Source: the human T2T-CHM13v2.0 reference genome, Homo sapiens. From it: DNA of 64,000 nt. The notes under the pieces are model-generated. The model was not told the DNA's origin, did not search any database, and worked only from the letters and a program-made list of their open reading frames with translations. Of the stretch, positions 1 through 64,000 are shown piece by piece. The translations under genes and the position numbers were made by a program. Positions within the stretch are counted from its first letter, which is position 1. Each line of letters opens with the position of its first letter. The stretch lies in assembly GCF_009914755.1 (NCBI RefSeq), contig NC_060944.1, one strand, 5' to 3'.

Positions 1-288
1 TACTTACTACCACTGAATTGTACAGTTAAAAATGGTTAAGATACATTTTATATGTTCATTGTACCACCATTTTGAAAAATTTCAAAAGTCAGGTTTAAAT
101 GGGAAGTCTAGAGCTAAAACATTGCAATATCTCACATGAAAAATTCACTAAATGTACTTAACAACATAGCAGAGACAGCAAAAGAGAGGGTCAGTAGACT
201 TAAAACAGGTAAATAGCATAACACAGAAAAGAAAGATGAAGGAGAATGAATCGAGTTCCAGTGACCTTTCAGACAATATAAATCAGCT

Positions 289-290
<2 letters not shown>

Positions 291-345
<55 letters not shown>
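291..345. repeat. (CA)n(TA)n microsatellite
   Basis: Seen directly. Confidence 0.95.
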
Positions 346-346
<1 letters not shown>

Positions 347-707
347 TTAGAGGGAGAGGATGGAACTGAAAGACTATTTGAAGAAAAATAGCCAAAAATT
401 CCCCAAATTTGGTAGAAAAAAAATCAATTAAGATCCAGAATGACCAGCAAAAACACAAGCAAGATGAATGTAAAGAAAACCATGAAAAGAAGGTCATAAT
501 CATGTTGCTGAAAACCCAAGATAAAAAAAAGTTTCAAAAGCAGAGATAAAAGACGTTACAATCAAGGGTGACAGTACAAATGACACCGACTTTTCTCAGG
601 AACAATGAAGATTAGGAGATAAGAGAACAACATCTTCAAATTTCTGCATTAGGAAAAAAATTTGCAAACCTCTCAACTCAGAATTCTATAGGCAGCAAAA
701 ATATCTT

Positions 708-1012
708 GGCTGGGCGCAGTGGCTCACGCCCATAATCCCAGCACTTTGGGAGGCCAAGGCGGGTGGATCACCTGAGGTCAGGAGTTCAAGACCAGTCTGG
801 CCAACATGGTGAAACCTCGTCTCTACTAAAAATACAAAAATTACCTGGGCGTGGTGGTGGCCGCCCGTAATCCCAGCTACTCAAGAGGCTGAGCTAGGAG
901 AATCGCTTGAATCCAAAAGGCAGAGGTTGCTTTGAACCAAGATCATACCATTGCACTCCAGCCTGGGCAACAAGAGCGAAACTCGGTCTCAAACAAACAA
1001 ACAAACAAAAAA
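708..1012 (+). mobile_element. AluS
   Basis: Full dimer, (AAAC)n tail, imperfect TSD aaaaata(c)atctt. Confidence 0.95.
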
Positions 1013-1035
1013 TACATCTTTAAAAATGAGGATGA

Positions 1036-1514
<479 letters not shown>

Positions 1515-1612
1515 AATAGTGACATTTTCAAATGTTGAAAACAGTAACAATAGGAACAACAAAAAACTGAGAATTTATTACTAGTAGACTTGCCCCACAA
1601 GATCTTCTAAAG

Positions 1613-1833
1613 CAGGGTGTCCAATCTTTTGGCTTCCCTGGGCCACAACGGAAGAATTGTCTTGGGCCACGCATAAAATATACTCACACTAATGATAGCT
1701 GATGAGCTAAAAAAAAAAAAAAATCACAAAAAAACTCATAATGTTTTAAGAAAGTGTATGAATTTCTGTTGAGCCGCACTCTAAGCTGTCCTGGGCTGCA
1801 TGCAGCCCACAGGCCACGGGTTGGACAGGCTCA
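1613..1833. mobile_element. MER30-like hAT DNA transposon
   Basis: cagggtgtccaatcttttggcttccctgggccac...gggttggaca ends; 8-bp TSD ttctaaag (1605-1612, 1834-1841). Confidence 0.85.
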
Positions 1834-2869
1834 TTCTAAAGGATGTTGTGACTGAAGGTAAATGACAGCAGATAGAACTCAGATCTAAAGGAAGAAATAA
1901 AAAGCAACTAAAATGGTAAAACATGGATTATTTAAAATAATTTTTTTTGAATTTTCTTAGAAGACAACTGACTGCTTAACCAAAAATTATGACATCATAT
2001 GGCAAGGTGTATGACGTGTATATGTAAAGCATATAGCAACAAAGAACAAAGGATGATGTGAGAGGGGATAAGTGGAACTATATTGTTGTAATGTTTATAT
2101 ATTTTAGATGAAGTACAGTATCAAATACTCTTATTCAGAAATTATCAGCACCCTGGCTTCTCTAAACTCCAGACTCTCTGTTCAACTCATAGAGTCCACT
2201 GAATTTCGCATACCCACTCCCTGTGCTGTGGGGTAGAAAAATCTTTTCAGGCGCAAAAAGAGGAAAAAGGAAATAAGAAACAAATGAAACATATAAAAAT
2301 ATATAACAAGATAATAAATTTAAATTCAACCATATTACAATAAATGTAAATAGTGTAAACACACCAGTTAAAAGTAAGAGATGATAAGCTTGGATATAGA
2401 AAAAATACCCAACTCTAAGCTGTTTACAAGAAATCCACTTCAAAAGCTGAAAGTAAGAAATAGTAAAAGGATGGAAAAAGGCATATGCTAACACTTATCA
2501 AAAGAAATCTGGAGTTGCTGTGTTAGTATAAAGATAATGGGGATTTAAGGGCAGGAAATATTACAAGGAAAAGGAGGATAATTTTAGAGTCATAAAAAGG
2601 ACCATTCCTGAAGAAGACCAAATCATCCTAAATTTATACACCAAATAATAGAGCTTCAAAATACATGAAGCAGAAACTGGCAGATTTCAAAAGAGAAATA
2701 GACAAATTCACAGTTAGTTGGAGTTCTTGAAACCTTTCGATAAAACAGGTAGACAGTAAATATACGGAAGACTTGAACAACGACAGCAGAATACACATTA
2801 TTTTCAAGGGCACATAAAACATTCACTAAGATCATGTTCAGCATCATAAAACAACTCTCAATAAATTTA

Positions 2870-3158
<289 letters not shown>

Positions 3159-3413
3159 TAAGGTAGAAATTACAAGAATAAGTATAAAATATTTGTACTA
3201 AATAAAAATTAATGCAAGACTTAAATTAGTGGTAGGCAGCTAAAGCTTAGAAGAAAATGTCAAACATTAGATGATTAACATTAGAAAAGTAGAAAGAACC
3301 CAAATCAATGATCTAAACTTCTACCTTAATAAACTAGAAAAAAAGGACAAATTAAACCCAAAGTACAAGAGAAAATAGAGAAAAGATTATAGAGAAATCA
3401 ATCAAAACAAAAC

Positions 3414-3709
3414 TTATTTTATTTTTTAAGATGGAGTCTCACTCTGTTGCGAGGCTAGAGTGCAGTGGCATGATCTCAGCTCACTGCAAACCCTGCCCCC
3501 CTGGGTTCAAGTGATTTTTGTGTCTCAGCCTCCTGAGTAGCTGGGATTACAGGCACCTGCCACCACACCTGGCTAATTTTTGTATTTTTAGTAGAGATGG
3601 GGTTTCACCATGTTGGCCAGGCTGGTTTTGAACTCCCGACCTCAAAGTGATCTGCCCGCCTTGGCCTCCCAAACTGCTGGGATTACAGGCATGGGCCACC
3701 ATGTCTGGC
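3414..3709 (-). mobile_element. AluS
   Basis: Full dimer. Confidence 0.93.
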
Positions 3710-5035
3710 TGCAAAAGCTTTTTTTTTGAGAATATCAATAAAATTGATAAGCCTCTGACCAGATTCATCAGAGAGGAAACAAGAAAGATATAAATTAGCA
3801 ATAAGAGAATTAGAGATGATTACTACAAATCATATAGGAATGAAAAGGATAATAAGCGAATATTATGAACACCTTTTTGTCAATAAATTTAGCAACAGGT
3901 CAGATGAACAAATATCTTAAAAGACACAAAGAATAAAAACTCACTCAGGATGAAATATATAACCTGAATAACAATATAACTACTAAATAAATTGAATTTA
4001 AATTTGAATTTGAATGAATTGAAGCTGATTTTGTACTTTAAAGCCTTCTCACAAAGACAACCCCAGGGCCAGATGACTTTGCTGGTGAATTCTACCAAAT
4101 ATTTAAGAAATAATATCAATTCCATGCTAATTCTTCCAGAAAACAGAAGAGGAAGTTCCACTTTCAAACTCTTTTATGAAGCTAGCTTTGCTCTGAGACA
4201 TACACATCACAAGAATAGAAAACTACAGAACAAGATCCCTCATAAATACAGGTGCAAAAATTATCAATGTACTTACAAATTGTAAAAACAAAAATAAAAT
4301 AGATGTATTTATAAATATATATTTATATATAAATTAAATATATATGTGTATTGAAATATGTATGTATAATGTGTGTGTATATATATAAAAGACATATATA
4401 TATATATATACATGAGATACCTCATGACCAAGTGGAGTTTATCCTGGGAATTCAAAAGGGCTGGTTTATTGTTGGAAAATCAGTGAAATGCATATATCAA
4501 TGACACACAATCACCTCAACATGTGTGAAAAAGTCCTTTGACAAAATTTAATGTTCATTCACAATTTTTTAAATTCTTGGCAAATTAGGAATAGAAGGAA
4601 ACTTCCTTAACCCAATAATGAGCAACTACAAAAATCTTCAGCTAATATTATGGTTTATGGTAAATTACGGAATGCTTTCTTCTTAAGATTAAGAGCAAGG
4701 CAAGGATGTACACTCTCACCATCTTATTCAACAGAGTCCAAGAAGTCCCAGCTACTGTAATAAAGCAAAAACAAAACAGAAAAAAACAGAACAGGCCTAT
4801 GCTATAAGTATCAGCTTAACAAAATATGTGCATGATCTCTATGCTGAAAATTATAAAATGCTGAGGAAATAAAAGACCTAACTAAATGGCGAGACATATC
4901 ATATTCATGGATTGGAAAATTCAATATAATAAAGATGCAAATTCACCTCAAATAGGTCTTTAGGTTTAATATAATTTCTATCAAAATTCTAAGTTTTAAA
5001 ATACACATAGACAAGCTTATTCTAAAATTTATATG

Positions 5036-5402
<367 letters not shown>

Positions 5403-6960
5403 TTAGCTACAGTAATCAAGACAGTACGGTACTGGTGGAGGGAACCACATCAATGAATGGAATAGATTAGAGAACCCAGAAACAGACCCCACACAAATAT
5501 GCTCAAAACTGATATTTAACAAAGGTACAAAGGCTATTCAACAGAAGAAGGATCATCTTTTCAACAAATGGTATTGGAGTAACTGGATATCCATAGGCAA
5601 GAAAATGAATATCTACCTAAATCCCACACTTTACACAACACTAACTCAAAATGATTATGGAGTTATTATTGAACTATAAACTTTTAGAAAAAGACATGGG
5701 AGAGAATCTTCAGGATCTAGGGCTAGACAAAGAATTCTTAAACTTAATACCAAAAGCATGATCCATAAAAAGAAAAATGGATAAATTGAACCTCATCAAA
5801 ATTTAAAATCTTTGTTTTACCAAAGGCCATGCTAAGAGAATGAAAAGATATGGACTGTAAAAAAATATTTGCAAGCCATATGTTCAACAAAAAATAAACT
5901 AGTATCTGAAATACATAAAGAATTCTCAAAACTAAACAGCAAAAAGCAAACAACCGAATTGAAATCTGGGCCAAAGACATGCACAGAGATTTCACTGAAG
6001 AGGATATACAGAGAACAAATAAACACATGGAAAGTTGTTTAACATCATTAGCCATTAAGGAAATGCAAATTAAACCCACAATGAGATATCACTAACACAC
6101 CTAGCAGAATGACTAAAATAAAAAATAGCAATAACACGATTATCACTATTTACAGAGAAAATAGATCACTCTGTATTGATAGTGGAAATATAAAATGGTA
6201 CAGCCAATCTGGAAAACAGTTTGGTAGTTTCTTGTGAGATTAAACACGCAATATGACCCAGCAGCTGAACACAAATGGAAATGTATGTTCATGAAAAAAC
6301 CTGTATGCATATGTTCATAGCAGCCTCATTTGTAACAACCAAAAAAGAAACAACCCAGATGAACTTCAGTGGGTAAATGGTTGGACAAACTGTGATACAT
6401 CCATAACATGGAATACTTCTCAACAATGGAAAGGAACGAAGCATTGATTTATGCAACAACTTGGATGGATCACAAGATAATTATGCTGAGTGGATTTCAT
6501 CAAAATTAAAGAGTTTTGTTCTTCAAAAGAAACTGTTAAGAGAAGGACAAATATCACATGGTCTTACTTTTATGTGGAATCAGAACAAGTTGAACTCAAA
6601 CAAGTAGAGAGTAGAATGGTGGATACAAGAGAGCAGAGCGGGAGAAGTCACTGGGGAAGGGAGAGATGTTAGTGAAAGGGTACAAAGTTTCATTTGAGAG
6701 GAATAAGTTCCAGTGATCTATTGCATAGCACAGTGACTATAGTTAATAATTTATATTTCAAAATTACTAAAAGAGTAAATTTTAAATGTTCTCACCATAA
6801 AGTGATGATAAGTATGTGAGGTGTTGGATATGTTAATCAGCCTGATTTAATCATTCCATAATGTGTACATGTATCAAAACATCACATTTGACCCCATAAA
6901 TATATACAATTATTATTTGTCAATTAAAAATAAAATTAAATTCTTTTAAAAAGACCAAAA

Positions 6961-7107
6961 GGCTGGGCATGGTGGCTCACACCTGTAATTCCAGCACCTT
7001 GGGTGGCTAGGAGGTCAAGGCTGAAGTGGGTCATGATTGTGCCACTGCACTCCAGCCTGGGCAACAGAGCAAGACCCTGTCTCAAAAAAAAAAAAAAAAA
7101 AAAAAAA
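6961..7107 (+). mobile_element. AluJ-like with internal deletion
   Basis: Alu 5' end fused to right-arm end and polyA. Confidence 0.85.
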
Positions 7108-10100
7108 GAGAGAGAGAGAAAAGAAAGAATAGCACCCTGTTTCCCCCAAAAAGCACTGTTAAGAAAAGGCAAAGGCAATCCACAATTTGGGAGAAAATAT
7201 TTGCAAAACATAATTGACAAACACTTTTATTCATAATAAAGACCTCTTACAATTCATTAATAAGAAAACAGGCAACCAACTTTAAAATGTCCTAAAGATT
7301 TCAGAAGACGCTTCACTAAAAACATATGTAGATGGCAAATGAGCACATAAAAAGATGCTCAGCATCATTTGTCAGTAGGTAATTGCAAATTAAAACTGTA
7401 ACCTAATACTATTACACACCCATTGGAATAGCTACAAATTTTTTAACTGGCCATAAAATATTGGAGAAGATGTAGAGCAATTGGGACTCTTCTACACTGT
7501 TGTAAGAATGTAAAATTATACAACTGCTTTGGTAAACAGTTGAATCTTTTTTTTTTTTTTTTTTAAGTTAACCAAGACCTATCACAAAATCCAGTCATTC
7601 TACTTCTAGGCATTTATGCAAGACAAATGAAAGCCTTATCCCTATAAAGGCTTACTACACCTGAACGTTTACATCAGTTTTATTTTTCATGGACAAAAAC
7701 TGGAAACAACGCCAATGTCCATCACCATGTGATAAAGAAACAAATTTTGATATTTATTTATTTTTTTCATGAAGCAATATGACCTAAAATTTTGGTATTT
7801 CTTAAGAAGCCAGATTAAATAATATAGCACAGACTATGTAGATTTATCTATATAAATTTCTAGAAAATGCAAATGAATCTATAGTTACAGAGAGAAAATG
7901 GCTGCATGGGGACGGAGGTGGAGAGAGAAAGGAATTATAGTAAGACATGAATCAACTTTTATATGTGATGAAAATATTATCTTGATGATGGTGATATTTT
8001 CACAGATGTCAGCATTCACAGTATGTCAGCATTTATCAAATTATATACTTTACATATGTGCAGTTTATTGTATGCCAAGTATACCTTGATAAATCTCTTT
8101 TAAAATTCCTAGAAGGATTGATCAGGAAAAAAGGGGAAACCCCACAAATTGCCAGTATCAGAAATAAAGGAGGGGTATCATTATAGATCCTACAGACATC
8201 AAAAGGATCATAAAATATATTATGAGAGATTCTATGCCAATAAATTCAACTACTTATATGAAGTGGGAAAATTCTTTGAAAACACAATTTACCCAAACTG
8301 ACACAACTTGGAAAAGATACTCAGATTGTTCCAGTATCTATTAAAATTGAATTTGTTTTTAAATCCTTTCCACAAGGAAATTTCAGCCCAGAGTGTTTTA
8401 CTGGTAAATACTATCAAACACTCAAAGAAGAAATAATACAACTCTTACATAAACTCTTTCAGAAAATGGAGAAGAAAATTGTTCTCAAATCATCTTAGAA
8501 AGTTAGTATAATCTAGATACCAAAACCTGAAAAAGACATTATAAGAAAATTATAGACCAATGTGCCTCATGAAGCAGACACAAAAAATCCCTAAGATAAC
8601 ATTAGCAAATTGAAGTCAGTGATATACAAAATAATAATACATCATTATTAAGTGTTTTTTCCAAGGAACAGTTAAAAATCAACCAATATAACTCACCATA
8701 TTAACAAAATAAGCAGGCAAAACAATATGTTCATTTCAAAAAATACAGAAAAAGTGTCTGACAAAATTCAGTGCCCACTTATGACAAATTCTCAGCAAAC
8801 TTGGACAAGAAGAGAACTTTTTCAAAAGGATAAGGGACATCTATGAAAATTCTAGTAAACATCATATTTATTGCTGAAACATGAAAGGCTTTTCTCCTAA
8901 GATTGGGAACACGGTAAGGATGCCTGAACTCACCATTCCTCTTCACCAATGCACTGAAAGTCTAGCTAGTGCAATAAGGCAAGAAAAATAAGAAGCATAT
9001 AGACTGAGAAAAAAGAATAATCCTCCCTATACTTAAAAATGACTGCCTATGTGAAAAAAAAAGTTAAAGAATGTACAACAATAACGATTAGAACTAATAG
9101 GCACATTAAGCAAGGTAATAGGATACAAACTACATATATGAAATTACATTTTTAATTTTAGCAGCAAGTAATTAGAAATGAAATTTTAAAACAATTCCAT
9201 TTATAGTAGTATCAAAGCCCATAAAATATTTAGGAATAACTTTAAATATGTACAAGCCTTATATGTAGAAAAGTAGAACATATTTCTCAGAGAAATTAAA
9301 AACCTGAATAAATGGATAAAAACCACATGTATGCCTTAGAGACTCAATATTGTTTAGATGCAAATTCTTCCCAGACTGAACAGATTTCTCTAGCTTCAAC
9401 ACAATTCTAATCCAAATATGAATAGAATTTTTAAATAAAATTGACAAATTGTTTCTAAGATTTAAATGGAAATGCAAAAGGCTTAGAATAGTTAAAAAGA
9501 AAAAATACTCAACCTTTAAAATAAACAACCAAGTTGGAGAACTTGAACTTACTGGTTTAAAAATATATCAGAAGCTACAGTAATCAAGGTGGCGTGGAAC
9601 TGATGGAATCATAGACAGATCAATGGATCATAATAGATAATCCAAATATAGACTTAGACATACTCAGTTAACTGATTTTTTACAGAAGTATCACGCCAAG
9701 TGAGGAAAAAAAGCATCTTTTCAGCAAATGGGCTAGAAAAACTAGGAACATATATAGAGGAAAGAGTCTTGACTCCTACTTCACATTACACAGAAAAATT
9801 AATTTGAGATGGATGGATCATAGACCTAACATAAGAGCTAGAACTCTAAAGCTCCTTGCAGAATACATGGGAAAATATCTTCATGGACGTGAGGTAAGCA
9901 AAGATTTCTTAGACCCCAAAAGCACTGATCACAAAAAGAAATACTAACAAATTGGCCTCATCAAAATAAAAAACTTCTGCTTATCAAAAGTCAACATTAA
10001 GAATATGAAAAGGCAAGCCACAGATTGGGAGAAAATATTTGCAATACATATGTCTGACAAAGAATTTATACCCAGAATATTTAAAGAGCCCCTACAGTTC

Positions 10101-11145
10101 AATAATAAAACAACATAAACAACAACAACAAACAGAAAAAGACTTGGATAGATATTTCAGAAAAGAAGATATACAAATGGATAAAAACATGTAAAGTTAC
10201 TCGATATCATTAGTTATCAGGGAAATGCAAATTAAAAGCACAATGAGATACCATGTCATACCTATCAGAAAGTTTGAAATTCAAAAGATTGATGATACCT
10301 ACTGTTGGTGAAAACGTGGAGCAACTGGAACTCTCAGACATTGCTGGTGAGAGTGCAAAATGGTGCAGCCACTTTGGAAACTTTCTAGATTTCTTTAAAA
10401 GTTAAACATACAACTACCCCATCACAAAACAATCCCACTCTTACATGTTTACTTAAAAGACAATGTATGTCCACAAAAACAGGCACAACCCAATATCTAT
10501 TAATAGAAGAATGAAAAATTGTTGTATATATTTATATGATGATGTATTACTCAGCATTAAAACAAACTGACATATGCAATAATACGGATGAATCTCAAAA
10601 CTGTCATGTTCTATAAATAAGTACATATTCTATGATGACATAGTTCAGATCAGAGAAGACTGATCTATGATTATGGAAATTAGGCTAGTCCAGTCTAGTG
10701 AGTGTGGACTGGAAGAACCATGAGGGAACTTTCCGGAGCAATGGCAATGATATCTATCTTGATTGGGGTAGTGATTACATGGTTATTTGTGTCACTCACA
10801 ACTCATAAAATTGTACACTTATCTGTGAATTGACTGTATGTAAATTTCATCTCAATAAAAAGTTATGACATATTGTTATCACATTGTTGAAAACATATTG
10901 TTCAACCTTCAATTAACGTCATCACATCCTCATATGCCCCATTTAATGTTCCAAATTTGCTCCTCAAAAAAATCCACGACAAAATACGAAATAGATAATA
11001 AGGCAAAAAAGCTCAGAGGCTTGTCTGAGCTTTGAGTCCTCCTCTAGGACAATAGCTGGAGGAGCAAAGGCTTCAGGCTGGGGAGCAGGCACTGGCACCC
11101 CCACAGCACCACGGACAGGCACCTCCCTTCCTCCACTCTGGGGAT

Positions 11146-11329
11146 CTTGTAACTATAAATGGCAATCTTGACAGGCATGTGCAGGGGCTAGTTGGTCATG
11201 TCACCTGCTGTCTTCAACAGGGACATAAAAACCAGGGGGAACCGCATGAGGAAGATCAAAGCAAATGTGATGACACCCCCAACTCCATGTTTCCCAGCCT
11301 CCTCTTCTGCTCAGGAGACTGGGGTGTTT
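11146..11329 (-). pseudogene. PIEZO pseudo-exon, outer pore helix
   Basis: KHP(fs)SPEQKRRL(fs)KHGVGGVITFALIFLMRFPLVFMSLLKTAGDMTN*PLHMPVKIAIYSYK vs [56 protein letters not shown]. 184 = 189-5 bp; TAG at 11188-11190; donor GT>AT. Confidence 0.95.
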
Positions 11330-11449
11330 CTGCTGAAGAGGGCAGGCAGGTCAGGGCCATGCCTTGGATCAGACAGACGTGGACTCAAGGGAGGGCAGGT
11401 TGGCAAATCACTCTTAAAAGTTGGAGGAGGGTGGTTGATTCAGAGAATG

Positions 11450-11605
11450 TCACGCTAGGGTCAGGGGGAGCTGGAGTCATGTCCCAATGCCACTACTAAC
11501 CAGCTATGTGACCTTGGACACACAGCCGCTCTAAGCTTCAGTCTCCTCCTCCATAAAATGGGAATGAAAGGATGCCTGCTTTGCCAGGTGGTTTTGAGCA
11601 CTCCC
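11450..11605 (+). mobile_element. MIR
   Basis: MIR core gctatgtgaccttgg..cagtctcctcctccataaaatggga. Confidence 0.75.
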
Positions 11606-11802
11606 AAGTGATGGTGGGGAGAATTCAACATGGGCTCTGCCATTTTACTGAGGATTCACTACAAACTCCATGAGCCCTGGGAGCCAGGGTCAAGCTGCCA
11701 GGTAAGCACCTGGCACACTGGGCAAGACATGAGTCTCACTGCTGTAGGGACAGGACTGAGGCAAGGAAAATTGCCACCCCCACGCCACCCACCCGCACCC
11801 AC

Positions 11803-11950
11803 CTTCTCAGACTCCCACCAGTGCTTCATGATGAAGACCTTTGCACACAGGTTCCCCAGATGGATCCAGTTAGAGAGGCTGAGAGCAGTGTCCATCCATA
11901 CCCAGTCTATGACAGCTCTCGGCTCCAAGAGGAAAGGCTCAAGGCAGAAC
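11803..11950 (-). pseudogene. PIEZO pseudo-exon, anchor domain
   Basis: FCLEPFLLEPRAVIDWVWMDTALSLSNWIHLGNLCAKVFIMKHWWESEK; about 30/49 identical to recalled PIEZO2 and 27/49 to PIEZO1. 148 bp, open, AG/GT intact. Confidence 0.97.
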
Positions 11951-12509
11951 CTGGAGCACAGAGGACCACCAGGAGGTCACCAGGGGACACTGGTCCATCC
12001 AATCTGTCCATGCCATGTCATGTCTCCCCATCCTGTCACCCAACCCATCCATCACCTCATCCATCCCATCATGTTCCACTCCACCCCAATGCCTTCAAAA
12101 CCCGATATACCCTATTTATCCCATCCCCATCCACCTCAGGCCCCAGCCACCACAGCGATCCCATCTGTTCACCACCCTTTCCACAAATAATCACATTCTC
12201 CAGCAGGCCATGTGCTAAGTATTCAGGATATGTGGGTGAAGAAGGAAGACAGAACATTGGAGTAGGATGACACTGATGACCTGCAGGGAGCCAGGTATGA
12301 TCGTGGTAAGTGTTGCAAAGGAAGTCACCAGGCAGTGGCCGGGTACGTCAGCTTGGGGGTTTGGGGAAAGCCTTTATGCCAAGACCTGAAGGATGGCACA
12401 GAGGATGAGACAGAACCAGCTCTGCAGCAGAAGGGTGGAAGGAGCTGCTCTCAGGACTGCTGGCCCAGGCAGAGAAAGAGCAGGACACTGTCCAGGAACA
12501 GAGGGCCCC

Positions 12510-12583
12510 TCTTTTCTCTCTCTTGTTTCTGTCTCTTTCTGTCTCTCTCTCTCTCTCTTTCTGCCTCTGTCTCTCTCTATATA

Positions 12584-12614
<31 letters not shown>

Positions 12615-12826
12615 CTTTTTTCTCTCTCTGTATCTGTCTCTGTTTCTCTCTGTCTTTCTCTATGTCTGTCTCTTTCTGTGTATATGTATATACATGTATA
12701 TATATATTTTTTTCTCTGTTTCTGTTTCTCTGTCTCTGTCTCTATATGTGTGTATTTCTTTTTTCTCTCTGTGTATCTGTCTGTTTCTTTCTGTCTCTCT
12801 CTGCCTCTGTCTCTATGTATATACGC

Positions 12827-12858
<32 letters not shown>

Positions 12859-12900
12859 TCATATATATATATATCTTTTTTCTCACTCTGTTTCTGTCTC

Positions 12901-12933
<33 letters not shown>

Positions 12934-12935
12934 TC
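12510..12935. repeat. Compound (TC)n/(TG)n/(TA)n microsatellite with higher-order blocks
   Basis: Seen directly. Confidence 0.95.
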
Positions 12936-13849
12936 CTGTCCTTTGACTTGGTCTCCAAGGCCTGTTCCAATGTCTCCTGACTCCAGAAAACCCTCCAGAC
13001 TTTTCCTCCCATCCCCAAGCAGAGCAGTCACCCATTTGGCACAGGCCTCAGGACCCAGGGACCCTGATGGACTCTGGCTTGGACTGTGGTCTGCTGTTAG
13101 TAGATGTATGTCCTGTCTCTTCAGTGGCATTCTCAGTCTCTTGAGGGGTCCAGATGCCTTTGACACTTCTGTGAGCCCTGAGACACAGAACAAGACATGC
13201 TCCTTGAAATCCAGAGCTGGAGGGAACCCTGGCTGTCCCCACGGTCACTGCATCCCATCTCCAGCCACTGAGCACAGACTGGAGCTGAGGGCATTGTGAG
13301 GCAGTCTGGTCTCTCTTTCCAGCCCCATCCTGGCTGGCAAATATCTCAGGTTCCCAGAGTCTTTAATGACTTCTCAAGGAGACCAGGAGCCCTGGACAGG
13401 GAGGAGGCAGCAGCTGCAGGGCCCCTGAGAAGCCCCTGTAGCCAGCTTAGCACAGGGCCTGTCCTTTGCACTGCAGCCCCAGCCTGATTTGTATCCAGCT
13501 TTCCCCTTAATTAGTAGGAGCTTTTCAGAGAAGCAATAAAACAACAACATAGCAACTTGGACGGGGCACAGAAGGCAAGAGCCATTTCGGTAATGGAGTC
13601 GGTGGAATTGCTATTCTAAAGAGAGAGAGTGACCACTCTCTGCTTTTAAGAAAGCTGAGGGCAATGCTATCCTGTCGTCTGCCTGGTTATTAAGGATAAC
13701 TAATGGCTGCCCCTGCCCCCAACAACAGAAGGAAATTGCAGAAGGAAATTCCATGAATCCAGAGTCCTGGGCAGTGATTCCCAGGAAACCAAAGTGCTGA
13801 GCTCGACAGTCTGGGGGGAGCTGCATAGGCCCGGGGCTCGTTTGCTTAC

Positions 13850-13993
13850 CGTGAAGGCCTAGTCAGTACCCAAAGAGGATGAGGGCAAAGTTGAACACGT
13901 CCACCAGGAACGTGAGGACTTAACCTCCAGCTGGCCTGCAGGTGGGTGAAGTTGTGGAAGAATTGGCAGATGGGGTGGTAGACCTGGAAGGTC
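13850..13993 (-). pseudogene. PIEZO pseudo-exon, ~THU9 TM33
   Basis: TFQVYHPICQFFHNFTH..(fs)VLTFLVDVFNFALILFGY*(+4)AFT|gtaagc vs TLEIYVPIKQFFYNLIH..VLMFLADTVDFIIIVFGFWAFG. TGA at 13863-13865. Confidence 0.92.
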
Positions 13994-14529
13994 CTGAAGG
14001 CAGAGGAGGATGCTGTGGGCCACCCCCAATTTGGACAATTCCTCACAACCAGCTGGAAGGTTCTAGGAGGATGCCATAGAGGACTCCGTGGTTTGACAGA
14101 TGGGGAAGCTGAGGATGGCACATGTGTTTATTTTTCCCAAGCTTGTATTTGCGAAGAGCACTGAAGGCAAGTACTCTGGTGTTCAGGGACCGATCTTCAG
14201 GGGAATGCCGGGCTTCTTTCTCACAACACCTGAATTCCTCCTACCATGAGTGCTGTTGCACAGCACTAACCCAAACACAGACGCTGCAGGGTTAGTCCAG
14301 TGCAGCTGGGGAAGAACAGGTACCAGGTTTATGTCTCCACTGTGTGACATTAAGCAAGTTGCTCTGTTTCTAAGCCTCAGGTTTCTCACCACTGAATGGC
14401 AGTGGTGAGCCCTAGCCTGACTATGTCATGGGGGGGCATTGAGGGGAAACGTTGGAGTCAATGTGAAGCCACCTTGGGAATAAGAAAGTGCAATGGGCAT
14501 GTGTGATTATCTCCACAGCTGGGCAAAGA

Positions 14530-15210
14530 GGATGGGCAGGTAGGGAGGTGGGTAGATTGGGTGAATAGGGAGTGGATGGGTGGGTGGATACATGGAGGAG
14601 GGTGGAGGGATGGGTGGGTGAATGGATGAGTGGATGGGTGAGTGGATGGATGGGTAGGTGGTTTGATGGGCAGGTAGGTAGGTGGATGGATAGATGAGTG
14701 GGTAAACAGATGGGTATGTGGGTGAATGGATGGACAAGTGGATGAATGGGTGGGTAGGTAGGTGGATGGAAAGGTAGGCCATGAATGGATGGGTAGATGG
14801 ATGGGTGGGTAGATGCATGGATGGGTGGATGGATGAGTGGGTGGATGGGTGGGTGGATGGATGGGCGGGTAGGTGGATGTGTAGGTAGATGGTGGGTAGG
14901 TGGATGTGTAGGTAGATGGTAGGTAGGTGGATGGATGAGTAGGTGGTTTGATGGGTGGGTAGGTAGGTGCATGGATAAATGGGTGGGTAAATAGATGGGT
15001 AGATGTGTGGATGGATGAGTGGGTAGGTGGGTGAATGGATGGGTGGATGGGTGAGTGGATGGATGGGTGGATAGGTAGGTGGAATGGAAGGATGGGGTAG
15101 TGAATGTATGGGTATATGGATGGGTGGGTAGATGGATGGGTGGGTTGAAGGATGGGTGGGGGGATGGATGAGTGCACGGGTGAATGAGTAGATAAAGGGA
15201 TGGATGGAAA
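14530..15210. repeat. Degenerate (GGAT/GGGT/AGGT)n array
   Basis: Seen directly. Confidence 0.95.
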
Positions 15211-15696
15211 TAAGGAAGGAAGCATAGTTAGATCAAGAGATGATGACTGAACACAAGGAAAAAAGGAAAGATAAAAAATGGAAAGAGGGTTGGTTGGGTA
15301 GGTGCAAAGATTGTTAGTTAGGTGGATGAGTGATTGGACTGGCAGATAAAAGGAAAGACCAAAGTATGAATTGACAAATGCTTGGGCAAAAGCATGGATG
15401 AATAAATAATCTCCTGCAGTTCTACAGACAGACCAGGGAGAGGGCAAGGATGTGTGCTCTTAGAAGTGGCAGATCCAAGTCTAGGATCTGACTCCTGCAT
15501 GAGTGTTCCTCCCAAGGCCCAGCTCTAGGCCCCACCATGTGTGGATCCAGGGGCACATAATCCCACATTAACCATGCGGCCCTCCTTATCCATGCCAGCT
15601 CTACCTGCAGCTAAGAGTTGGTCTGTGAGGAAGGGGGAAAGGCACCCACCTCACGGCCTTCCTCTCCCATTCCTTCTAATGAAGTCTCCTAATTAC

Positions 15697-15826
15697 TTTT
15701 TAATGACCTGCTTCCTGGCTTTCTCCAGCTGTTTCTTCAGCATCCCTTGGCTGAGTTGCTTTTGGCTGAATGGGAATTTCCTGAGTAGGCTCCATCTCTT
15801 CTTGGATTCTGGGTCTTGGGGACCCC
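15697..15826 (-). pseudogene. PIEZO pseudo-exon before THU9
   Basis: GPQDPESKKRW..MLKKQLEKARKQVIK aa|gtaatt vs PIEZO2 KLQEHLIKAKAFTIKK. Open; phase 2 joins g|TFQVY. Confidence 0.8.
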
Positions 15827-16272
15827 CTGGCAAGACACAATAATACAGGTCTCCTCCTTGACCTTTTCTCCCAGAAGCTATTTTAGTTGGGAGCACTCTG
15901 CCCATCTCCTCCACTGATTCCCATCCCCATGACCAGCCCCACGTGCTTTCCACCAGTGTCTGAGCTCAGGCTGGGGGTTTGCTCTGTCGTGTCCCCTGAT
16001 CCCAAGGGGCCAGGTCTGGAGCCCCAGGCCAGACAGGAGAAAGCCTGGTGGGGTGGGGAGCAGCAGGGAGGTCTGGGGTGAGGAGGAAGTATGTAGTGGG
16101 CCTGGGAACAATGACCAGCAGACCTTCTCCCAGTCCCATCACTTGGGAACCCCAATGGCCCACACTTTGCCAGATTCTACAGCTGGTTTGAGACTATGGG
16201 GGGCTCCTCCTCAGGGGCCTGGGGTCCAGACCAAGTAGGGTATAATCTACTCTGCAATACTCTTCAGCACAC

Positions 16273-16431
16273 CCAGCGGTGGGCTGGCAGTTGCAAAGGC
16301 AGCTCCTAGGAGTAGGGGTTCTGCTCAGCCTGTCTCATGAGGTGGCCACAGCCTGGAGCCCCTTGGCTGCTTTTTATTGCTTTCTGCCCTTTTTCTTCCC
16401 CTTGCAATGAACAGGTCCCAAGCCCTAGAGA
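16273..16431 (-). pseudogene. Tentative GLWD pseudo-exon
   Basis: Pyrimidine tract then SLGL(W)D (1-bp loss) vs CYGLWD/CHGLWD, followed by a charged linker. Ends approximate. Confidence 0.35.
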
Positions 16432-17197
16432 GGCAAGGCAGGCAGGGAGGAGGGGGCTGAGGAGTTTCCACCCACCACCATGGCCACACAGCCTCCCCAA
16501 ACTCACACTCGGCCAGCAAACCAGATGGAGGATATGGGGACTGGAGAAGGTGCTGGAGTCTCTGCAGAGAGCAGGAGGGGAAGCACAGGAGAGAGGGTGG
16601 GTGTGGCTTCCTGAAGGCAGGGAGAAAGCAGGAGAGAGGCAAAGGAGTATAAAATAAATCCCTGGCAGGAAGATGAAAAAGAAAGGTTTCTAGGGAAGGA
16701 CAGGCAAGGTGATGGGGACAGGTTTCTGCAGAGTGGGACAAGAGCAGGAGCATGAGAAGACAACTTGGGGGCTCCCTGAAGTTGTGGTGAGAGGCGAGGG
16801 AGCCGGCACACAGTGGGGCTCACTGCTGAGGAAGGACTGCAGCCATGGCTCAGAACTCCAGGGAGGTTAGCCAGGGAACAAGAAAGTCCGAAACCAAATG
16901 ATTTAAATTTCACTGAAAAGAAAGCACGCTCAAACAGAAGGCAGGGCAAGTACCACTGGAGGCAGAACCAGGACGTGAAAATTCCATTGTCAGTCTCTGC
17001 TGTTGTGACATCCCTGGCCAAGGAAGAGGCTCTAGCAGCCACAGGGAGTCTCAGTTTCCACATCTGGAAAACGGAGGCAGTTACTATGGCCTTGGCCAAT
17101 CCCCTCTCACTTTCATCAGAAATAAGAAATGAGCAAAGGATGCCTCCTAGGAAATGGAATGAGCTTTCACAACCCCCCTGCTCTGGGGCTGGCGTCC

Positions 17198-17385
17198 CTT
17201 CCTGGTAGAGCGGTGGGTGAACAGCACAAGTAACTGCAGGAGATCGCAGAGGACACAGCTGTCCTTCTTCTCCATTCCAATTATATTTGGCAGGGAAAGT
17301 GGCTTTTCCCCACTGATGCCAGTGTATCATTTTGTGGTCCAGGGAAAGAATCCAAACTGCAAAATTATTTGACCACGACAGTGGC
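17198..17385 (-). pseudogene. PIEZO pseudo-exon, ~THU8 TM31-32
   Basis: ATVVVK(fs)LQFGFFPWTTK*YTGISGEKPLSLPNIIGMEKKDSCVLCDLLQLLVLFTHRSTRK vs VAIVVKYFFQFGFFPW..KPYHPPNIIGVEKKEGYVLYDLIQLLALFFHRSILK. 188 = 189-1 bp; TGA at 17327-17329; donor GT>GG. Confidence 0.95.
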
Positions 17386-19970
17386 CTCCAGAAAGGCAGG
17401 AGAAACAGAGAGGGAAAGCCGTTGCAAACGGTCTGATGAACACGCACACACATGCGCGCACACACCCATAAAGCAAGTGAATGCCTAGGAAGCGCTCAGT
17501 GTATGCTAACGTGCGTCACAAATGTAAGAGACTGTTCTGGTCATCATCAGAGGCTAGAGATTAAAAGGAAATAAAACACCAGAAACCACCGTGAATACAT
17601 AAGCTGGCCCCATGTGACACTGCTGAAGGCTGGCCAGCCTTTTTAATTTCTTTGAGCTATTACTCCCTTTTTAATTTCTCCTGACATTTGTTGCCTGCTA
17701 AATCAATTTGATACATGGCAGGCAGGTGAAGATGGCTCTCCCAGCCTACCCCTTCTCATCGGCGAGTCGAGGAATAGTGGTTTTAAGAGATTGTCTTTTT
17801 ATGCTGAAAATGCTCAAAAATGGCTTTGTTTCCTTTGGCAAGAGGAAAAGGTCACCCAAAGTCCCCATCCTTTGAACACTGATAGATTATCAGACATCAG
17901 GGAGAGCAGTTTTCTGAGCCAAGAAAGTGAATGACCGGATGCGTCATGTTAGACAGTTTCTTTAATGCTATTTTTGGGCGCCACCCCAGGACAGAGAACT
18001 GCTTCTGTTTCACCAGCTCTTATAGTACAAGTTCTTCTGTCAGATAAATAGCCTCACGACTCGTGGGGACCCCCTTGGGGGCTGGCTGTTGATGCTCCTG
18101 TGTGGAAGCTGGTTCACACAGGGAGATAACGGAGGAGTAGGCGCAGAAAGATGCCTCCGGTCCTGGGGAGTGGGCAGTATCCCCCACATCTGTCAAAAGT
18201 AATCCTGGCAGCCAGGATGGAACTGGCTGATGGGGAATCTCCCTGTGTGATGCAGAAGAGGGTTCAGGAGTGGGCTCTCATCTCCAATTCTGCCTTGGAC
18301 CAATGCCCTTTTGGTTTCCTTGTCTGTAAAATTTAGGGGGTTGGTCTAGATGATCTTTAAGGCACTCTCCAATTTGACCTTCTCTAACTCTCTTTAAAAA
18401 CCTATTTTTACTAGTCAATTGGAACTGAGAAGGAGAGCCAGCCCTCTAAGTACGAGTGCTACACATGGAGAAGCCACAAGGTCTATACCTTTGGAATCCC
18501 AGCATGACTTCATGACTCCAAATAACTCAATTGGCAGGGACAAGTTCAGACACTGGCGTGTGTGGTTTTCTCTAAAGCACCCCAAACGTGGCACGTCATG
18601 GAGAACCATGCTCTGCAGATGAAAGCTGGAGCTTCAAAGGCTTGAGGCAAGAACAGGCGAGTCTTACCCTGAGAAATAACTCGGACTCTGTAGGAGTTGG
18701 GAATGACCCTTAGGATGTCACCAGGCACCATGGGGAAGAGGGCCTGGGTAGATTAGGGATGTCTGCCATGAGCACCTGATGGAAGAAGCCACATGCAGGC
18801 CAAAGGGTATTTCCCTTTCCTGGTAGAGGAAATGTCAATGAACATGGAGGCAGGAGATGTGGGCCCTTGTCAATGACTCAGGCATGTCATTCCCGGCCCA
18901 TGTTCCCTCCCTTTGCAGGGCCTGGCCTCTCTGGAGGCCCCTAGGGATTGAAGGATATGAAGGGGGATGGAAAGTTGTGTAGACCCTCCCAGATCAAGCC
19001 ATCCAAATGTGAGATGGTATTAACAGAAGGTCAAATTAGAGGAATAGTTTAAGGGGCATCAAATTTTATTGGACTCAGCTCTATAAGCAGTCAGTCAAAA
19101 CCAATCTGTTTCATTTATACTTGGGAGGATCTACTTGTACACAAAAAAATGTAACAAGGACTTTTAAAAGTGCATTTTTCCAGTGGATTAAAATTTTCTT
19201 TATAATGATGTTTACTGTTTTTTTTAGAAAAACCAAACCAAACAAACAAACAAAAAAACCCACAAATCTTTCTTTCTAGCTCGTACAGTCCTGGGATATC
19301 AGAGTTTAAAAGGAACCAGAATGGACTCTGGCCAGCTGCCTCTTCCCCTAGGAGTCTTCAGTGATTCTGAAGGAGGGGACACAGATCTAGGCGGCTTCCC
19401 TCCCTCCCTCCCCAACCACAGCTCTTGGGAGGGGAGGGGCAGTGACAGGAGAGGAACCATAGTTCATGCTGACAGGCTTATAAAAATGATGTGGTGGGAG
19501 AAAGAACCCAATGACTGGTACTTAACTCTTGCTCTAATTAATTTCGTAGACAGGCTGTCTTCAAGTTTGCAAATGTGGCATTGGAGTCAGAAAGAGCACC
19601 AGAGCTAGTGGTAAATTATGTCCAAGATGCAAAAAGAAAAAAAAAAGATAAAAACAGAAGCATGCATTCCCAAAGTCCACTGTATAAGTATTTGCTACGT
19701 GTGAGGCAGGTGGAAGTACTTGTTATCACTTCACCTGACTTGTGAAAGCTGACGCACTCTTGGGAGACAATGAGAACAGTAGGAGTTGCATTCTCTGGTT
19801 CCACCAAGTCAGGTGTTTTGATTCTAGCACCTGACATGTGGCAGTGTTGTTGTATAAAGTCACCTCAAAGGGTGTGGGTGGCTGGGATGGTGGTGGGTGG
19901 AGTGTCTCATCTGCTGCCATAATCCACTGGCAGGAGCTGGGTCCTGGAGGGGTCTCCCCTTGGTACCTAC

Positions 19971-20227
19971 CTCCATGTAATAGATCGCTGCCATCCAAAA
20001 TTGCTTTAAGAGCCTTGGGACTGAAAGCATTGCCCACAGGAAAGATAAGATGGCGAGAACATCAAGAGGATGGAAGCCAAGAGTGCGTGATTCAGAATGA
20101 TCACCAAATAGCAGAGCATCTCAGACTTGGACACGGCCATCTGGAGCAAGGCGAAGGCCAGCTTCACCAGGCGTGGCAGGCTCCCATGAACCCTGTCCGG
20201 CTGCTCAGCTCCTCATCCCGGGACATG
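19971..20227 (-). pseudogene. PIEZO pseudo-exon, ~THU8 TM29-31
   Basis: MSRDEEL(fs)EQPDRVHGSLPRLVKL..SKSEMLCYLVIILNH..(fs)VLAILSFLWAMLSVPRLLKQFWMAAIYYME|gtaggt vs PIEZO2 MFHDDELEE..RSEMVCYFVIILNH..LWAMLSVPRPSRRFWMMAIVYTE. 257 = 259-2 bp. Confidence 0.95.
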
Positions 20228-20651
20228 CTGGGGGACGAAGTGACCCTGCCGTGAGTCCCAGAAAGACAGGCCTACAGCCCCAGACAAGAAATACCAATAG
20301 GTAAAAATAATCCTAGATTTTTTTCAAACTCTACACAGGGAGCAATTTTTTACTTTCCTGGAGCACTCAGCCACAAGGTTTTCCATTTAACAGGCACGCC
20401 CTAGAGGCATTTTAAAAAAATATGTCATTTGAAAAAGAAAAAAAAAAAAGCTCAATTGCTCACAATTTCTCTATTGAGTAAAGTATTTTCAAACAAGTAA
20501 TCAAATTCAAAGAACCATTTGCTTTGTATTGGAGAGTATATAGCATAACCCCATTTAGCTTAACTTGCTAATCCAAGTACAACTATTTGGGCGGCTGGAT
20601 TGAATAAGAAAAACATGCTGGTGCCTAACCTGGGTTACAGATACTCCTTGC

Positions 20652-20800
20652 CTTTTAAGGCACAGATCACTAGCTGGCAACTTCTTGAAGGGCGCTTTTC
20701 TGCTGGAGCTGCTGGTCTTTTTGACTCTCCGAATAGGTGAGGTATAACAGGTGGGATGCGGTGGCTGTCAAGGGACCACTTGGACTTACCAGCCCACTGT
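20652..20800 (-). pseudogene. PIEZO pseudo-exon before THU8
   Basis: Ends KKLPASDLCLK ag|gcaagg vs ELTASELLLKK, and phase 2 joins c|MSRDEEL of the next exon. Start approximate. Confidence 0.65.
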
Positions 20801-21369
20801 CTGCAAGGGAAGCTACCCATCCAGGCATCCTTCCTGGGGCAGGGTCCTTCTCCTCTCCCTGCTTATGCCTTTGCCCCTCCTGGCTGGCCCACACCAACTG
20901 TGCATTACCATCTCTCTGACCTCCCTAGACCGTTAAGACATCATTTTTTAAAACCTTCAATGACCAACTGATTACATTTGCATCAAAGGGCGTTCTACAT
21001 GTTTTTTAAAAGACCTCATGAATTTTGATTCCAGACTCTTCCCATCTGGAATTCACAATCACTTGGGATGGTCTGAGATTTATTCTTGCATGATCAATGA
21101 AGACTGCATTGATTTCACAAGTCTACCAGCAAACACCAAAAATCTGCTGCGTTCTAGACCTTGAACTAGACTGCAGAGACACAAAGAGGGTTCCCACACC
21201 CTCTTTCCTCACAGGGCTCACAGGTCAGGGAAGGCACAGAAGCCCCAGTGAAAGGCAGGACCCAGGGCACAGTACCTGGGGCAGAGTCACGTCTAAGGTG
21301 GCATGGAAGTTGAGAGGCTTCCTGGAGATGAGGCTGGGGTAGGTCTTGGAGGATGAGGGGAAACCATTC

Positions 21370-21734
21370 TGATATGGTTTGGCTGTGTGGCCACCCAAAT
21401 CTCATCTAGAATTGTAACTCCCACAACTCCCACAGGTCATGGGAGGGACCCAGTGGGAGGTAATTGAATCATGGGGGCCGGTCTTTCTTGTGCTGTTCTC
21501 ATGACAGTGAATAAGTCTCATGAGACCTGATGGTTTTTTAAAGAGGAGTTCCCCTACACAAGCTCACTCTCTTTGCCTGTCGCCATCCATGTAAGATGGG
21601 ACTTGCTCCTCCTTGCTTTCCAACATGAGGCTTCCCCAGCCATGAGGAACAGTAAGTCCATTAAACCTCTTTCTTTTGTAAATTGCCCAGTCTTGGGTAT
21701 GTCTTTATCAGCAGCATGAAAATGGACTAATTCA
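21370..21734 (+). mobile_element. THE1 (THE1B/C-like) MaLR solo LTR
   Basis: tgatatggtttggctgtgt...cagcagcatgaaaatggactaattca, ~365 bp. Confidence 0.9.
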
Positions 21735-22152
21735 CCCTCCCACTAGAGAAGCCTGGTGAATGGACATCCTCGGCACACTTTGTATCTTGTGCAATTCAAA
21801 GAGCATGGGGCTTGGGGAATGGAAAGCCCATCAGATCACAAAGGACCTCATTGGCTGGGCTGAGGTGTTCTCATCCTTCGTGACCTGATTTCATTCTTCC
21901 AGAGGTAGGACAGCTAAGAGTTAAGGGCAGGTATGGGAAGAATCGGGGCCAATTTAAAGAGCGAATTGGGTTGAGGAGAGGCTGGAGCCAGTGGAGAGTC
22001 ACTGAGAGATCCGAGAAGCGACAACAATACTCTGACTCAGGGCCACAGTGGGCACAGGCCTGAAACCCAGAGACTTTCCCAAAATAGTCCCCAGCATGCA
22101 GCATCCCCTGGACATGGTGGGTAAGGGAAAAAAAAGAAAGTAACGACATCAC

Positions 22153-22214
22153 CTGGGATTCCACACCAGGAACCACATGGCTGGTGAAGACTTTCTATGA
22201 GATTTGGAATAAGG
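22153..22214 (-). pseudogene. Tentative pseudo-exon
   Basis: caacag|c LIPNLIESLHQ.. g|gtgatg vs PIEZO2 GNVPTRESIHM. Phase-1 end fits the next exon. Confidence 0.3.
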
Positions 22215-24636
22215 CTGTTGATGGGCAAAGACCACAGAGCACAGAGGGAGCCGGTTCCAGGGGCGAGAGGAAGTCATGTGCCTGGGTCTTGCAGGGTGAG
22301 AGAGAGCTCCTGAGCAGGTGGAAATGCTGGCCTGATGCTTAGGACACATGCAGAGGAAGAACCAAGAGAAAGTGGCGTCCAGAATCCAGGGCACCGAGAT
22401 CCAGGAAGGTGGTGGGAGCCTCGGCAAAGAGACCAAATAGAAGGAATTTGCAAGGAGATGGGCACGGGCTCACCCCTGGTAGGCAGAGTGGTCTCATTAT
22501 CAGTCTGTGCTAGACCAAATAGGGAAAGGCTGGTGTGGAAATTAAGCATAAGGCTTCAGCTGCCCTTCGACCCTTTGAAGAAGTTTGGTGGTGAGGCATG
22601 GGGTAAGCGTGTGACTCGCTGAGGCCTGTGAAGACCCCAGCCTGCTGGGTCACAGGAAGGAATGGAAGAGCAGGGCTGGAAAACAGAATCAACACAGCAG
22701 CAGCACTCAGGGGAGCAGAGCAGGAATGAGGGAGGCCCCGGACCAGGGGAAGGGGACCCGGCCTCGAGGTGAGAATCCACTGCTCATGGGAGACAGGGGA
22801 AAGGGTCAAGATGGCAGGCCTGGGGAAGAGGATTCGGGAACATTCATGTTCCTCTGTAGCTTCTATTCCTGCTGGGATGGAAGAGCGGGTGGGGTCGGGG
22901 AGAGTGGGGAGGGGCTCAGGTTTGGATTGACAGCATGGGAACAGCAAAGGTGACGCCCAGGTCCCAGCAAAAGCGTATCTGAGTGGCACTGAGACCCTCC
23001 AGTCTGCAGGGGTGCCAGTGGACAGGCAGAGGTAGCTGCCATGGCTACTCACGACTGTGTCCACAGCAAGCGGACGTCCACACCCACAGGGATACCCAGG
23101 CCTGGGAATATGGCAGCGGGGTAATCTCAGCCCTCCATTTCCTCTTGTGTCCAAACGGGGATAATCTTACTACCCTCCTCACAGGGTTACTGAGGTGGTT
23201 AAGGAAGTTTATCCACACAAAGCCACTCAGGAGCATGTCTGGCAGATGGAAAGAGCTGGAAACAAGCCCTTGTTACCACTCTGATGGGAGCAGCCCCTCC
23301 TGCATCCGTCTCCTCAGCATACCATGGGCACCAGGCTGTCATCCCAAGGGTCCTGTCATCCTTGTTCCCACCCCGCGGTGACAAGGACAGGGCCTACCCA
23401 TGCTCAAGAATGCAGCCACATTTGAATTTATGGATGGGCCCAGGACGAGGCCTCCTAGAATTTCTCGCCAGGTCTCCCTCCCGCCCTGGCACTCCTATTA
23501 CATGTCTTCATGAGGCCTGCATCATTTACCCCTCCCAGGGGACTTTATTAGAGGGACACATTTACAAAGTCACAGTTCCCATTTGGTCACTTAAATTGCA
23601 CAGGAAAAGGGGCCCTGTCAACTTCAACTGGGGCCGCCTCTGACTTCTCTAAAAGCCAGATTTCGCACAAGAGGAAATTACTTCTGTACCTGCCGTGGGC
23701 CGTTGTTATTCAACTCGGAGTATAATTTCATAGCATTAGCAAAAATGATTCCTTTTATAGCTCTATAAATGTCCTTGGCCCACAAAATGCAGTCTTGACC
23801 TTCAGAGAGACTGAGTTTTCAGGGGGTGCCCTTTTCACGTGGGGTTGTTCCGGGGCAGGGAGCCTTTTTGGGGCTGAGGACGGTGCGCTATCACCATTGA
23901 GGAGGGCAACCTGTCATCCACCTCCTTCTTGGGGGGTGTCCAGGCTGAAGTTGTGCGTGTTTCTGCGTGGATCTTTACAGCCATGGCTTCTCCTCTTTCC
24001 TCAGCCAGTTGGGTATCTTCTGGCCACTGCTCTCAGGACTTGGGTAACCCTCTGCTGCCCGGCTGCGGCTCCTATCCCTTTTCCCTGTTGGCTGGGGCTG
24101 CTCGTGCGGTCTCTTGCAATGGGGCATGGCGGTATCTCAGAATGCTCTGTCTAGTGGCCTTCCTTCCCTGGAGAGAAATGTCTGATCTTTATTATAGTAA
24201 GAAAAAGAAAAAGGAGGGAAGCAAAGAAGGACAAGGAGAGAAGGAAGGGAAAAATCAGCGGGGGTTCTACTTCCATTACAGGGAACTGACCACACGCAAT
24301 TGTTTGCAATTTGCATCTCAAGTGGCCACCTAGGATCACCAAGGGGATCTCCTGCTGTCATCCCAAAGACCTCCCCGGGAACTCTGGACACAGGTGGCTG
24401 AGCACAGTGACTCTCTGCGGGCTTCACTGGGAACATGCCGGGTGTGTGGCCAGGAGGGAGGGTGGGAGCAGTCAAGGCCTTCAGCAGCCATTGCCAGGAG
24501 CTAATGCAAGACATAAATCATCTGTCAGCTTACAAAGTGACTTTCAAAGTTGTCGGAATGGAATAATTAAAAGAAATTGATATCGTAAGAGAAAGCCGTC
24601 CCTGCCATGGCCAAGCTTGCCTTACTGACAGCTCAC

Positions 24637-24771
24637 CGCCACACACGTTGCTCCGCCCTCCGGGCCACCACAAACGGCTGCTGTCTCTGCTTGGTGCACC
24701 CCAGGCCTCGGTGACCTTCCTGAACACCCAGGAGAACCAGGCCATGGCAAGGAGCCTCTGGGCTGTGCCTT
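24637..24771 (-). pseudogene. PIEZO pseudo-exon, clasp
   Basis: EGTAQRLLAMAWFSWVFRKV..TEA..SRDSSR(fs)VVARRAEQR|gtgagc vs VVQRVLSTAQFLWMLGQA..MSDVLRAERY. Internal deletions. Confidence 0.75.
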
Positions 24772-25179
24772 CTTTGGGGAAAGAGCAAGAACCCTCTGAC
24801 GAGGTGACTTAATGGCTCATCAGCTTTCCACCGTCGGCGACAGAAAGCTGGCCACAGTGATCCGAGAGACAGCTGATGAAATGCCACCAACACCATCACT
24901 GTTTCTTTCTGTTAACTTGCCACACAGAGCCAAAACCAACAAAAATCCAACCAGCACACCAGATAAGTATTGAGGCGCTGCTATGGGGGCCCTGCTAGGA
25001 GGATTTCCCTGGACTCAACGGGTTCCTGTCCAAGGTAGGAACTGTGGATGAAGAAGATGGGTTCCAGGGGTGGAGTGGGGAGAAGAGACCCTTTTCGTCT
25101 CTGAGCCCCCTACCCAGCCTCCACCCCTCCTGTAGGGGGAGAGGTTGGTGGGGTAAGGTTTGCATTATAAATAGCTGAT

Positions 25180-25355
25180 GTTTATTAAGCACTTATTATG
25201 CACTACGCCCACTGTGGTTTTATCTTGGAGCAATTCTCTCCGTTAGGTCCTTTCATTATCCTTCTTCGCCGATGGAGAACTGAGATCCAGAGAGTTTAAC
25301 TAACTCACCCAAGATCACATCAGCTACTGGGGTGGAAGTAGGAGCTGATCCCAGA
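25180..25355 (-). mobile_element. MIR
   Basis: tttattaagcactt..gaactgagatccagagagtttaactaactcacccaagatcacatcagcta. Confidence 0.7.
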
Positions 25356-26074
25356 CCAACTTGCTCAGGAAGAAAGGTCATTTGAAATCACGGACGGAGG
25401 GAATCCTGGAAGAGCTGCCCAGCAAACGGGGAGGAGGAATCTGGGGTTGTGGGGGAGGGGGGGGGGGTCTGAGGTGCTGTCACAGTTCACATCCTGGCTC
25501 CAGCACTTTCCTGCTGAGGGCCCTTGAGCAAGTTGTGTGACCTCCCGATCACTATCTTTAACTGGGAATCAGTGTTAAGGGGTGTCAGATTCATGCCTGG
25601 CTTGCCCAGTAAGCCCTGATGAACACTGGCCATGGACTGGTTCCTACAACCGGGTGTGAACACGCGCCTCTCAACCCCAGGGAGACAGCCCAGTCAGCGT
25701 TCTTTCTCATGAGCTTCCAAGTGTAGAAAGCATTTGTGGGCCAGGGGCCACTCTAGCCCCTAAACTCTACCTTCCCCCAGAAACGAAGATTCTATGTCAC
25801 ATCAAAAAGGGCTGAAGCCACAGGGTCCCATAGAGAGCCACGTCTCTCCTGCTTCACCTCGGAAACGTGGCAGAAAGTGTAAACGCCATTGGAAAGTCTG
25901 GCAGCGTCTTATTTAGAGCTTGGTTCTATTTTGTGTTTACATCTGTGAGCTGCCTCTACCCATTTGCATCCCTGCCCAAGCTTGCCGGAGTGTCTGCACT
26001 GACCTGGTCACATTTTTTTTTTTTCCCTGGTAGGTTTTCTCCTGTGTTGGATATGGTAGAGCCTCCGTACATAC

Positions 26075-26131
26075 CAGGTTCATCTGAATTCTCAGCCTCA
26101 GCTGCGGTCACGCGCATCACCAGCTTCTCAC
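26075..26131 (-). pseudogene. Probable short acidic linker pseudo-exon
   Basis: 57 bp, phase 1-1, AG/GT (g|gtatgt), GEKLVMRVTAAEAENSDEP. Size, phase and position match the short PIEZO linker exon; little sequence similarity. Confidence 0.5.
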
Positions 26132-26861
26132 CTCCCAAATCACACCAAAGAAGAATAAAATAGGCATCCATCGGAAATTCCCGTCTGCTTTCGACACACA
26201 TTTTTGTAAATGTTCGTTACATCCTAGTAGGGGTGAGTGTGTGTCTAAGGCAGGCATGTTGATGGGGTTGGGGAAGTTATGGCCCACCTTAAACGTAATA
26301 ACCTTGCGCAGTTCTTTGGGGGCTGCGAGTACACTACAGGCATGAATGTTCAGTCACCTGATCTTCATTCCAGACGCTAGGAAAAGCAGGCCGGTGTAAG
26401 GAAGAAAGCCTTTCAAATTTGTATTGGCTCCTATTTAGTATTTGTCAGGGTCCAGGGCTGCACTCCAGTGAACGCCTCACTTAGGAAAGATTGGACACTC
26501 GACAGACCACATATTTATCTCGCTCTCTGTCGGTCAGTGCGTTCCAAAGCCCAAGCCGTTATGGAAAACAGGCTCGGAAAAATGCATATTTCCCCCAACA
26601 TCTCAGACTAACAAGCTGCCCCTTCAGCAAATATCCCATTGCCCCAGCCACGGGGATCACCTTCATGATGCCCCCTCCCCATCAGAGCGTATAAAAGAGT
26701 CCCTATGCTTCCCATAGGCCTCATGACCTCATCTCTCCTGCACAGTCCACTTGGTGTTAATGGGCCCAGTCAAAAGGCAGGACTGTTGGACGCCAGTGTT
26801 CCTTATTCGACCATCTGTCGATCAAAGTGACCACACAAACCCCGCTTTGCCGTCGCAGTAC

Positions 26862-26982
26862 CTCCACAGCAACGCCACGGTTCTCCCTCTTCCTCTCACA
26901 CGCTTCTCCCCATCCCACCTGGGTCCTGCCGCCTCCTCCCGAGAGCAAACGTGGAGCTATTTGTCCAAGCGTCATATGCGAG
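26862..26982 (-). pseudogene. PIEZO pseudo-exon, clasp
   Basis: LAYDAWTNSSTFALGRRRQD..V*EEEG vs LAYQAWVTNAQAVLRRRQQE. Acceptor AG>GG; TGA at 26896-26898; phase-1 GT donor. Confidence 0.85.
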
Positions 26983-27761
26983 CCGCAGGAGACGCTCATA
27001 AATCCCTGCCCTGTTCTCTGGCAGTTTCAGACGTTGTCGGGCCCAGACCCTCCTTTTCTTTCTTAAAGGTCACAAAATCTAATTAGAACCATTGCTAACT
27101 GTATATTCTCGTTGTCGGTAAGCCTTAAATAATAAAAATCAGACCAAATGAGACTAAGCAAGGGAGATGGAAAATCGATGTCATATTTGTTCCAAGTAAT
27201 TTCCCTTCAGAAGAGAAAAGGCTCTTAGGACTGGTTTGTGAATTTAAAAGATGTTTAAAGTTGCATCTAGGCATCGGAACATCAAAGTCAACCCCAAACA
27301 GAATTTCGCTGGATGATCTCTCCTTATTCCCGGAAAAGTCAGTGCTGTTTGGTAGAAGGGCCTAAGACGGGGTGACAGCCTTCCTCTTCCTGTCTGTTTT
27401 AAGCAGTTGTGGCTTTGCCAAAAATAAAAATAATTTCTTTGAAAAACCGATCCCTTAAGGAGCAAAGAGTAATAACATACGAGGTTCTTTTCCCTTACTT
27501 CACTATTTTTCTGCATACTTTCAACTAAAATGCACACTTAAGAAAAAAACCTAAATAATAAGAATGCAACCCGCACACACTCACACATGCATAGTGAGGA
27601 CGAGGAATGAACTGCCCCTGGAAATGCTTATCTTTTTGCCTGAAATACCCCAAAAAGGTTGATTAACATCTCCAGATAAGCACTTCTGTTTCCACACCTT
27701 TGGGTTTTACATGTGTCCATGACAATGGGAGCGATTTATGCCAAGAAAATTGGTTGACCTG

Positions 27762-28276
27762 TGTTATGGTTAATACTGAGTGTCAACTTGATTGGATTGA
27801 AGGATATAAAGTATTGATCCTGGGTGTGTCTGTGAGGGTGTTGCCAAAGGAGATTAACATTTGAGTCAGAGGGCTGGGAAAGGCAGACCCAAACTTAATT
27901 GGGTGGGCACCATCTAATCAGGTGCCACCGAATAGAAAGCAGGCAGAAAAATGTGAAAAGGAGGGACTGGCCTAGGCTCCCAGCCTACATCTTTCTCCTG
28001 TGCTAGATGCTTCCTGCCCTCAAACATCAGACTCCGAGTTCTTCAGTTTTGAGATTTGGACTGGCTCTCCTTGCTCCTCAAGCTTGCAGACAGCCTATTG
28101 TGGGATCTTGTAATCATGTAAATTAATATTTAATAAACTCCCCTATATATATTATATATAATATATATACACACACATATACACTCATATAAATATATAA
28201 ACTCGTATATATATATATAAACTCATATATATATCTCCTATCAGTTCTGTCCCTCCACAGGATCCTGACTAATAAA
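27762..28276 (+). mobile_element. MLT2A (HERV-L) LTR
   Basis: tgttatggttaatactgagtgtcaacttgattggattga...ctgactaataaa followed by the internal start gattttggtac. Internal (TA)n expansion. Confidence 0.92.
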
Positions 28277-28284
28277 GATTTTGG

Positions 28285-29007
28285 TACTGGGAATGGGGAA
28301 GCTATTTCTTCTGGCAAAAAAGGTTCATCAGAGTTTACAAACTCAGTGTTCTCAGCTTCATCAGGGTCCTCCCACATGTCCCCATTCCAAGTTGCAGGGT
28401 TCTGTTCTTTTCCAATCAATGCCCTCACTTTAACAGTAGACACCTGGCGAGGCTGTGCATCCACTTTTCTTTGCGGGTCAGCCACTCGCATAGTAAGAGC
28501 TTGTGTCTGTTTTTCCACAATTTCAGCTCTTTCTCTATAGGAAATAAGACTCTCACTCAGGGCAATCTTCGCAGATTCAAGGCTCAGGATCCGCTGCTGA
28601 AGCTGGGAGACAGAATCCCTGAGTTCATCATTTTCTTTCATCACTTTGTCCACTGGACTTAAGAGCAACCAACCAGCTTGGTTCTCCACATATGGTCAAA
28701 GGTATTATGTATAGAGTCACTAAACTCCTTGACAATGAGGAGCGGTCAATCAGGGGTGTTAAATGCATTTATTTTGCATAATTCTCTAAACAGTTCATGC
28801 CAAGGACTGTCAGTGTTCTCCATACTATTAGAAGTAGAGTCCTTAGCATTTTTGGGTCTAATCATATTAAGCAGCCAACTCCAGAAACCTCAAAACCAAT
28901 GAAAGAACTCTATCCTTAATATTCTGTTCCTCTAGAACCACTCCCAGAACCAAAATCTGTATTAGTCACGGTTCTCTAGAGGGAAAGAACTAGTAGGATA
29001 TATATTT
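28285..29007 (-). mobile_element. Inverted HERV-L segment: LTR 3' end + PBS + 5' gag fragment
   Basis: Minus strand reads ..gagaaccgtgactaataca gattttggttctgggagtggttctagagg.. then gag-like peptide AGWLLLSPVDKVMKENDELRDS..VSTVKVRALIGKEQNPATWNGDMWEDPDEA (ORF 28123-28689). Confidence 0.9.
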
Positions 29008-29009
29008 AA

Positions 29010-29106
29010 AGCGGGGAGAAGCTTTTGCTTCTAATGGTCTTTGTGGACTTGCACGCCAAGCATGAGCCACTGCTTGCTTCCTTGCTGCAGTCCCCACTGT
29101 GTAAGG
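29010..29106 (-). pseudogene. Tentative latch pseudo-exon
   Basis: LHSGDC.SKE vs IHSGDYFLFESDSEEE, ~155 bp after the previous exon. No donor found before the HERV-L boundary. Confidence 0.4.
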
Positions 29107-29260
29107 TGGCAGACATTTTCTGAAGAATGGGCTGATCTTGGGGAACCCTGGAACTGAGAAGAGCCAGTGGGCCCAACTGGCTCCCATACTTGGACTTCTG
29201 AAGGGCTGTGCTCCTGGCAGCTGAGTAGCTGAGTAGAGGCCCCCCTTATGGCCCACTTAC

Positions 29261-29311
29261 CAGAAGGATGTGTCACCCAAGGCTGACACCATTTTATCTC
29301 GTCTTCATTTT
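29261..29311 (-). pseudogene. PIEZO pseudo-exon, lateral-plug cassette
   Basis: ENEDEIKWCQPWVTHPS g|gtaagt vs KKKQWWRPWVDHAS. 51 bp, phase 1-1, intact. Confidence 0.85.
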
Positions 29312-30367
29312 CTATCATGGTGAGATCATGTAGACAGAGACAAAACCTGAAATCTATCAGCCATCACCACCCTGGACCAGGTTGGGGTCATTCAAAAAAG
29401 AGGCTGGGCTAAAATTTACTCAGCTTCTGAAGAAACCAGAACCAGCTCCTTGAGTGTTTATGAACTCCCCCTGCCCTCATCCAACCTTACAAAATGGTTT
29501 GTTTGGGCAAATTAATTAGTGCAAATAAAATTTGAAAAGGAAATGCATAAACAACCTAAAATAATATGCTGATTTTGAGAGTGTTCAGGCTAATAAGCCC
29601 TTTTTTTTTTCTGTTTTGAGAAGATTCCCCACAGAGGCACCACTGAGCATTGCTTTGGAAGACCAGTTCTAATGGTTTTGTGAACTTGATAGTACTAAAA
29701 TGGAATATCTTTTCTTAAAAGCACCATAATTCAGTCTTGTCACTAATTCAGACAGTGCGTCCCCCAATTAGGAAGGTTAAACTATGTATCACACCCTTCA
29801 CATAAATTGCCAGGTAAAACAGAATCATCAGAGTGGTTGAGAGCCAAGTGATGACATGATTTTCTTCAACTTGTTCAACTAAGGAAAGAGAAAACCTAGT
29901 CCGCTTTAAAAGGAACAATTTTAGAAAGATATTTATTTTGAAAACAACAAAAACTGAAACATCCTTCTTCTTGAGCCACTTGGCCCTTTGGGGGAGTCAT
30001 GCTTTCTGAAAATCTCAAAACTGAAGGGCAGAAATGTCATTTAAAATAAATAACCTAACCATTTCCCCCAAACCAGGGTCCAATCAAAAAGAACACTTCT
30101 TGACCAGGGGGATTTTATTTTGCTGCTGGGGGAAGGTCCTTCCTGCAACTTTGGATTGAATTCAGAATTTCAACTCAAAGCACGATTCCAAATCTAAGCT
30201 CTTTAAATGCGCCAGACAAAAAGGCACTTCCATTATACCACAGTTCTGAGGGGAGAAATTCATTTTCTTGTTGGCTCCCAGTGTAGCAGAGGGATCAGTT
30301 TAGTGTCCCTGTTTCAAGACCACTGGGAGCAGGTCACCTCCATGATCCCATGGTAACAGCATCTCAC

Positions 30368-30498
30368 CTTTTATGAAGGCCCTTCTCTCAGCTTCCTTTC
30401 TGGGCAGGTAGCTCGTGCTAACGGCCAAATCGTCAGAACTCCTGCAGGCTCTCTGCAAAGCAGCAATTTTCTTTTGCTTTGCTTTGATTTTCTCCATC
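30368..30498 (-). pseudogene. PIEZO pseudo-exon, end of beam
   Basis: cag|g MEKIKAKQKKIAALQR...FIK g|gtgag vs MERIRAKQEK / MDRIKARQQK. Open, intact splice sites. Confidence 0.85.
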
Positions 30499-31066
30499 CT
30501 GGCAATTGAAGACAAACAGAGAAAGCCATTTTCTTCTCCACCAGTCAAAACGCCTTTGCCATTTTGTTGGTTTCAGTGCTTGCCTTTTTCCCTAAAACCG
30601 AGGCTGAGGAAGAGATGCCCAAAGTTATGCTCCCAAGTTTCCCTTAGTTCAGAGGGGCCTCATCAACACTCAGTCCCCAACAGCTAACAGCTCACGTAGC
30701 AACATGGACAGGATTCTGCTCTAGGTGCCGCAGAGGACTCAATGGTGACAGCCATGGGGGACAGCTGACCCCTCTCTGGCTGAGAAGATGGGACAGGAGT
30801 TACTATACAGATGGAGTTTGCCAATGTCAGGTGACCACAGTGCAGATGAGGGTCTGGGGCTGGGGAGGTCTTGGCAGGCTCAGACAGTTTGGGAATTCAG
30901 ACTTGAGCAGGCAACCAAATAGCACTTCATCAATTTCAGTCATTATGCATGCCATAATTTCTCCAGTATTATTTGATTTCCATAGTTGATTTTCAGTCAA
31001 TTCAATTTTAAACTTAGTTTCATTCTGAGCTATAATATCCTTGAAATCACCTACTGGATAGTCTAG

Positions 31067-31414
<348 letters not shown>

Positions 31415-31975
31415 TTAGTGTAACCATTAAGCGAAAACTACGTTTCTCTGTATACCCACTAAAGCCTTCCTGGGAAGCATCTGGGATGTGTGCCTCATAG
31501 CACATTGAGAGACAGAGCATGGTCTTGACTAAGTAGGGTTTTGGGTAGCCCATTTTAGCAAGGGACAGACTCAGACCCAGGAAGGCATGTGGCCTAAAGC
31601 AGAGCATCTGAGCTGTCAAGAGCTTAAGCATCACTTCCTCATCTAAGAATTACATCAGGAGATGGTTCCTCCCAGGAGAAGCCCATGTTCTCATCACACT
31701 CAAGAGCTCTGCCTTTGTTCTCCGAGCTAGAAGAATCAGCCCACAATTTCGCCACCTCCATCCGCTGATTGACCCACATTTAGAGCTCATTAGTGCTCCA
31801 CACTCCCAACCCTGGAACATCCTCAGTCTTATTGTAGACTCCTCCTCTTGGTGAAACTCAAAAATAAGAGAAAGGGGGAACCCTATATCAAAGAAAGAAA
31901 CAGGCAAGAAGAAGGTGGCAGATCCTTTGGAAGGAATATGCTTCCAGGATAAAAACAAAGAAAAGCCAGCTTGAC

Positions 31976-32063
31976 TGTTTCATGACAATCAGTGGGGATT
32001 TTTCTTATCTTCATAGTGCTCCAATGCCTGACTTAGGGTCTCTGCTTCAATAGCTTAGCACTC
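31976..32063 (-). pseudogene. PIEZO pseudo-exon, beam
   Basis: ttttattgtacaaacag|g SAKL(F)EAETLSQALEHYEDKK(K)SPLIVMK ca|gt vs PIEZO2 GAELFQATIVKAVKARIEEEKKSMDQLKRQ. 88 = 90-2 bp; phases 2/2 join both neighbours. Confidence 0.75.
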
Positions 32064-32461
32064 CTGTTTGTACAATAAAATACGTTTTGAAAAGTCATCT
32101 TAGCCTAGGTAACATTTTTGTGTGAATTCTGCTAGTAAAAAGTCACTACCAATTTTTGCACTAAGATGAATTGTATCGATCATTTCACATAACAAGACAG
32201 GTCTAGCTGGCTGCTCACAGATATCCATCCTTTTCTTCTTTTCTCCCCAAAGAGCATGAACCTCCAGAGCATAATGACCAGGTTTTGCTCAACAGATGGA
32301 GGACAGAACACTCAACAGACTCCGCAAGTTTACAACCAGCCTGAAAACTGGACGTGCTTAGGCAGGATCTTAGGGTGAGAAGCTGTTGAGTTTGAGGGCA
32401 CACAATTTGATCAGTGGCATATCTGAATTCAGGAATATGGTCTGAATTGCTGAAATGGATG

Positions 32462-33346
32462 GCATAATTCCATTGAAATTGAACTTGTCCCTTCCCTTTG
32501 GTGCAGGGTTAAAATGCAACATGAGGTCCAACTCTAGGGAGCAGATACCATCAATTAAAGAGAACTGCCCAGGGCTGTTGGATGATCAGTTTAGTATCAG
32601 ATGAGGAATTTGTCACCAGAAGGGGCTATCAGGCAAGCCAGTCTTGCAGACATTCAAATGAGGAGAGAAGCCTGAGCTGGGATGGGGGTGGAGATTGCAT
32701 AGAGAGGTGATCCCTTGGATCTCGGGCAGGGTTGGTTGACCTGCAGATTCTGAGGAACTTGGCCAGGTTCACCCTTGACTCTGAGCTGCCCTTGGTTCCT
32801 CACTGCCATTGGGTCAATGCCACTTCCCCACAGGTCTTTGCCTGCACCCTTCCACTGTGTTTACAACTCAGTGTGGCCCCAGGTCTCACGGTCCTACACA
32901 ATTAGAGTCCCACAAAGGGGCAACCAGAACTGAGTCCCAAACTCAGGACAAAGCTGTGTGTGGTGGAAGGGCTCTGTGAGGAGGGATGGCAGTCAGCCCT
33001 CTTCTGCCCCGAGCCAGCAGAGCAGCCCCAGGCGGGTGACTCGTTTTGAGCCTCAGCTCTTCCTCTGTCCAGAGGAGGGATGGGATCAGGTGGTCTGAGG
33101 TTTCTGAGCTTTCTAAGTTGTCATTGCAGTCCAGCATCATTCCCTTGAAATTGAATCTGTCCCTTCCCTTTGGTGCAGGGTTAAAATGCAGCATGAGGTC
33201 CAACTCTAGGGAGTTGCTTCCATCAATTAAAGAGAACAGCCCAGGGCTGTTGGATGATCAGTTTAGTATCAGATGAGGAATTAGTCACTAGAAGGGGCTG
33301 TCAGGCAAGCCGGCCATGCAGTCATTCAAATGAGGAGAGAAGCCTG
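32462..33346 (+). repeat. 213-bp direct duplication (32462-32674 / 33134-33346)
   Basis: About 17 mismatches, no indels, constant 672-bp offset. Confidence 0.93.
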
Positions 33347-33450
33347 TCCCACCCTGTCAATCAGCCGCCTGTTTATGCCTGTTCCCTTTGGGACAGGACA
33401 CTCTTGGAGCCCCTGAAATCTGAGGTCTTTGTCCCTAGGTCTCCTGGTGC

Positions 33451-33613
33451 CTGTACGCTGAGGCTTTGGTGGCCTCCGGATTGGCGACCACATACAGGTG
33501 GGAATAACTCAGGAAGCTCTGTCGCTGGACTTGCAGAACAGTGAAACACTTAGCCTCCCAAAGGACTCCCTCTTCCTTCTCTTCGGGTTCATGGATTTTG
33601 TCCTCAGGGATAG
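33451..33613 (-). pseudogene. PIEZO pseudo-exon, ~TM28 / start of beam
   Basis: EEGVLWEAKCFTVLQVQRQSFLSYSHLYVVANPEATKASAYR vs EAGIIWDSICFAFLLLQRRVFMSYYFLHVVADIKASQILASR. Open frame; donor reads GC. Confidence 0.9.
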
Positions 33614-34446
33614 CTGCATGGAAGACAGGAGAAGCCAAGAACCCCAGGCCAGAGCCTAGCATGGGTCGCGTCTCTGGATGGAAGGGGTCAGTTCCAGTTT
33701 GGACAGACCCTGCTTCACTTCCTTTTGGACTGTTCTGTCCTTTGCTCATCTTCCCTCTCCCCTTTCCGCCCAAATGGCTGATTTTCTAGGGAAACAAGCA
33801 GATAAGGTCAGAGCTGGGGAAATGTACCCAGTCCTCCCTGCTCCCCCATCAGCACCGGCCCCTCCCTGGAGCCTGAGCCCACCCCCGTACCAGGTTCCCT
33901 GAGGTGAGTCCTGCTGAAAGCCACTGCGTGGCCTTCCCTTTGGGGTAAACAGGCGGCTGATTGACAGGGTGGGACAGGTAACTTGTGGCACTGTAGATTC
34001 TTCCATTTCAGCAGCTCAATGTGGTGCATGGAAACCTACTCCCCGTGGCCCAGCGCTAAGCCCCAGACTTGTCTGTGAAAGATGAGAGCTGTGTCTTCAC
34101 ATATTTTCTTGACAAACTAAAAGAAAGAGAATGAGAGCCTAACCCAAGATGTCACTCAGAGACAAGAGTGAAAATAAATACATTTCCCCTTTTCCTTCAT
34201 TCATAAAAGGAAGCCAGTTACAGCTCTAGTCGGGCAGAACTCAGGGCTCCTCCCTCTCTAAACAGGCCAGAATCCCGGTCATTAGTGGTGGGGTTGAAGT
34301 TTAGCAAACTCCACAGAAGCACCCGTGGCACACAGTGGGATTATCCCCAAAGCCTAGAAGCCGCTGACTGCAGGGCGCCACTGCCCTTGACCTGACATGT
34401 GGTGTTGAGGCAGAGCCTTGGATGTTCCATCCCCTCTTTTCCTCTC

Positions 34447-34536
34447 GGTTTGGTCCCTGAGTTTCCCCTGGAGGGAATGGACGTCCTCCAGGGTTTGGTC
34501 CCTGAGTTTTCCCCGGAGAGAATGGACATCCTCCAG
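34447..34536. repeat. 45-bp tandem duplication (2 copies)
   Basis: ggtttggtccctgagttt..ggaatggac.tcctccag twice. Confidence 0.9.
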
Positions 34537-34992
34537 GTCCCACCAGGGCTTTTCTCAGTGGCTCTTCAGAGGACAGTCTGGCAAAACAGTCAAATGCAGC
34601 ACGTGAGCTTTGATTGGACTCTGATTCTAAAAATAGTAAGAGCTGCAATCAACCATTTGGAGCAACTGGAGGCACTGGAACGCAGACCGGGTATTAGAAG
34701 ATATCAGGGAATTAGAGTCATCTTCTTAGGGTGGACTGATAATGTGGTGGGTATATAGGAGAATGGCTTGATGTCTGCCTCTTTGTTTTCAGAGATATCT
34801 CAAAAATACTCATGCACACAGACGCACGTGCACACACACAAATATAGATAAAGCAAAGGTGGCTAAATAAACAGCTGTTAATCTAGGGGTGGGTATGCGG
34901 GTGATCACTGTACTATGCTTTCAACTTTGCTCCATGCCAACTGTCCCTGGGGTCATGCCTGCACTGTGCTGGCAAACATTCTGGGTGCTTAC

Positions 34993-35615
<623 letters not shown>

Positions 35616-36699
35616 TAGAAGAATCTTCTATGTTGCTAAGGACTGAGCACAGGAAATTGAGCAGCCACACACAACCATGGGGCCAAGACCAAGCCCTTGC
35701 CTTTCTCTCATCCTCCATGCTGTCATCTGCAAAGTCACTACATCATCTCTGAAGCCTCCTTCCCTCTCATGGTCTGTGTTTTTCGTCAAGAAAGACTTAC
35801 TGGCCATTAGGAGGATGAAGTCCTAAGATGTATTACACTAGAGGACACTGTGGTAGCTCCACCCAGGGAGATGAGATATGATGAATTGGTAACACGAATG
35901 TCACCATTACAATAAAAGCTAGTTTATCCGACAGGCAATCACTCGGAAGCCAATGAGGACCAAGATTCTGAATAATGATCTGCGGCTTTGAGTTGTCCAA
36001 AAAATGACTGCATTATGCTGAGTGGAGTTTAACGAACAGCCAAGTTGGAAGTTCATGCATGGGGCACAGCAGATTAAACAGTAAAAACAAGCACTGGGGG
36101 TCTGGAGATGGGTCAGTGGCTTGCAGGCCAGCTGACAGCACTGGGCTGGTCTCTTATTTCTCTGTCTTCATCTACCATGTGAAATTTTGAGTTTTACCAA
36201 CCCAAGATGGCAGTAGGGAGTCGGGGAGAAGGAAGAACCAAATAATCTCTTGAGGCCCCTTCCAGGTTTCAGACTCATGAGTTCTCCATTCTTCAAACTG
36301 TTAGATTAATCAACTTTTCTCTGCATTATTTTAATATGACTGCTCTTTGAAATATATGGTACATTCTGTTACCACGAATGAACACCAGATTCATCAGGGG
36401 ATCGTCTCTAGGTTACTAGTGAGTTTATAAAACATTCTTTCTATTGGGGTTCCTCTTTTTTTTACCTCTTGATTTCCTTTAAATGTAGAGCTCTTCAACA
36501 TCAAAAGCTGCTCCAAAAAGCCCAGGCTGCATCATGCATGACATATGGGGGATCATTTTACATTTTCCACCTTTGGTAAACATGGCTTTGAAAAAGGCCT
36601 TTTAAGATGACTGTTGGTTTTGGCAGTGCCTTTTCTTGGGGTATTAAGACAGTCAGGCTAGGAAAACAAAGAGCAGTCTTGAAAGAAAGCCTCCCATAC

Positions 36700-36943
36700 C
36701 GAAAGGAGAGTCTTCACAGCAACCACCAGCACCGAGCAGGCAATCAGGCAGTCCAGTGGCTGGAGAATGAACTTCACGGGCTTCAAGAGGAGGTGGCCTC
36801 CATGCAGCATGAGGTATCCAAAGGCCACCAGGTACCCAGCCCCTGAGGTGTTGATCCATGTCATTCCCACAAGAAAAAACAGCCAGAGCACACATCCAAA
36901 ATGATACCAAAAAACAACAACTTTCACCATGTCCAAGTAGGAT
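36700..36943 (-). pseudogene. PIEZO pseudo-exon, ~THU7 TM25-27
   Basis: SYLDMVKVVVFWYHF...GYLVAFGYLMLHGGHLLLKPVKFILQPLDCLIACSVLVVAVKTLLS vs PIEZO2 SYLDMSKVIIFSYLF..GYLVACFYFLLFGGDLLLKPIKSILRYWDWLIAYNVFVITMKNILS. 244 bp, open, AG/GT intact. Confidence 0.95.
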
Positions 36944-37149
36944 CTGAAAGGTTGAAGAGCGAGGAAAAAGTAAAGATGCTGTCACTTGACAGAGGGACAA
37001 AAGCATATCTTCTGCAGGGCACCTTAAAATATCTTCAATAAACATGTAAAACCGAGGCGGTGGGAGAAATGCAGCGAGCAGGAGACCCTCAGAGGCTCTT
37101 AGCAAAGCTGGTGCTGCCCGTGAGGGCAGGGTATTATGTAGAGTCAGGT

Positions 37150-38430
37150 TCATCGAGGTGTAACTTGCATATCGTCAAAATCTCCCTTATTAGGTGTGTA
37201 GTTCTTTGAATTTTGACAAATGCATACAGTCCTGTAGCCACCACTACAGTTGAGATCCTGAATATTTCCATTATTTCCAAAGTTTCCCGGGCTCCTTTGC
37301 AGTCCCCATCCCTCCAGGCAACCACTGATCTCTTTTCTGTCCCTACAGTTTTGCCTTTTGCAAAATATCACGGAAATGGCATGATACAGTATGTCACCTT
37401 TGGTGTCTGGCATAACGCTTTTCAGAGTCATCCACGTTATCTACGTAGTGCCTATAGTTCCATGCTTTTTATTGCTCAGCCATATCCCTTGCACGGACGC
37501 ACCACAATTTATCCAACCGCCGGGTAATGAATAAGTGGGTTGTCTCCAGTTTTTGGTGATTATGAATAAAGCTACCGTGAACATTCATGTCCAGGTTGTT
37601 GTATGGAACTAAGTTTCCATTTCGTTTGGGTAAATATATAGGAGGGGAATGGCTGTGTCATAGGGTAAGTATACATTCAACTTTATAAGAAACTGCCACC
37701 GTTTTCCAAAGTGGCTGTGCCATTTTGCATTCCTACCAGCAATGAGTGAGAATTCCTGTTGCTCTGCATTTTTCCAGCACTTGGTATTACCAGGGGGTTT
37801 TGGTTTGTTATTTTAATCTTAACCATTCTGATAAGTGTGTAGTGGTATTTCGTTTTAACTTTTAATTTCCATTTCCCTGATAACTAATGCTGTTAAGTAT
37901 CTTTTCAAAACATGCTTAATATCTTATTATCTTTTTTGATTATTTAAATCTTTTGCCTATTTTAAAAAATGAGTTGTTTTCTTTCATTGAGCTATAAAAG
38001 TTTGCATATATTCTGGATACAGGTACTATATCAGACACTGGTTTTGCAAATATTTTCTCCCAGTCTGTGATTTATCCTTTCATGATCTTGATAGTGTCTT
38101 TTGAAAAACATGTTTTGTGTTTTTTGGATGAATATCGATAATCAACTTTTTCCTGTTATAGCACATGATTTTTCTGTGTCCTATTAAAAGAAATATTCTC
38201 CCCACCCAAGGTCATGAAAAGCTTTTCCCATTTTTATAGAAGTTTTATAGTTCTGGGTTTTACATTTAGGTCTACAATCCATTTCGAGCTGATCTTTGTA
38301 TATGATGTAAGATCTGGATTAAGGCATTTTGTGTTTTAGGTTTTTTTTGGTGGGGTGGCTGGGTTATGGACATACAATTGTTCCAGCAGCATCAGTTGAA
38401 AAGACTATTTTTTCTGAACTCTCTGCACCA
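37150..38430 (-). mobile_element. Old L1 3' fragment
   Basis: Antisense L1 motifs (gcaaatattttctcccagtctgt, ttttccaaagtggctgtgccattttgcattc). Confidence 0.85.
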
Positions 38431-38559
38431 TTGATCTTGAACACTGCTTAGTACATAACAAATGCTCAATAAAATTGCTGACTGCATGAATGCGTGGTGA
38501 GCCCATGCCAGGACCCAGTCAACACATACATGTGACTTGGAGAGGAGACATTCAGAAAG

Positions 38560-38894
<335 letters not shown>

Positions 38895-39364
38895 CTAAAG
38901 TAAAGGTGCATTCACCCTATGACCCATTGACTCCATGCTTAGGTTTTTATCCAGAGGAACAGATATATTTCCACAAAAACCCTATGCAAAAATGTTTGTG
39001 AAAGGTTTATGCATATTAGCTCAAAACTAGAAACAGAATCGATGTTTATCAACTCATGAGTGGATCATCAAAATGTGGTATAATCCCTGGGAGAAGAATT
39101 AACTAGGAAGAGGAGATAAGAAAATGTCTGGGATGATGGAAATCATCTGTGCCTTGATGTGTCTCCATCAAAGTTGACTATCACACTTAAGATCTGAATG
39201 TTTCACTGTATATAAATTATACTTCAATTTTATATTTTTAAAATTAAAAAAGAAAATTATCATGATTTCTTCTCCAAAAGCAGCAATTCTTGGGCTCACC
39301 ATGCTGAAAGGGAGCAACGACTGCCTACCCACAGAGGGCCTGAGACCAGGACATCAGCTCTTAC

Positions 39365-39527
39365 GGCAGAAAATAAAGTTAGGAATAGGGCTGAGCTGGG
39401 CGAGGTCTTCTGGCCTCAGCTCTCTGCTGATCCCCACGATGTACCTGCCTGCATCCTCACTACACTCTGTTCGCATCTACAAACACCTGCCACTGCAGGG
39501 AGGCTACCAGGAGAAGAAGAAACTCAA
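39365..39527 (-). pseudogene. PIEZO pseudo-exon, ~TM24
   Basis: EFLLLLVASLQWQVFVDANRV(fs)VRMQAG(fs)IVGISRELRPEDLAQLSPIPNFIFC vs PIEZO2 DFMLLLCASLQRQIFEDENKAAVRIMAGDNVEICMNLD..NPVPDFIHC. 163 = 166-3 bp; AG/GT present. Confidence 0.92.
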
Positions 39528-40666
39528 CTGTAAAGATGCAAGGAGGGCTCATGGTCCCTGGCCATGGCTGCCCTGCCCCACGGTTTTGGGCACACAAAGG
39601 AGGACCTCACCCAGTGGCCATACCATAAGGGGCCACAGTGCAGGGAAGGCCCCCGGGACTAGCAAGGCCATATGCTCAGGGACCAAGTTCATCCTTTCAC
39701 ATCACTTGGCTGCCTCCCTTGTCACCATCTCCTTGGTAAAGGAGGTAGCACAAGGATGCGGTTTGAGTTTCCAGAAGGCACCTCCTGGAGCCTCCTTACT
39801 CAGCTCAGAGTATGACCCCAGAGCTGCAGGCAGAGGACTCACTCGTCCATGTGGAGCGTCAGTGGAGTTTAGGGTTCCCTGGCAGGTGCTCTCTTTACCC
39901 TTCCAAACCCTTGAAGACCTGGGTCAGGTGAAACGCAAACTCTACCCAGCAGAGATTTTGCCATCTTCTCTCTGCCGTGTCTCCATGCTCAGGGCAGTGC
40001 TCGGGCACATAGTTTGGATCTATCAGCATTTGATGAATGAATGAATAAATAAATAGCGGATTTTGCGTGTGACAGAATGCAAGGAAAAGGCAAGAACTGG
40101 GAGAAGGAAATGAAAACTTTTGACTATTTCTACCATTCATAGTTATATTTTCTCCTATAGAACTCCATCTGTTTTCAAGAAGATGGATATTTTCTAGGCT
40201 GACTGAGAAGGGCAAACCCTAAAAGGAGACTGCTTACCTTTGGATAGGTAATCACTATCTCCCCAAATCCATATTTTGGAAAGTCTTTATTCGAGATGCC
40301 ATTTGGAAATCTTATTTGCAAATCAGCCATCTACTTTTTATTTAGTATCTTACTAAATATCTGGATTTTAAATCATCTATCGAAAGTACCCCTCCCCACT
40401 TCACCCCATCAGAATAATGCTTATGAATTAAAATTCTCTCCGACACAAACATTTTTTAATTAGATGGAGACCTTGGAACCTGGTAACTATATTTCTTCCC
40501 TGAGTACTGTGTGGGTGATTACAAGAAGATGAAATGGAGAATATCGGAAAGAAGATTGGCAAAGAAGGGAAGCTGAGATGGCACTTGGCATGTCCTAAGT
40601 TCTCAATTGCCTGCCCAATCTGAAGTTCCCAATGTGAAGAGGCACTCAGACACCCTCGGTACTCAC

Positions 40667-40758
40667 AGAGTAACAAATTGGCATCCGGCTTCCTGGCAAA
40701 AATCTGGGAGATACAACCACTTACTGAGATTTGAGTGTCTTTCTGTACTAGTGGTTCT
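40667..40758 (-). pseudogene. PIEZO pseudo-exon, WLYLPDF loop
   Basis: [20 protein letters not shown](+1)[10 protein letters not shown]|gtgagt vs [29 protein letters not shown]. Leading DYPW deleted. Confidence 0.9.
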
Positions 40759-40777
40759 CTGCAAAGGAAGGAGTGAT

Positions 40778-40779
40778 TT

Positions 40780-40820
<41 letters not shown>

Positions 40821-41101
40821 AGACAGAGTCTTGCTTTGTCGCCCAGGCTGGAGTGCAGTGGCGCGATCTCGGCTCCCTGAAAGCTCTGCCTCCTCGGTTC
40901 ACACCATTCTCCTGCCTCAGCCTCCCGAGTAGCTGGGACTACAGGTGCCCGCTACCACACCCAGCTAACTTTTTGTATTTTTTAGTAGAGACGGGATTTC
41001 ACCGTGTTAGCCAGGATGGTCTTGATCTCCTGACCTTGTGATCTGCCTGCCTTGGCCTCCCAAAGTGCTGGGATTATAGGCGTGAGCCACTGTGCCTAGC
41101 C
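40778..41101 (-). mobile_element. AluY
   Basis: AluY-type positions (ttcacaccattctcc, ccgtgttagccaggatggt), long polyT. Confidence 0.9.
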
Positions 41102-41386
41102 TTGTCTTCATTATTTTTCTAAAGACCATTGAGTCTATGTTCTGTTAATGCTTCTTTCAAATTATATGGAATGATGATGATGAGGATGTTGGTGATGATA
41201 ATTTCAGGGTCAAGGGACGAACTCTCTTTTACAAAGTTGAAAGGATGCTAGAAACTGCTTCAGAAAGCCTGACAGCTGGCTCATCTGGGGAACCATGATC
41301 CTGCCCACCCCACGATATGTGGCGTATTTCATGGAGACACCTGCCCAGCCTGCACATCATACTGGGGATCAGTTGCACACCTGGGG

Positions 41387-42295
41387 TGCAGCCCGTGCTC
41401 CTTTCCTTGTCAGCCTCAGCTTCCCCATTTGTACAATGGGAGTGTTGGTGTCTGATTTAACTGAATGGGGTTGCTATAGGGTGATCTGCAGGTGGCAAAC
41501 CCAGGTGGCATCTCCACGTTGGGAATTGGGAGGCGGGGGCTGAGCAAGGCTGTAAGGGATGAGAGAAACCACGTGCAGGGGGAGTGCTAAAGATTTCAGC
41601 ACCAAGCTGGGAGAAAAAGAGGGTGAGAGGAGAGAAGGTAGGAAGTAGGAGAGTGTGACTGTCCACAAAGAGAAGGCAAAAAAAGGAGAAGAGGAGAGAA
41701 CAAGAGAAAGAAAATGAGAAGGGAGAGCTGGTGAGTAACAGAGCGAGCCAGAAACAAGAAACAGAGAAAATCACAGAGAGAGAGAGAAAGAAGAAAAAAG
41801 AGGAGGCTTGGAAAGAATAGAAGAGGGGAATAGAGGGTAGAGTGGAAGGAGGAAAGAGAGAGAAGTGGTGGGAAAAGGAGGAGGAAGAGGAAGAAAAGGA
41901 GAGCAATGAAAAGCCAAAGAAATTCAGTGAGGAAACCTAATGCAGACAGTAGAGATGATCTTAGGAAAAGCCCTAAGCAGAACAGCTGTGTGTGCTGGGA
42001 GATAGGACTTAAGATGAAAATAGAGGTTGTTAATTTGACTCAGGGTAAGTTTTTGAATCTTTACTGTGTTGAGATAAGACCATCCCAGGAAAAGACTACC
42101 CAGTCGAAGTCTGCGGACCCAGGCCTTCTTTGGCTTCTGCCACCAAGAGCTGTGTGACCCTAGTTACAAGGCAGCAAAACCCCCAGCACAGCCCCTGATG
42201 TGCAGCCTGTGCTCCTTTCCTTGGCAGCCTCAGCTTCCCCATCTGTACAACGGGAGTGCTGGTGTCTGGTTTAACCTAATAGGACTGCTATAAGG
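41387..42295 (+). repeat. ~94-bp direct duplication of a MIR-derived segment (41387-41480 / 42201-42295)
   Basis: tgcagcc.gtgctcctttccttg.cagcctcagcttccccat.tgtacaa.gggagtg.tggtgtctg.tttaac shared, including non-consensus bases. Confidence 0.85.
41600..41905. repeat. GA-rich low-complexity tract
   Basis: Seen directly. Confidence 0.85.
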
Positions 42296-42701
42296 AAAAA
42301 GTGTGAAATGCTTGGAAAGCTAAGAGTGTACACGAGTGGAAGGGGGCATCGTTCTTCCTATTTCCTGCTCTTTTCATTTTTTATTTGCATTTTAGGGCAG
42401 AGGTGAGCCAACTCTTCCTCTCAAGCAAGCCTGGGTTGGCTCGGTGGGTTTGGCTCTATTCCTGAACTGTGCCCATAGCAGTCAATTATTCTCCAGGACA
42501 AGGTGACCCAGGTATCAAGCCCAGTTATTTCTGAGGTCCTCTTCCTCAATGCAACCATTCTCCTTTAAAAAGAAACGGAGGCACAGGAACCCTAGCTCCC
42601 CTGCCCAAAGATACCGAGCATGTCTAGGGCAAAGTCAGTATTTACCAAAACTCAGCATTTCCCCTGAAGAGTCAGGTGGACACGTAGATTGCTGGGCTTA
42701 C

Positions 42702-42904
42702 CTTTGCAGAAAGCAGGAGGCAGCCCCAGGAATGGAAAATGCTAAAAGATCCTGAGACTGACAAGAAAACCACAGTATCTGGCCAGACCTCAGCAACTGC
42801 TTTTCTCCACAGAAGATTCAGCAAGTAAATCAACCAGATGACACGGATGCGGAGTAGAAATCCATGTGCTGCCCTGTGGCATTGAGGGCAGCCCCGAGGC
42901 ACAG
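42702..42904 (-). pseudogene. PIEZO pseudo-exon, ~THU6 TM21-23
   Basis: [18 protein letters not shown](fs)[22 protein letters not shown](fs)RYCGFLVSLRIF*HFPFLGLPPAFCK|gtaagc vs PIEZO2 TCFLMSVNVIGQRMDFYAMIHACWL..RKAIAEIWPKYCCFL..GIPPAPCR. 203 = 205-2 bp; TAG at 42742-42744; acceptor lost. Confidence 0.92.
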
Positions 42905-42933
42905 CGGAAACACAGGCTGAAAGATGCAAGACA

Positions 42934-43520
<587 letters not shown>

Positions 43521-43689
43521 TCATGCTCTGCGGTGGATCCTGGCCCGAGGGGCTCTCAGTGGGTCTGAGATTTAAACAGAAAAAAAAAGTCAAGGGCAGA
43601 GCCCATTAAAGAGATCCCGGGCAGTGAAGGCAAGGCACTCCCACTGGTCAAAGACAGGGCCATTCGGGCATCAGTGGGATGGCTGCCAG

Positions 43690-44734
<1,045 letters not shown>

Positions 44735-44803
44735 TGTTTTCCATATTTTTTTTAAAAAAAGCAATCAACAATCCAGGAAGCGGGGCCTATGCAGGAACAT
44801 CAC

Positions 44804-45004
44804 CTCAAGGCCAAGCTTATAAAATCTATAGTTGATGAAATACTGCAAAGTGTTCATCAGCCCATCATCAAGAAGTGCTGGAGCGATGATGTCAACGATC
44901 ATGCCAGTGAGGGGCTCTGGCAGCTGATTCCAAAGCCAGTGTAATATCTGATGCCTACTCACTGTCACCCCCAGAGTCCTGAGGGCCAAGATGGCAAACT
45001 GGTT
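44804..45004 (-). pseudogene. PIEZO pseudo-exon, ~TM20
   Basis: NQFAILALRTLGVTVSRHQ...LLDDGLMNTLQYFINYRFYKLGLE|gtgatg vs PIEZO2 ..HLDDGLINCAKYFINYFFYKFGLE. 201 bp open frame; acceptor AG>GG. Confidence 0.93.
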
Positions 45005-47621
45005 CCACCAAGCCAAGCAAGCCCAAACCATCGCTACCCAGGATGGAAGCCTCATTTCGCCAGGGCCACCCATGAGGCAAGCGAATGAAATATTCACCTG
45101 GACTCACCATCATCAACACTTCAAGAAAACTGTGGTTTGGATGATCAAAACCATTTACCATCCCAGCCAGCCTGCCCCCTTCCAAAAGAAAGAGCATGTT
45201 TCAGCACCAACTCCTACAAAGAAGAGTGACTGCTTTAAAACAGGGACGGTCAGATGGGCTAATTTCCTGAATGTTTCCCAAATATTTCTTTTCATTTCTT
45301 CCTATAAGAGATGCTTTCCACAAATACCAAGGTATTGATTTTCCAATTGATCGAGGTGGAGAATGTTTCATACAGTTATGACTCCTGACAAGTGGGGAAT
45401 AAAAAGCCAATCATAATGAGTTCGTTTACTTGGCTTGATATTACTTTATAACACAATGCATACCCAACACACCCTTTCAAGGACATCACCCAGCTAGGCT
45501 GCCAGCTCTTCATGATGAGGCCGCTTAATGCTGAAATCCATCTTACTGCATGATGTGTGGATTTTAAAATCATCCTTAGTGGGCTTTAAAAAAAAATGCC
45601 ATAGCCATGCTATGGATTCTTCCCCTACACCCATGAAGACTAGATTGATAGAGTGAGAATGACTCAGATTTGGGGATGGGGGTTATAGAGGGTGTTTGTT
45701 GATGAATGAAGTGGGGGGAATACAGTGAAAGCCTAATTGTCAGTTATAAATATGCTGTATTTTCCCTATTGATTATATGACATCGAAATTAAAAGGATTA
45801 CCTTATTAGATCATATTTAGGCATAAGTATGCCCTTCGTGCTTGACTCGGGGCACTTGCAAGAGACTAATTATTTGAGATGAACAGCACAGTCTGTTCAG
45901 CGCCCCAGACGGTCCAAGCGCTGCCCCTATTCCTATGCAGATGCTGTTGGACTCTTCAGTCTCTTTCATGAAGTTCATAGAGATTCTCTGTTCTGACCAG
46001 CCTCCTGTGGCTACACAGAGCCCTCCTATACATCTTCTCAGCAAATTAGGAGATGAGGCCTAAATAGGACTTCTGTTTGAGGATTTGGATGGCTGGCGCA
46101 TCGTTTTCCATAAGCTTTTTGGGGCAAGGTCTGGAGTTGAGTGGTCACCAACAGAGCCTGGCACTTCTTTAAATAAGATGTCTTACAACAAAATCCCAGC
46201 GCTCCAGCGCTCCCAGGAAATGAATCACGGAGGTCTGCCCGAGGTGACTCCGTGGAGAGCAGAGCATTTATCCCCGTGGACACCACAAAGCCTTCTTGTT
46301 CATCTTTTTGTGTGACTTGTTTAAAAAAATAGATTCCTGCTCTTCCCTGCCTTCTGAACAGTGTCTTTTGAGCACAATTTAGTTCTTCCTTGATGAGTGA
46401 GGTCAGCCCTTCCCTCACCTTCCAGAGCTCAGCCCAACTAGGCTGCAGGGCAGACGGCCCCATGGTCTGCACATTTCTCATGAGAATGAGCTATAAGGGA
46501 CAAAGCCCCATCCTGCCTCTCTCCATTGACTGTGGCTGAGCAGCATGAGCCTTCTGGACCTCAGGGTCCTCGTCTGAGAAGGGTGCTTCTTAGTGGGGCC
46601 AGAGCAGGAATTCAGTGAACAAGTAAAGTGATCATAATGCTGAAAATGCATGGGTCATTGTGGGGGGATGCTAGGCCTCCGGGAATGCCAATCTTAGCCA
46701 CTCTTGACTATCATAACGCCAATTTCTTGCATCAGAGATTCTTGGCTAGCCACATTTGCTCCCCACATGCTTAGACTGTGGTTACTAGGGACTCCTCCCA
46801 TTTGCTATTGAATTCCTCTTTGCTCTAAAACTGAGGTCTGGGCCCACCCACCCAAATGGAGTGAAGGTGGTGTCCGTCCCCACTTACCCCACTGTACCTG
46901 CTGTCACCACCTTCTCTCTGCCTGCTCGGGGTGGGTGGGGCCCTCTCCACATGCCTCCTTTTCCTCAAGGGTGACCTGGTGAGATGAGATGTTCCAATAG
47001 CCCAATGTTGACCCCAAGATGGGGACCCATTCCAGCCCCATCATTCCTTCTCTGTGTGACCTTGGACAGGTCATCCCACCTCTCTGAGCCTCAGTATTCT
47101 CCTCTGGAAAATGGAGCTACAACCCTTAAGCTTCAGGGTTGCATCTAAAGAGTTAGGATCAAAATAGATAAACTCTTGCGAATTCCCAGCACTTGGCAGG
47201 GGCTCCGGAGGGGGGCAATTAATCTCCCCATTCGTCCAGGCAAGGTGCAACCAGCCTTTGATTTTGGCTGAGTTGTTTAATTTTCACTTCTGCTAACAGC
47301 CTCCCTTTAATGTCACCTCTCTCCTCATTCATTTCTGGCTTTCCAAGCTACCACGGAAACCACTCTAGGCAAAACAGTAAAAGTGAATGATAAGTCAGAG
47401 CCAGGTTCATTCTCGGTAATATAGAACTTGGCCACCAAAGCAATTACTTAATGTAATGTTCCCCAGGAAGGGAAGGGGATGCTGAGCTTATTGAGTGGGT
47501 GCCTACCATGTGCCAGGCCCTGAGCCAGCCACTTCATCTCCTCCAAGCCTCCCTGGCGCACAGATCCCAGAGGTTTGCACTTCTCTGACCCACTAATCAT
47601 GGGCCATTATTCCATCCCTAC

Positions 47622-47760
47622 CTTTAGACAAGGCAACTCTTGGCCATTACATTTCCTTAACACTCCAAGCCACTGTGCCAGGTCTACAGGCTGCAGATAG
47701 ATAGAGGATCCATTTTCTGGCAAGCTTGGCCAGTGGGCATGTTCTGTTCCCTTGCCACAC
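47622..47760 (-). pseudogene. PIEZO pseudo-exon, extracellular loop ~19-20
   Basis: VWQGNRTCPLAKLARKWILY(+4 ctat duplication)LQPVDLAQWLGVLRKCNGQELPCLK vs SLLYSAPIDPTEWVGLRK. AG/GT intact. Confidence 0.85.
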
Positions 47761-48499
47761 CTTGGTAGAGGCAGGAATGACCACCAGGTGTACTTGGTGG
47801 AGAGTCTGCCCCAGCTGTGGACTGCAGAAAGAACTCAGGCTGCAGGGCTGTCCAGGAAGGACCTCAGGCTGAAAGCAAGTAGGCTGGAACTCTAGACCCC
47901 AGGCAGGCCCCTGCACCTTGCTGAGTCTCAGTTTCCCCCTCTGTAAAAGACCAGGATGGAGCAGGGCCATGTTTCCAACTCCCTTGTAGTCCGTCCCCAC
48001 CATGAGCCTCACCATCCCTCAGATTAGCCTGGGGCAGGTTGGAGCCGCAGAGGAGTAGTGGGTGCCATCGGTTCTGGGCCCACAGGCCTGAGCTCTGTTC
48101 CCAGAGTCCTGCCCCTTCATAGTCTTGAGCCCTAAGAAGCTGTGCTTCTCACAAGTTCCCCTCCTGCTTCATTTCTATGCCTGCCCCTAGCAGAGCTCCT
48201 TCTAGAGCTCCCTGCAACATGAGCCAACAGCTGTCTGCTTCTCCACCTGCAGACAGAGGTGGAACAGAGGCTCTGTTCCATCATGTTCTCTTGCATACAC
48301 CATGAACAGGCCACGAGGCCAAAGGAAAGCCAGCCTGGGGGCCAGCCTGGCCCCTGCTGCCTGCCCTGCCCTGGGCTCCCTCCCACCTCGTGGCCTCTGG
48401 TTTGCTGTGCCCTCTTCCTGGGGTGTTCTTCCCTTGATATCCTCACGGTTCCGGCCCTCATTCTCTCGTGGTCTCCCCTGACCTCCTAGTGCTTAACGC

Positions 48500-48710
48500 C
48501 ACCCAACCCTCTCGGCCCCCTCACCAGCCTCCACCCTTCCCCACAGCTCTTGCCACCACCTCCCATTGCAAGTATCTCTGCTTGCTTGCATATGTCCATC
48601 TGCTCCTTTGGAATCTCATCTGTGGGGTCTCACTGCCTGCCCAGCTCCCAGCACAGTGCCTGACACAGAACAGCCATCCATCAATGTTTGTTGAATGAAT
48701 GAATGAATGG
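48500..48710 (+). mobile_element. L2 3' end
   Basis: cagcacagtgcctgacacagaa..tgttgaatgaatgaatgaat. Confidence 0.75.
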
Positions 48711-48967
48711 AGGAAACGTAGAATCTTAGATGAGTCTTTTGTGTCCCTCCCACCCAGGGCCTCTTTAAAATAGCAAGAGTTGCACTAGATGGCAATTTTC
48801 CAATCACTGTGTCTGAATGGTTCACTCAACAACTCTTCTTAGAGTTGGTTCTTTTTAGAGAAGGTTCTATGAAGGCAGGCTCTGGAGAAATCCAGACTCA
48901 GTTCCTGTCTTCCACCAAGGAGCTCGCACTGGGGTGTGGAGAGGCTCTGGTCTGGAATGAAGCTCTC

Positions 48968-49144
48968 CTCTGAGCAGTTTGAGGAGTAGGCAGAGGACAT
49001 GACACATGACAGTAGGTACAGCATCTTGTGGGTCCCCGTCACACATTCCCAAACAGCAGAAACACAGGAGGCACCAGGTCAGAATCTCATGCAGGGCAGG
49101 GACACCACCCAGAGGATGAAACACAGCGAGTGCATGGGGGAAAC
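48968..49144 (-). pseudogene. PIEZO pseudo-exon, ~TM18-19
   Basis: VSPMHSLCFILWVVSLPCMRF*PGASCVSAVWECVTGTHKMLYLLSCVMSSAYSSNCSE vs VSVMNLLLVVLWAFALPYPRFRPMASCLSTVWTCVIIVCKMLYQLKVVNPQEYSSNCTE. 177 bp; TGA at 49079-49081; donor GT>GA. Confidence 0.92.
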
Positions 49145-49366
49145 CTTTCTGGGAAGTGCGGCGTCTGCAGGTCTCCTTAGCTTGGTTTTCATTCCCTGGC
49201 TGAGATCGGAGCATTTCAAATTAGGGTAAAAAGGGAGTTTTAAAAAACACTCACTGGACCTTAAATGATAGGCCTACACTCTGTAACAGAGAGGAAAAAA
49301 GGTCTCAAAACCTGCCCCTGAGTCTCTAAACCCCAACAGCACACATTTTCTGTGAAGGCCATTGAC

Positions 49367-49529
49367 CACCTACAGCCTGAGCCTGACGATCGCAGAGGCC
49401 ACGAGCTTCAGGATGTGTATTTCCAGAATGCACCCAGCAACACTTGAGTCCCGTTAACCACTTCTAGAAATTTCAGCAAACGTGTGGTCAGCATGTTCAT
49501 TGCCGAGTCTCCATCACATGCTTCCTCCT
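49367..49529 (-). pseudogene. PIEZO pseudo-exon, ~TM17
   Basis: AMNMLTTRLLKFLEVVNGTQVL(fs)GCILEIHILKLVASAIVRLRL*V vs PIEZO2 VIDRLTVLFLKFLEYFHKLQVFMWWILELHIIKIVSSYIIWVSVKE. Acceptor AG>GG; TAG at 49370-49372. Confidence 0.88.
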
Positions 49530-49844
49530 CCGAGGGGAAGAGAAACCTTTGACAGGCTGCCCAAGCACCCAGCGATGGTGTGGGGTCCAGTTTCTTGTTT
49601 AAAACAATATGCAGACCTCTGCATTAAAGAGGAAGCCAGAACAAAGCAGAGAAAACCAGGAAGTGGTAGATTTTTTTTTTAATGCCATTTTCTGATAATA
49701 CTAAATACCTATAGCGAGGCCCCTCTGTTTCCAGACCAGGCTCCCTCTTCTCTGCTTCCCAAGTTTTCTGTATCACTTTCTGCCATAACATCACTCTCCC
49801 CATACTCCAGGTATCTGTTAATATTCCTGTGTCCCCCTCTGGAC

Positions 49845-50036
49845 CAGGGATTGGAAAACTGCTTCTGTGAAGGGGAACATAGTAAATATTTTAGACTGTG
49901 TGGGTCATATGGCTGCTGTCACACTAGTCAACTTGCATGGTGGCATGAAGGTGGCCATGGACAATACGTAGATGGCTTTATCCACAAAAACAGGAGTGTT
50001 GGACTTGGCCCAGGGGCCAGGATTGGTTGACTTCTG
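49845..50036. mobile_element. MER58-like hAT element inside an L2
   Basis: cagggattggaaaact..tagtaaatattttagac..ggccatggacaatacgta. Confidence 0.7.
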
Positions 50037-50701
50037 TCTTGGATTGGGTTCCTTGAGGGGAGAAAGACCAATTATTTCCTTTTATCACTTCCATGCTTAT
50101 CCCAGTGTTTGGCACATAAAAGGCATTCACTAAATGCTCACTGATTGATGCACAAATGAATAAAGAACAAAACTATATGTCCAAGAAGAGTTGAAGTTTA
50201 ACCAAGAGAAGCCGTCCTACATTTGTTGTTCTTTAACAGTTGAGAAAGATTCTACTTTGGAAAAATGAAAGCAACTAGCATGTATTAAGTACTCAGAATG
50301 TGTCAGGTACTGTGCTAAGTGCCCCACATTTCTTATTTTGATCTCAACCATAAGCTGAATCAAGCACATGCATGTTCCTGAAATCACCTGTAAGCAGCTT
50401 ATTCCCTAAGTAAGCAAACACAGAAATCTCTGTGACTCTTCATTTGCAAACAAGGCATTCACTGAAAGTGCAGTGGCAACTGCCAACCCAGCCAGTATCA
50501 GAATCATCATGTTATTCTGAATTTGAAGGTCCAACTAACATAAATGGCTCCCCATGGCATCGGAGTAAAATGCCTAGCTGCTTCACAGGAGCAAGCAGGG
50601 AGAGGGTGGGAAATCAGCAGCGAGTCCACCCACCTCTGGGACAGTCAGCTGCCACTTTTCTGCCTGCCCCCAACATAAAATGTCAGGGAGGCATTTGTTG
50701 A

Positions 50702-50938
<237 letters not shown>

Positions 50939-53258
50939 TAACACTCAGAGCAACCCCAGATGCATCATGCAGGACTTCTAGGGGAAAGTGACATCTTCAA
51001 CTTCATGGCGCCTTCCCCCAGGCTGTCCATACTTTGTCTCCCCAGCTCACCCAGCACAATGCTGCCTGCTTTGTCCTCTAAGTTCTGAGTTGCACCCTTT
51101 TCCCTCGTCAGGCCCCAGGCTAAAAATCAAAGGCAGAGGACGCTTAGGCATTGAAGCATGGGAAATGGAGTGTCACCTGGCCAGCTGGTTTTATCAAAGC
51201 CTGTAAGTAAAATGGGTTCAAGCCACTAGGAAATATTGGGTAGGAGGCATGGTCATTGACTTGGTCATTTAAAAAAATCTAGCTTGACTTGGTTCATTCT
51301 ACACTGTTGGGAATGACGTCTATGCTTCTCTCATCTTCTCAGGCACAATTGACTCCAGAAATCCAACTAAAAGAATGCCTTTCCCTTCATGATTTAGCTC
51401 TTATCTCTTTTGATGTTTCCAAATTGTAACCTTAAGCCTGCGAGGAGGCGGGGTGGAGGGGAGAGGAGAAAGAGGGAGACTCCTCTGTTCACAAAAGTAT
51501 TCATTTCCACTGGATTTATTTGACAGCAAACTCCCTAATCAATTTTTAATATTGTGCTTATTTATTATATTAACTAAACAATGCATGCACATACTTAAAA
51601 AATATTTCAAAAGGCACAAAAGGGTAAACAGTGAAAAGCAACTCTCCTTCCCACGTTTGTCTCCCTCTCTCCCTGAGGCAAGCACCACTGAAGGTTTCTT
51701 CTCTGCTCTTCCAAAGATATGCTTTGCTTATAAAAGCATGTGCATATATATCTTTTTCTTAAACAAATGGTAGCACATTCTATACACAGTATTCTGCACT
51801 TTGCTTTCTTCACTTGGTGATAGATCTTGAAGCTCATTCCATATCAGTATATATAGAGCTGCCTCATTCTTTTTAATGGCTGCATAGCATTATGCTACTG
51901 AGACAGACCACTGTTTGTTTAACCGGTCCCCTAGTGATGGGCATTCATTCCCTGCTGGAGTTTTTTAGAGAATGAGATTAACACTAGATGAGCAGGAGCA
52001 CGGCACCTGAACAAGGTGAGGCGTCACTAGCACAGGCAAGCAGAGGACAAAACTCCTTGCAGAAGGAAATCTTAAAGAAAAGAACATCCAACAGGAGCTG
52101 CACATCAGTTTCCTCCTTCGAGTTGCTGGGGGATATAGATCACAAAGCCTTTATAATGTTCGAAATGAGCAGGGGCTGGTGCTTCTGGGACGTTACAATG
52201 GCAATCTGGTCCCACACACTGTCAGCCTCCTCCATATAGTGAAAACAACAGGCCCACCACAGAAAACCCTCACCCCTTCACCTATTCAGTGAGTTGATCC
52301 AATGGGGCCCAGGTGAACACAAAAGAGAACGTTTCTCCCCAGGTTTTCTCCTCATCCTACAGCAGGGCTCCATTTCATTCCACGTTTCTGAGCACATTAT
52401 TTCAGGGATTAGAGAGTGGGAGAAAGAGCACATTGCTCATTTGTGTAGCTTGCAACTCCCGAGAGACCCGACCATCTCACCAGCACCATTTCCATTTTCT
52501 TTACGGCTTCCAACTCCTACCTCGGGTATGAACAAAGCAGGGTAAAAACCAAAACAAACATCACGATGTTGACCGGAAAAAAAAACAAAACAAAATAAAA
52601 CAAAAAAACTTTACAATCCCTGGGGAATAAAAGGAATCAAACTATGGTATTTTGTGTACTTTTTTTGCAAGGTGGTAGGATTGCTGCACAGTTTGATCGG
52701 GAAAACAGATGCAGGCACTAAGAAGACCACAGACTCCTGCTCAATTTTTCTTAGGAGAAAATGAATTGCTTTGGCAATATACCACCTTTTAAAATAAGGA
52801 TTCTGCGAAATACCCTAACATATTAGTGACTCAGTGTAAAAATTAAGAAATGTTTAAAAGCCAGGTTTCATGGCCAGCATGTTAATTTAGTTAAAGTACA
52901 AAATGGTAAAAATGAAAACAAGTCCCTAGGCGTGTAGAACATCCACGAAGCAGAGGCTCTGCCCCTGAGAGGCTCTTGGAGATGCTCAGTAAAGGAATCC
53001 CAGCAAAAGCAAAGTGACAGCTCAACAGAGGGCAACCACGGGCACCTGCAGGGGAACCAAAGGCCCCTGTCCTGTCTGCTCACCCTGCGAAGACACACGA
53101 GGCTCGAGGCTCTATCTTCTCCCAGCACCTTCCAAAGAACACCTACAAATGGGTGACTCGGCAAATGGAAAGTAAATCTCATTCCTGTCTCCTGAGCTGA
53201 GCACATTCTCTGAGTCTATTAGCAGAATCTCCAAATGCTACCCCAGGGACAGCAGTAC

Positions 53259-53433
53259 CTGTCAGGTGTGCCTCTCTGTTGAACAGGAATATTTATGCAG
53301 GCTGGTGGTCTTCAGAAAGTCTTCATTAAAGTAATGAAGTTGAAGGATGCGTGCTAGCAGAAAAACAGCAGGCAATAGAATCTTAGCGAACGGCGGCACC
53401 ATGTCAAACGGCTCCAGGCCTGCATCACGGAAT
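53259..53433 (-). pseudogene. PIEZO pseudo-exon, ~TM16
   Basis: FRDAGLEPFDMVPPFAKILLPAVFLLARILQLHYFNEDFLKTTSLH(+1)NIPVQ vs DLGLEQFSVSELFSSILVPGFFLLACILQLHYF. Acceptor AG>AC; GT donor. Confidence 0.92.
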
Positions 53434-54279
53434 GTGGAATGGGCTACAGGGGAGAGAGCCATGGTTGAGAAGCAGATCTCTACCTGGGTCCTACCAACAA
53501 AGACACCTGCCTTGACAGGTCCCACAGCCCTTTCTTTTGATATCTAAATGGGATTTGGTTGTGAGCGGCTGAGGTGGGGCCCACCCATGGTCCTTTAAGC
53601 TCACGTGACCTGAGAAAGTGCAGCATTTTCAGAGAACCATCTAGAACACCATCTAGTGCTTTTGGCTTGGACTCAACAGCCAAGTTGAGGGGTGCAAGCT
53701 GAGGATGGGCTTTGGTGAGAGTCTGATGGAGCCGCTAGAAGGGAGTTAGAGCACTGTGGGGCTTCAGTTTGTGGGCTCCAGGCCCACATCACAGCAGAGC
53801 AACAGAGCAGACCCCAACAGAGCAGAAGTGTCCAGGCAGCAAGATGCTGATGGGTTCTTGCCATGTCCTCCCTACCCTTGATGTTGGAGCTCCAACCTTG
53901 AAGCCTTGGAGCTGGAAAATGGAAAATGCGTCTTCAAAGACCTTGAGCAGCTGGGAGCCTTGCAGAGGCATCCCACATGGACAGAACTAACTAGAAGAGT
54001 CCCTCTCTATCACATTCTGTGCTTATGATGGCCCCATGGGGAACCTGAGAAGGCCACGGGGCCACCATAAGCAGCTCCTTTGGCAGATGCAGGTTCTAGC
54101 AAATAACTGCTCTATTTCCTCTACAAGTTTCCACACAGGAAGCCGGGGGGCTGGCTTCAGTCTGCAACTACATCTGCTTCTGATCCCAGAAGCCCGTCAA
54201 TTCTGGCAGAACTAAGGGTCTTTTAGCAAATTGAACTGCAGGAGCTATGACCCATGAGTCTGAGAAGCCAAATTCTTAT

Positions 54280-54428
54280 CCTTTTTCAGACAGCCCCAGA
54301 GTTTGGTTGACAAATCCATCAAAGCTTTGGAACTGCTAAGTGTAGACAGCCCTAAGGGCCACCACTGAACGAGACACCATGACCGTCCAAAAGCGCTTCA
54401 GGACGCTCCTCCAATTATTGTTTTGTAT
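54280..54428 (-). pseudogene. PIEZO pseudo-exon, ~TM15
   Basis: IQNNNWRSVLKRFWTVMVSRSVVALRAVYT*QFQSFDGFVNQTLGLSEK vs VHYEWWRKILKYFWMSVVIYTMLVLIFIYTYQFENF. 149 bp as expected; TAG at 54336-54338; donor GT>AT. Confidence 0.9.
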
Positions 54429-55577
54429 CTGCAATTCAGGCAGAGCCCCTGATAAAACGCACTGCGGGTTATTGGAGAAATGAAAAGAGCTGGAGCCAGC
54501 AGGGCGGGAGCCGGCTGCAACCTGGAAGGGCCAAGCATGAGTTTGGAAGTACAAACACCCCCGTGCAGAATCATATTTTCCATCGGAAATCTTTGCTGGA
54601 GAAAGCCCAAGCTCATTCTCATAGGAGGGTCTGCGCCAGTTTTTATGAGACTCCAAAATGAAGTTGGAGTTTGGGCCTTTGGCTTAGTTGCCTGCAGAAA
54701 AAGCAAGCTCAGAGCTGGAGGAAGTGAACCACCTGGGAAGCCAGGAAGCCCCGGGGCTGGGAATTTTGTCTGTTTATTGAGCGATTTGGGTGGTATTGGA
54801 AATCAATCTCTCCCTCTCTCTGGGCCTCTCTCACACACACCCACTCTCTCTATCTGTGTGTGGGAACTTCAGGGTTATCCGGAGGGAAGGGTTGGAGTGT
54901 GTGGTGTGGATGAGGCCATGTGACCTTATTGATAAATGCAAGTGGTCTCCCAGCGGTTTCTCCTGGGACCTCTACCATCACCCTGTGATGCTAGGAGCTG
55001 CCCACCCTGTGTGAGAGCAGGAACCAGAAGGCAGACGGGACAGAGGAGGGCTGGGGCCAGCCCTGCAAGTCCAGCTCCCCAGCCAGCGTGGGGCTATGCT
55101 TTCTAAGCCGTGTCCCCTGAGAATGCTGGCAATGCCAACACGGAGGTGTTCAGGAAGGACGTGAAGTCACTGGGCTTTGGCCTGGGTCTCGCCTTCTGTC
55201 TGGTCCCCAGGGTCACCCAGATGTGCAGCCTCTGGACGTGGCTCACCTCTTCCCTTTTACAGAGCTGATCCCCCCACTTCTCCTCATCTGTGGCTGCAGC
55301 CATCAGGAAATGTCGGCCAACCATGCCTAATGCAGGTCCTGTGACTTTTGCTTGAGCTGGGGTCAGATACTTAGCTGAGTGACTGCGTGCAGGAGCCCCA
55401 GGAGCAGCACGGCCTCCCCCAACCCATGGAGACAGCACCGGGCACAGGGCAGGCACCGAGGCTTCCCCACAGCCGTTTGCCCATAGGCACTGCACAGGGC
55501 CAGAGTCGGTAGTGCAGGAGGCAGGGGCTCCAGGCTCAGCAGAGCAGCACAGCAGGAGCTTGGAGCTGTGCATTCAC

Positions 55578-55740
55578 CTGTGCAAGGCCACCCAGGGCAG
55601 GAAGAGAAAGAGGTGGATGCTCCTGTAGGGCACACCCAGCTACTGGAGCTGTCAACCACAGCAGGGCTCTGTGGCTGTGAATCCAGGAGAACTTGGAGGA
55701 AGGAGCCCAGAGCAAGATGCTGGTGGGCCTCGCCTGGGTT
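55578..55740 (-). pseudogene. PIEZO pseudo-exon, ~THU4 TM13-14
   Basis: LGSFLQVL..WIH..VDSSSSWVC(P)YRSIHLFLFLPWVALH(Q)|gtgaat vs LGNLVVAMFIKYWIY..FVSFEGKIVMYKIIYMVLFLFCVALYQ. Several indels; start approximate. Confidence 0.75.
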
Positions 55741-56209
55741 TTGGGGGAGGAAAGCGGGGAGGAGGCCGTCAGGGTCGGCTCTGTTTGGCTGGGCCCCCAG
55801 TGTGAAGAGAGCACGCTTTCTCCCACCATCTTCACCCTCTCCCTAACTCCTCTCCAGTTGAGTGGTGCACCCAGGGGTGCATTCTTAGAACCCCAGGAGG
55901 AAAAGATAAGAACCAACAAGAGAGTCAAAGCTAAGGGGACAGAGAGGCCTCCTCCAAAGCCCTCTCATGGTCTCCACCACCCTGAGCAAGGGCTGTCTTC
56001 AGATAGGAGACGTGGCTGACATCCCACCTATGACCAGAGAATTCCAGACCCAACAACAAAGGCCAGCATGGAAGAGCTCTGCCCCCAGTGTGGGCATTTC
56101 CCTGGATTGTGGTGGCCCTGCCCTGAGCTTCTGGTCGTGTCCTGGGTCACGTAGGACCACTCACTGTGTGTCTCCTGAGAGCCACCTGAAGAAAAAGAGC
56201 AAGCAAGAG

Positions 56210-56368
56210 AGAGAAAGACAAAGAAGGAAAGAGAGAGAGAGAGGAGGGGAGGGGAGGGAAAGAGAGAGAGAGAAAGAAAGAAGGAAAGAAAGAAGGAAAG
56301 AAAGAGAGGAGGGAAGGGGGGAAGGGAAGGAAAAGAGAAAGAGAGAGACAGAGGGGAAGGAAAAAAAA
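56210..56368. repeat. GA-rich low-complexity tract
   Basis: Seen directly. Confidence 0.85.
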
Positions 56369-56664
56369 TTCTAAGTACTCCGTGGCATTCGGTCTTTCAG
56401 GAAGTCATTATTAGGTGCCACCTGTATGCCCAGCTCATGCTAGGCATTGCAGAGGCCACTAAAGAGCTGGAGGCATTAGCTCTGTCCTCCAAGGAATCAA
56501 AATGTAGTTGGACATAAATGATCCAAAGAAATTGCTGGAACCCAAAGAAGAGGGCACATGATGTTGGATGTGTATCCTCTCTCATTCCCAGCAGGGATGA
56601 GGATGGGGAGATGGCAACGTGGACCACCCTCACTTCCTCGGGCCGCCACATGAAAAAGTCTAGC

Positions 56665-56922
56665 ACAGGGACTCGCAGCCACGGGCAGTTTTGCACCACC
56701 CACCTCCACCCCCCGCCCCCCCCCCCCCCCCCGGGGACATTTGGCAAGTCTAGAAATATTTCTTTTGGATTGTTGATTACTAGGGATGTGGGGAAATGCT
56801 ACTGGCATCTAATGGGTAGAGAGTCCAGGGATGCTGATGAACATTCCAAAATGCACAGGACAGGCCCACAACACAGAATTATCCAGCCCCAGATGCCAGT
56901 GGTGCTGAGATTGGGAAAACCA
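56665..56922. mobile_element. MER20-like hAT element
   Basis: ggggacatttggcaagtctag..tgctactggcatctaatgggtagag..gggatgctg..aatgcacaggacag. Confidence 0.8.
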
Positions 56923-56940
56923 GCTCTGGCACTGCAGCTA

Positions 56941-57307
<367 letters not shown>

Positions 57308-58085
57308 TCACTGCTGGCCTCTTCTGTCTCCTCATCAGTAGATTGAGGATGATGATTGTGAGAATGGAATGAGATGGTTCACAGAGAAGGCTTGAGGGCA
57401 GTGCCTGGCTCACGCATTTCAAGTGTTTGTTCTCACCGTTATTAAAAACCTGCAAACTGCCAAACTAGGACAGAAACTCGTGAGCTTTTTGCTCCTCAAC
57501 CCAGGTTTTTCTTGCTCATGGAACACTCCCCAAGAAAGTGCAAGGCGCAGCTTGGCTTGTCTTGGGATCTGCCTTGGTGCTGCTCCCAGATGTATGCAAC
57601 CAGCTCTCGGGATCCCTATGGCCAGCCGGCCCCACCTTTGGGGGGTGAGATGTGTGGACAGGGCCCCAAGCTGACTCATCCCCTCTAGAAGACAAGTGTC
57701 CATTCCCTCTCACTCCTATTGTTGTCTTAGGGATGAAGGGTTTTCATGTACAAGCCTAGGGTTTGGGACGGTGTGGGGTTTGGAGGCCTTCCTGGGGATG
57801 CCAAGGGGCTTGAACCAGAGACGGTCTTTCTCTGTTCCAGCAGGAAAAAAGCTGATGAGTCCAGCTCCAAGCTCTGCCCCTGGGGCTCCCTGCAGTGCAG
57901 AAGGGGCAGGTCCCACCAACTCCCATTAGGGGACAGCATCACCTGGCAGGGGAGGAGGGCTGCCCAGGGCTGGCCTGGCCAAGAGCTCTCTGACGCATGT
58001 TCCTTGTGGCATGACCAGGATGCTGAGCTGGGACTCGGGGACTTGGGCCTGCCAGCTGGAAGCCAGCAGGGAAGGCTGTTGTTGG

Positions 58086-58168
58086 TTAACTCTCTGGTAA
58101 CAATTTGTACAAACGCCACCAGGCCCGTGGAAGCCTCGCTTTCGTCGGAGCTGTGGTTCCCCAAAAGC
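58086..58168 (-). pseudogene. Tentative PIEZO pseudo-exon preceding TM9
   Basis: caacag|g LLGNHSSDESEASTGLVAFVQIVTR(fs)ES* vs PIEZO1 REASPLHSLGHLIMDQSY / PIEZO2 AMVSVFQFIMKQSY. Confidence 0.35.
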
Positions 58169-58639
58169 CTGTTGCAGATCCAGAGTCCTCTGCACGTCTT
58201 TTCCTTTCCTTCCTTCCAGAAGCCTGAACTTGACCTCAGTGGCAGGGCTGCGGCGACCTCGGCTGCCCTTGCTGCCTCTTACCCAGCCTTCTGTCTGGCC
58301 CATTCTTTGTTTAGGTTTTTTGGAGAATCATCCGGGGGTGTTTGCATTCTACTTCCCTTCCCCAGACCCAGCAGCCCCCACCCGCGGCAACAGCAGCCTC
58401 CACACATCAGCGGCACTCAGCGGCCTCTGTGGGCCAGACCGCGGGGTGTTTAAACGCTCCAGCCGCTTCAAGGTCTCCCACGTCCATCCGCTCAGTAATA
58501 CGTGATGTATCATGCATACAACTATGAACAAAACCAACCCCTGTGCATGCATCCATGCTGCGTGCAGCCTGGTAGCTGTATAATACCAGCTGTAATAGAG
58601 ACATTTGAGAATTGTGCACACACACAAATATAAAATTAC

Positions 58640-59290
58640 AGCTGTGATCAGAACTGTGACAAGAGGTACACAGTGGTGACAGAGCCTGAAATTGAGGGAC
58701 TAGTCAGAGAGGCCAGGGGAGGCTCCCCAGAGAAGGTGAGGACTGGGCCTTGGGAAGGAATAATGAGGGCCACCTGAGTCAAGGAGGGAGCAAAAATGAG
58801 CCTGACATGAGCTTGACTCCCAGAGAGAGGGATTGAGGAGGAAGCCAGGGGAGCTGGAGCCCAGAAAGCAAAGATTGTGATATGATTGAAGACAGGAGAA
58901 GGAGGCCATAGGGAAGGTTTTAGGCAGAGGAGGGACAAGGTTAGATTGACTGGAAAGGATGTTTCTAGCTGCGATGTAGAGAATAGACTACAGGGGACGA
59001 GCATATTTGGACAGATCAGTTGGAGGGCATTGGAGAGGTGCAGGGAAAATTAGGGATTCATGCACTGGGAGGGTGAGGTGGAGTAGCGAGGAAAATGGGT
59101 GATTCCAGAGAAATCTAGGACAATCAAAAACACCCTTACTGTGGATTAGGTAAGACTTGAGGGTGAGGAAGGAAACTTGCTTACAGATTTTGGATGGATG
59201 AGACACCATTCGCCAAGGCAGAAAACTGGGAGACCAGACTTGGAGGGAGAAGTCCTGGGCCTGGTTTGGAGCCGGTGAGGTCTGAGGACC
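58640..59290 (-). mobile_element. L2 fragment
   Basis: ggaggctccccagagaaggtgag..gggaaggttttaggcagaggagggacaaggttagat pattern. Confidence 0.65.
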
Positions 59291-61745
59291 TCTAGGCCAT
59301 CCAGGGCCATTCTCCATGTGAGCCCACGCTCCTTTCCAACCGAGAGCTGCTCACTCCACACTACAATCCATGGACTTAACCAGGGATAGTTCTCCAGCCA
59401 GGAGTGAACTTCCTGCCCCCTCTCCCTAGACCCAACCCTTCATTCAAGGCAAGCTCTTCCTCCAGGAAGTCCTACCGGATAAACCAGCTTTGGTCCAGCA
59501 CCCCTCACTGAAGCAGTGATGAGAGACCCAGGTACCCAGTTACCATCTTGCAAGACCGAAGCCTGCAAGAAGCGCTTCCCCGCACAAAAAAGAGGTTCCA
59601 GCTCTGCTTCTCTTTGCCTTTTACCCTAGTTATTCACATGCACATCCTGGCGCCCTGCCTGGAGGACAGAAACCCTGCCTTGTAGTCTTTGTAGCCTCCA
59701 CAACCCCACGCCCAGGGTCTTGCATTGAGCCATCACCCAGCACCGGCATTGAACCACAGCTTCCCCTCCAAGCCCCGGTGGTGCACAGCCACATTTACAT
59801 CCCAGTATATGCGTTCCAAATAGGCCGCAGGAGGTGCTTGCTGAAACACCATTCCATCTTGTGCTCAGAGCCGAGGTCGAGCAAATGGATCTGCGCAGAA
59901 AATGCTCTTTAAAATGCATTATGCTCATGAGTTTAAAGAGACGCCTGCTGCTCAGTGAATTTAAAACAGGAGCAAGCCGGTGATGAATGACCTCAGGTTG
60001 TTACAAGGCTAAGAAACAAGGAGCTCTGTCTGCCTGCCTGTAAATAAAGTGTGGACATATATCACCTACAGGGCTTTGCCGGAGGGAGACTCTTAAACCT
60101 ATTGGACAGGAAAACACAGTTCCCAGCTCATCAGAATATCATACAATAAGGTTCTTATTCGGATAAAATATGAAAACAGTCACAGCTGTGGGGAGGGGGG
60201 CCCCCCCCCCATACCCATTATGGAGGACAGGGTCTCCGGGATGGCATGACTCAGGGTCACAGTCCTACTTGGACTTGCTTGGGTGTGAAGGTGGCTCCTA
60301 CGCTGAGAGCAAACACCTGGGAAGTGACCTGAAGGCAGGAACAAACAGGTGTGATTGTTGTTGGGTTTTTTTTAAAAAACGAATCTAGCAGATTTTATTT
60401 TTTAACTTTTCTATGCTGGGTGGCACTACGAAGACAGGTCCTAACCTGGCTTAATGGGGGAGGAAATTAGTTGAGGTCATCTATAATATACTAATTATAT
60501 CCTTCTGTGCCCACTCCTCTTAGAGCCAGCTGTGAAATTAACAGTAGAACAAGCTGTTAGCAAGCCATGATTAAATATGCCCCATGTCCAGTGCACCGTG
60601 GTAGGCACTGTGGGGGGGTTGGAGGGAGGGATTAAAGACCTGCAGAAGCCCTTCTGCTGCTCCAGGGCTCTGCATACAGATGCAAGGCAGCTCTGGAGCA
60701 ATTCTGGAGCTAAGTGCAAAGCAATGACTCCACTCTGAGCAGCTGAACTGGGAAGGTGAAGGCATCCCACTGTGATGGGCTAAGAGAAGAGAGGTTTCCC
60801 AGGTGAGCCATGTTTTCAGTTTACGCTCACTTTGGGGAGCAGAGTTGGCTGTCTGCAGACTTCCTTTCTCTGTATTACAAACCATCCCAGGGTCCCTCTG
60901 GGCCTGGGTGTTGGTGTCATCATGGGGCTGTGCACAGAAACAGATACAAGATGAAGCATGGGCTCCACGCCACCAAGGTGAGCAGGTGTATAATCACCCT
61001 GGCGTGAGTGGTTTGGACAATTATTCATACAGACTGTTTCTTCCAAGATGGACAGCTTCTCATCAAGGCTCAGGGAAGCTGGGTTTGTGACCTTGGGCAA
61101 GTTATTTGCTTCTGGAAACCCCAGCCCCCCCTATCTGCAGATGAGTAGTGCCTGCCAACCAGTCCCCAGGGTGCATTTGTGAGCCCGAACCACTTCCACC
61201 ACTTCCGCATGACGTTTATTGGGCAAAGCAATGAATGATGCACGGGTGCCAGATGCCCTGCACTGGGAGGCAGGCTTCTTGCTTAGCTCCTCGGGGCAAG
61301 CCTCATTCATTGAGCAAGCATTTACTGAGCACTTGCTGAGTACTAGGAGTGTGCTGGCCACAGCACAGCACTGCAGGTACGCTGCCGACCGGCACCACTT
61401 TGGCTCGCTGAGCTTGGAATTTCCATGGTGGTTTAACTCAACCCTGCACACGTTTCACAGCAGGCTCCCCACCCTCCACTTGCTAAGGAGACAACGCAGC
61501 AGATGGTGAAGGCGGAAACTCTGGTGTCACACTGCATGGGTTCAAATCCCAGTTTGCCACTGAATGCTGTAATGTGAGCAGGCGACACTCCCTCGATGGA
61601 ATGAAGGGCATGATCATGTCAAGCACTGATGCGGAGGATACTCTCAATAAACTGACCTCCTGTTGCTGTTACTATTACGCTATTTTTAAAAGAAAGTGTG
61701 TGCTTGCCGTGGCACGTGGCTGTGCAGAGCCAGGTGAGGGTGTAC

Positions 61746-61851
61746 TCAGTTGGCCTTCCTCCCTGCCTGAGGCCCACGGCACAGAGCGCAGCTCGCGGTC
61801 TTCACTTTTGCTTTGTGACTTTGGGAGGTGCACCCCCATCTCCCCCTGTTC
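61746..61851 (-). pseudogene. Tentative PIEZO linker pseudo-exon
   Basis: Acceptor tgtgttttcctcgag, phase-0 start, EQGEMGVHLPKSQSKSEDRELRSVPWASG (weakly like PIEZO2 RRRSLWYAT), GT donor. Position fits. Confidence 0.3.
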
Positions 61852-62123
61852 CTCGAGGAAAACACAGATTTTTAAATCTTCCGCCTTCTCTAGAGTCCCC
61901 TGTGAGACTGACTGGCGTATAAAAAAGCCCTCCACAGGAAGAAGAGACCGCAGAGTAGAATATTTTAAATTGAGGCTACTTGCCTCCAGAAAACCCTGCC
62001 TCTGGGTCTCTGCCTCTGAGGCTGCAAGTCTCTGGGCCATTGAGCAGGAAGCGCTTCTCCAACATCTCAGCTGTGTTCCAGGATTCCCAGCAGAGAGGCT
62101 CACCGCCATAGGGGCGGGACCCT

Positions 62124-62425
62124 GAGCCACGTGTGGCTATTTAAAACATCCAAAACATGATTACTTCAACGTGGAGACAAAAAATATTGCAATATTTAGT
62201 CTTTTTTTCTATACCATGTTTTCAAAATCTGGTGTGTGTTTTTGCTCTTACAGCATATCTCAATTCAGATGCTGCATTTTCATCAGAAACACTTGATCTG
62301 TACTTAGATTTCGTAAAATGTAAAGTGGAAGACAGATTCATACATTTGGGCTGTTCCAAACAAGCATTAAAGTTTTCCAATAACTGAATCAGGTGTTACT
62401 TTTTTTTTTTCATTTTAATTAAGTA
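62124..62425. mobile_element. MER33/Charlie-like hAT element
   Basis: gccacgtgtggcta..ttttcatcagaaacacttgatctgtacttagatttc..gttttccaataactgaatc. Confidence 0.7.
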
Positions 62426-62941
62426 AAAGGACACCTCTGCTCCTCGGCCGTGCTGGCTCCCACCACTGCGGTCCAAGCTCAAGCCCTGATATAAGCCACA
62501 CCTGGTAAAACCTCCCAGGGGCTTCTGAATTCATCACAAGACAACCTCCCAGAGAGGCCGTCCCAGGCCTCGCATGGGTCGAATGCCCAGGAACCTATGC
62601 CTCTGTCAGTGAGCAGCTGTAATTTTTTTTTTGCAATTCCTTCACACATTAAGCCAAAACCTGCCTCTTTGTAACTTACACCCTCCTACCTTCCTTTTGT
62701 TCCCCAGAGCCAAGTGAAGGCAAGTTGGCTGCCTCAGCTGTGCGACAGCTCTTCAAAATTCTAAGGCAACTCTCACACTTCCCTAGCCTTCCCCTCTCCC
62801 ACTCCAAACCATCACACTCGATCTGTTTAGTACCCACAGGAAGAGAAACCTAGGAAGCAAGTATCAGTCCTTCACACTTTAGTAGAAATTGGCCCATCAA
62901 CTTGCTTTCCTCTGCAGGGCTGGGAAGGTGAACAGATGCTC

Positions 62942-63101
62942 CCAGCTATCTGGGGCCCACAGAGGCAGCAGGAGGACCAGTGTGTAATAGGACAGCAGCA
63001 GAATCAAAGGGTTTATCATCTCTGCCAGCCAGAGCCTGGATGGCAGTGGAGTTTCCAGGACACTGCGGTTGGTCCTGATGCATGCGATCATCTCCAGCAG
63101 C
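62942..63101 (-). pseudogene. PIEZO pseudo-exon, ~THU2 loop + TM8
   Basis: cag|g LLEMIACIRTNRSV(P)WKLHCHPGSGW(P)EMINPLILLLSYYTLVLLLPLW vs PIEZO2 LFGIKSVIQTDCSSTWKIIVNPDLSWYHHANPILLLVMYYTLATLIRIW. Compensating -2/-1 frameshifts; donor degenerate, end approximate. Confidence 0.85.
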
Positions 63102-63424
63102 CTGTGCGCAGAAGGCCAACCAGGAAGTCACAGATGCCACCATGAACACCTCAGGTCTGGCACCCATCCTGGTGGCAGCAGCATCACTTGAGCCTTGTGT
63201 GCCCTAGCCCACCCGTTGCCTGGGTAGGGGAGATGGCCAGGCACGGGGAAGGGGAATGGAGATGGGGCAAGGGCACACTATGGATCCCCCTGGCTGTCTC
63301 AGACCAAAGCCCTCCTCAGATGGCCATTTCCCCCAACACACCCCGGGGCCAGCTTCGGGGCTGTCTGTGTGGTCTCTGCCCCTTCTCTGCTATGGGACTC
63401 ATTGCATCATCCAGTTAACTCCTG

Positions 63425-63708
63425 TCTCCCCATCAGGCTGCAAGCCCCATCTTCTCCCCCATCATCAGGCTGCAAGCCCCGTCTTCTCCCGCATCATCAG
63501 GCTGCAAGCCCCGTCTTCTCCCCCATCATCAGGCTGCAAGCCCCGTCTTCTCCCCCATCATCAGGCTGCAAGCCCCGTCTTCTCCCCCATCATCAGGCTG
63601 CAAGCCCCGTCTTCTCCCGCATCATCAGGCTGCAAGCCCCGTCTTCTCCCCCATCATCAGGCTGCAAGCCCCGTCTTCTCCCCCATCATCAGGCTGCAAG
63701 CCCCGTCT
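63425..63708. repeat. 32-bp VNTR, 8 full copies plus partial flanks
   Basis: Unit ccccgtcttctcccccatcatcaggctgcaag, near-perfect. Confidence 0.97.
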
Positions 63709-64000
63709 GTCCTGGTTATTGCTGCATCCTCAGTGCCTGGCACCCAACTGTTAGTTCCCTTACCTTCGGAAAGGTGTCAGGTGCCAGCCTGGAGGAGAAA
63801 AAGTCCAAACCAGGCCGCGTGTTTCCTGTGCATTCTATGTCCCCAGCCACCTGGGCCTTAGTGACAGACTGTGTAGTAGATCGATGAATGAATGACAACG
63901 GGTGGCCAAGCATGGAGGTATACGCTGCCTTCTCTCCTTCTGGCAGAACGTGATGATGGGCACAGAATTGAGGTTTGTATGGGTTGAATTTTATCCCCAA

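What the first reader, a model, noticed from the sequence alone, without database searches (positions are those of the whole stretch)
11146..63101. Fossil of a third PIEZO mechanosensitive channel gene, reconstructable exon by exon
Seen: 26 exon remnants (plus ~6 tentative) on the minus strand in exact PIEZO order, many matching ancestral length to within the counted indels and joining in compatible phase. Known: humans have only two functional PIEZOs. Inference: introns exclude a retrocopy. Divergence from both paralogs (only ~55-60% identity even in the anchor) and PIEZO2-like segments (LLLKPVK, MDFY, LDDGL, IKK|T, W.ESEK) mixed with PIEZO1-like ones (LAY.AW, WLYLPDF) argue for a separate ancient paralog, not a PIEZO1 copy. 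I recall this locus as PIEZO1P2 and recall a vertebrate piezo3 having been reported, so the gene's existence is probably not new. The PIEZO1P label would be misleading, and the ORF track shows only scraps of it.
Basis: partly seen in the sequence, partly recalled or inferred. Interest (0 to 1): 0.9.

Follow-up and report, generated by a model that had tools for sequence, protein, structure and literature searches.

The report
Human fossil of the PIEZO3 gene
This stretch of human chromosome 20 holds the decayed, exon-by-exon remains of a third Piezo touch/pressure-channel gene (PIEZO3) that other vertebrates still use; it is real, but it was described in a 2026 preprint.

Summary
On the minus strand, 21 PIEZO3 proteins from other vertebrates each give a collinear chain of 20-40 matches. 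These merge into 32 clusters inside the window (63103 down to 11134). Of these, 25 are seen by at least 5 of 21 references and 7 are weak. Plus-strand and reversed-query controls give 0-1 chained matches.

The fossil runs past both window ends, from about -12.3 kb to +74.4 kb (86.7 kb). It reaches from a start-codon exon to the C-terminal motif. RefSeq annotates only 11803-36945.

In trees it sits inside the placental PIEZO3 clade (100/100). AU tests reject grouping it with PIEZO1 or PIEZO2. It is dead: 22 in-frame stops and at least 6 well-supported frameshifts lie in the window.

New here:
- the full extent of the fossil;
- it is not a "processed" pseudogene;
- PIEZO1P1, 669 kb away, is a truncated PIEZO1 copy, not a PIEZO3 piece.

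The parts
63104..64000 (-). Former intron at the right edge of the window. The fossil CONTINUES OUTSIDE the window (loci L018/L019) with five 5' remnants at window coordinates 64406-64246, 65089-64892, 66861-66814, 66994-66872 and 74405-74248 (exon 1, ATG kept).
   Evidence: seen by 17, 6, 2, 9 and 5 of 21 references; exon 1 reads MASEVTSGFLFRALPP.... HMM hits of 21.7 and 19.9 bits; stop at 64379 and frameshift at 64311, each seen by 16 references.
62936..63103 (-). Exon remnant, N-terminal TM region (PIEZO3 HMM positions 286-341).
   Evidence: 17/21 references; 31.6 bits.
55577..61821 (-). Tentative remnants at 61821-61723, 57966-57754, 55856-55710 and 55633-55577. Most of HMM positions 341-639 is not detectable here.
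   Evidence: 2, 7, 1 and 1 of 21 references; the fragments at 57930 and 55856 were misplaced in the alignment; no HMM hit.
54279..54434 (-). Exon remnant, Pfam Piezo_TM1-24 positions 590-641, with an in-frame TAG.
   Evidence: E 1.5e-6; 15/21; translation shows the stop; stop at 54338 seen by 15 references.
53261..53516 (-). Exon remnant, end of Piezo_TM1-24 (positions 639-682).
   Evidence: E 4.4e-10. E 2.8e-6; 20/21; 60.7 bits.
48917..49575 (-). Two exon remnants: 49575-49373, split by a frameshift at ~49435, and 49150-48917, with a stop at 49081.
   Evidence: 9, 6 and 18 of 21; frameshift seen by 6 references, stop by 18; 26.2 bits.
47622..47766 (-). Exon remnant, followed by a GT donor.
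   Evidence: 20/21; 30.1 bits. '...PCLK|gtaggg'.
44768..45037 (-). Exon remnant with an open frame (holds LDDGL). It overlaps exon 2 of lncRNA LOC105372695 on the opposite strand.
   Evidence: 21/21; 77.3 bits.. Hub annotation.
42682..42915 (-). Exon remnant with two frameshifts and two stops (holds MDFY).
   Evidence: 21/21, three frames; frameshifts at 42851 and 42762; stops at 42792 and 42744.
40611..40758 (-). Exon remnant (holds WLYLPDF).
   Evidence: 15/21; 17.6 bits..
39363..39546 (-). Exon remnant split by a frameshift at ~39466.
   Evidence: 20/21; 20.7 and 22.1 bits; frameshift seen by 15 references.
36661..36948 (-). Best-kept exon: Pfam Piezo_TM25-28 positions 18-103, open frame (holds LLLKPVK). 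This is the upper end of the RefSeq PIEZO1P2 span.
   Evidence: E 2e-22, 90 bits.; 64-68% identity to the top long hits; 108 bits.
34992..35075 (-). Small exon remnant.
   Evidence: 19/21; 20.8 bits; 83% identity to the best placental PIEZO3.
33432..33641 (-). Exon remnant, Piezo_TM25-28 positions 143-190.
   Evidence: E 4.4e-9. E 2.2e-5; 21/21; 53.2 bits.
23850..30569 (-). Remnants of the poorly conserved cytoplasmic-loop exons: 30569-30366, 29327-29178, 26985-26830 (holds LAY.AW), 26135-26052, 24778-24665 and 24176-23850.
   Evidence: 9, 4, 7, 1, 1 and 5 of 21. GT donors after 30369 and 23922; the fragments at 26135 and 24170 are doubtful.
19968..20254 (-). Exon remnant with a frameshift at ~20051.
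   Evidence: 21/21; 59.2 and 41.3 bits; frameshift seen by 19 references.
17138..17394 (-). Exon remnant with in-frame stops.
   Evidence: 21/21; 57.8 bits; two stops in the translation; stop at 17329 seen by 21 references.
13836..16437 (-). Remnants at 16437-16213, 15878-15681 and 14094-13836 (frameshift at ~13930). A G-rich minisatellite at 14572-15174 lies in the intron between them.
   Evidence: 6, 10 and 14 of 21; 15.7 and 10.8 bits...
11803..11961 (-). Exon remnant, Pfam Piezo_THU9_anchor positions 152-200 (holds W.ESEK), followed by a GT donor. This is the lower end of the RefSeq span.
   Evidence: E 3.6e-11. E 2.5e-7; 63 bits..
11134..11307 (-). Lowest in-window remnant. It matches the PIEZO1 exon that carries THU9_anchor positions 200-238. 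Stop at 11190.
   Evidence: matches PIEZO1 locus 7536-7637; that PIEZO1 exon; 20/21; 39.9 bits; stop seen by 20 references.
1..11133 (-). AT-rich stretch (GC 0.31-0.43) with no detectable remnant; the first cap exons (HMM positions 2312-2414) are missing or unrecognisable. The fossil CONTINUES OUTSIDE the window to the left (loci L016/L017) with cap and C-terminal remnants at window coordinates -7211..-7387, -9662..-9721, -11394..-11611, -11981..-12046 and -12064..-12321. The last exon reads ...KLVFLHCSPETMIKWTQ.
   Evidence: composition; seen by 15, 12, 17, 13 and 20 of 21 references; 19.0, 24.6 and 13.9 bits, and no hit between 11191 and -7241..

Best explanation
The window holds most of the human unitary pseudogene of PIEZO3. 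PIEZO3 is the third vertebrate Piezo mechanosensitive-channel paralog, and it sits in its ancestral place between NPEPL1 and GNAS. The human copy is annotated as PIEZO1P2.

It is the ortholog of the 'PIEZO2-like' genes predicted in some placentals, marsupials, platypus, reptiles, amphibians and fishes. It is not a copy of PIEZO1 or PIEZO2, and it is not a retrocopy.

The gene kept its exon-intron layout and decayed in place by point mutations and small indels. No whole-gene deletion occurred: remnants run from the start-codon exon (window +74.3 kb) to the C-terminal exon (-12.1 kb).

Shown here: homology, order, strand, extent, disabling lesions and phylogenetic placement. Inferred: it makes no channel, and any present role would be as transcribed or regulatory DNA. 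The long terminal branch and the lesion load suggest an old loss, tens of millions of years ago, which could not be dated with these tools.
For: Collinear chains and controls:
- 21 of 21 PIEZO3 references give minus-strand chains of 20-40 HSPs (975-1864 bits, 50-62% identity) spanning -12321..74405.
- Plus-strand and reversed-query controls give 0-1 chained HSPs.
- A PIEZO3 HMM gives 25 collinear hits of >=10 bits on the minus strand and 0 on the plus strand.

Pfam families appear in the right order: TM1-24, then TM25-28, then THU9_anchor.

Phylogeny:
- 23 rows x 1564 columns, careful search: placental PIEZO3 plus the fossil has 100/100 support, and the mammal clade 100/100.
- 53-row quick tree: same placement; the PIEZO2 and PIEZO1 clades each have 100.
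- AU tests reject fossil+PIEZO1 (delta lnL 467, p 1.5e-9) and fossil+PIEZO2 (delta lnL 506, p 1.3e-49).
- Bias control with fragments chosen only by 10 PIEZO1/2 queries (822 columns): 60-64% identity to placental PIEZO3, 45-46% to PIEZO2, 42% to PIEZO1, same clade.
- Single species carry both a PIEZO2 and a member of this clade: Amia, Protopterus, Bufo, Pelodiscus, Astyanax, Megalops.

Lesions: 22 distinct in-frame stops inside window HSPs, 9 of them seen by >=5 references. Frameshifts seen by >=5 references lie at 6 window sites.

Position: between NPEPL1 and GNAS (hub annotation). The preprint reports the gnas-piezo3-npepl1 synteny and names PIEZO1P2 as the relic.
Against: - The fossil's end branch is long: 0.71-0.81, against 0.22-0.34 for other placentals. 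IQ-TREE flags its letter make-up as deviant. Its exact sister within placentals is unresolved.
- The main fossil row was assembled from HSPs chosen with PIEZO3 queries. That row had 254 clashing alignment positions and 5 misplaced fragments. answers the bias concern, but only with a quick tree.
- About 37-60% of the protein has no detectable remnant. HMM positions 341-639, 1364-1789 and 2312-2414 are largely blank.
- The 'intact' placental orthologs are unreviewed gene predictions, and some look flawed. The Tupaia model P0005 matches one window exon twice.
- Synteny in other species was not tested here.
- The 53-row careful tree did not finish.
Confidence: 0.95

Rival explanations
1. As the name PIEZO1P2 implies, it is a duplicated (unprocessed) pseudogene copied from PIEZO1.
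For: Database curators named it after PIEZO1. PIEZO1-like proteins do give collinear matches: P0072 gives 13 HSPs at 42% identity, and the ORF-to-ORF comparison with the PIEZO1 locus is collinear.
Against: Identity to human PIEZO1 is the lowest of the three paralogs: 33.5% over 1417 columns and 42% over the best 805 columns. The AU test rejects grouping it with PIEZO1 (p 1.5e-9). The locus-derived human PIEZO1 falls in a separate 100/100 clade.
Confidence: 0.01
2. It is a decayed copy of PIEZO2, matching NCBI's 'PIEZO2-like' names for its relatives. It would then be a lineage-specific duplicate, not an old paralog.
For: Its relatives carry names such as 'component 2-like' or even 'component 2'. 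The exon 1 remnant starts MASEV, as does Amia PIEZO2.
Against: The PIEZO2 clade (12 rows, fishes to birds) is separate with support of 100. The AU test gives p 1.3e-49. Six species carry both genes. The fossil's clade follows the species tree from fishes to placentals, so the split predates bony vertebrates.
Confidence: 0.02
3. It is a processed pseudogene or processed transcript, as the preprint words it.
For: The preprint calls it 'this processed PIEZO1P2 pseudogene transcript'.
Against: The remnants are spread over 86.7 kb in gene order, with intron-sized gaps and GT donors right after several exons. A retrocopy would be contiguous, as the PIEZO1P1 fragment is.
Confidence: 0.01
4. The locus still encodes something: a shortened Piezo-like protein, or a functional RNA or regulatory element co-opted from the dead gene.
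For: - One exon has a 107-codon open frame, and a 90-residue protein entry identical to it exists in the public library.
- The preprint cites GTEx expression in spleen and testis.
- RefSeq lists enhancers inside the fossil (hub annotation).
- A parent-of-origin methylation QTL is described as lying upstream of the annotated pseudogene (passages only).
Against: Stops and frameshifts lie in most well-aligned exons, so no long Piezo frame can be spliced together. The evidence for an RNA or enhancer role is circumstantial and was not tested here.
Confidence: 0.12

Closest known systems
PIEZO3 (zebrafish si:dkey-11f4.7 and its orthologs; Dong et al., bioRxiv 2026, PMC13228305)
   Same: Same ortholog group by phylogeny. 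Same chromosomal neighbourhood, NPEPL1 to GNAS (hub annotation; preprint text). The preprint already equates PIEZO1P2 with the human relic.
   Different: The human copy is dead, with stops and frameshifts. The preprint gives only the Ensembl span (43.3 kb, a 2161-bp transcript) and calls it 'processed'. Here the relic is 86.7 kb, has introns, and runs from the start codon to the C-terminal motif.
PIEZO2
   Same: Same family, same Pfam domain order, and a similar N-terminus.
   Different: 45-46% identity on the best 822 columns, against 60-64% to placental PIEZO3. Separate clade, and the AU test rejects the grouping.
PIEZO1
   Same: Same family, with collinear exon matches to the human PIEZO1 locus.
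   Different: The most distant of the three paralogs: 42% identity and 33.5%. The 'PIEZO1P' label does not reflect its origin.
PIEZO1P1 (chr20, 669 kb to the right of the window)
   Same: It is also a Piezo-derived pseudogene on 20q13, on the minus strand.
   Different: It is a single 493-nt piece, 83.4% identical at the DNA level to the end of PIEZO1's last exon plus about 268 nt of its 3'UTR. The homology stops at the end of the PIEZO1 mRNA. It is 77% identical in protein to human PIEZO1 but only 55-58% to placental PIEZO3. The PIEZO3 fossil has its own last exon. So it is a 5'-truncated PIEZO1 copy, most likely a retrocopy, and not the 'rudimentary part of PIEZO3' that the preprint suggests.
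Other human unitary pseudogenes (for example GULOP; recalled, not tested)
   Same: A gene intact in other vertebrates that decayed in place, with recognisable exons and kept synteny.
   Different: This is a resemblance in kind only; no comparison was run.

Membership tests
Piezo channel gene family | Significant matches to the Piezo Pfam domains, in the order TM1-24, TM25-28, THU9_anchor, cap. | tested here: met
   TM1-24 at 54279-54434 and 53310-53441. TM25-28 at 36688-36945 (E 2e-22) and 33447-33590. THU9_anchor at 11803-11949. There is no Pfam cap hit at this locus, but the PIEZO3 HMM finds cap and C-terminal remnants left of the window.
PIEZO3 ortholog group | Falls inside the PIEZO3 clade and outside the PIEZO1 and PIEZO2 clades. 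| tested here: met
   100/100 support within placental PIEZO3. AU tests reject PIEZO1 and PIEZO2. The result holds with PIEZO1/2-guided fragments.
PIEZO3 ortholog group | Conserved synteny gnas-piezo3-npepl1. | tested here: inconclusive
   The human side is met: the fossil lies between NPEPL1 and GNAS (hub annotation; coordinates). Synteny in species with an intact gene is known only from the preprint's text. No other vertebrate genome could be searched.
Functional Piezo channel | One uninterrupted coding sequence of about 2500-2800 codons. | tested here: not met
   22 distinct in-frame stops inside window HSPs, and frameshifts at 6 window sites seen by >=5 references. Large parts of the protein are undetectable.
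Unitary (unprocessed) pseudogene | Exon-intron structure kept at the ancestral locus. | tested here: met
   42 collinear clusters over 86.7 kb. GT donors follow 4-5 of the 26 printed remnants. Exon 1 with its ATG and the last-exon motif are both present.
Processed pseudogene | Contiguous cDNA-like copy without introns, ending at the mRNA 3' end. | tested here: not met
   Not met for PIEZO1P2. The PIEZO1P1 fragment does fit this pattern.

The most novel reading that the evidence does not exclude
The dead PIEZO3 locus has been reused as regulatory DNA of the imprinted GNAS domain. The fossil fills nearly the whole NPEPL1-to-GNAS-AS1 side of the interval, and RefSeq enhancers lie inside its former introns and exons (16237-16736, 23185-25178, 57598-58275). 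A published parent-of-origin methylation QTL, described as 'upstream of PIEZO1P2', would then lie inside the true gene body, because the fossil extends beyond the annotated pseudogene spans (RefSeq 25 kb; Ensembl 43.3 kb per the preprint; 86.7 kb here). If so, part of what is called PIEZO1P2 biology is GNAS-domain regulation built on the scaffold of a lost channel gene.
Probability: 0.15. Interest if true: 0.5.

Novelty: already known. Interest (0 to 1): 0.3.

Why it matters
Humans are taught to have two Piezo channels. This locus shows that our lineage once had a third and let it decay in place.

That point is already in a 2026 preprint, so the main claim adds little. The useful additions are practical:
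- RefSeq (25 kb) and Ensembl (43.3 kb, per the preprint) annotate only part of an 86.7-kb fossil that runs from the start codon to the C-terminus.
- The name PIEZO1P2 and the word 'processed' misdescribe it.
- The nearby PIEZO1P1 is a PIEZO1 copy, not a PIEZO3 piece.
- Many database entries named 'PIEZO2' or 'PIEZO2-like' are PIEZO3.

A near-complete exon series also makes it possible to date the loss from lesions shared among primates.

Tried and rejected
I switched to single open frames.
- a protein search with window:36653-37174(-) found nothing. I had picked the wrong reading frame, and the length limits exclude full-length Piezo proteins. One of three searches was wasted.
- comparing ORFs with the PIEZO1 locus alone was swamped by Alu and other repeats. 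It gave about 14 collinear hits, too insensitive for a count.
One search fetched only its 5' 100 kb, which was of little use. Human PIEZO2 therefore enters only through three exon loci, and the PIEZO2 clade is represented by named non-mammalian proteins.
- the careful 53-row tree did not finish in two runs. I used the quick 53-row tree and a careful 23-row tree.
- no remnant was found for HMM positions 2312-2414 (start of the cap) in the 18 kb between 11134 and -7211, nor for most of 341-639 and 1364-1789.
- Dating the loss from branch lengths was considered and dropped. The end branch is inflated by alignment noise and cannot be calibrated here.
- I looked at whether zebrafish 'piezo1b' (GenBank KT428876.1) is the same gene as piezo3. 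It could not be settled without its sequence.
Those remnants are now described inside in-window parts.

Full report
**What was checked.** The finding claims that 26 (+~6) exon remnants of a Piezo gene lie on the minus strand between 11146 and 63101, in gene order. It claims they belong to a third, ancient paralog and not to a PIEZO1 copy. The hub note places the window at T2T chr20:60512001-60576000, between NPEPL1 and GNAS, with RefSeq's PIEZO1P2 at 11803-36945.

**Literature first.**
- 'PIEZO1P2' occurs in 4 papers of the library and 'piezo3' in 16. Only one paper is on the subject: Dong et al., bioRxiv, 18 May 2026 (PMC13228305).
- I read its abstract, outline, matching passages, part 1 of 2 of the Results, and the Discussion. 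I did not see its figures or supplements.
- It names zebrafish si:dkey-11f4.7 as piezo3, a whole-genome-duplication paralog. It reports the synteny gnas-piezo3-npepl1 and loss in birds and most mammals.
- It states that human PIEZO1P2 (GRCh38 chr20:58,740,532-58,783,821, a 2161-bp transcript) 'resulted from PIEZO3 inactivation'. It calls this a 'processed' pseudogene transcript.
- It also suggests that PIEZO1P1 (219 bp) 'is likely a rudimentary part of PIEZO3'.
- Searches for 'dkey-11f4.7' and for 'piezo2-like' plus 'paralog' found no other source.

**The observation.**
- Pfam models, run on open frames and over the whole T2T genome, hit the window in the right order: Piezo_TM1-24 at 54279-54434 and 53310-53441; Piezo_TM25-28 at 36688-36945 (E 2e-22) and 33447-33590; Piezo_THU9_anchor at 11803-11949. 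RefSeq's span is bounded exactly by two of these.
- The best exon (window:36658-36981, minus strand) was searched against 1.84 billion representative proteins. This gave 112 hits, led by long proteins at 64-68% identity.
- A follow-up search gave names. The relatives are 'PIEZO2-like' predictions from these groups:
  - placentals: tree shrew, mole, armadillo, two tenrecs, an elephant shrew and three deer;
  - six marsupials and platypus;
  - turtles, a crocodile and lizards;
  - amphibians, lungfish and fishes.
- No primate, rodent, carnivore or bat is among the 120 listed.

**The chains and the chance controls.**
- With 21 of these proteins, tblastn against the window plus 20 kb to the left and 40 kb to the right gives one collinear minus-strand chain per query. 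Each chain has 20-40 HSPs, 975-1864 bits and 50-62% identity.
- The chains merge into 42 clusters: 5 to the right of the window, 32 inside it (63103 to 11134) and 5 to the left.
- Of the 32 in the window, 25 are seen by at least 5 of 21 references and 7 are weak.
- Controls with 8 references give 0-1 chained HSPs on the plus strand and 0-1 with reversed queries.
- A profile HMM of 36 PIEZO3 proteins gives 25 hits of >=10 bits on the minus strand, all in order and 20 of them in the window. It gives none on the plus strand, where the best score is 1.1 bits.
- Five fragments (starting at 57930, 55856, 26135, 24170 and 16404) were misplaced by the aligner. They look equally poor against every paralog and stay tentative.

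**Extent.**
- The fossil is larger than the window shows.
- To the right it continues to 74405. There an exon 1 remnant still reads MASEVTSGFLFRALPP... with its ATG.
- To the left it continues to about -12.1 to -12.3 kb, about 1.2 kb from the 3' end of NPEPL1. The last exon there still reads ...KLVFLHCSPETMIKWTQ.
- That makes 86.7 kb, against 25 kb in RefSeq and 43.3 kb in Ensembl (the latter per the preprint).
- No matches were found further out in the 124 kb examined.
- Large parts stay undetectable: HMM positions 341-639, 1364-1789 and 2312-2414.
- The best single reference aligns 1640 of its 2601 residues (P0117).

**State of the gene.**
- It is dead. The chained HSPs contain 22 distinct in-frame stops inside the window. 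Nine are seen by at least 5 references: 54338, 49081, 42792, 42744, 26898, 24074, 17329, 16308 and 11190.
- Frameshifts seen by at least 5 references lie at 49435, 42851, 42762, 39466, 20051 and 13930 (examples).
- GT donors directly follow the remnants ending at 47622, 30369, 23922 and 11803, and probably 54279, out of 26 printed.
- Together with the spacing, this excludes a retrocopy and contradicts the preprint's word 'processed'.

**Which paralog.**
- Over 1561 columns the fossil is 50-53% identical to placental PIEZO3 proteins, 45% to platypus, 34% to Amia PIEZO2 and 33.5% to human PIEZO1 read from its own locus.
- A 53-row quick tree puts it inside placental PIEZO3 (SH-aLRT 100), within mammals (100). 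The PIEZO2 clade (12 named rows) and the PIEZO1 clade each have 100. The careful search on that set did not finish.
- A careful 23-row tree gives 100/100 for placental PIEZO3 plus the fossil and 100/100 for mammals.
- AU tests reject holding the fossil with PIEZO1 (delta lnL 467, p 1.5e-9) or with PIEZO2 (delta lnL 506, p 1.3e-49).
- The fossil row had been assembled with PIEZO3 queries, so I repeated the work with fragments chosen only by 10 PIEZO1/PIEZO2 queries (19 fragments, 822 columns). Identity was 60-64% to placental PIEZO3, 45-46% to PIEZO2 and 42% to PIEZO1, with the same clade at SH-aLRT 100.
- Six species carry both a named PIEZO2 and a member of the fossil's clade.
- Weak points: the fossil's end branch is long (0.71-0.81), its letter make-up deviates from the rest, and its sister among placentals is unresolved.

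**PIEZO1P1.**
- The only other Piezo-like hit on chromosome 20 is at 61244785-61245003, 669 kb to the right of the window.
- It matches the PIEZO1 locus at 83.4% over 493 nt. The match runs from inside the last coding exon through about 268 nt of the 3'UTR and stops where the PIEZO1 mRNA ends.
- Its only DNA match to the PIEZO3 fossil is 49 nt over the conserved C-terminal motif. It has no DNA match to PIEZO2's last exon.
- In protein it is 77% identical to human PIEZO1 and 55-58% to placental PIEZO3.
- The fossil has its own last exon.
- PIEZO1P1 is therefore a 5'-truncated PIEZO1 copy, most likely a retrocopy, and not a piece of PIEZO3.

**How it works.**
- As a gene it does not work: no channel can be made from it. 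That is shown here.
- It is inferred that the gene was lost by gradual decay after selection was relaxed. The long stem and terminal branches of placental PIEZO3 hint that constraint had already weakened in early placentals.
- A remaining role as RNA or regulatory DNA is possible but untested. The preprint cites GTEx expression in spleen and testis. RefSeq lists enhancers inside the fossil (hub annotation). A parent-of-origin methylation QTL has been reported upstream of the annotated pseudogene (PMC6437195, passages only).

**Verdict.** It is already known, both as an annotated pseudogene and through the 2026 preprint. Interest is modest. The added value is the full extent, the corrected labels and the reassignment of PIEZO1P1.

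Noticed in passing
L003 (G000:C20:61243285-61246503), match at locus 1231-1713; 669 kb right of the window: PIEZO1P1 is a 493-nt DNA-level copy (83.4% identity) of the end of PIEZO1's last exon plus its 3'UTR, stopping at the end of the mRNA. It looks like a 5'-truncated PIEZO1 retrocopy and not the PIEZO3 fragment that the 2026 preprint suggests.
   Followed up: yes
Proteins P0139, P0163, P0183, P0202, P0114 and others: Many database entries named 'PIEZO2', 'component 2' or 'PIEZ2' fall in the PIEZO3 clade and not with PIEZO2. Examples are Xenopus laevis, Anguilla, Amia, Atractosteus and Tupaia. The same species have a separate true PIEZO2.
   Followed up: partly
One search list: Placentals with long PIEZO3-like gene models go beyond the preprint's list (armadillo, red deer, tree shrew). 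They also include Tenrec, Echinops, Rhynchocyon, Talpa, Rangifer and Muntiacus. Whether these models are intact genes was not checked.
   Followed up: no
P0005 residues 652-694 and 710-752 versus window 53298-53426: The Tupaia model 'Protein PIEZO2' matches one window exon twice, which suggests a duplicated segment in that gene model or assembly.
   Followed up: no
window 36661-36930 and P0002: A 90-residue entry in the public protein library is 100% identical to the open frame of the best-kept exon. Some pipeline has predicted a 'protein' from this pseudogene exon.
   Followed up: no
window 14572-15174: A G-rich minisatellite (units of 12-20 bases such as TGGATGGGTGGGTGGA, about 30-47 copies) lies in a former intron. 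It explains the strong GC skew at 14-16 kb and the long spurious open frames in three minus-strand frames.
   Followed up: partly
window 63431-63708: A 32-bp tandem repeat with 8.7 copies at 97% identity lies just upstream of the uppermost in-window remnant.
   Followed up: no
window 44975-45419 (+) versus 44768-45037 (-): Exon 2 of lncRNA LOC105372695 overlaps one of the best-kept PIEZO3 exon remnants on the opposite strand.
   Followed up: no
left flank, window -10164..-11800 (+): The predicted protein-coding LOC124904942 (hub annotation) overlaps the fossil's cap-region remnants at -11394..-11611 on the opposite strand.
   Followed up: no
Literature: A 2019 preprint (10.1101/528588, passages only) describes zebrafish 'piezo1b' (GenBank KT428876.1) as a second PIEZO1 ortholog with mechanosensitive currents. 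The Piezo3 preprint reports four zebrafish piezo genes (piezo1, piezo2a, piezo2b and the new one) and does not contain the word piezo1b, so the two may be the same gene.
   Followed up: partly
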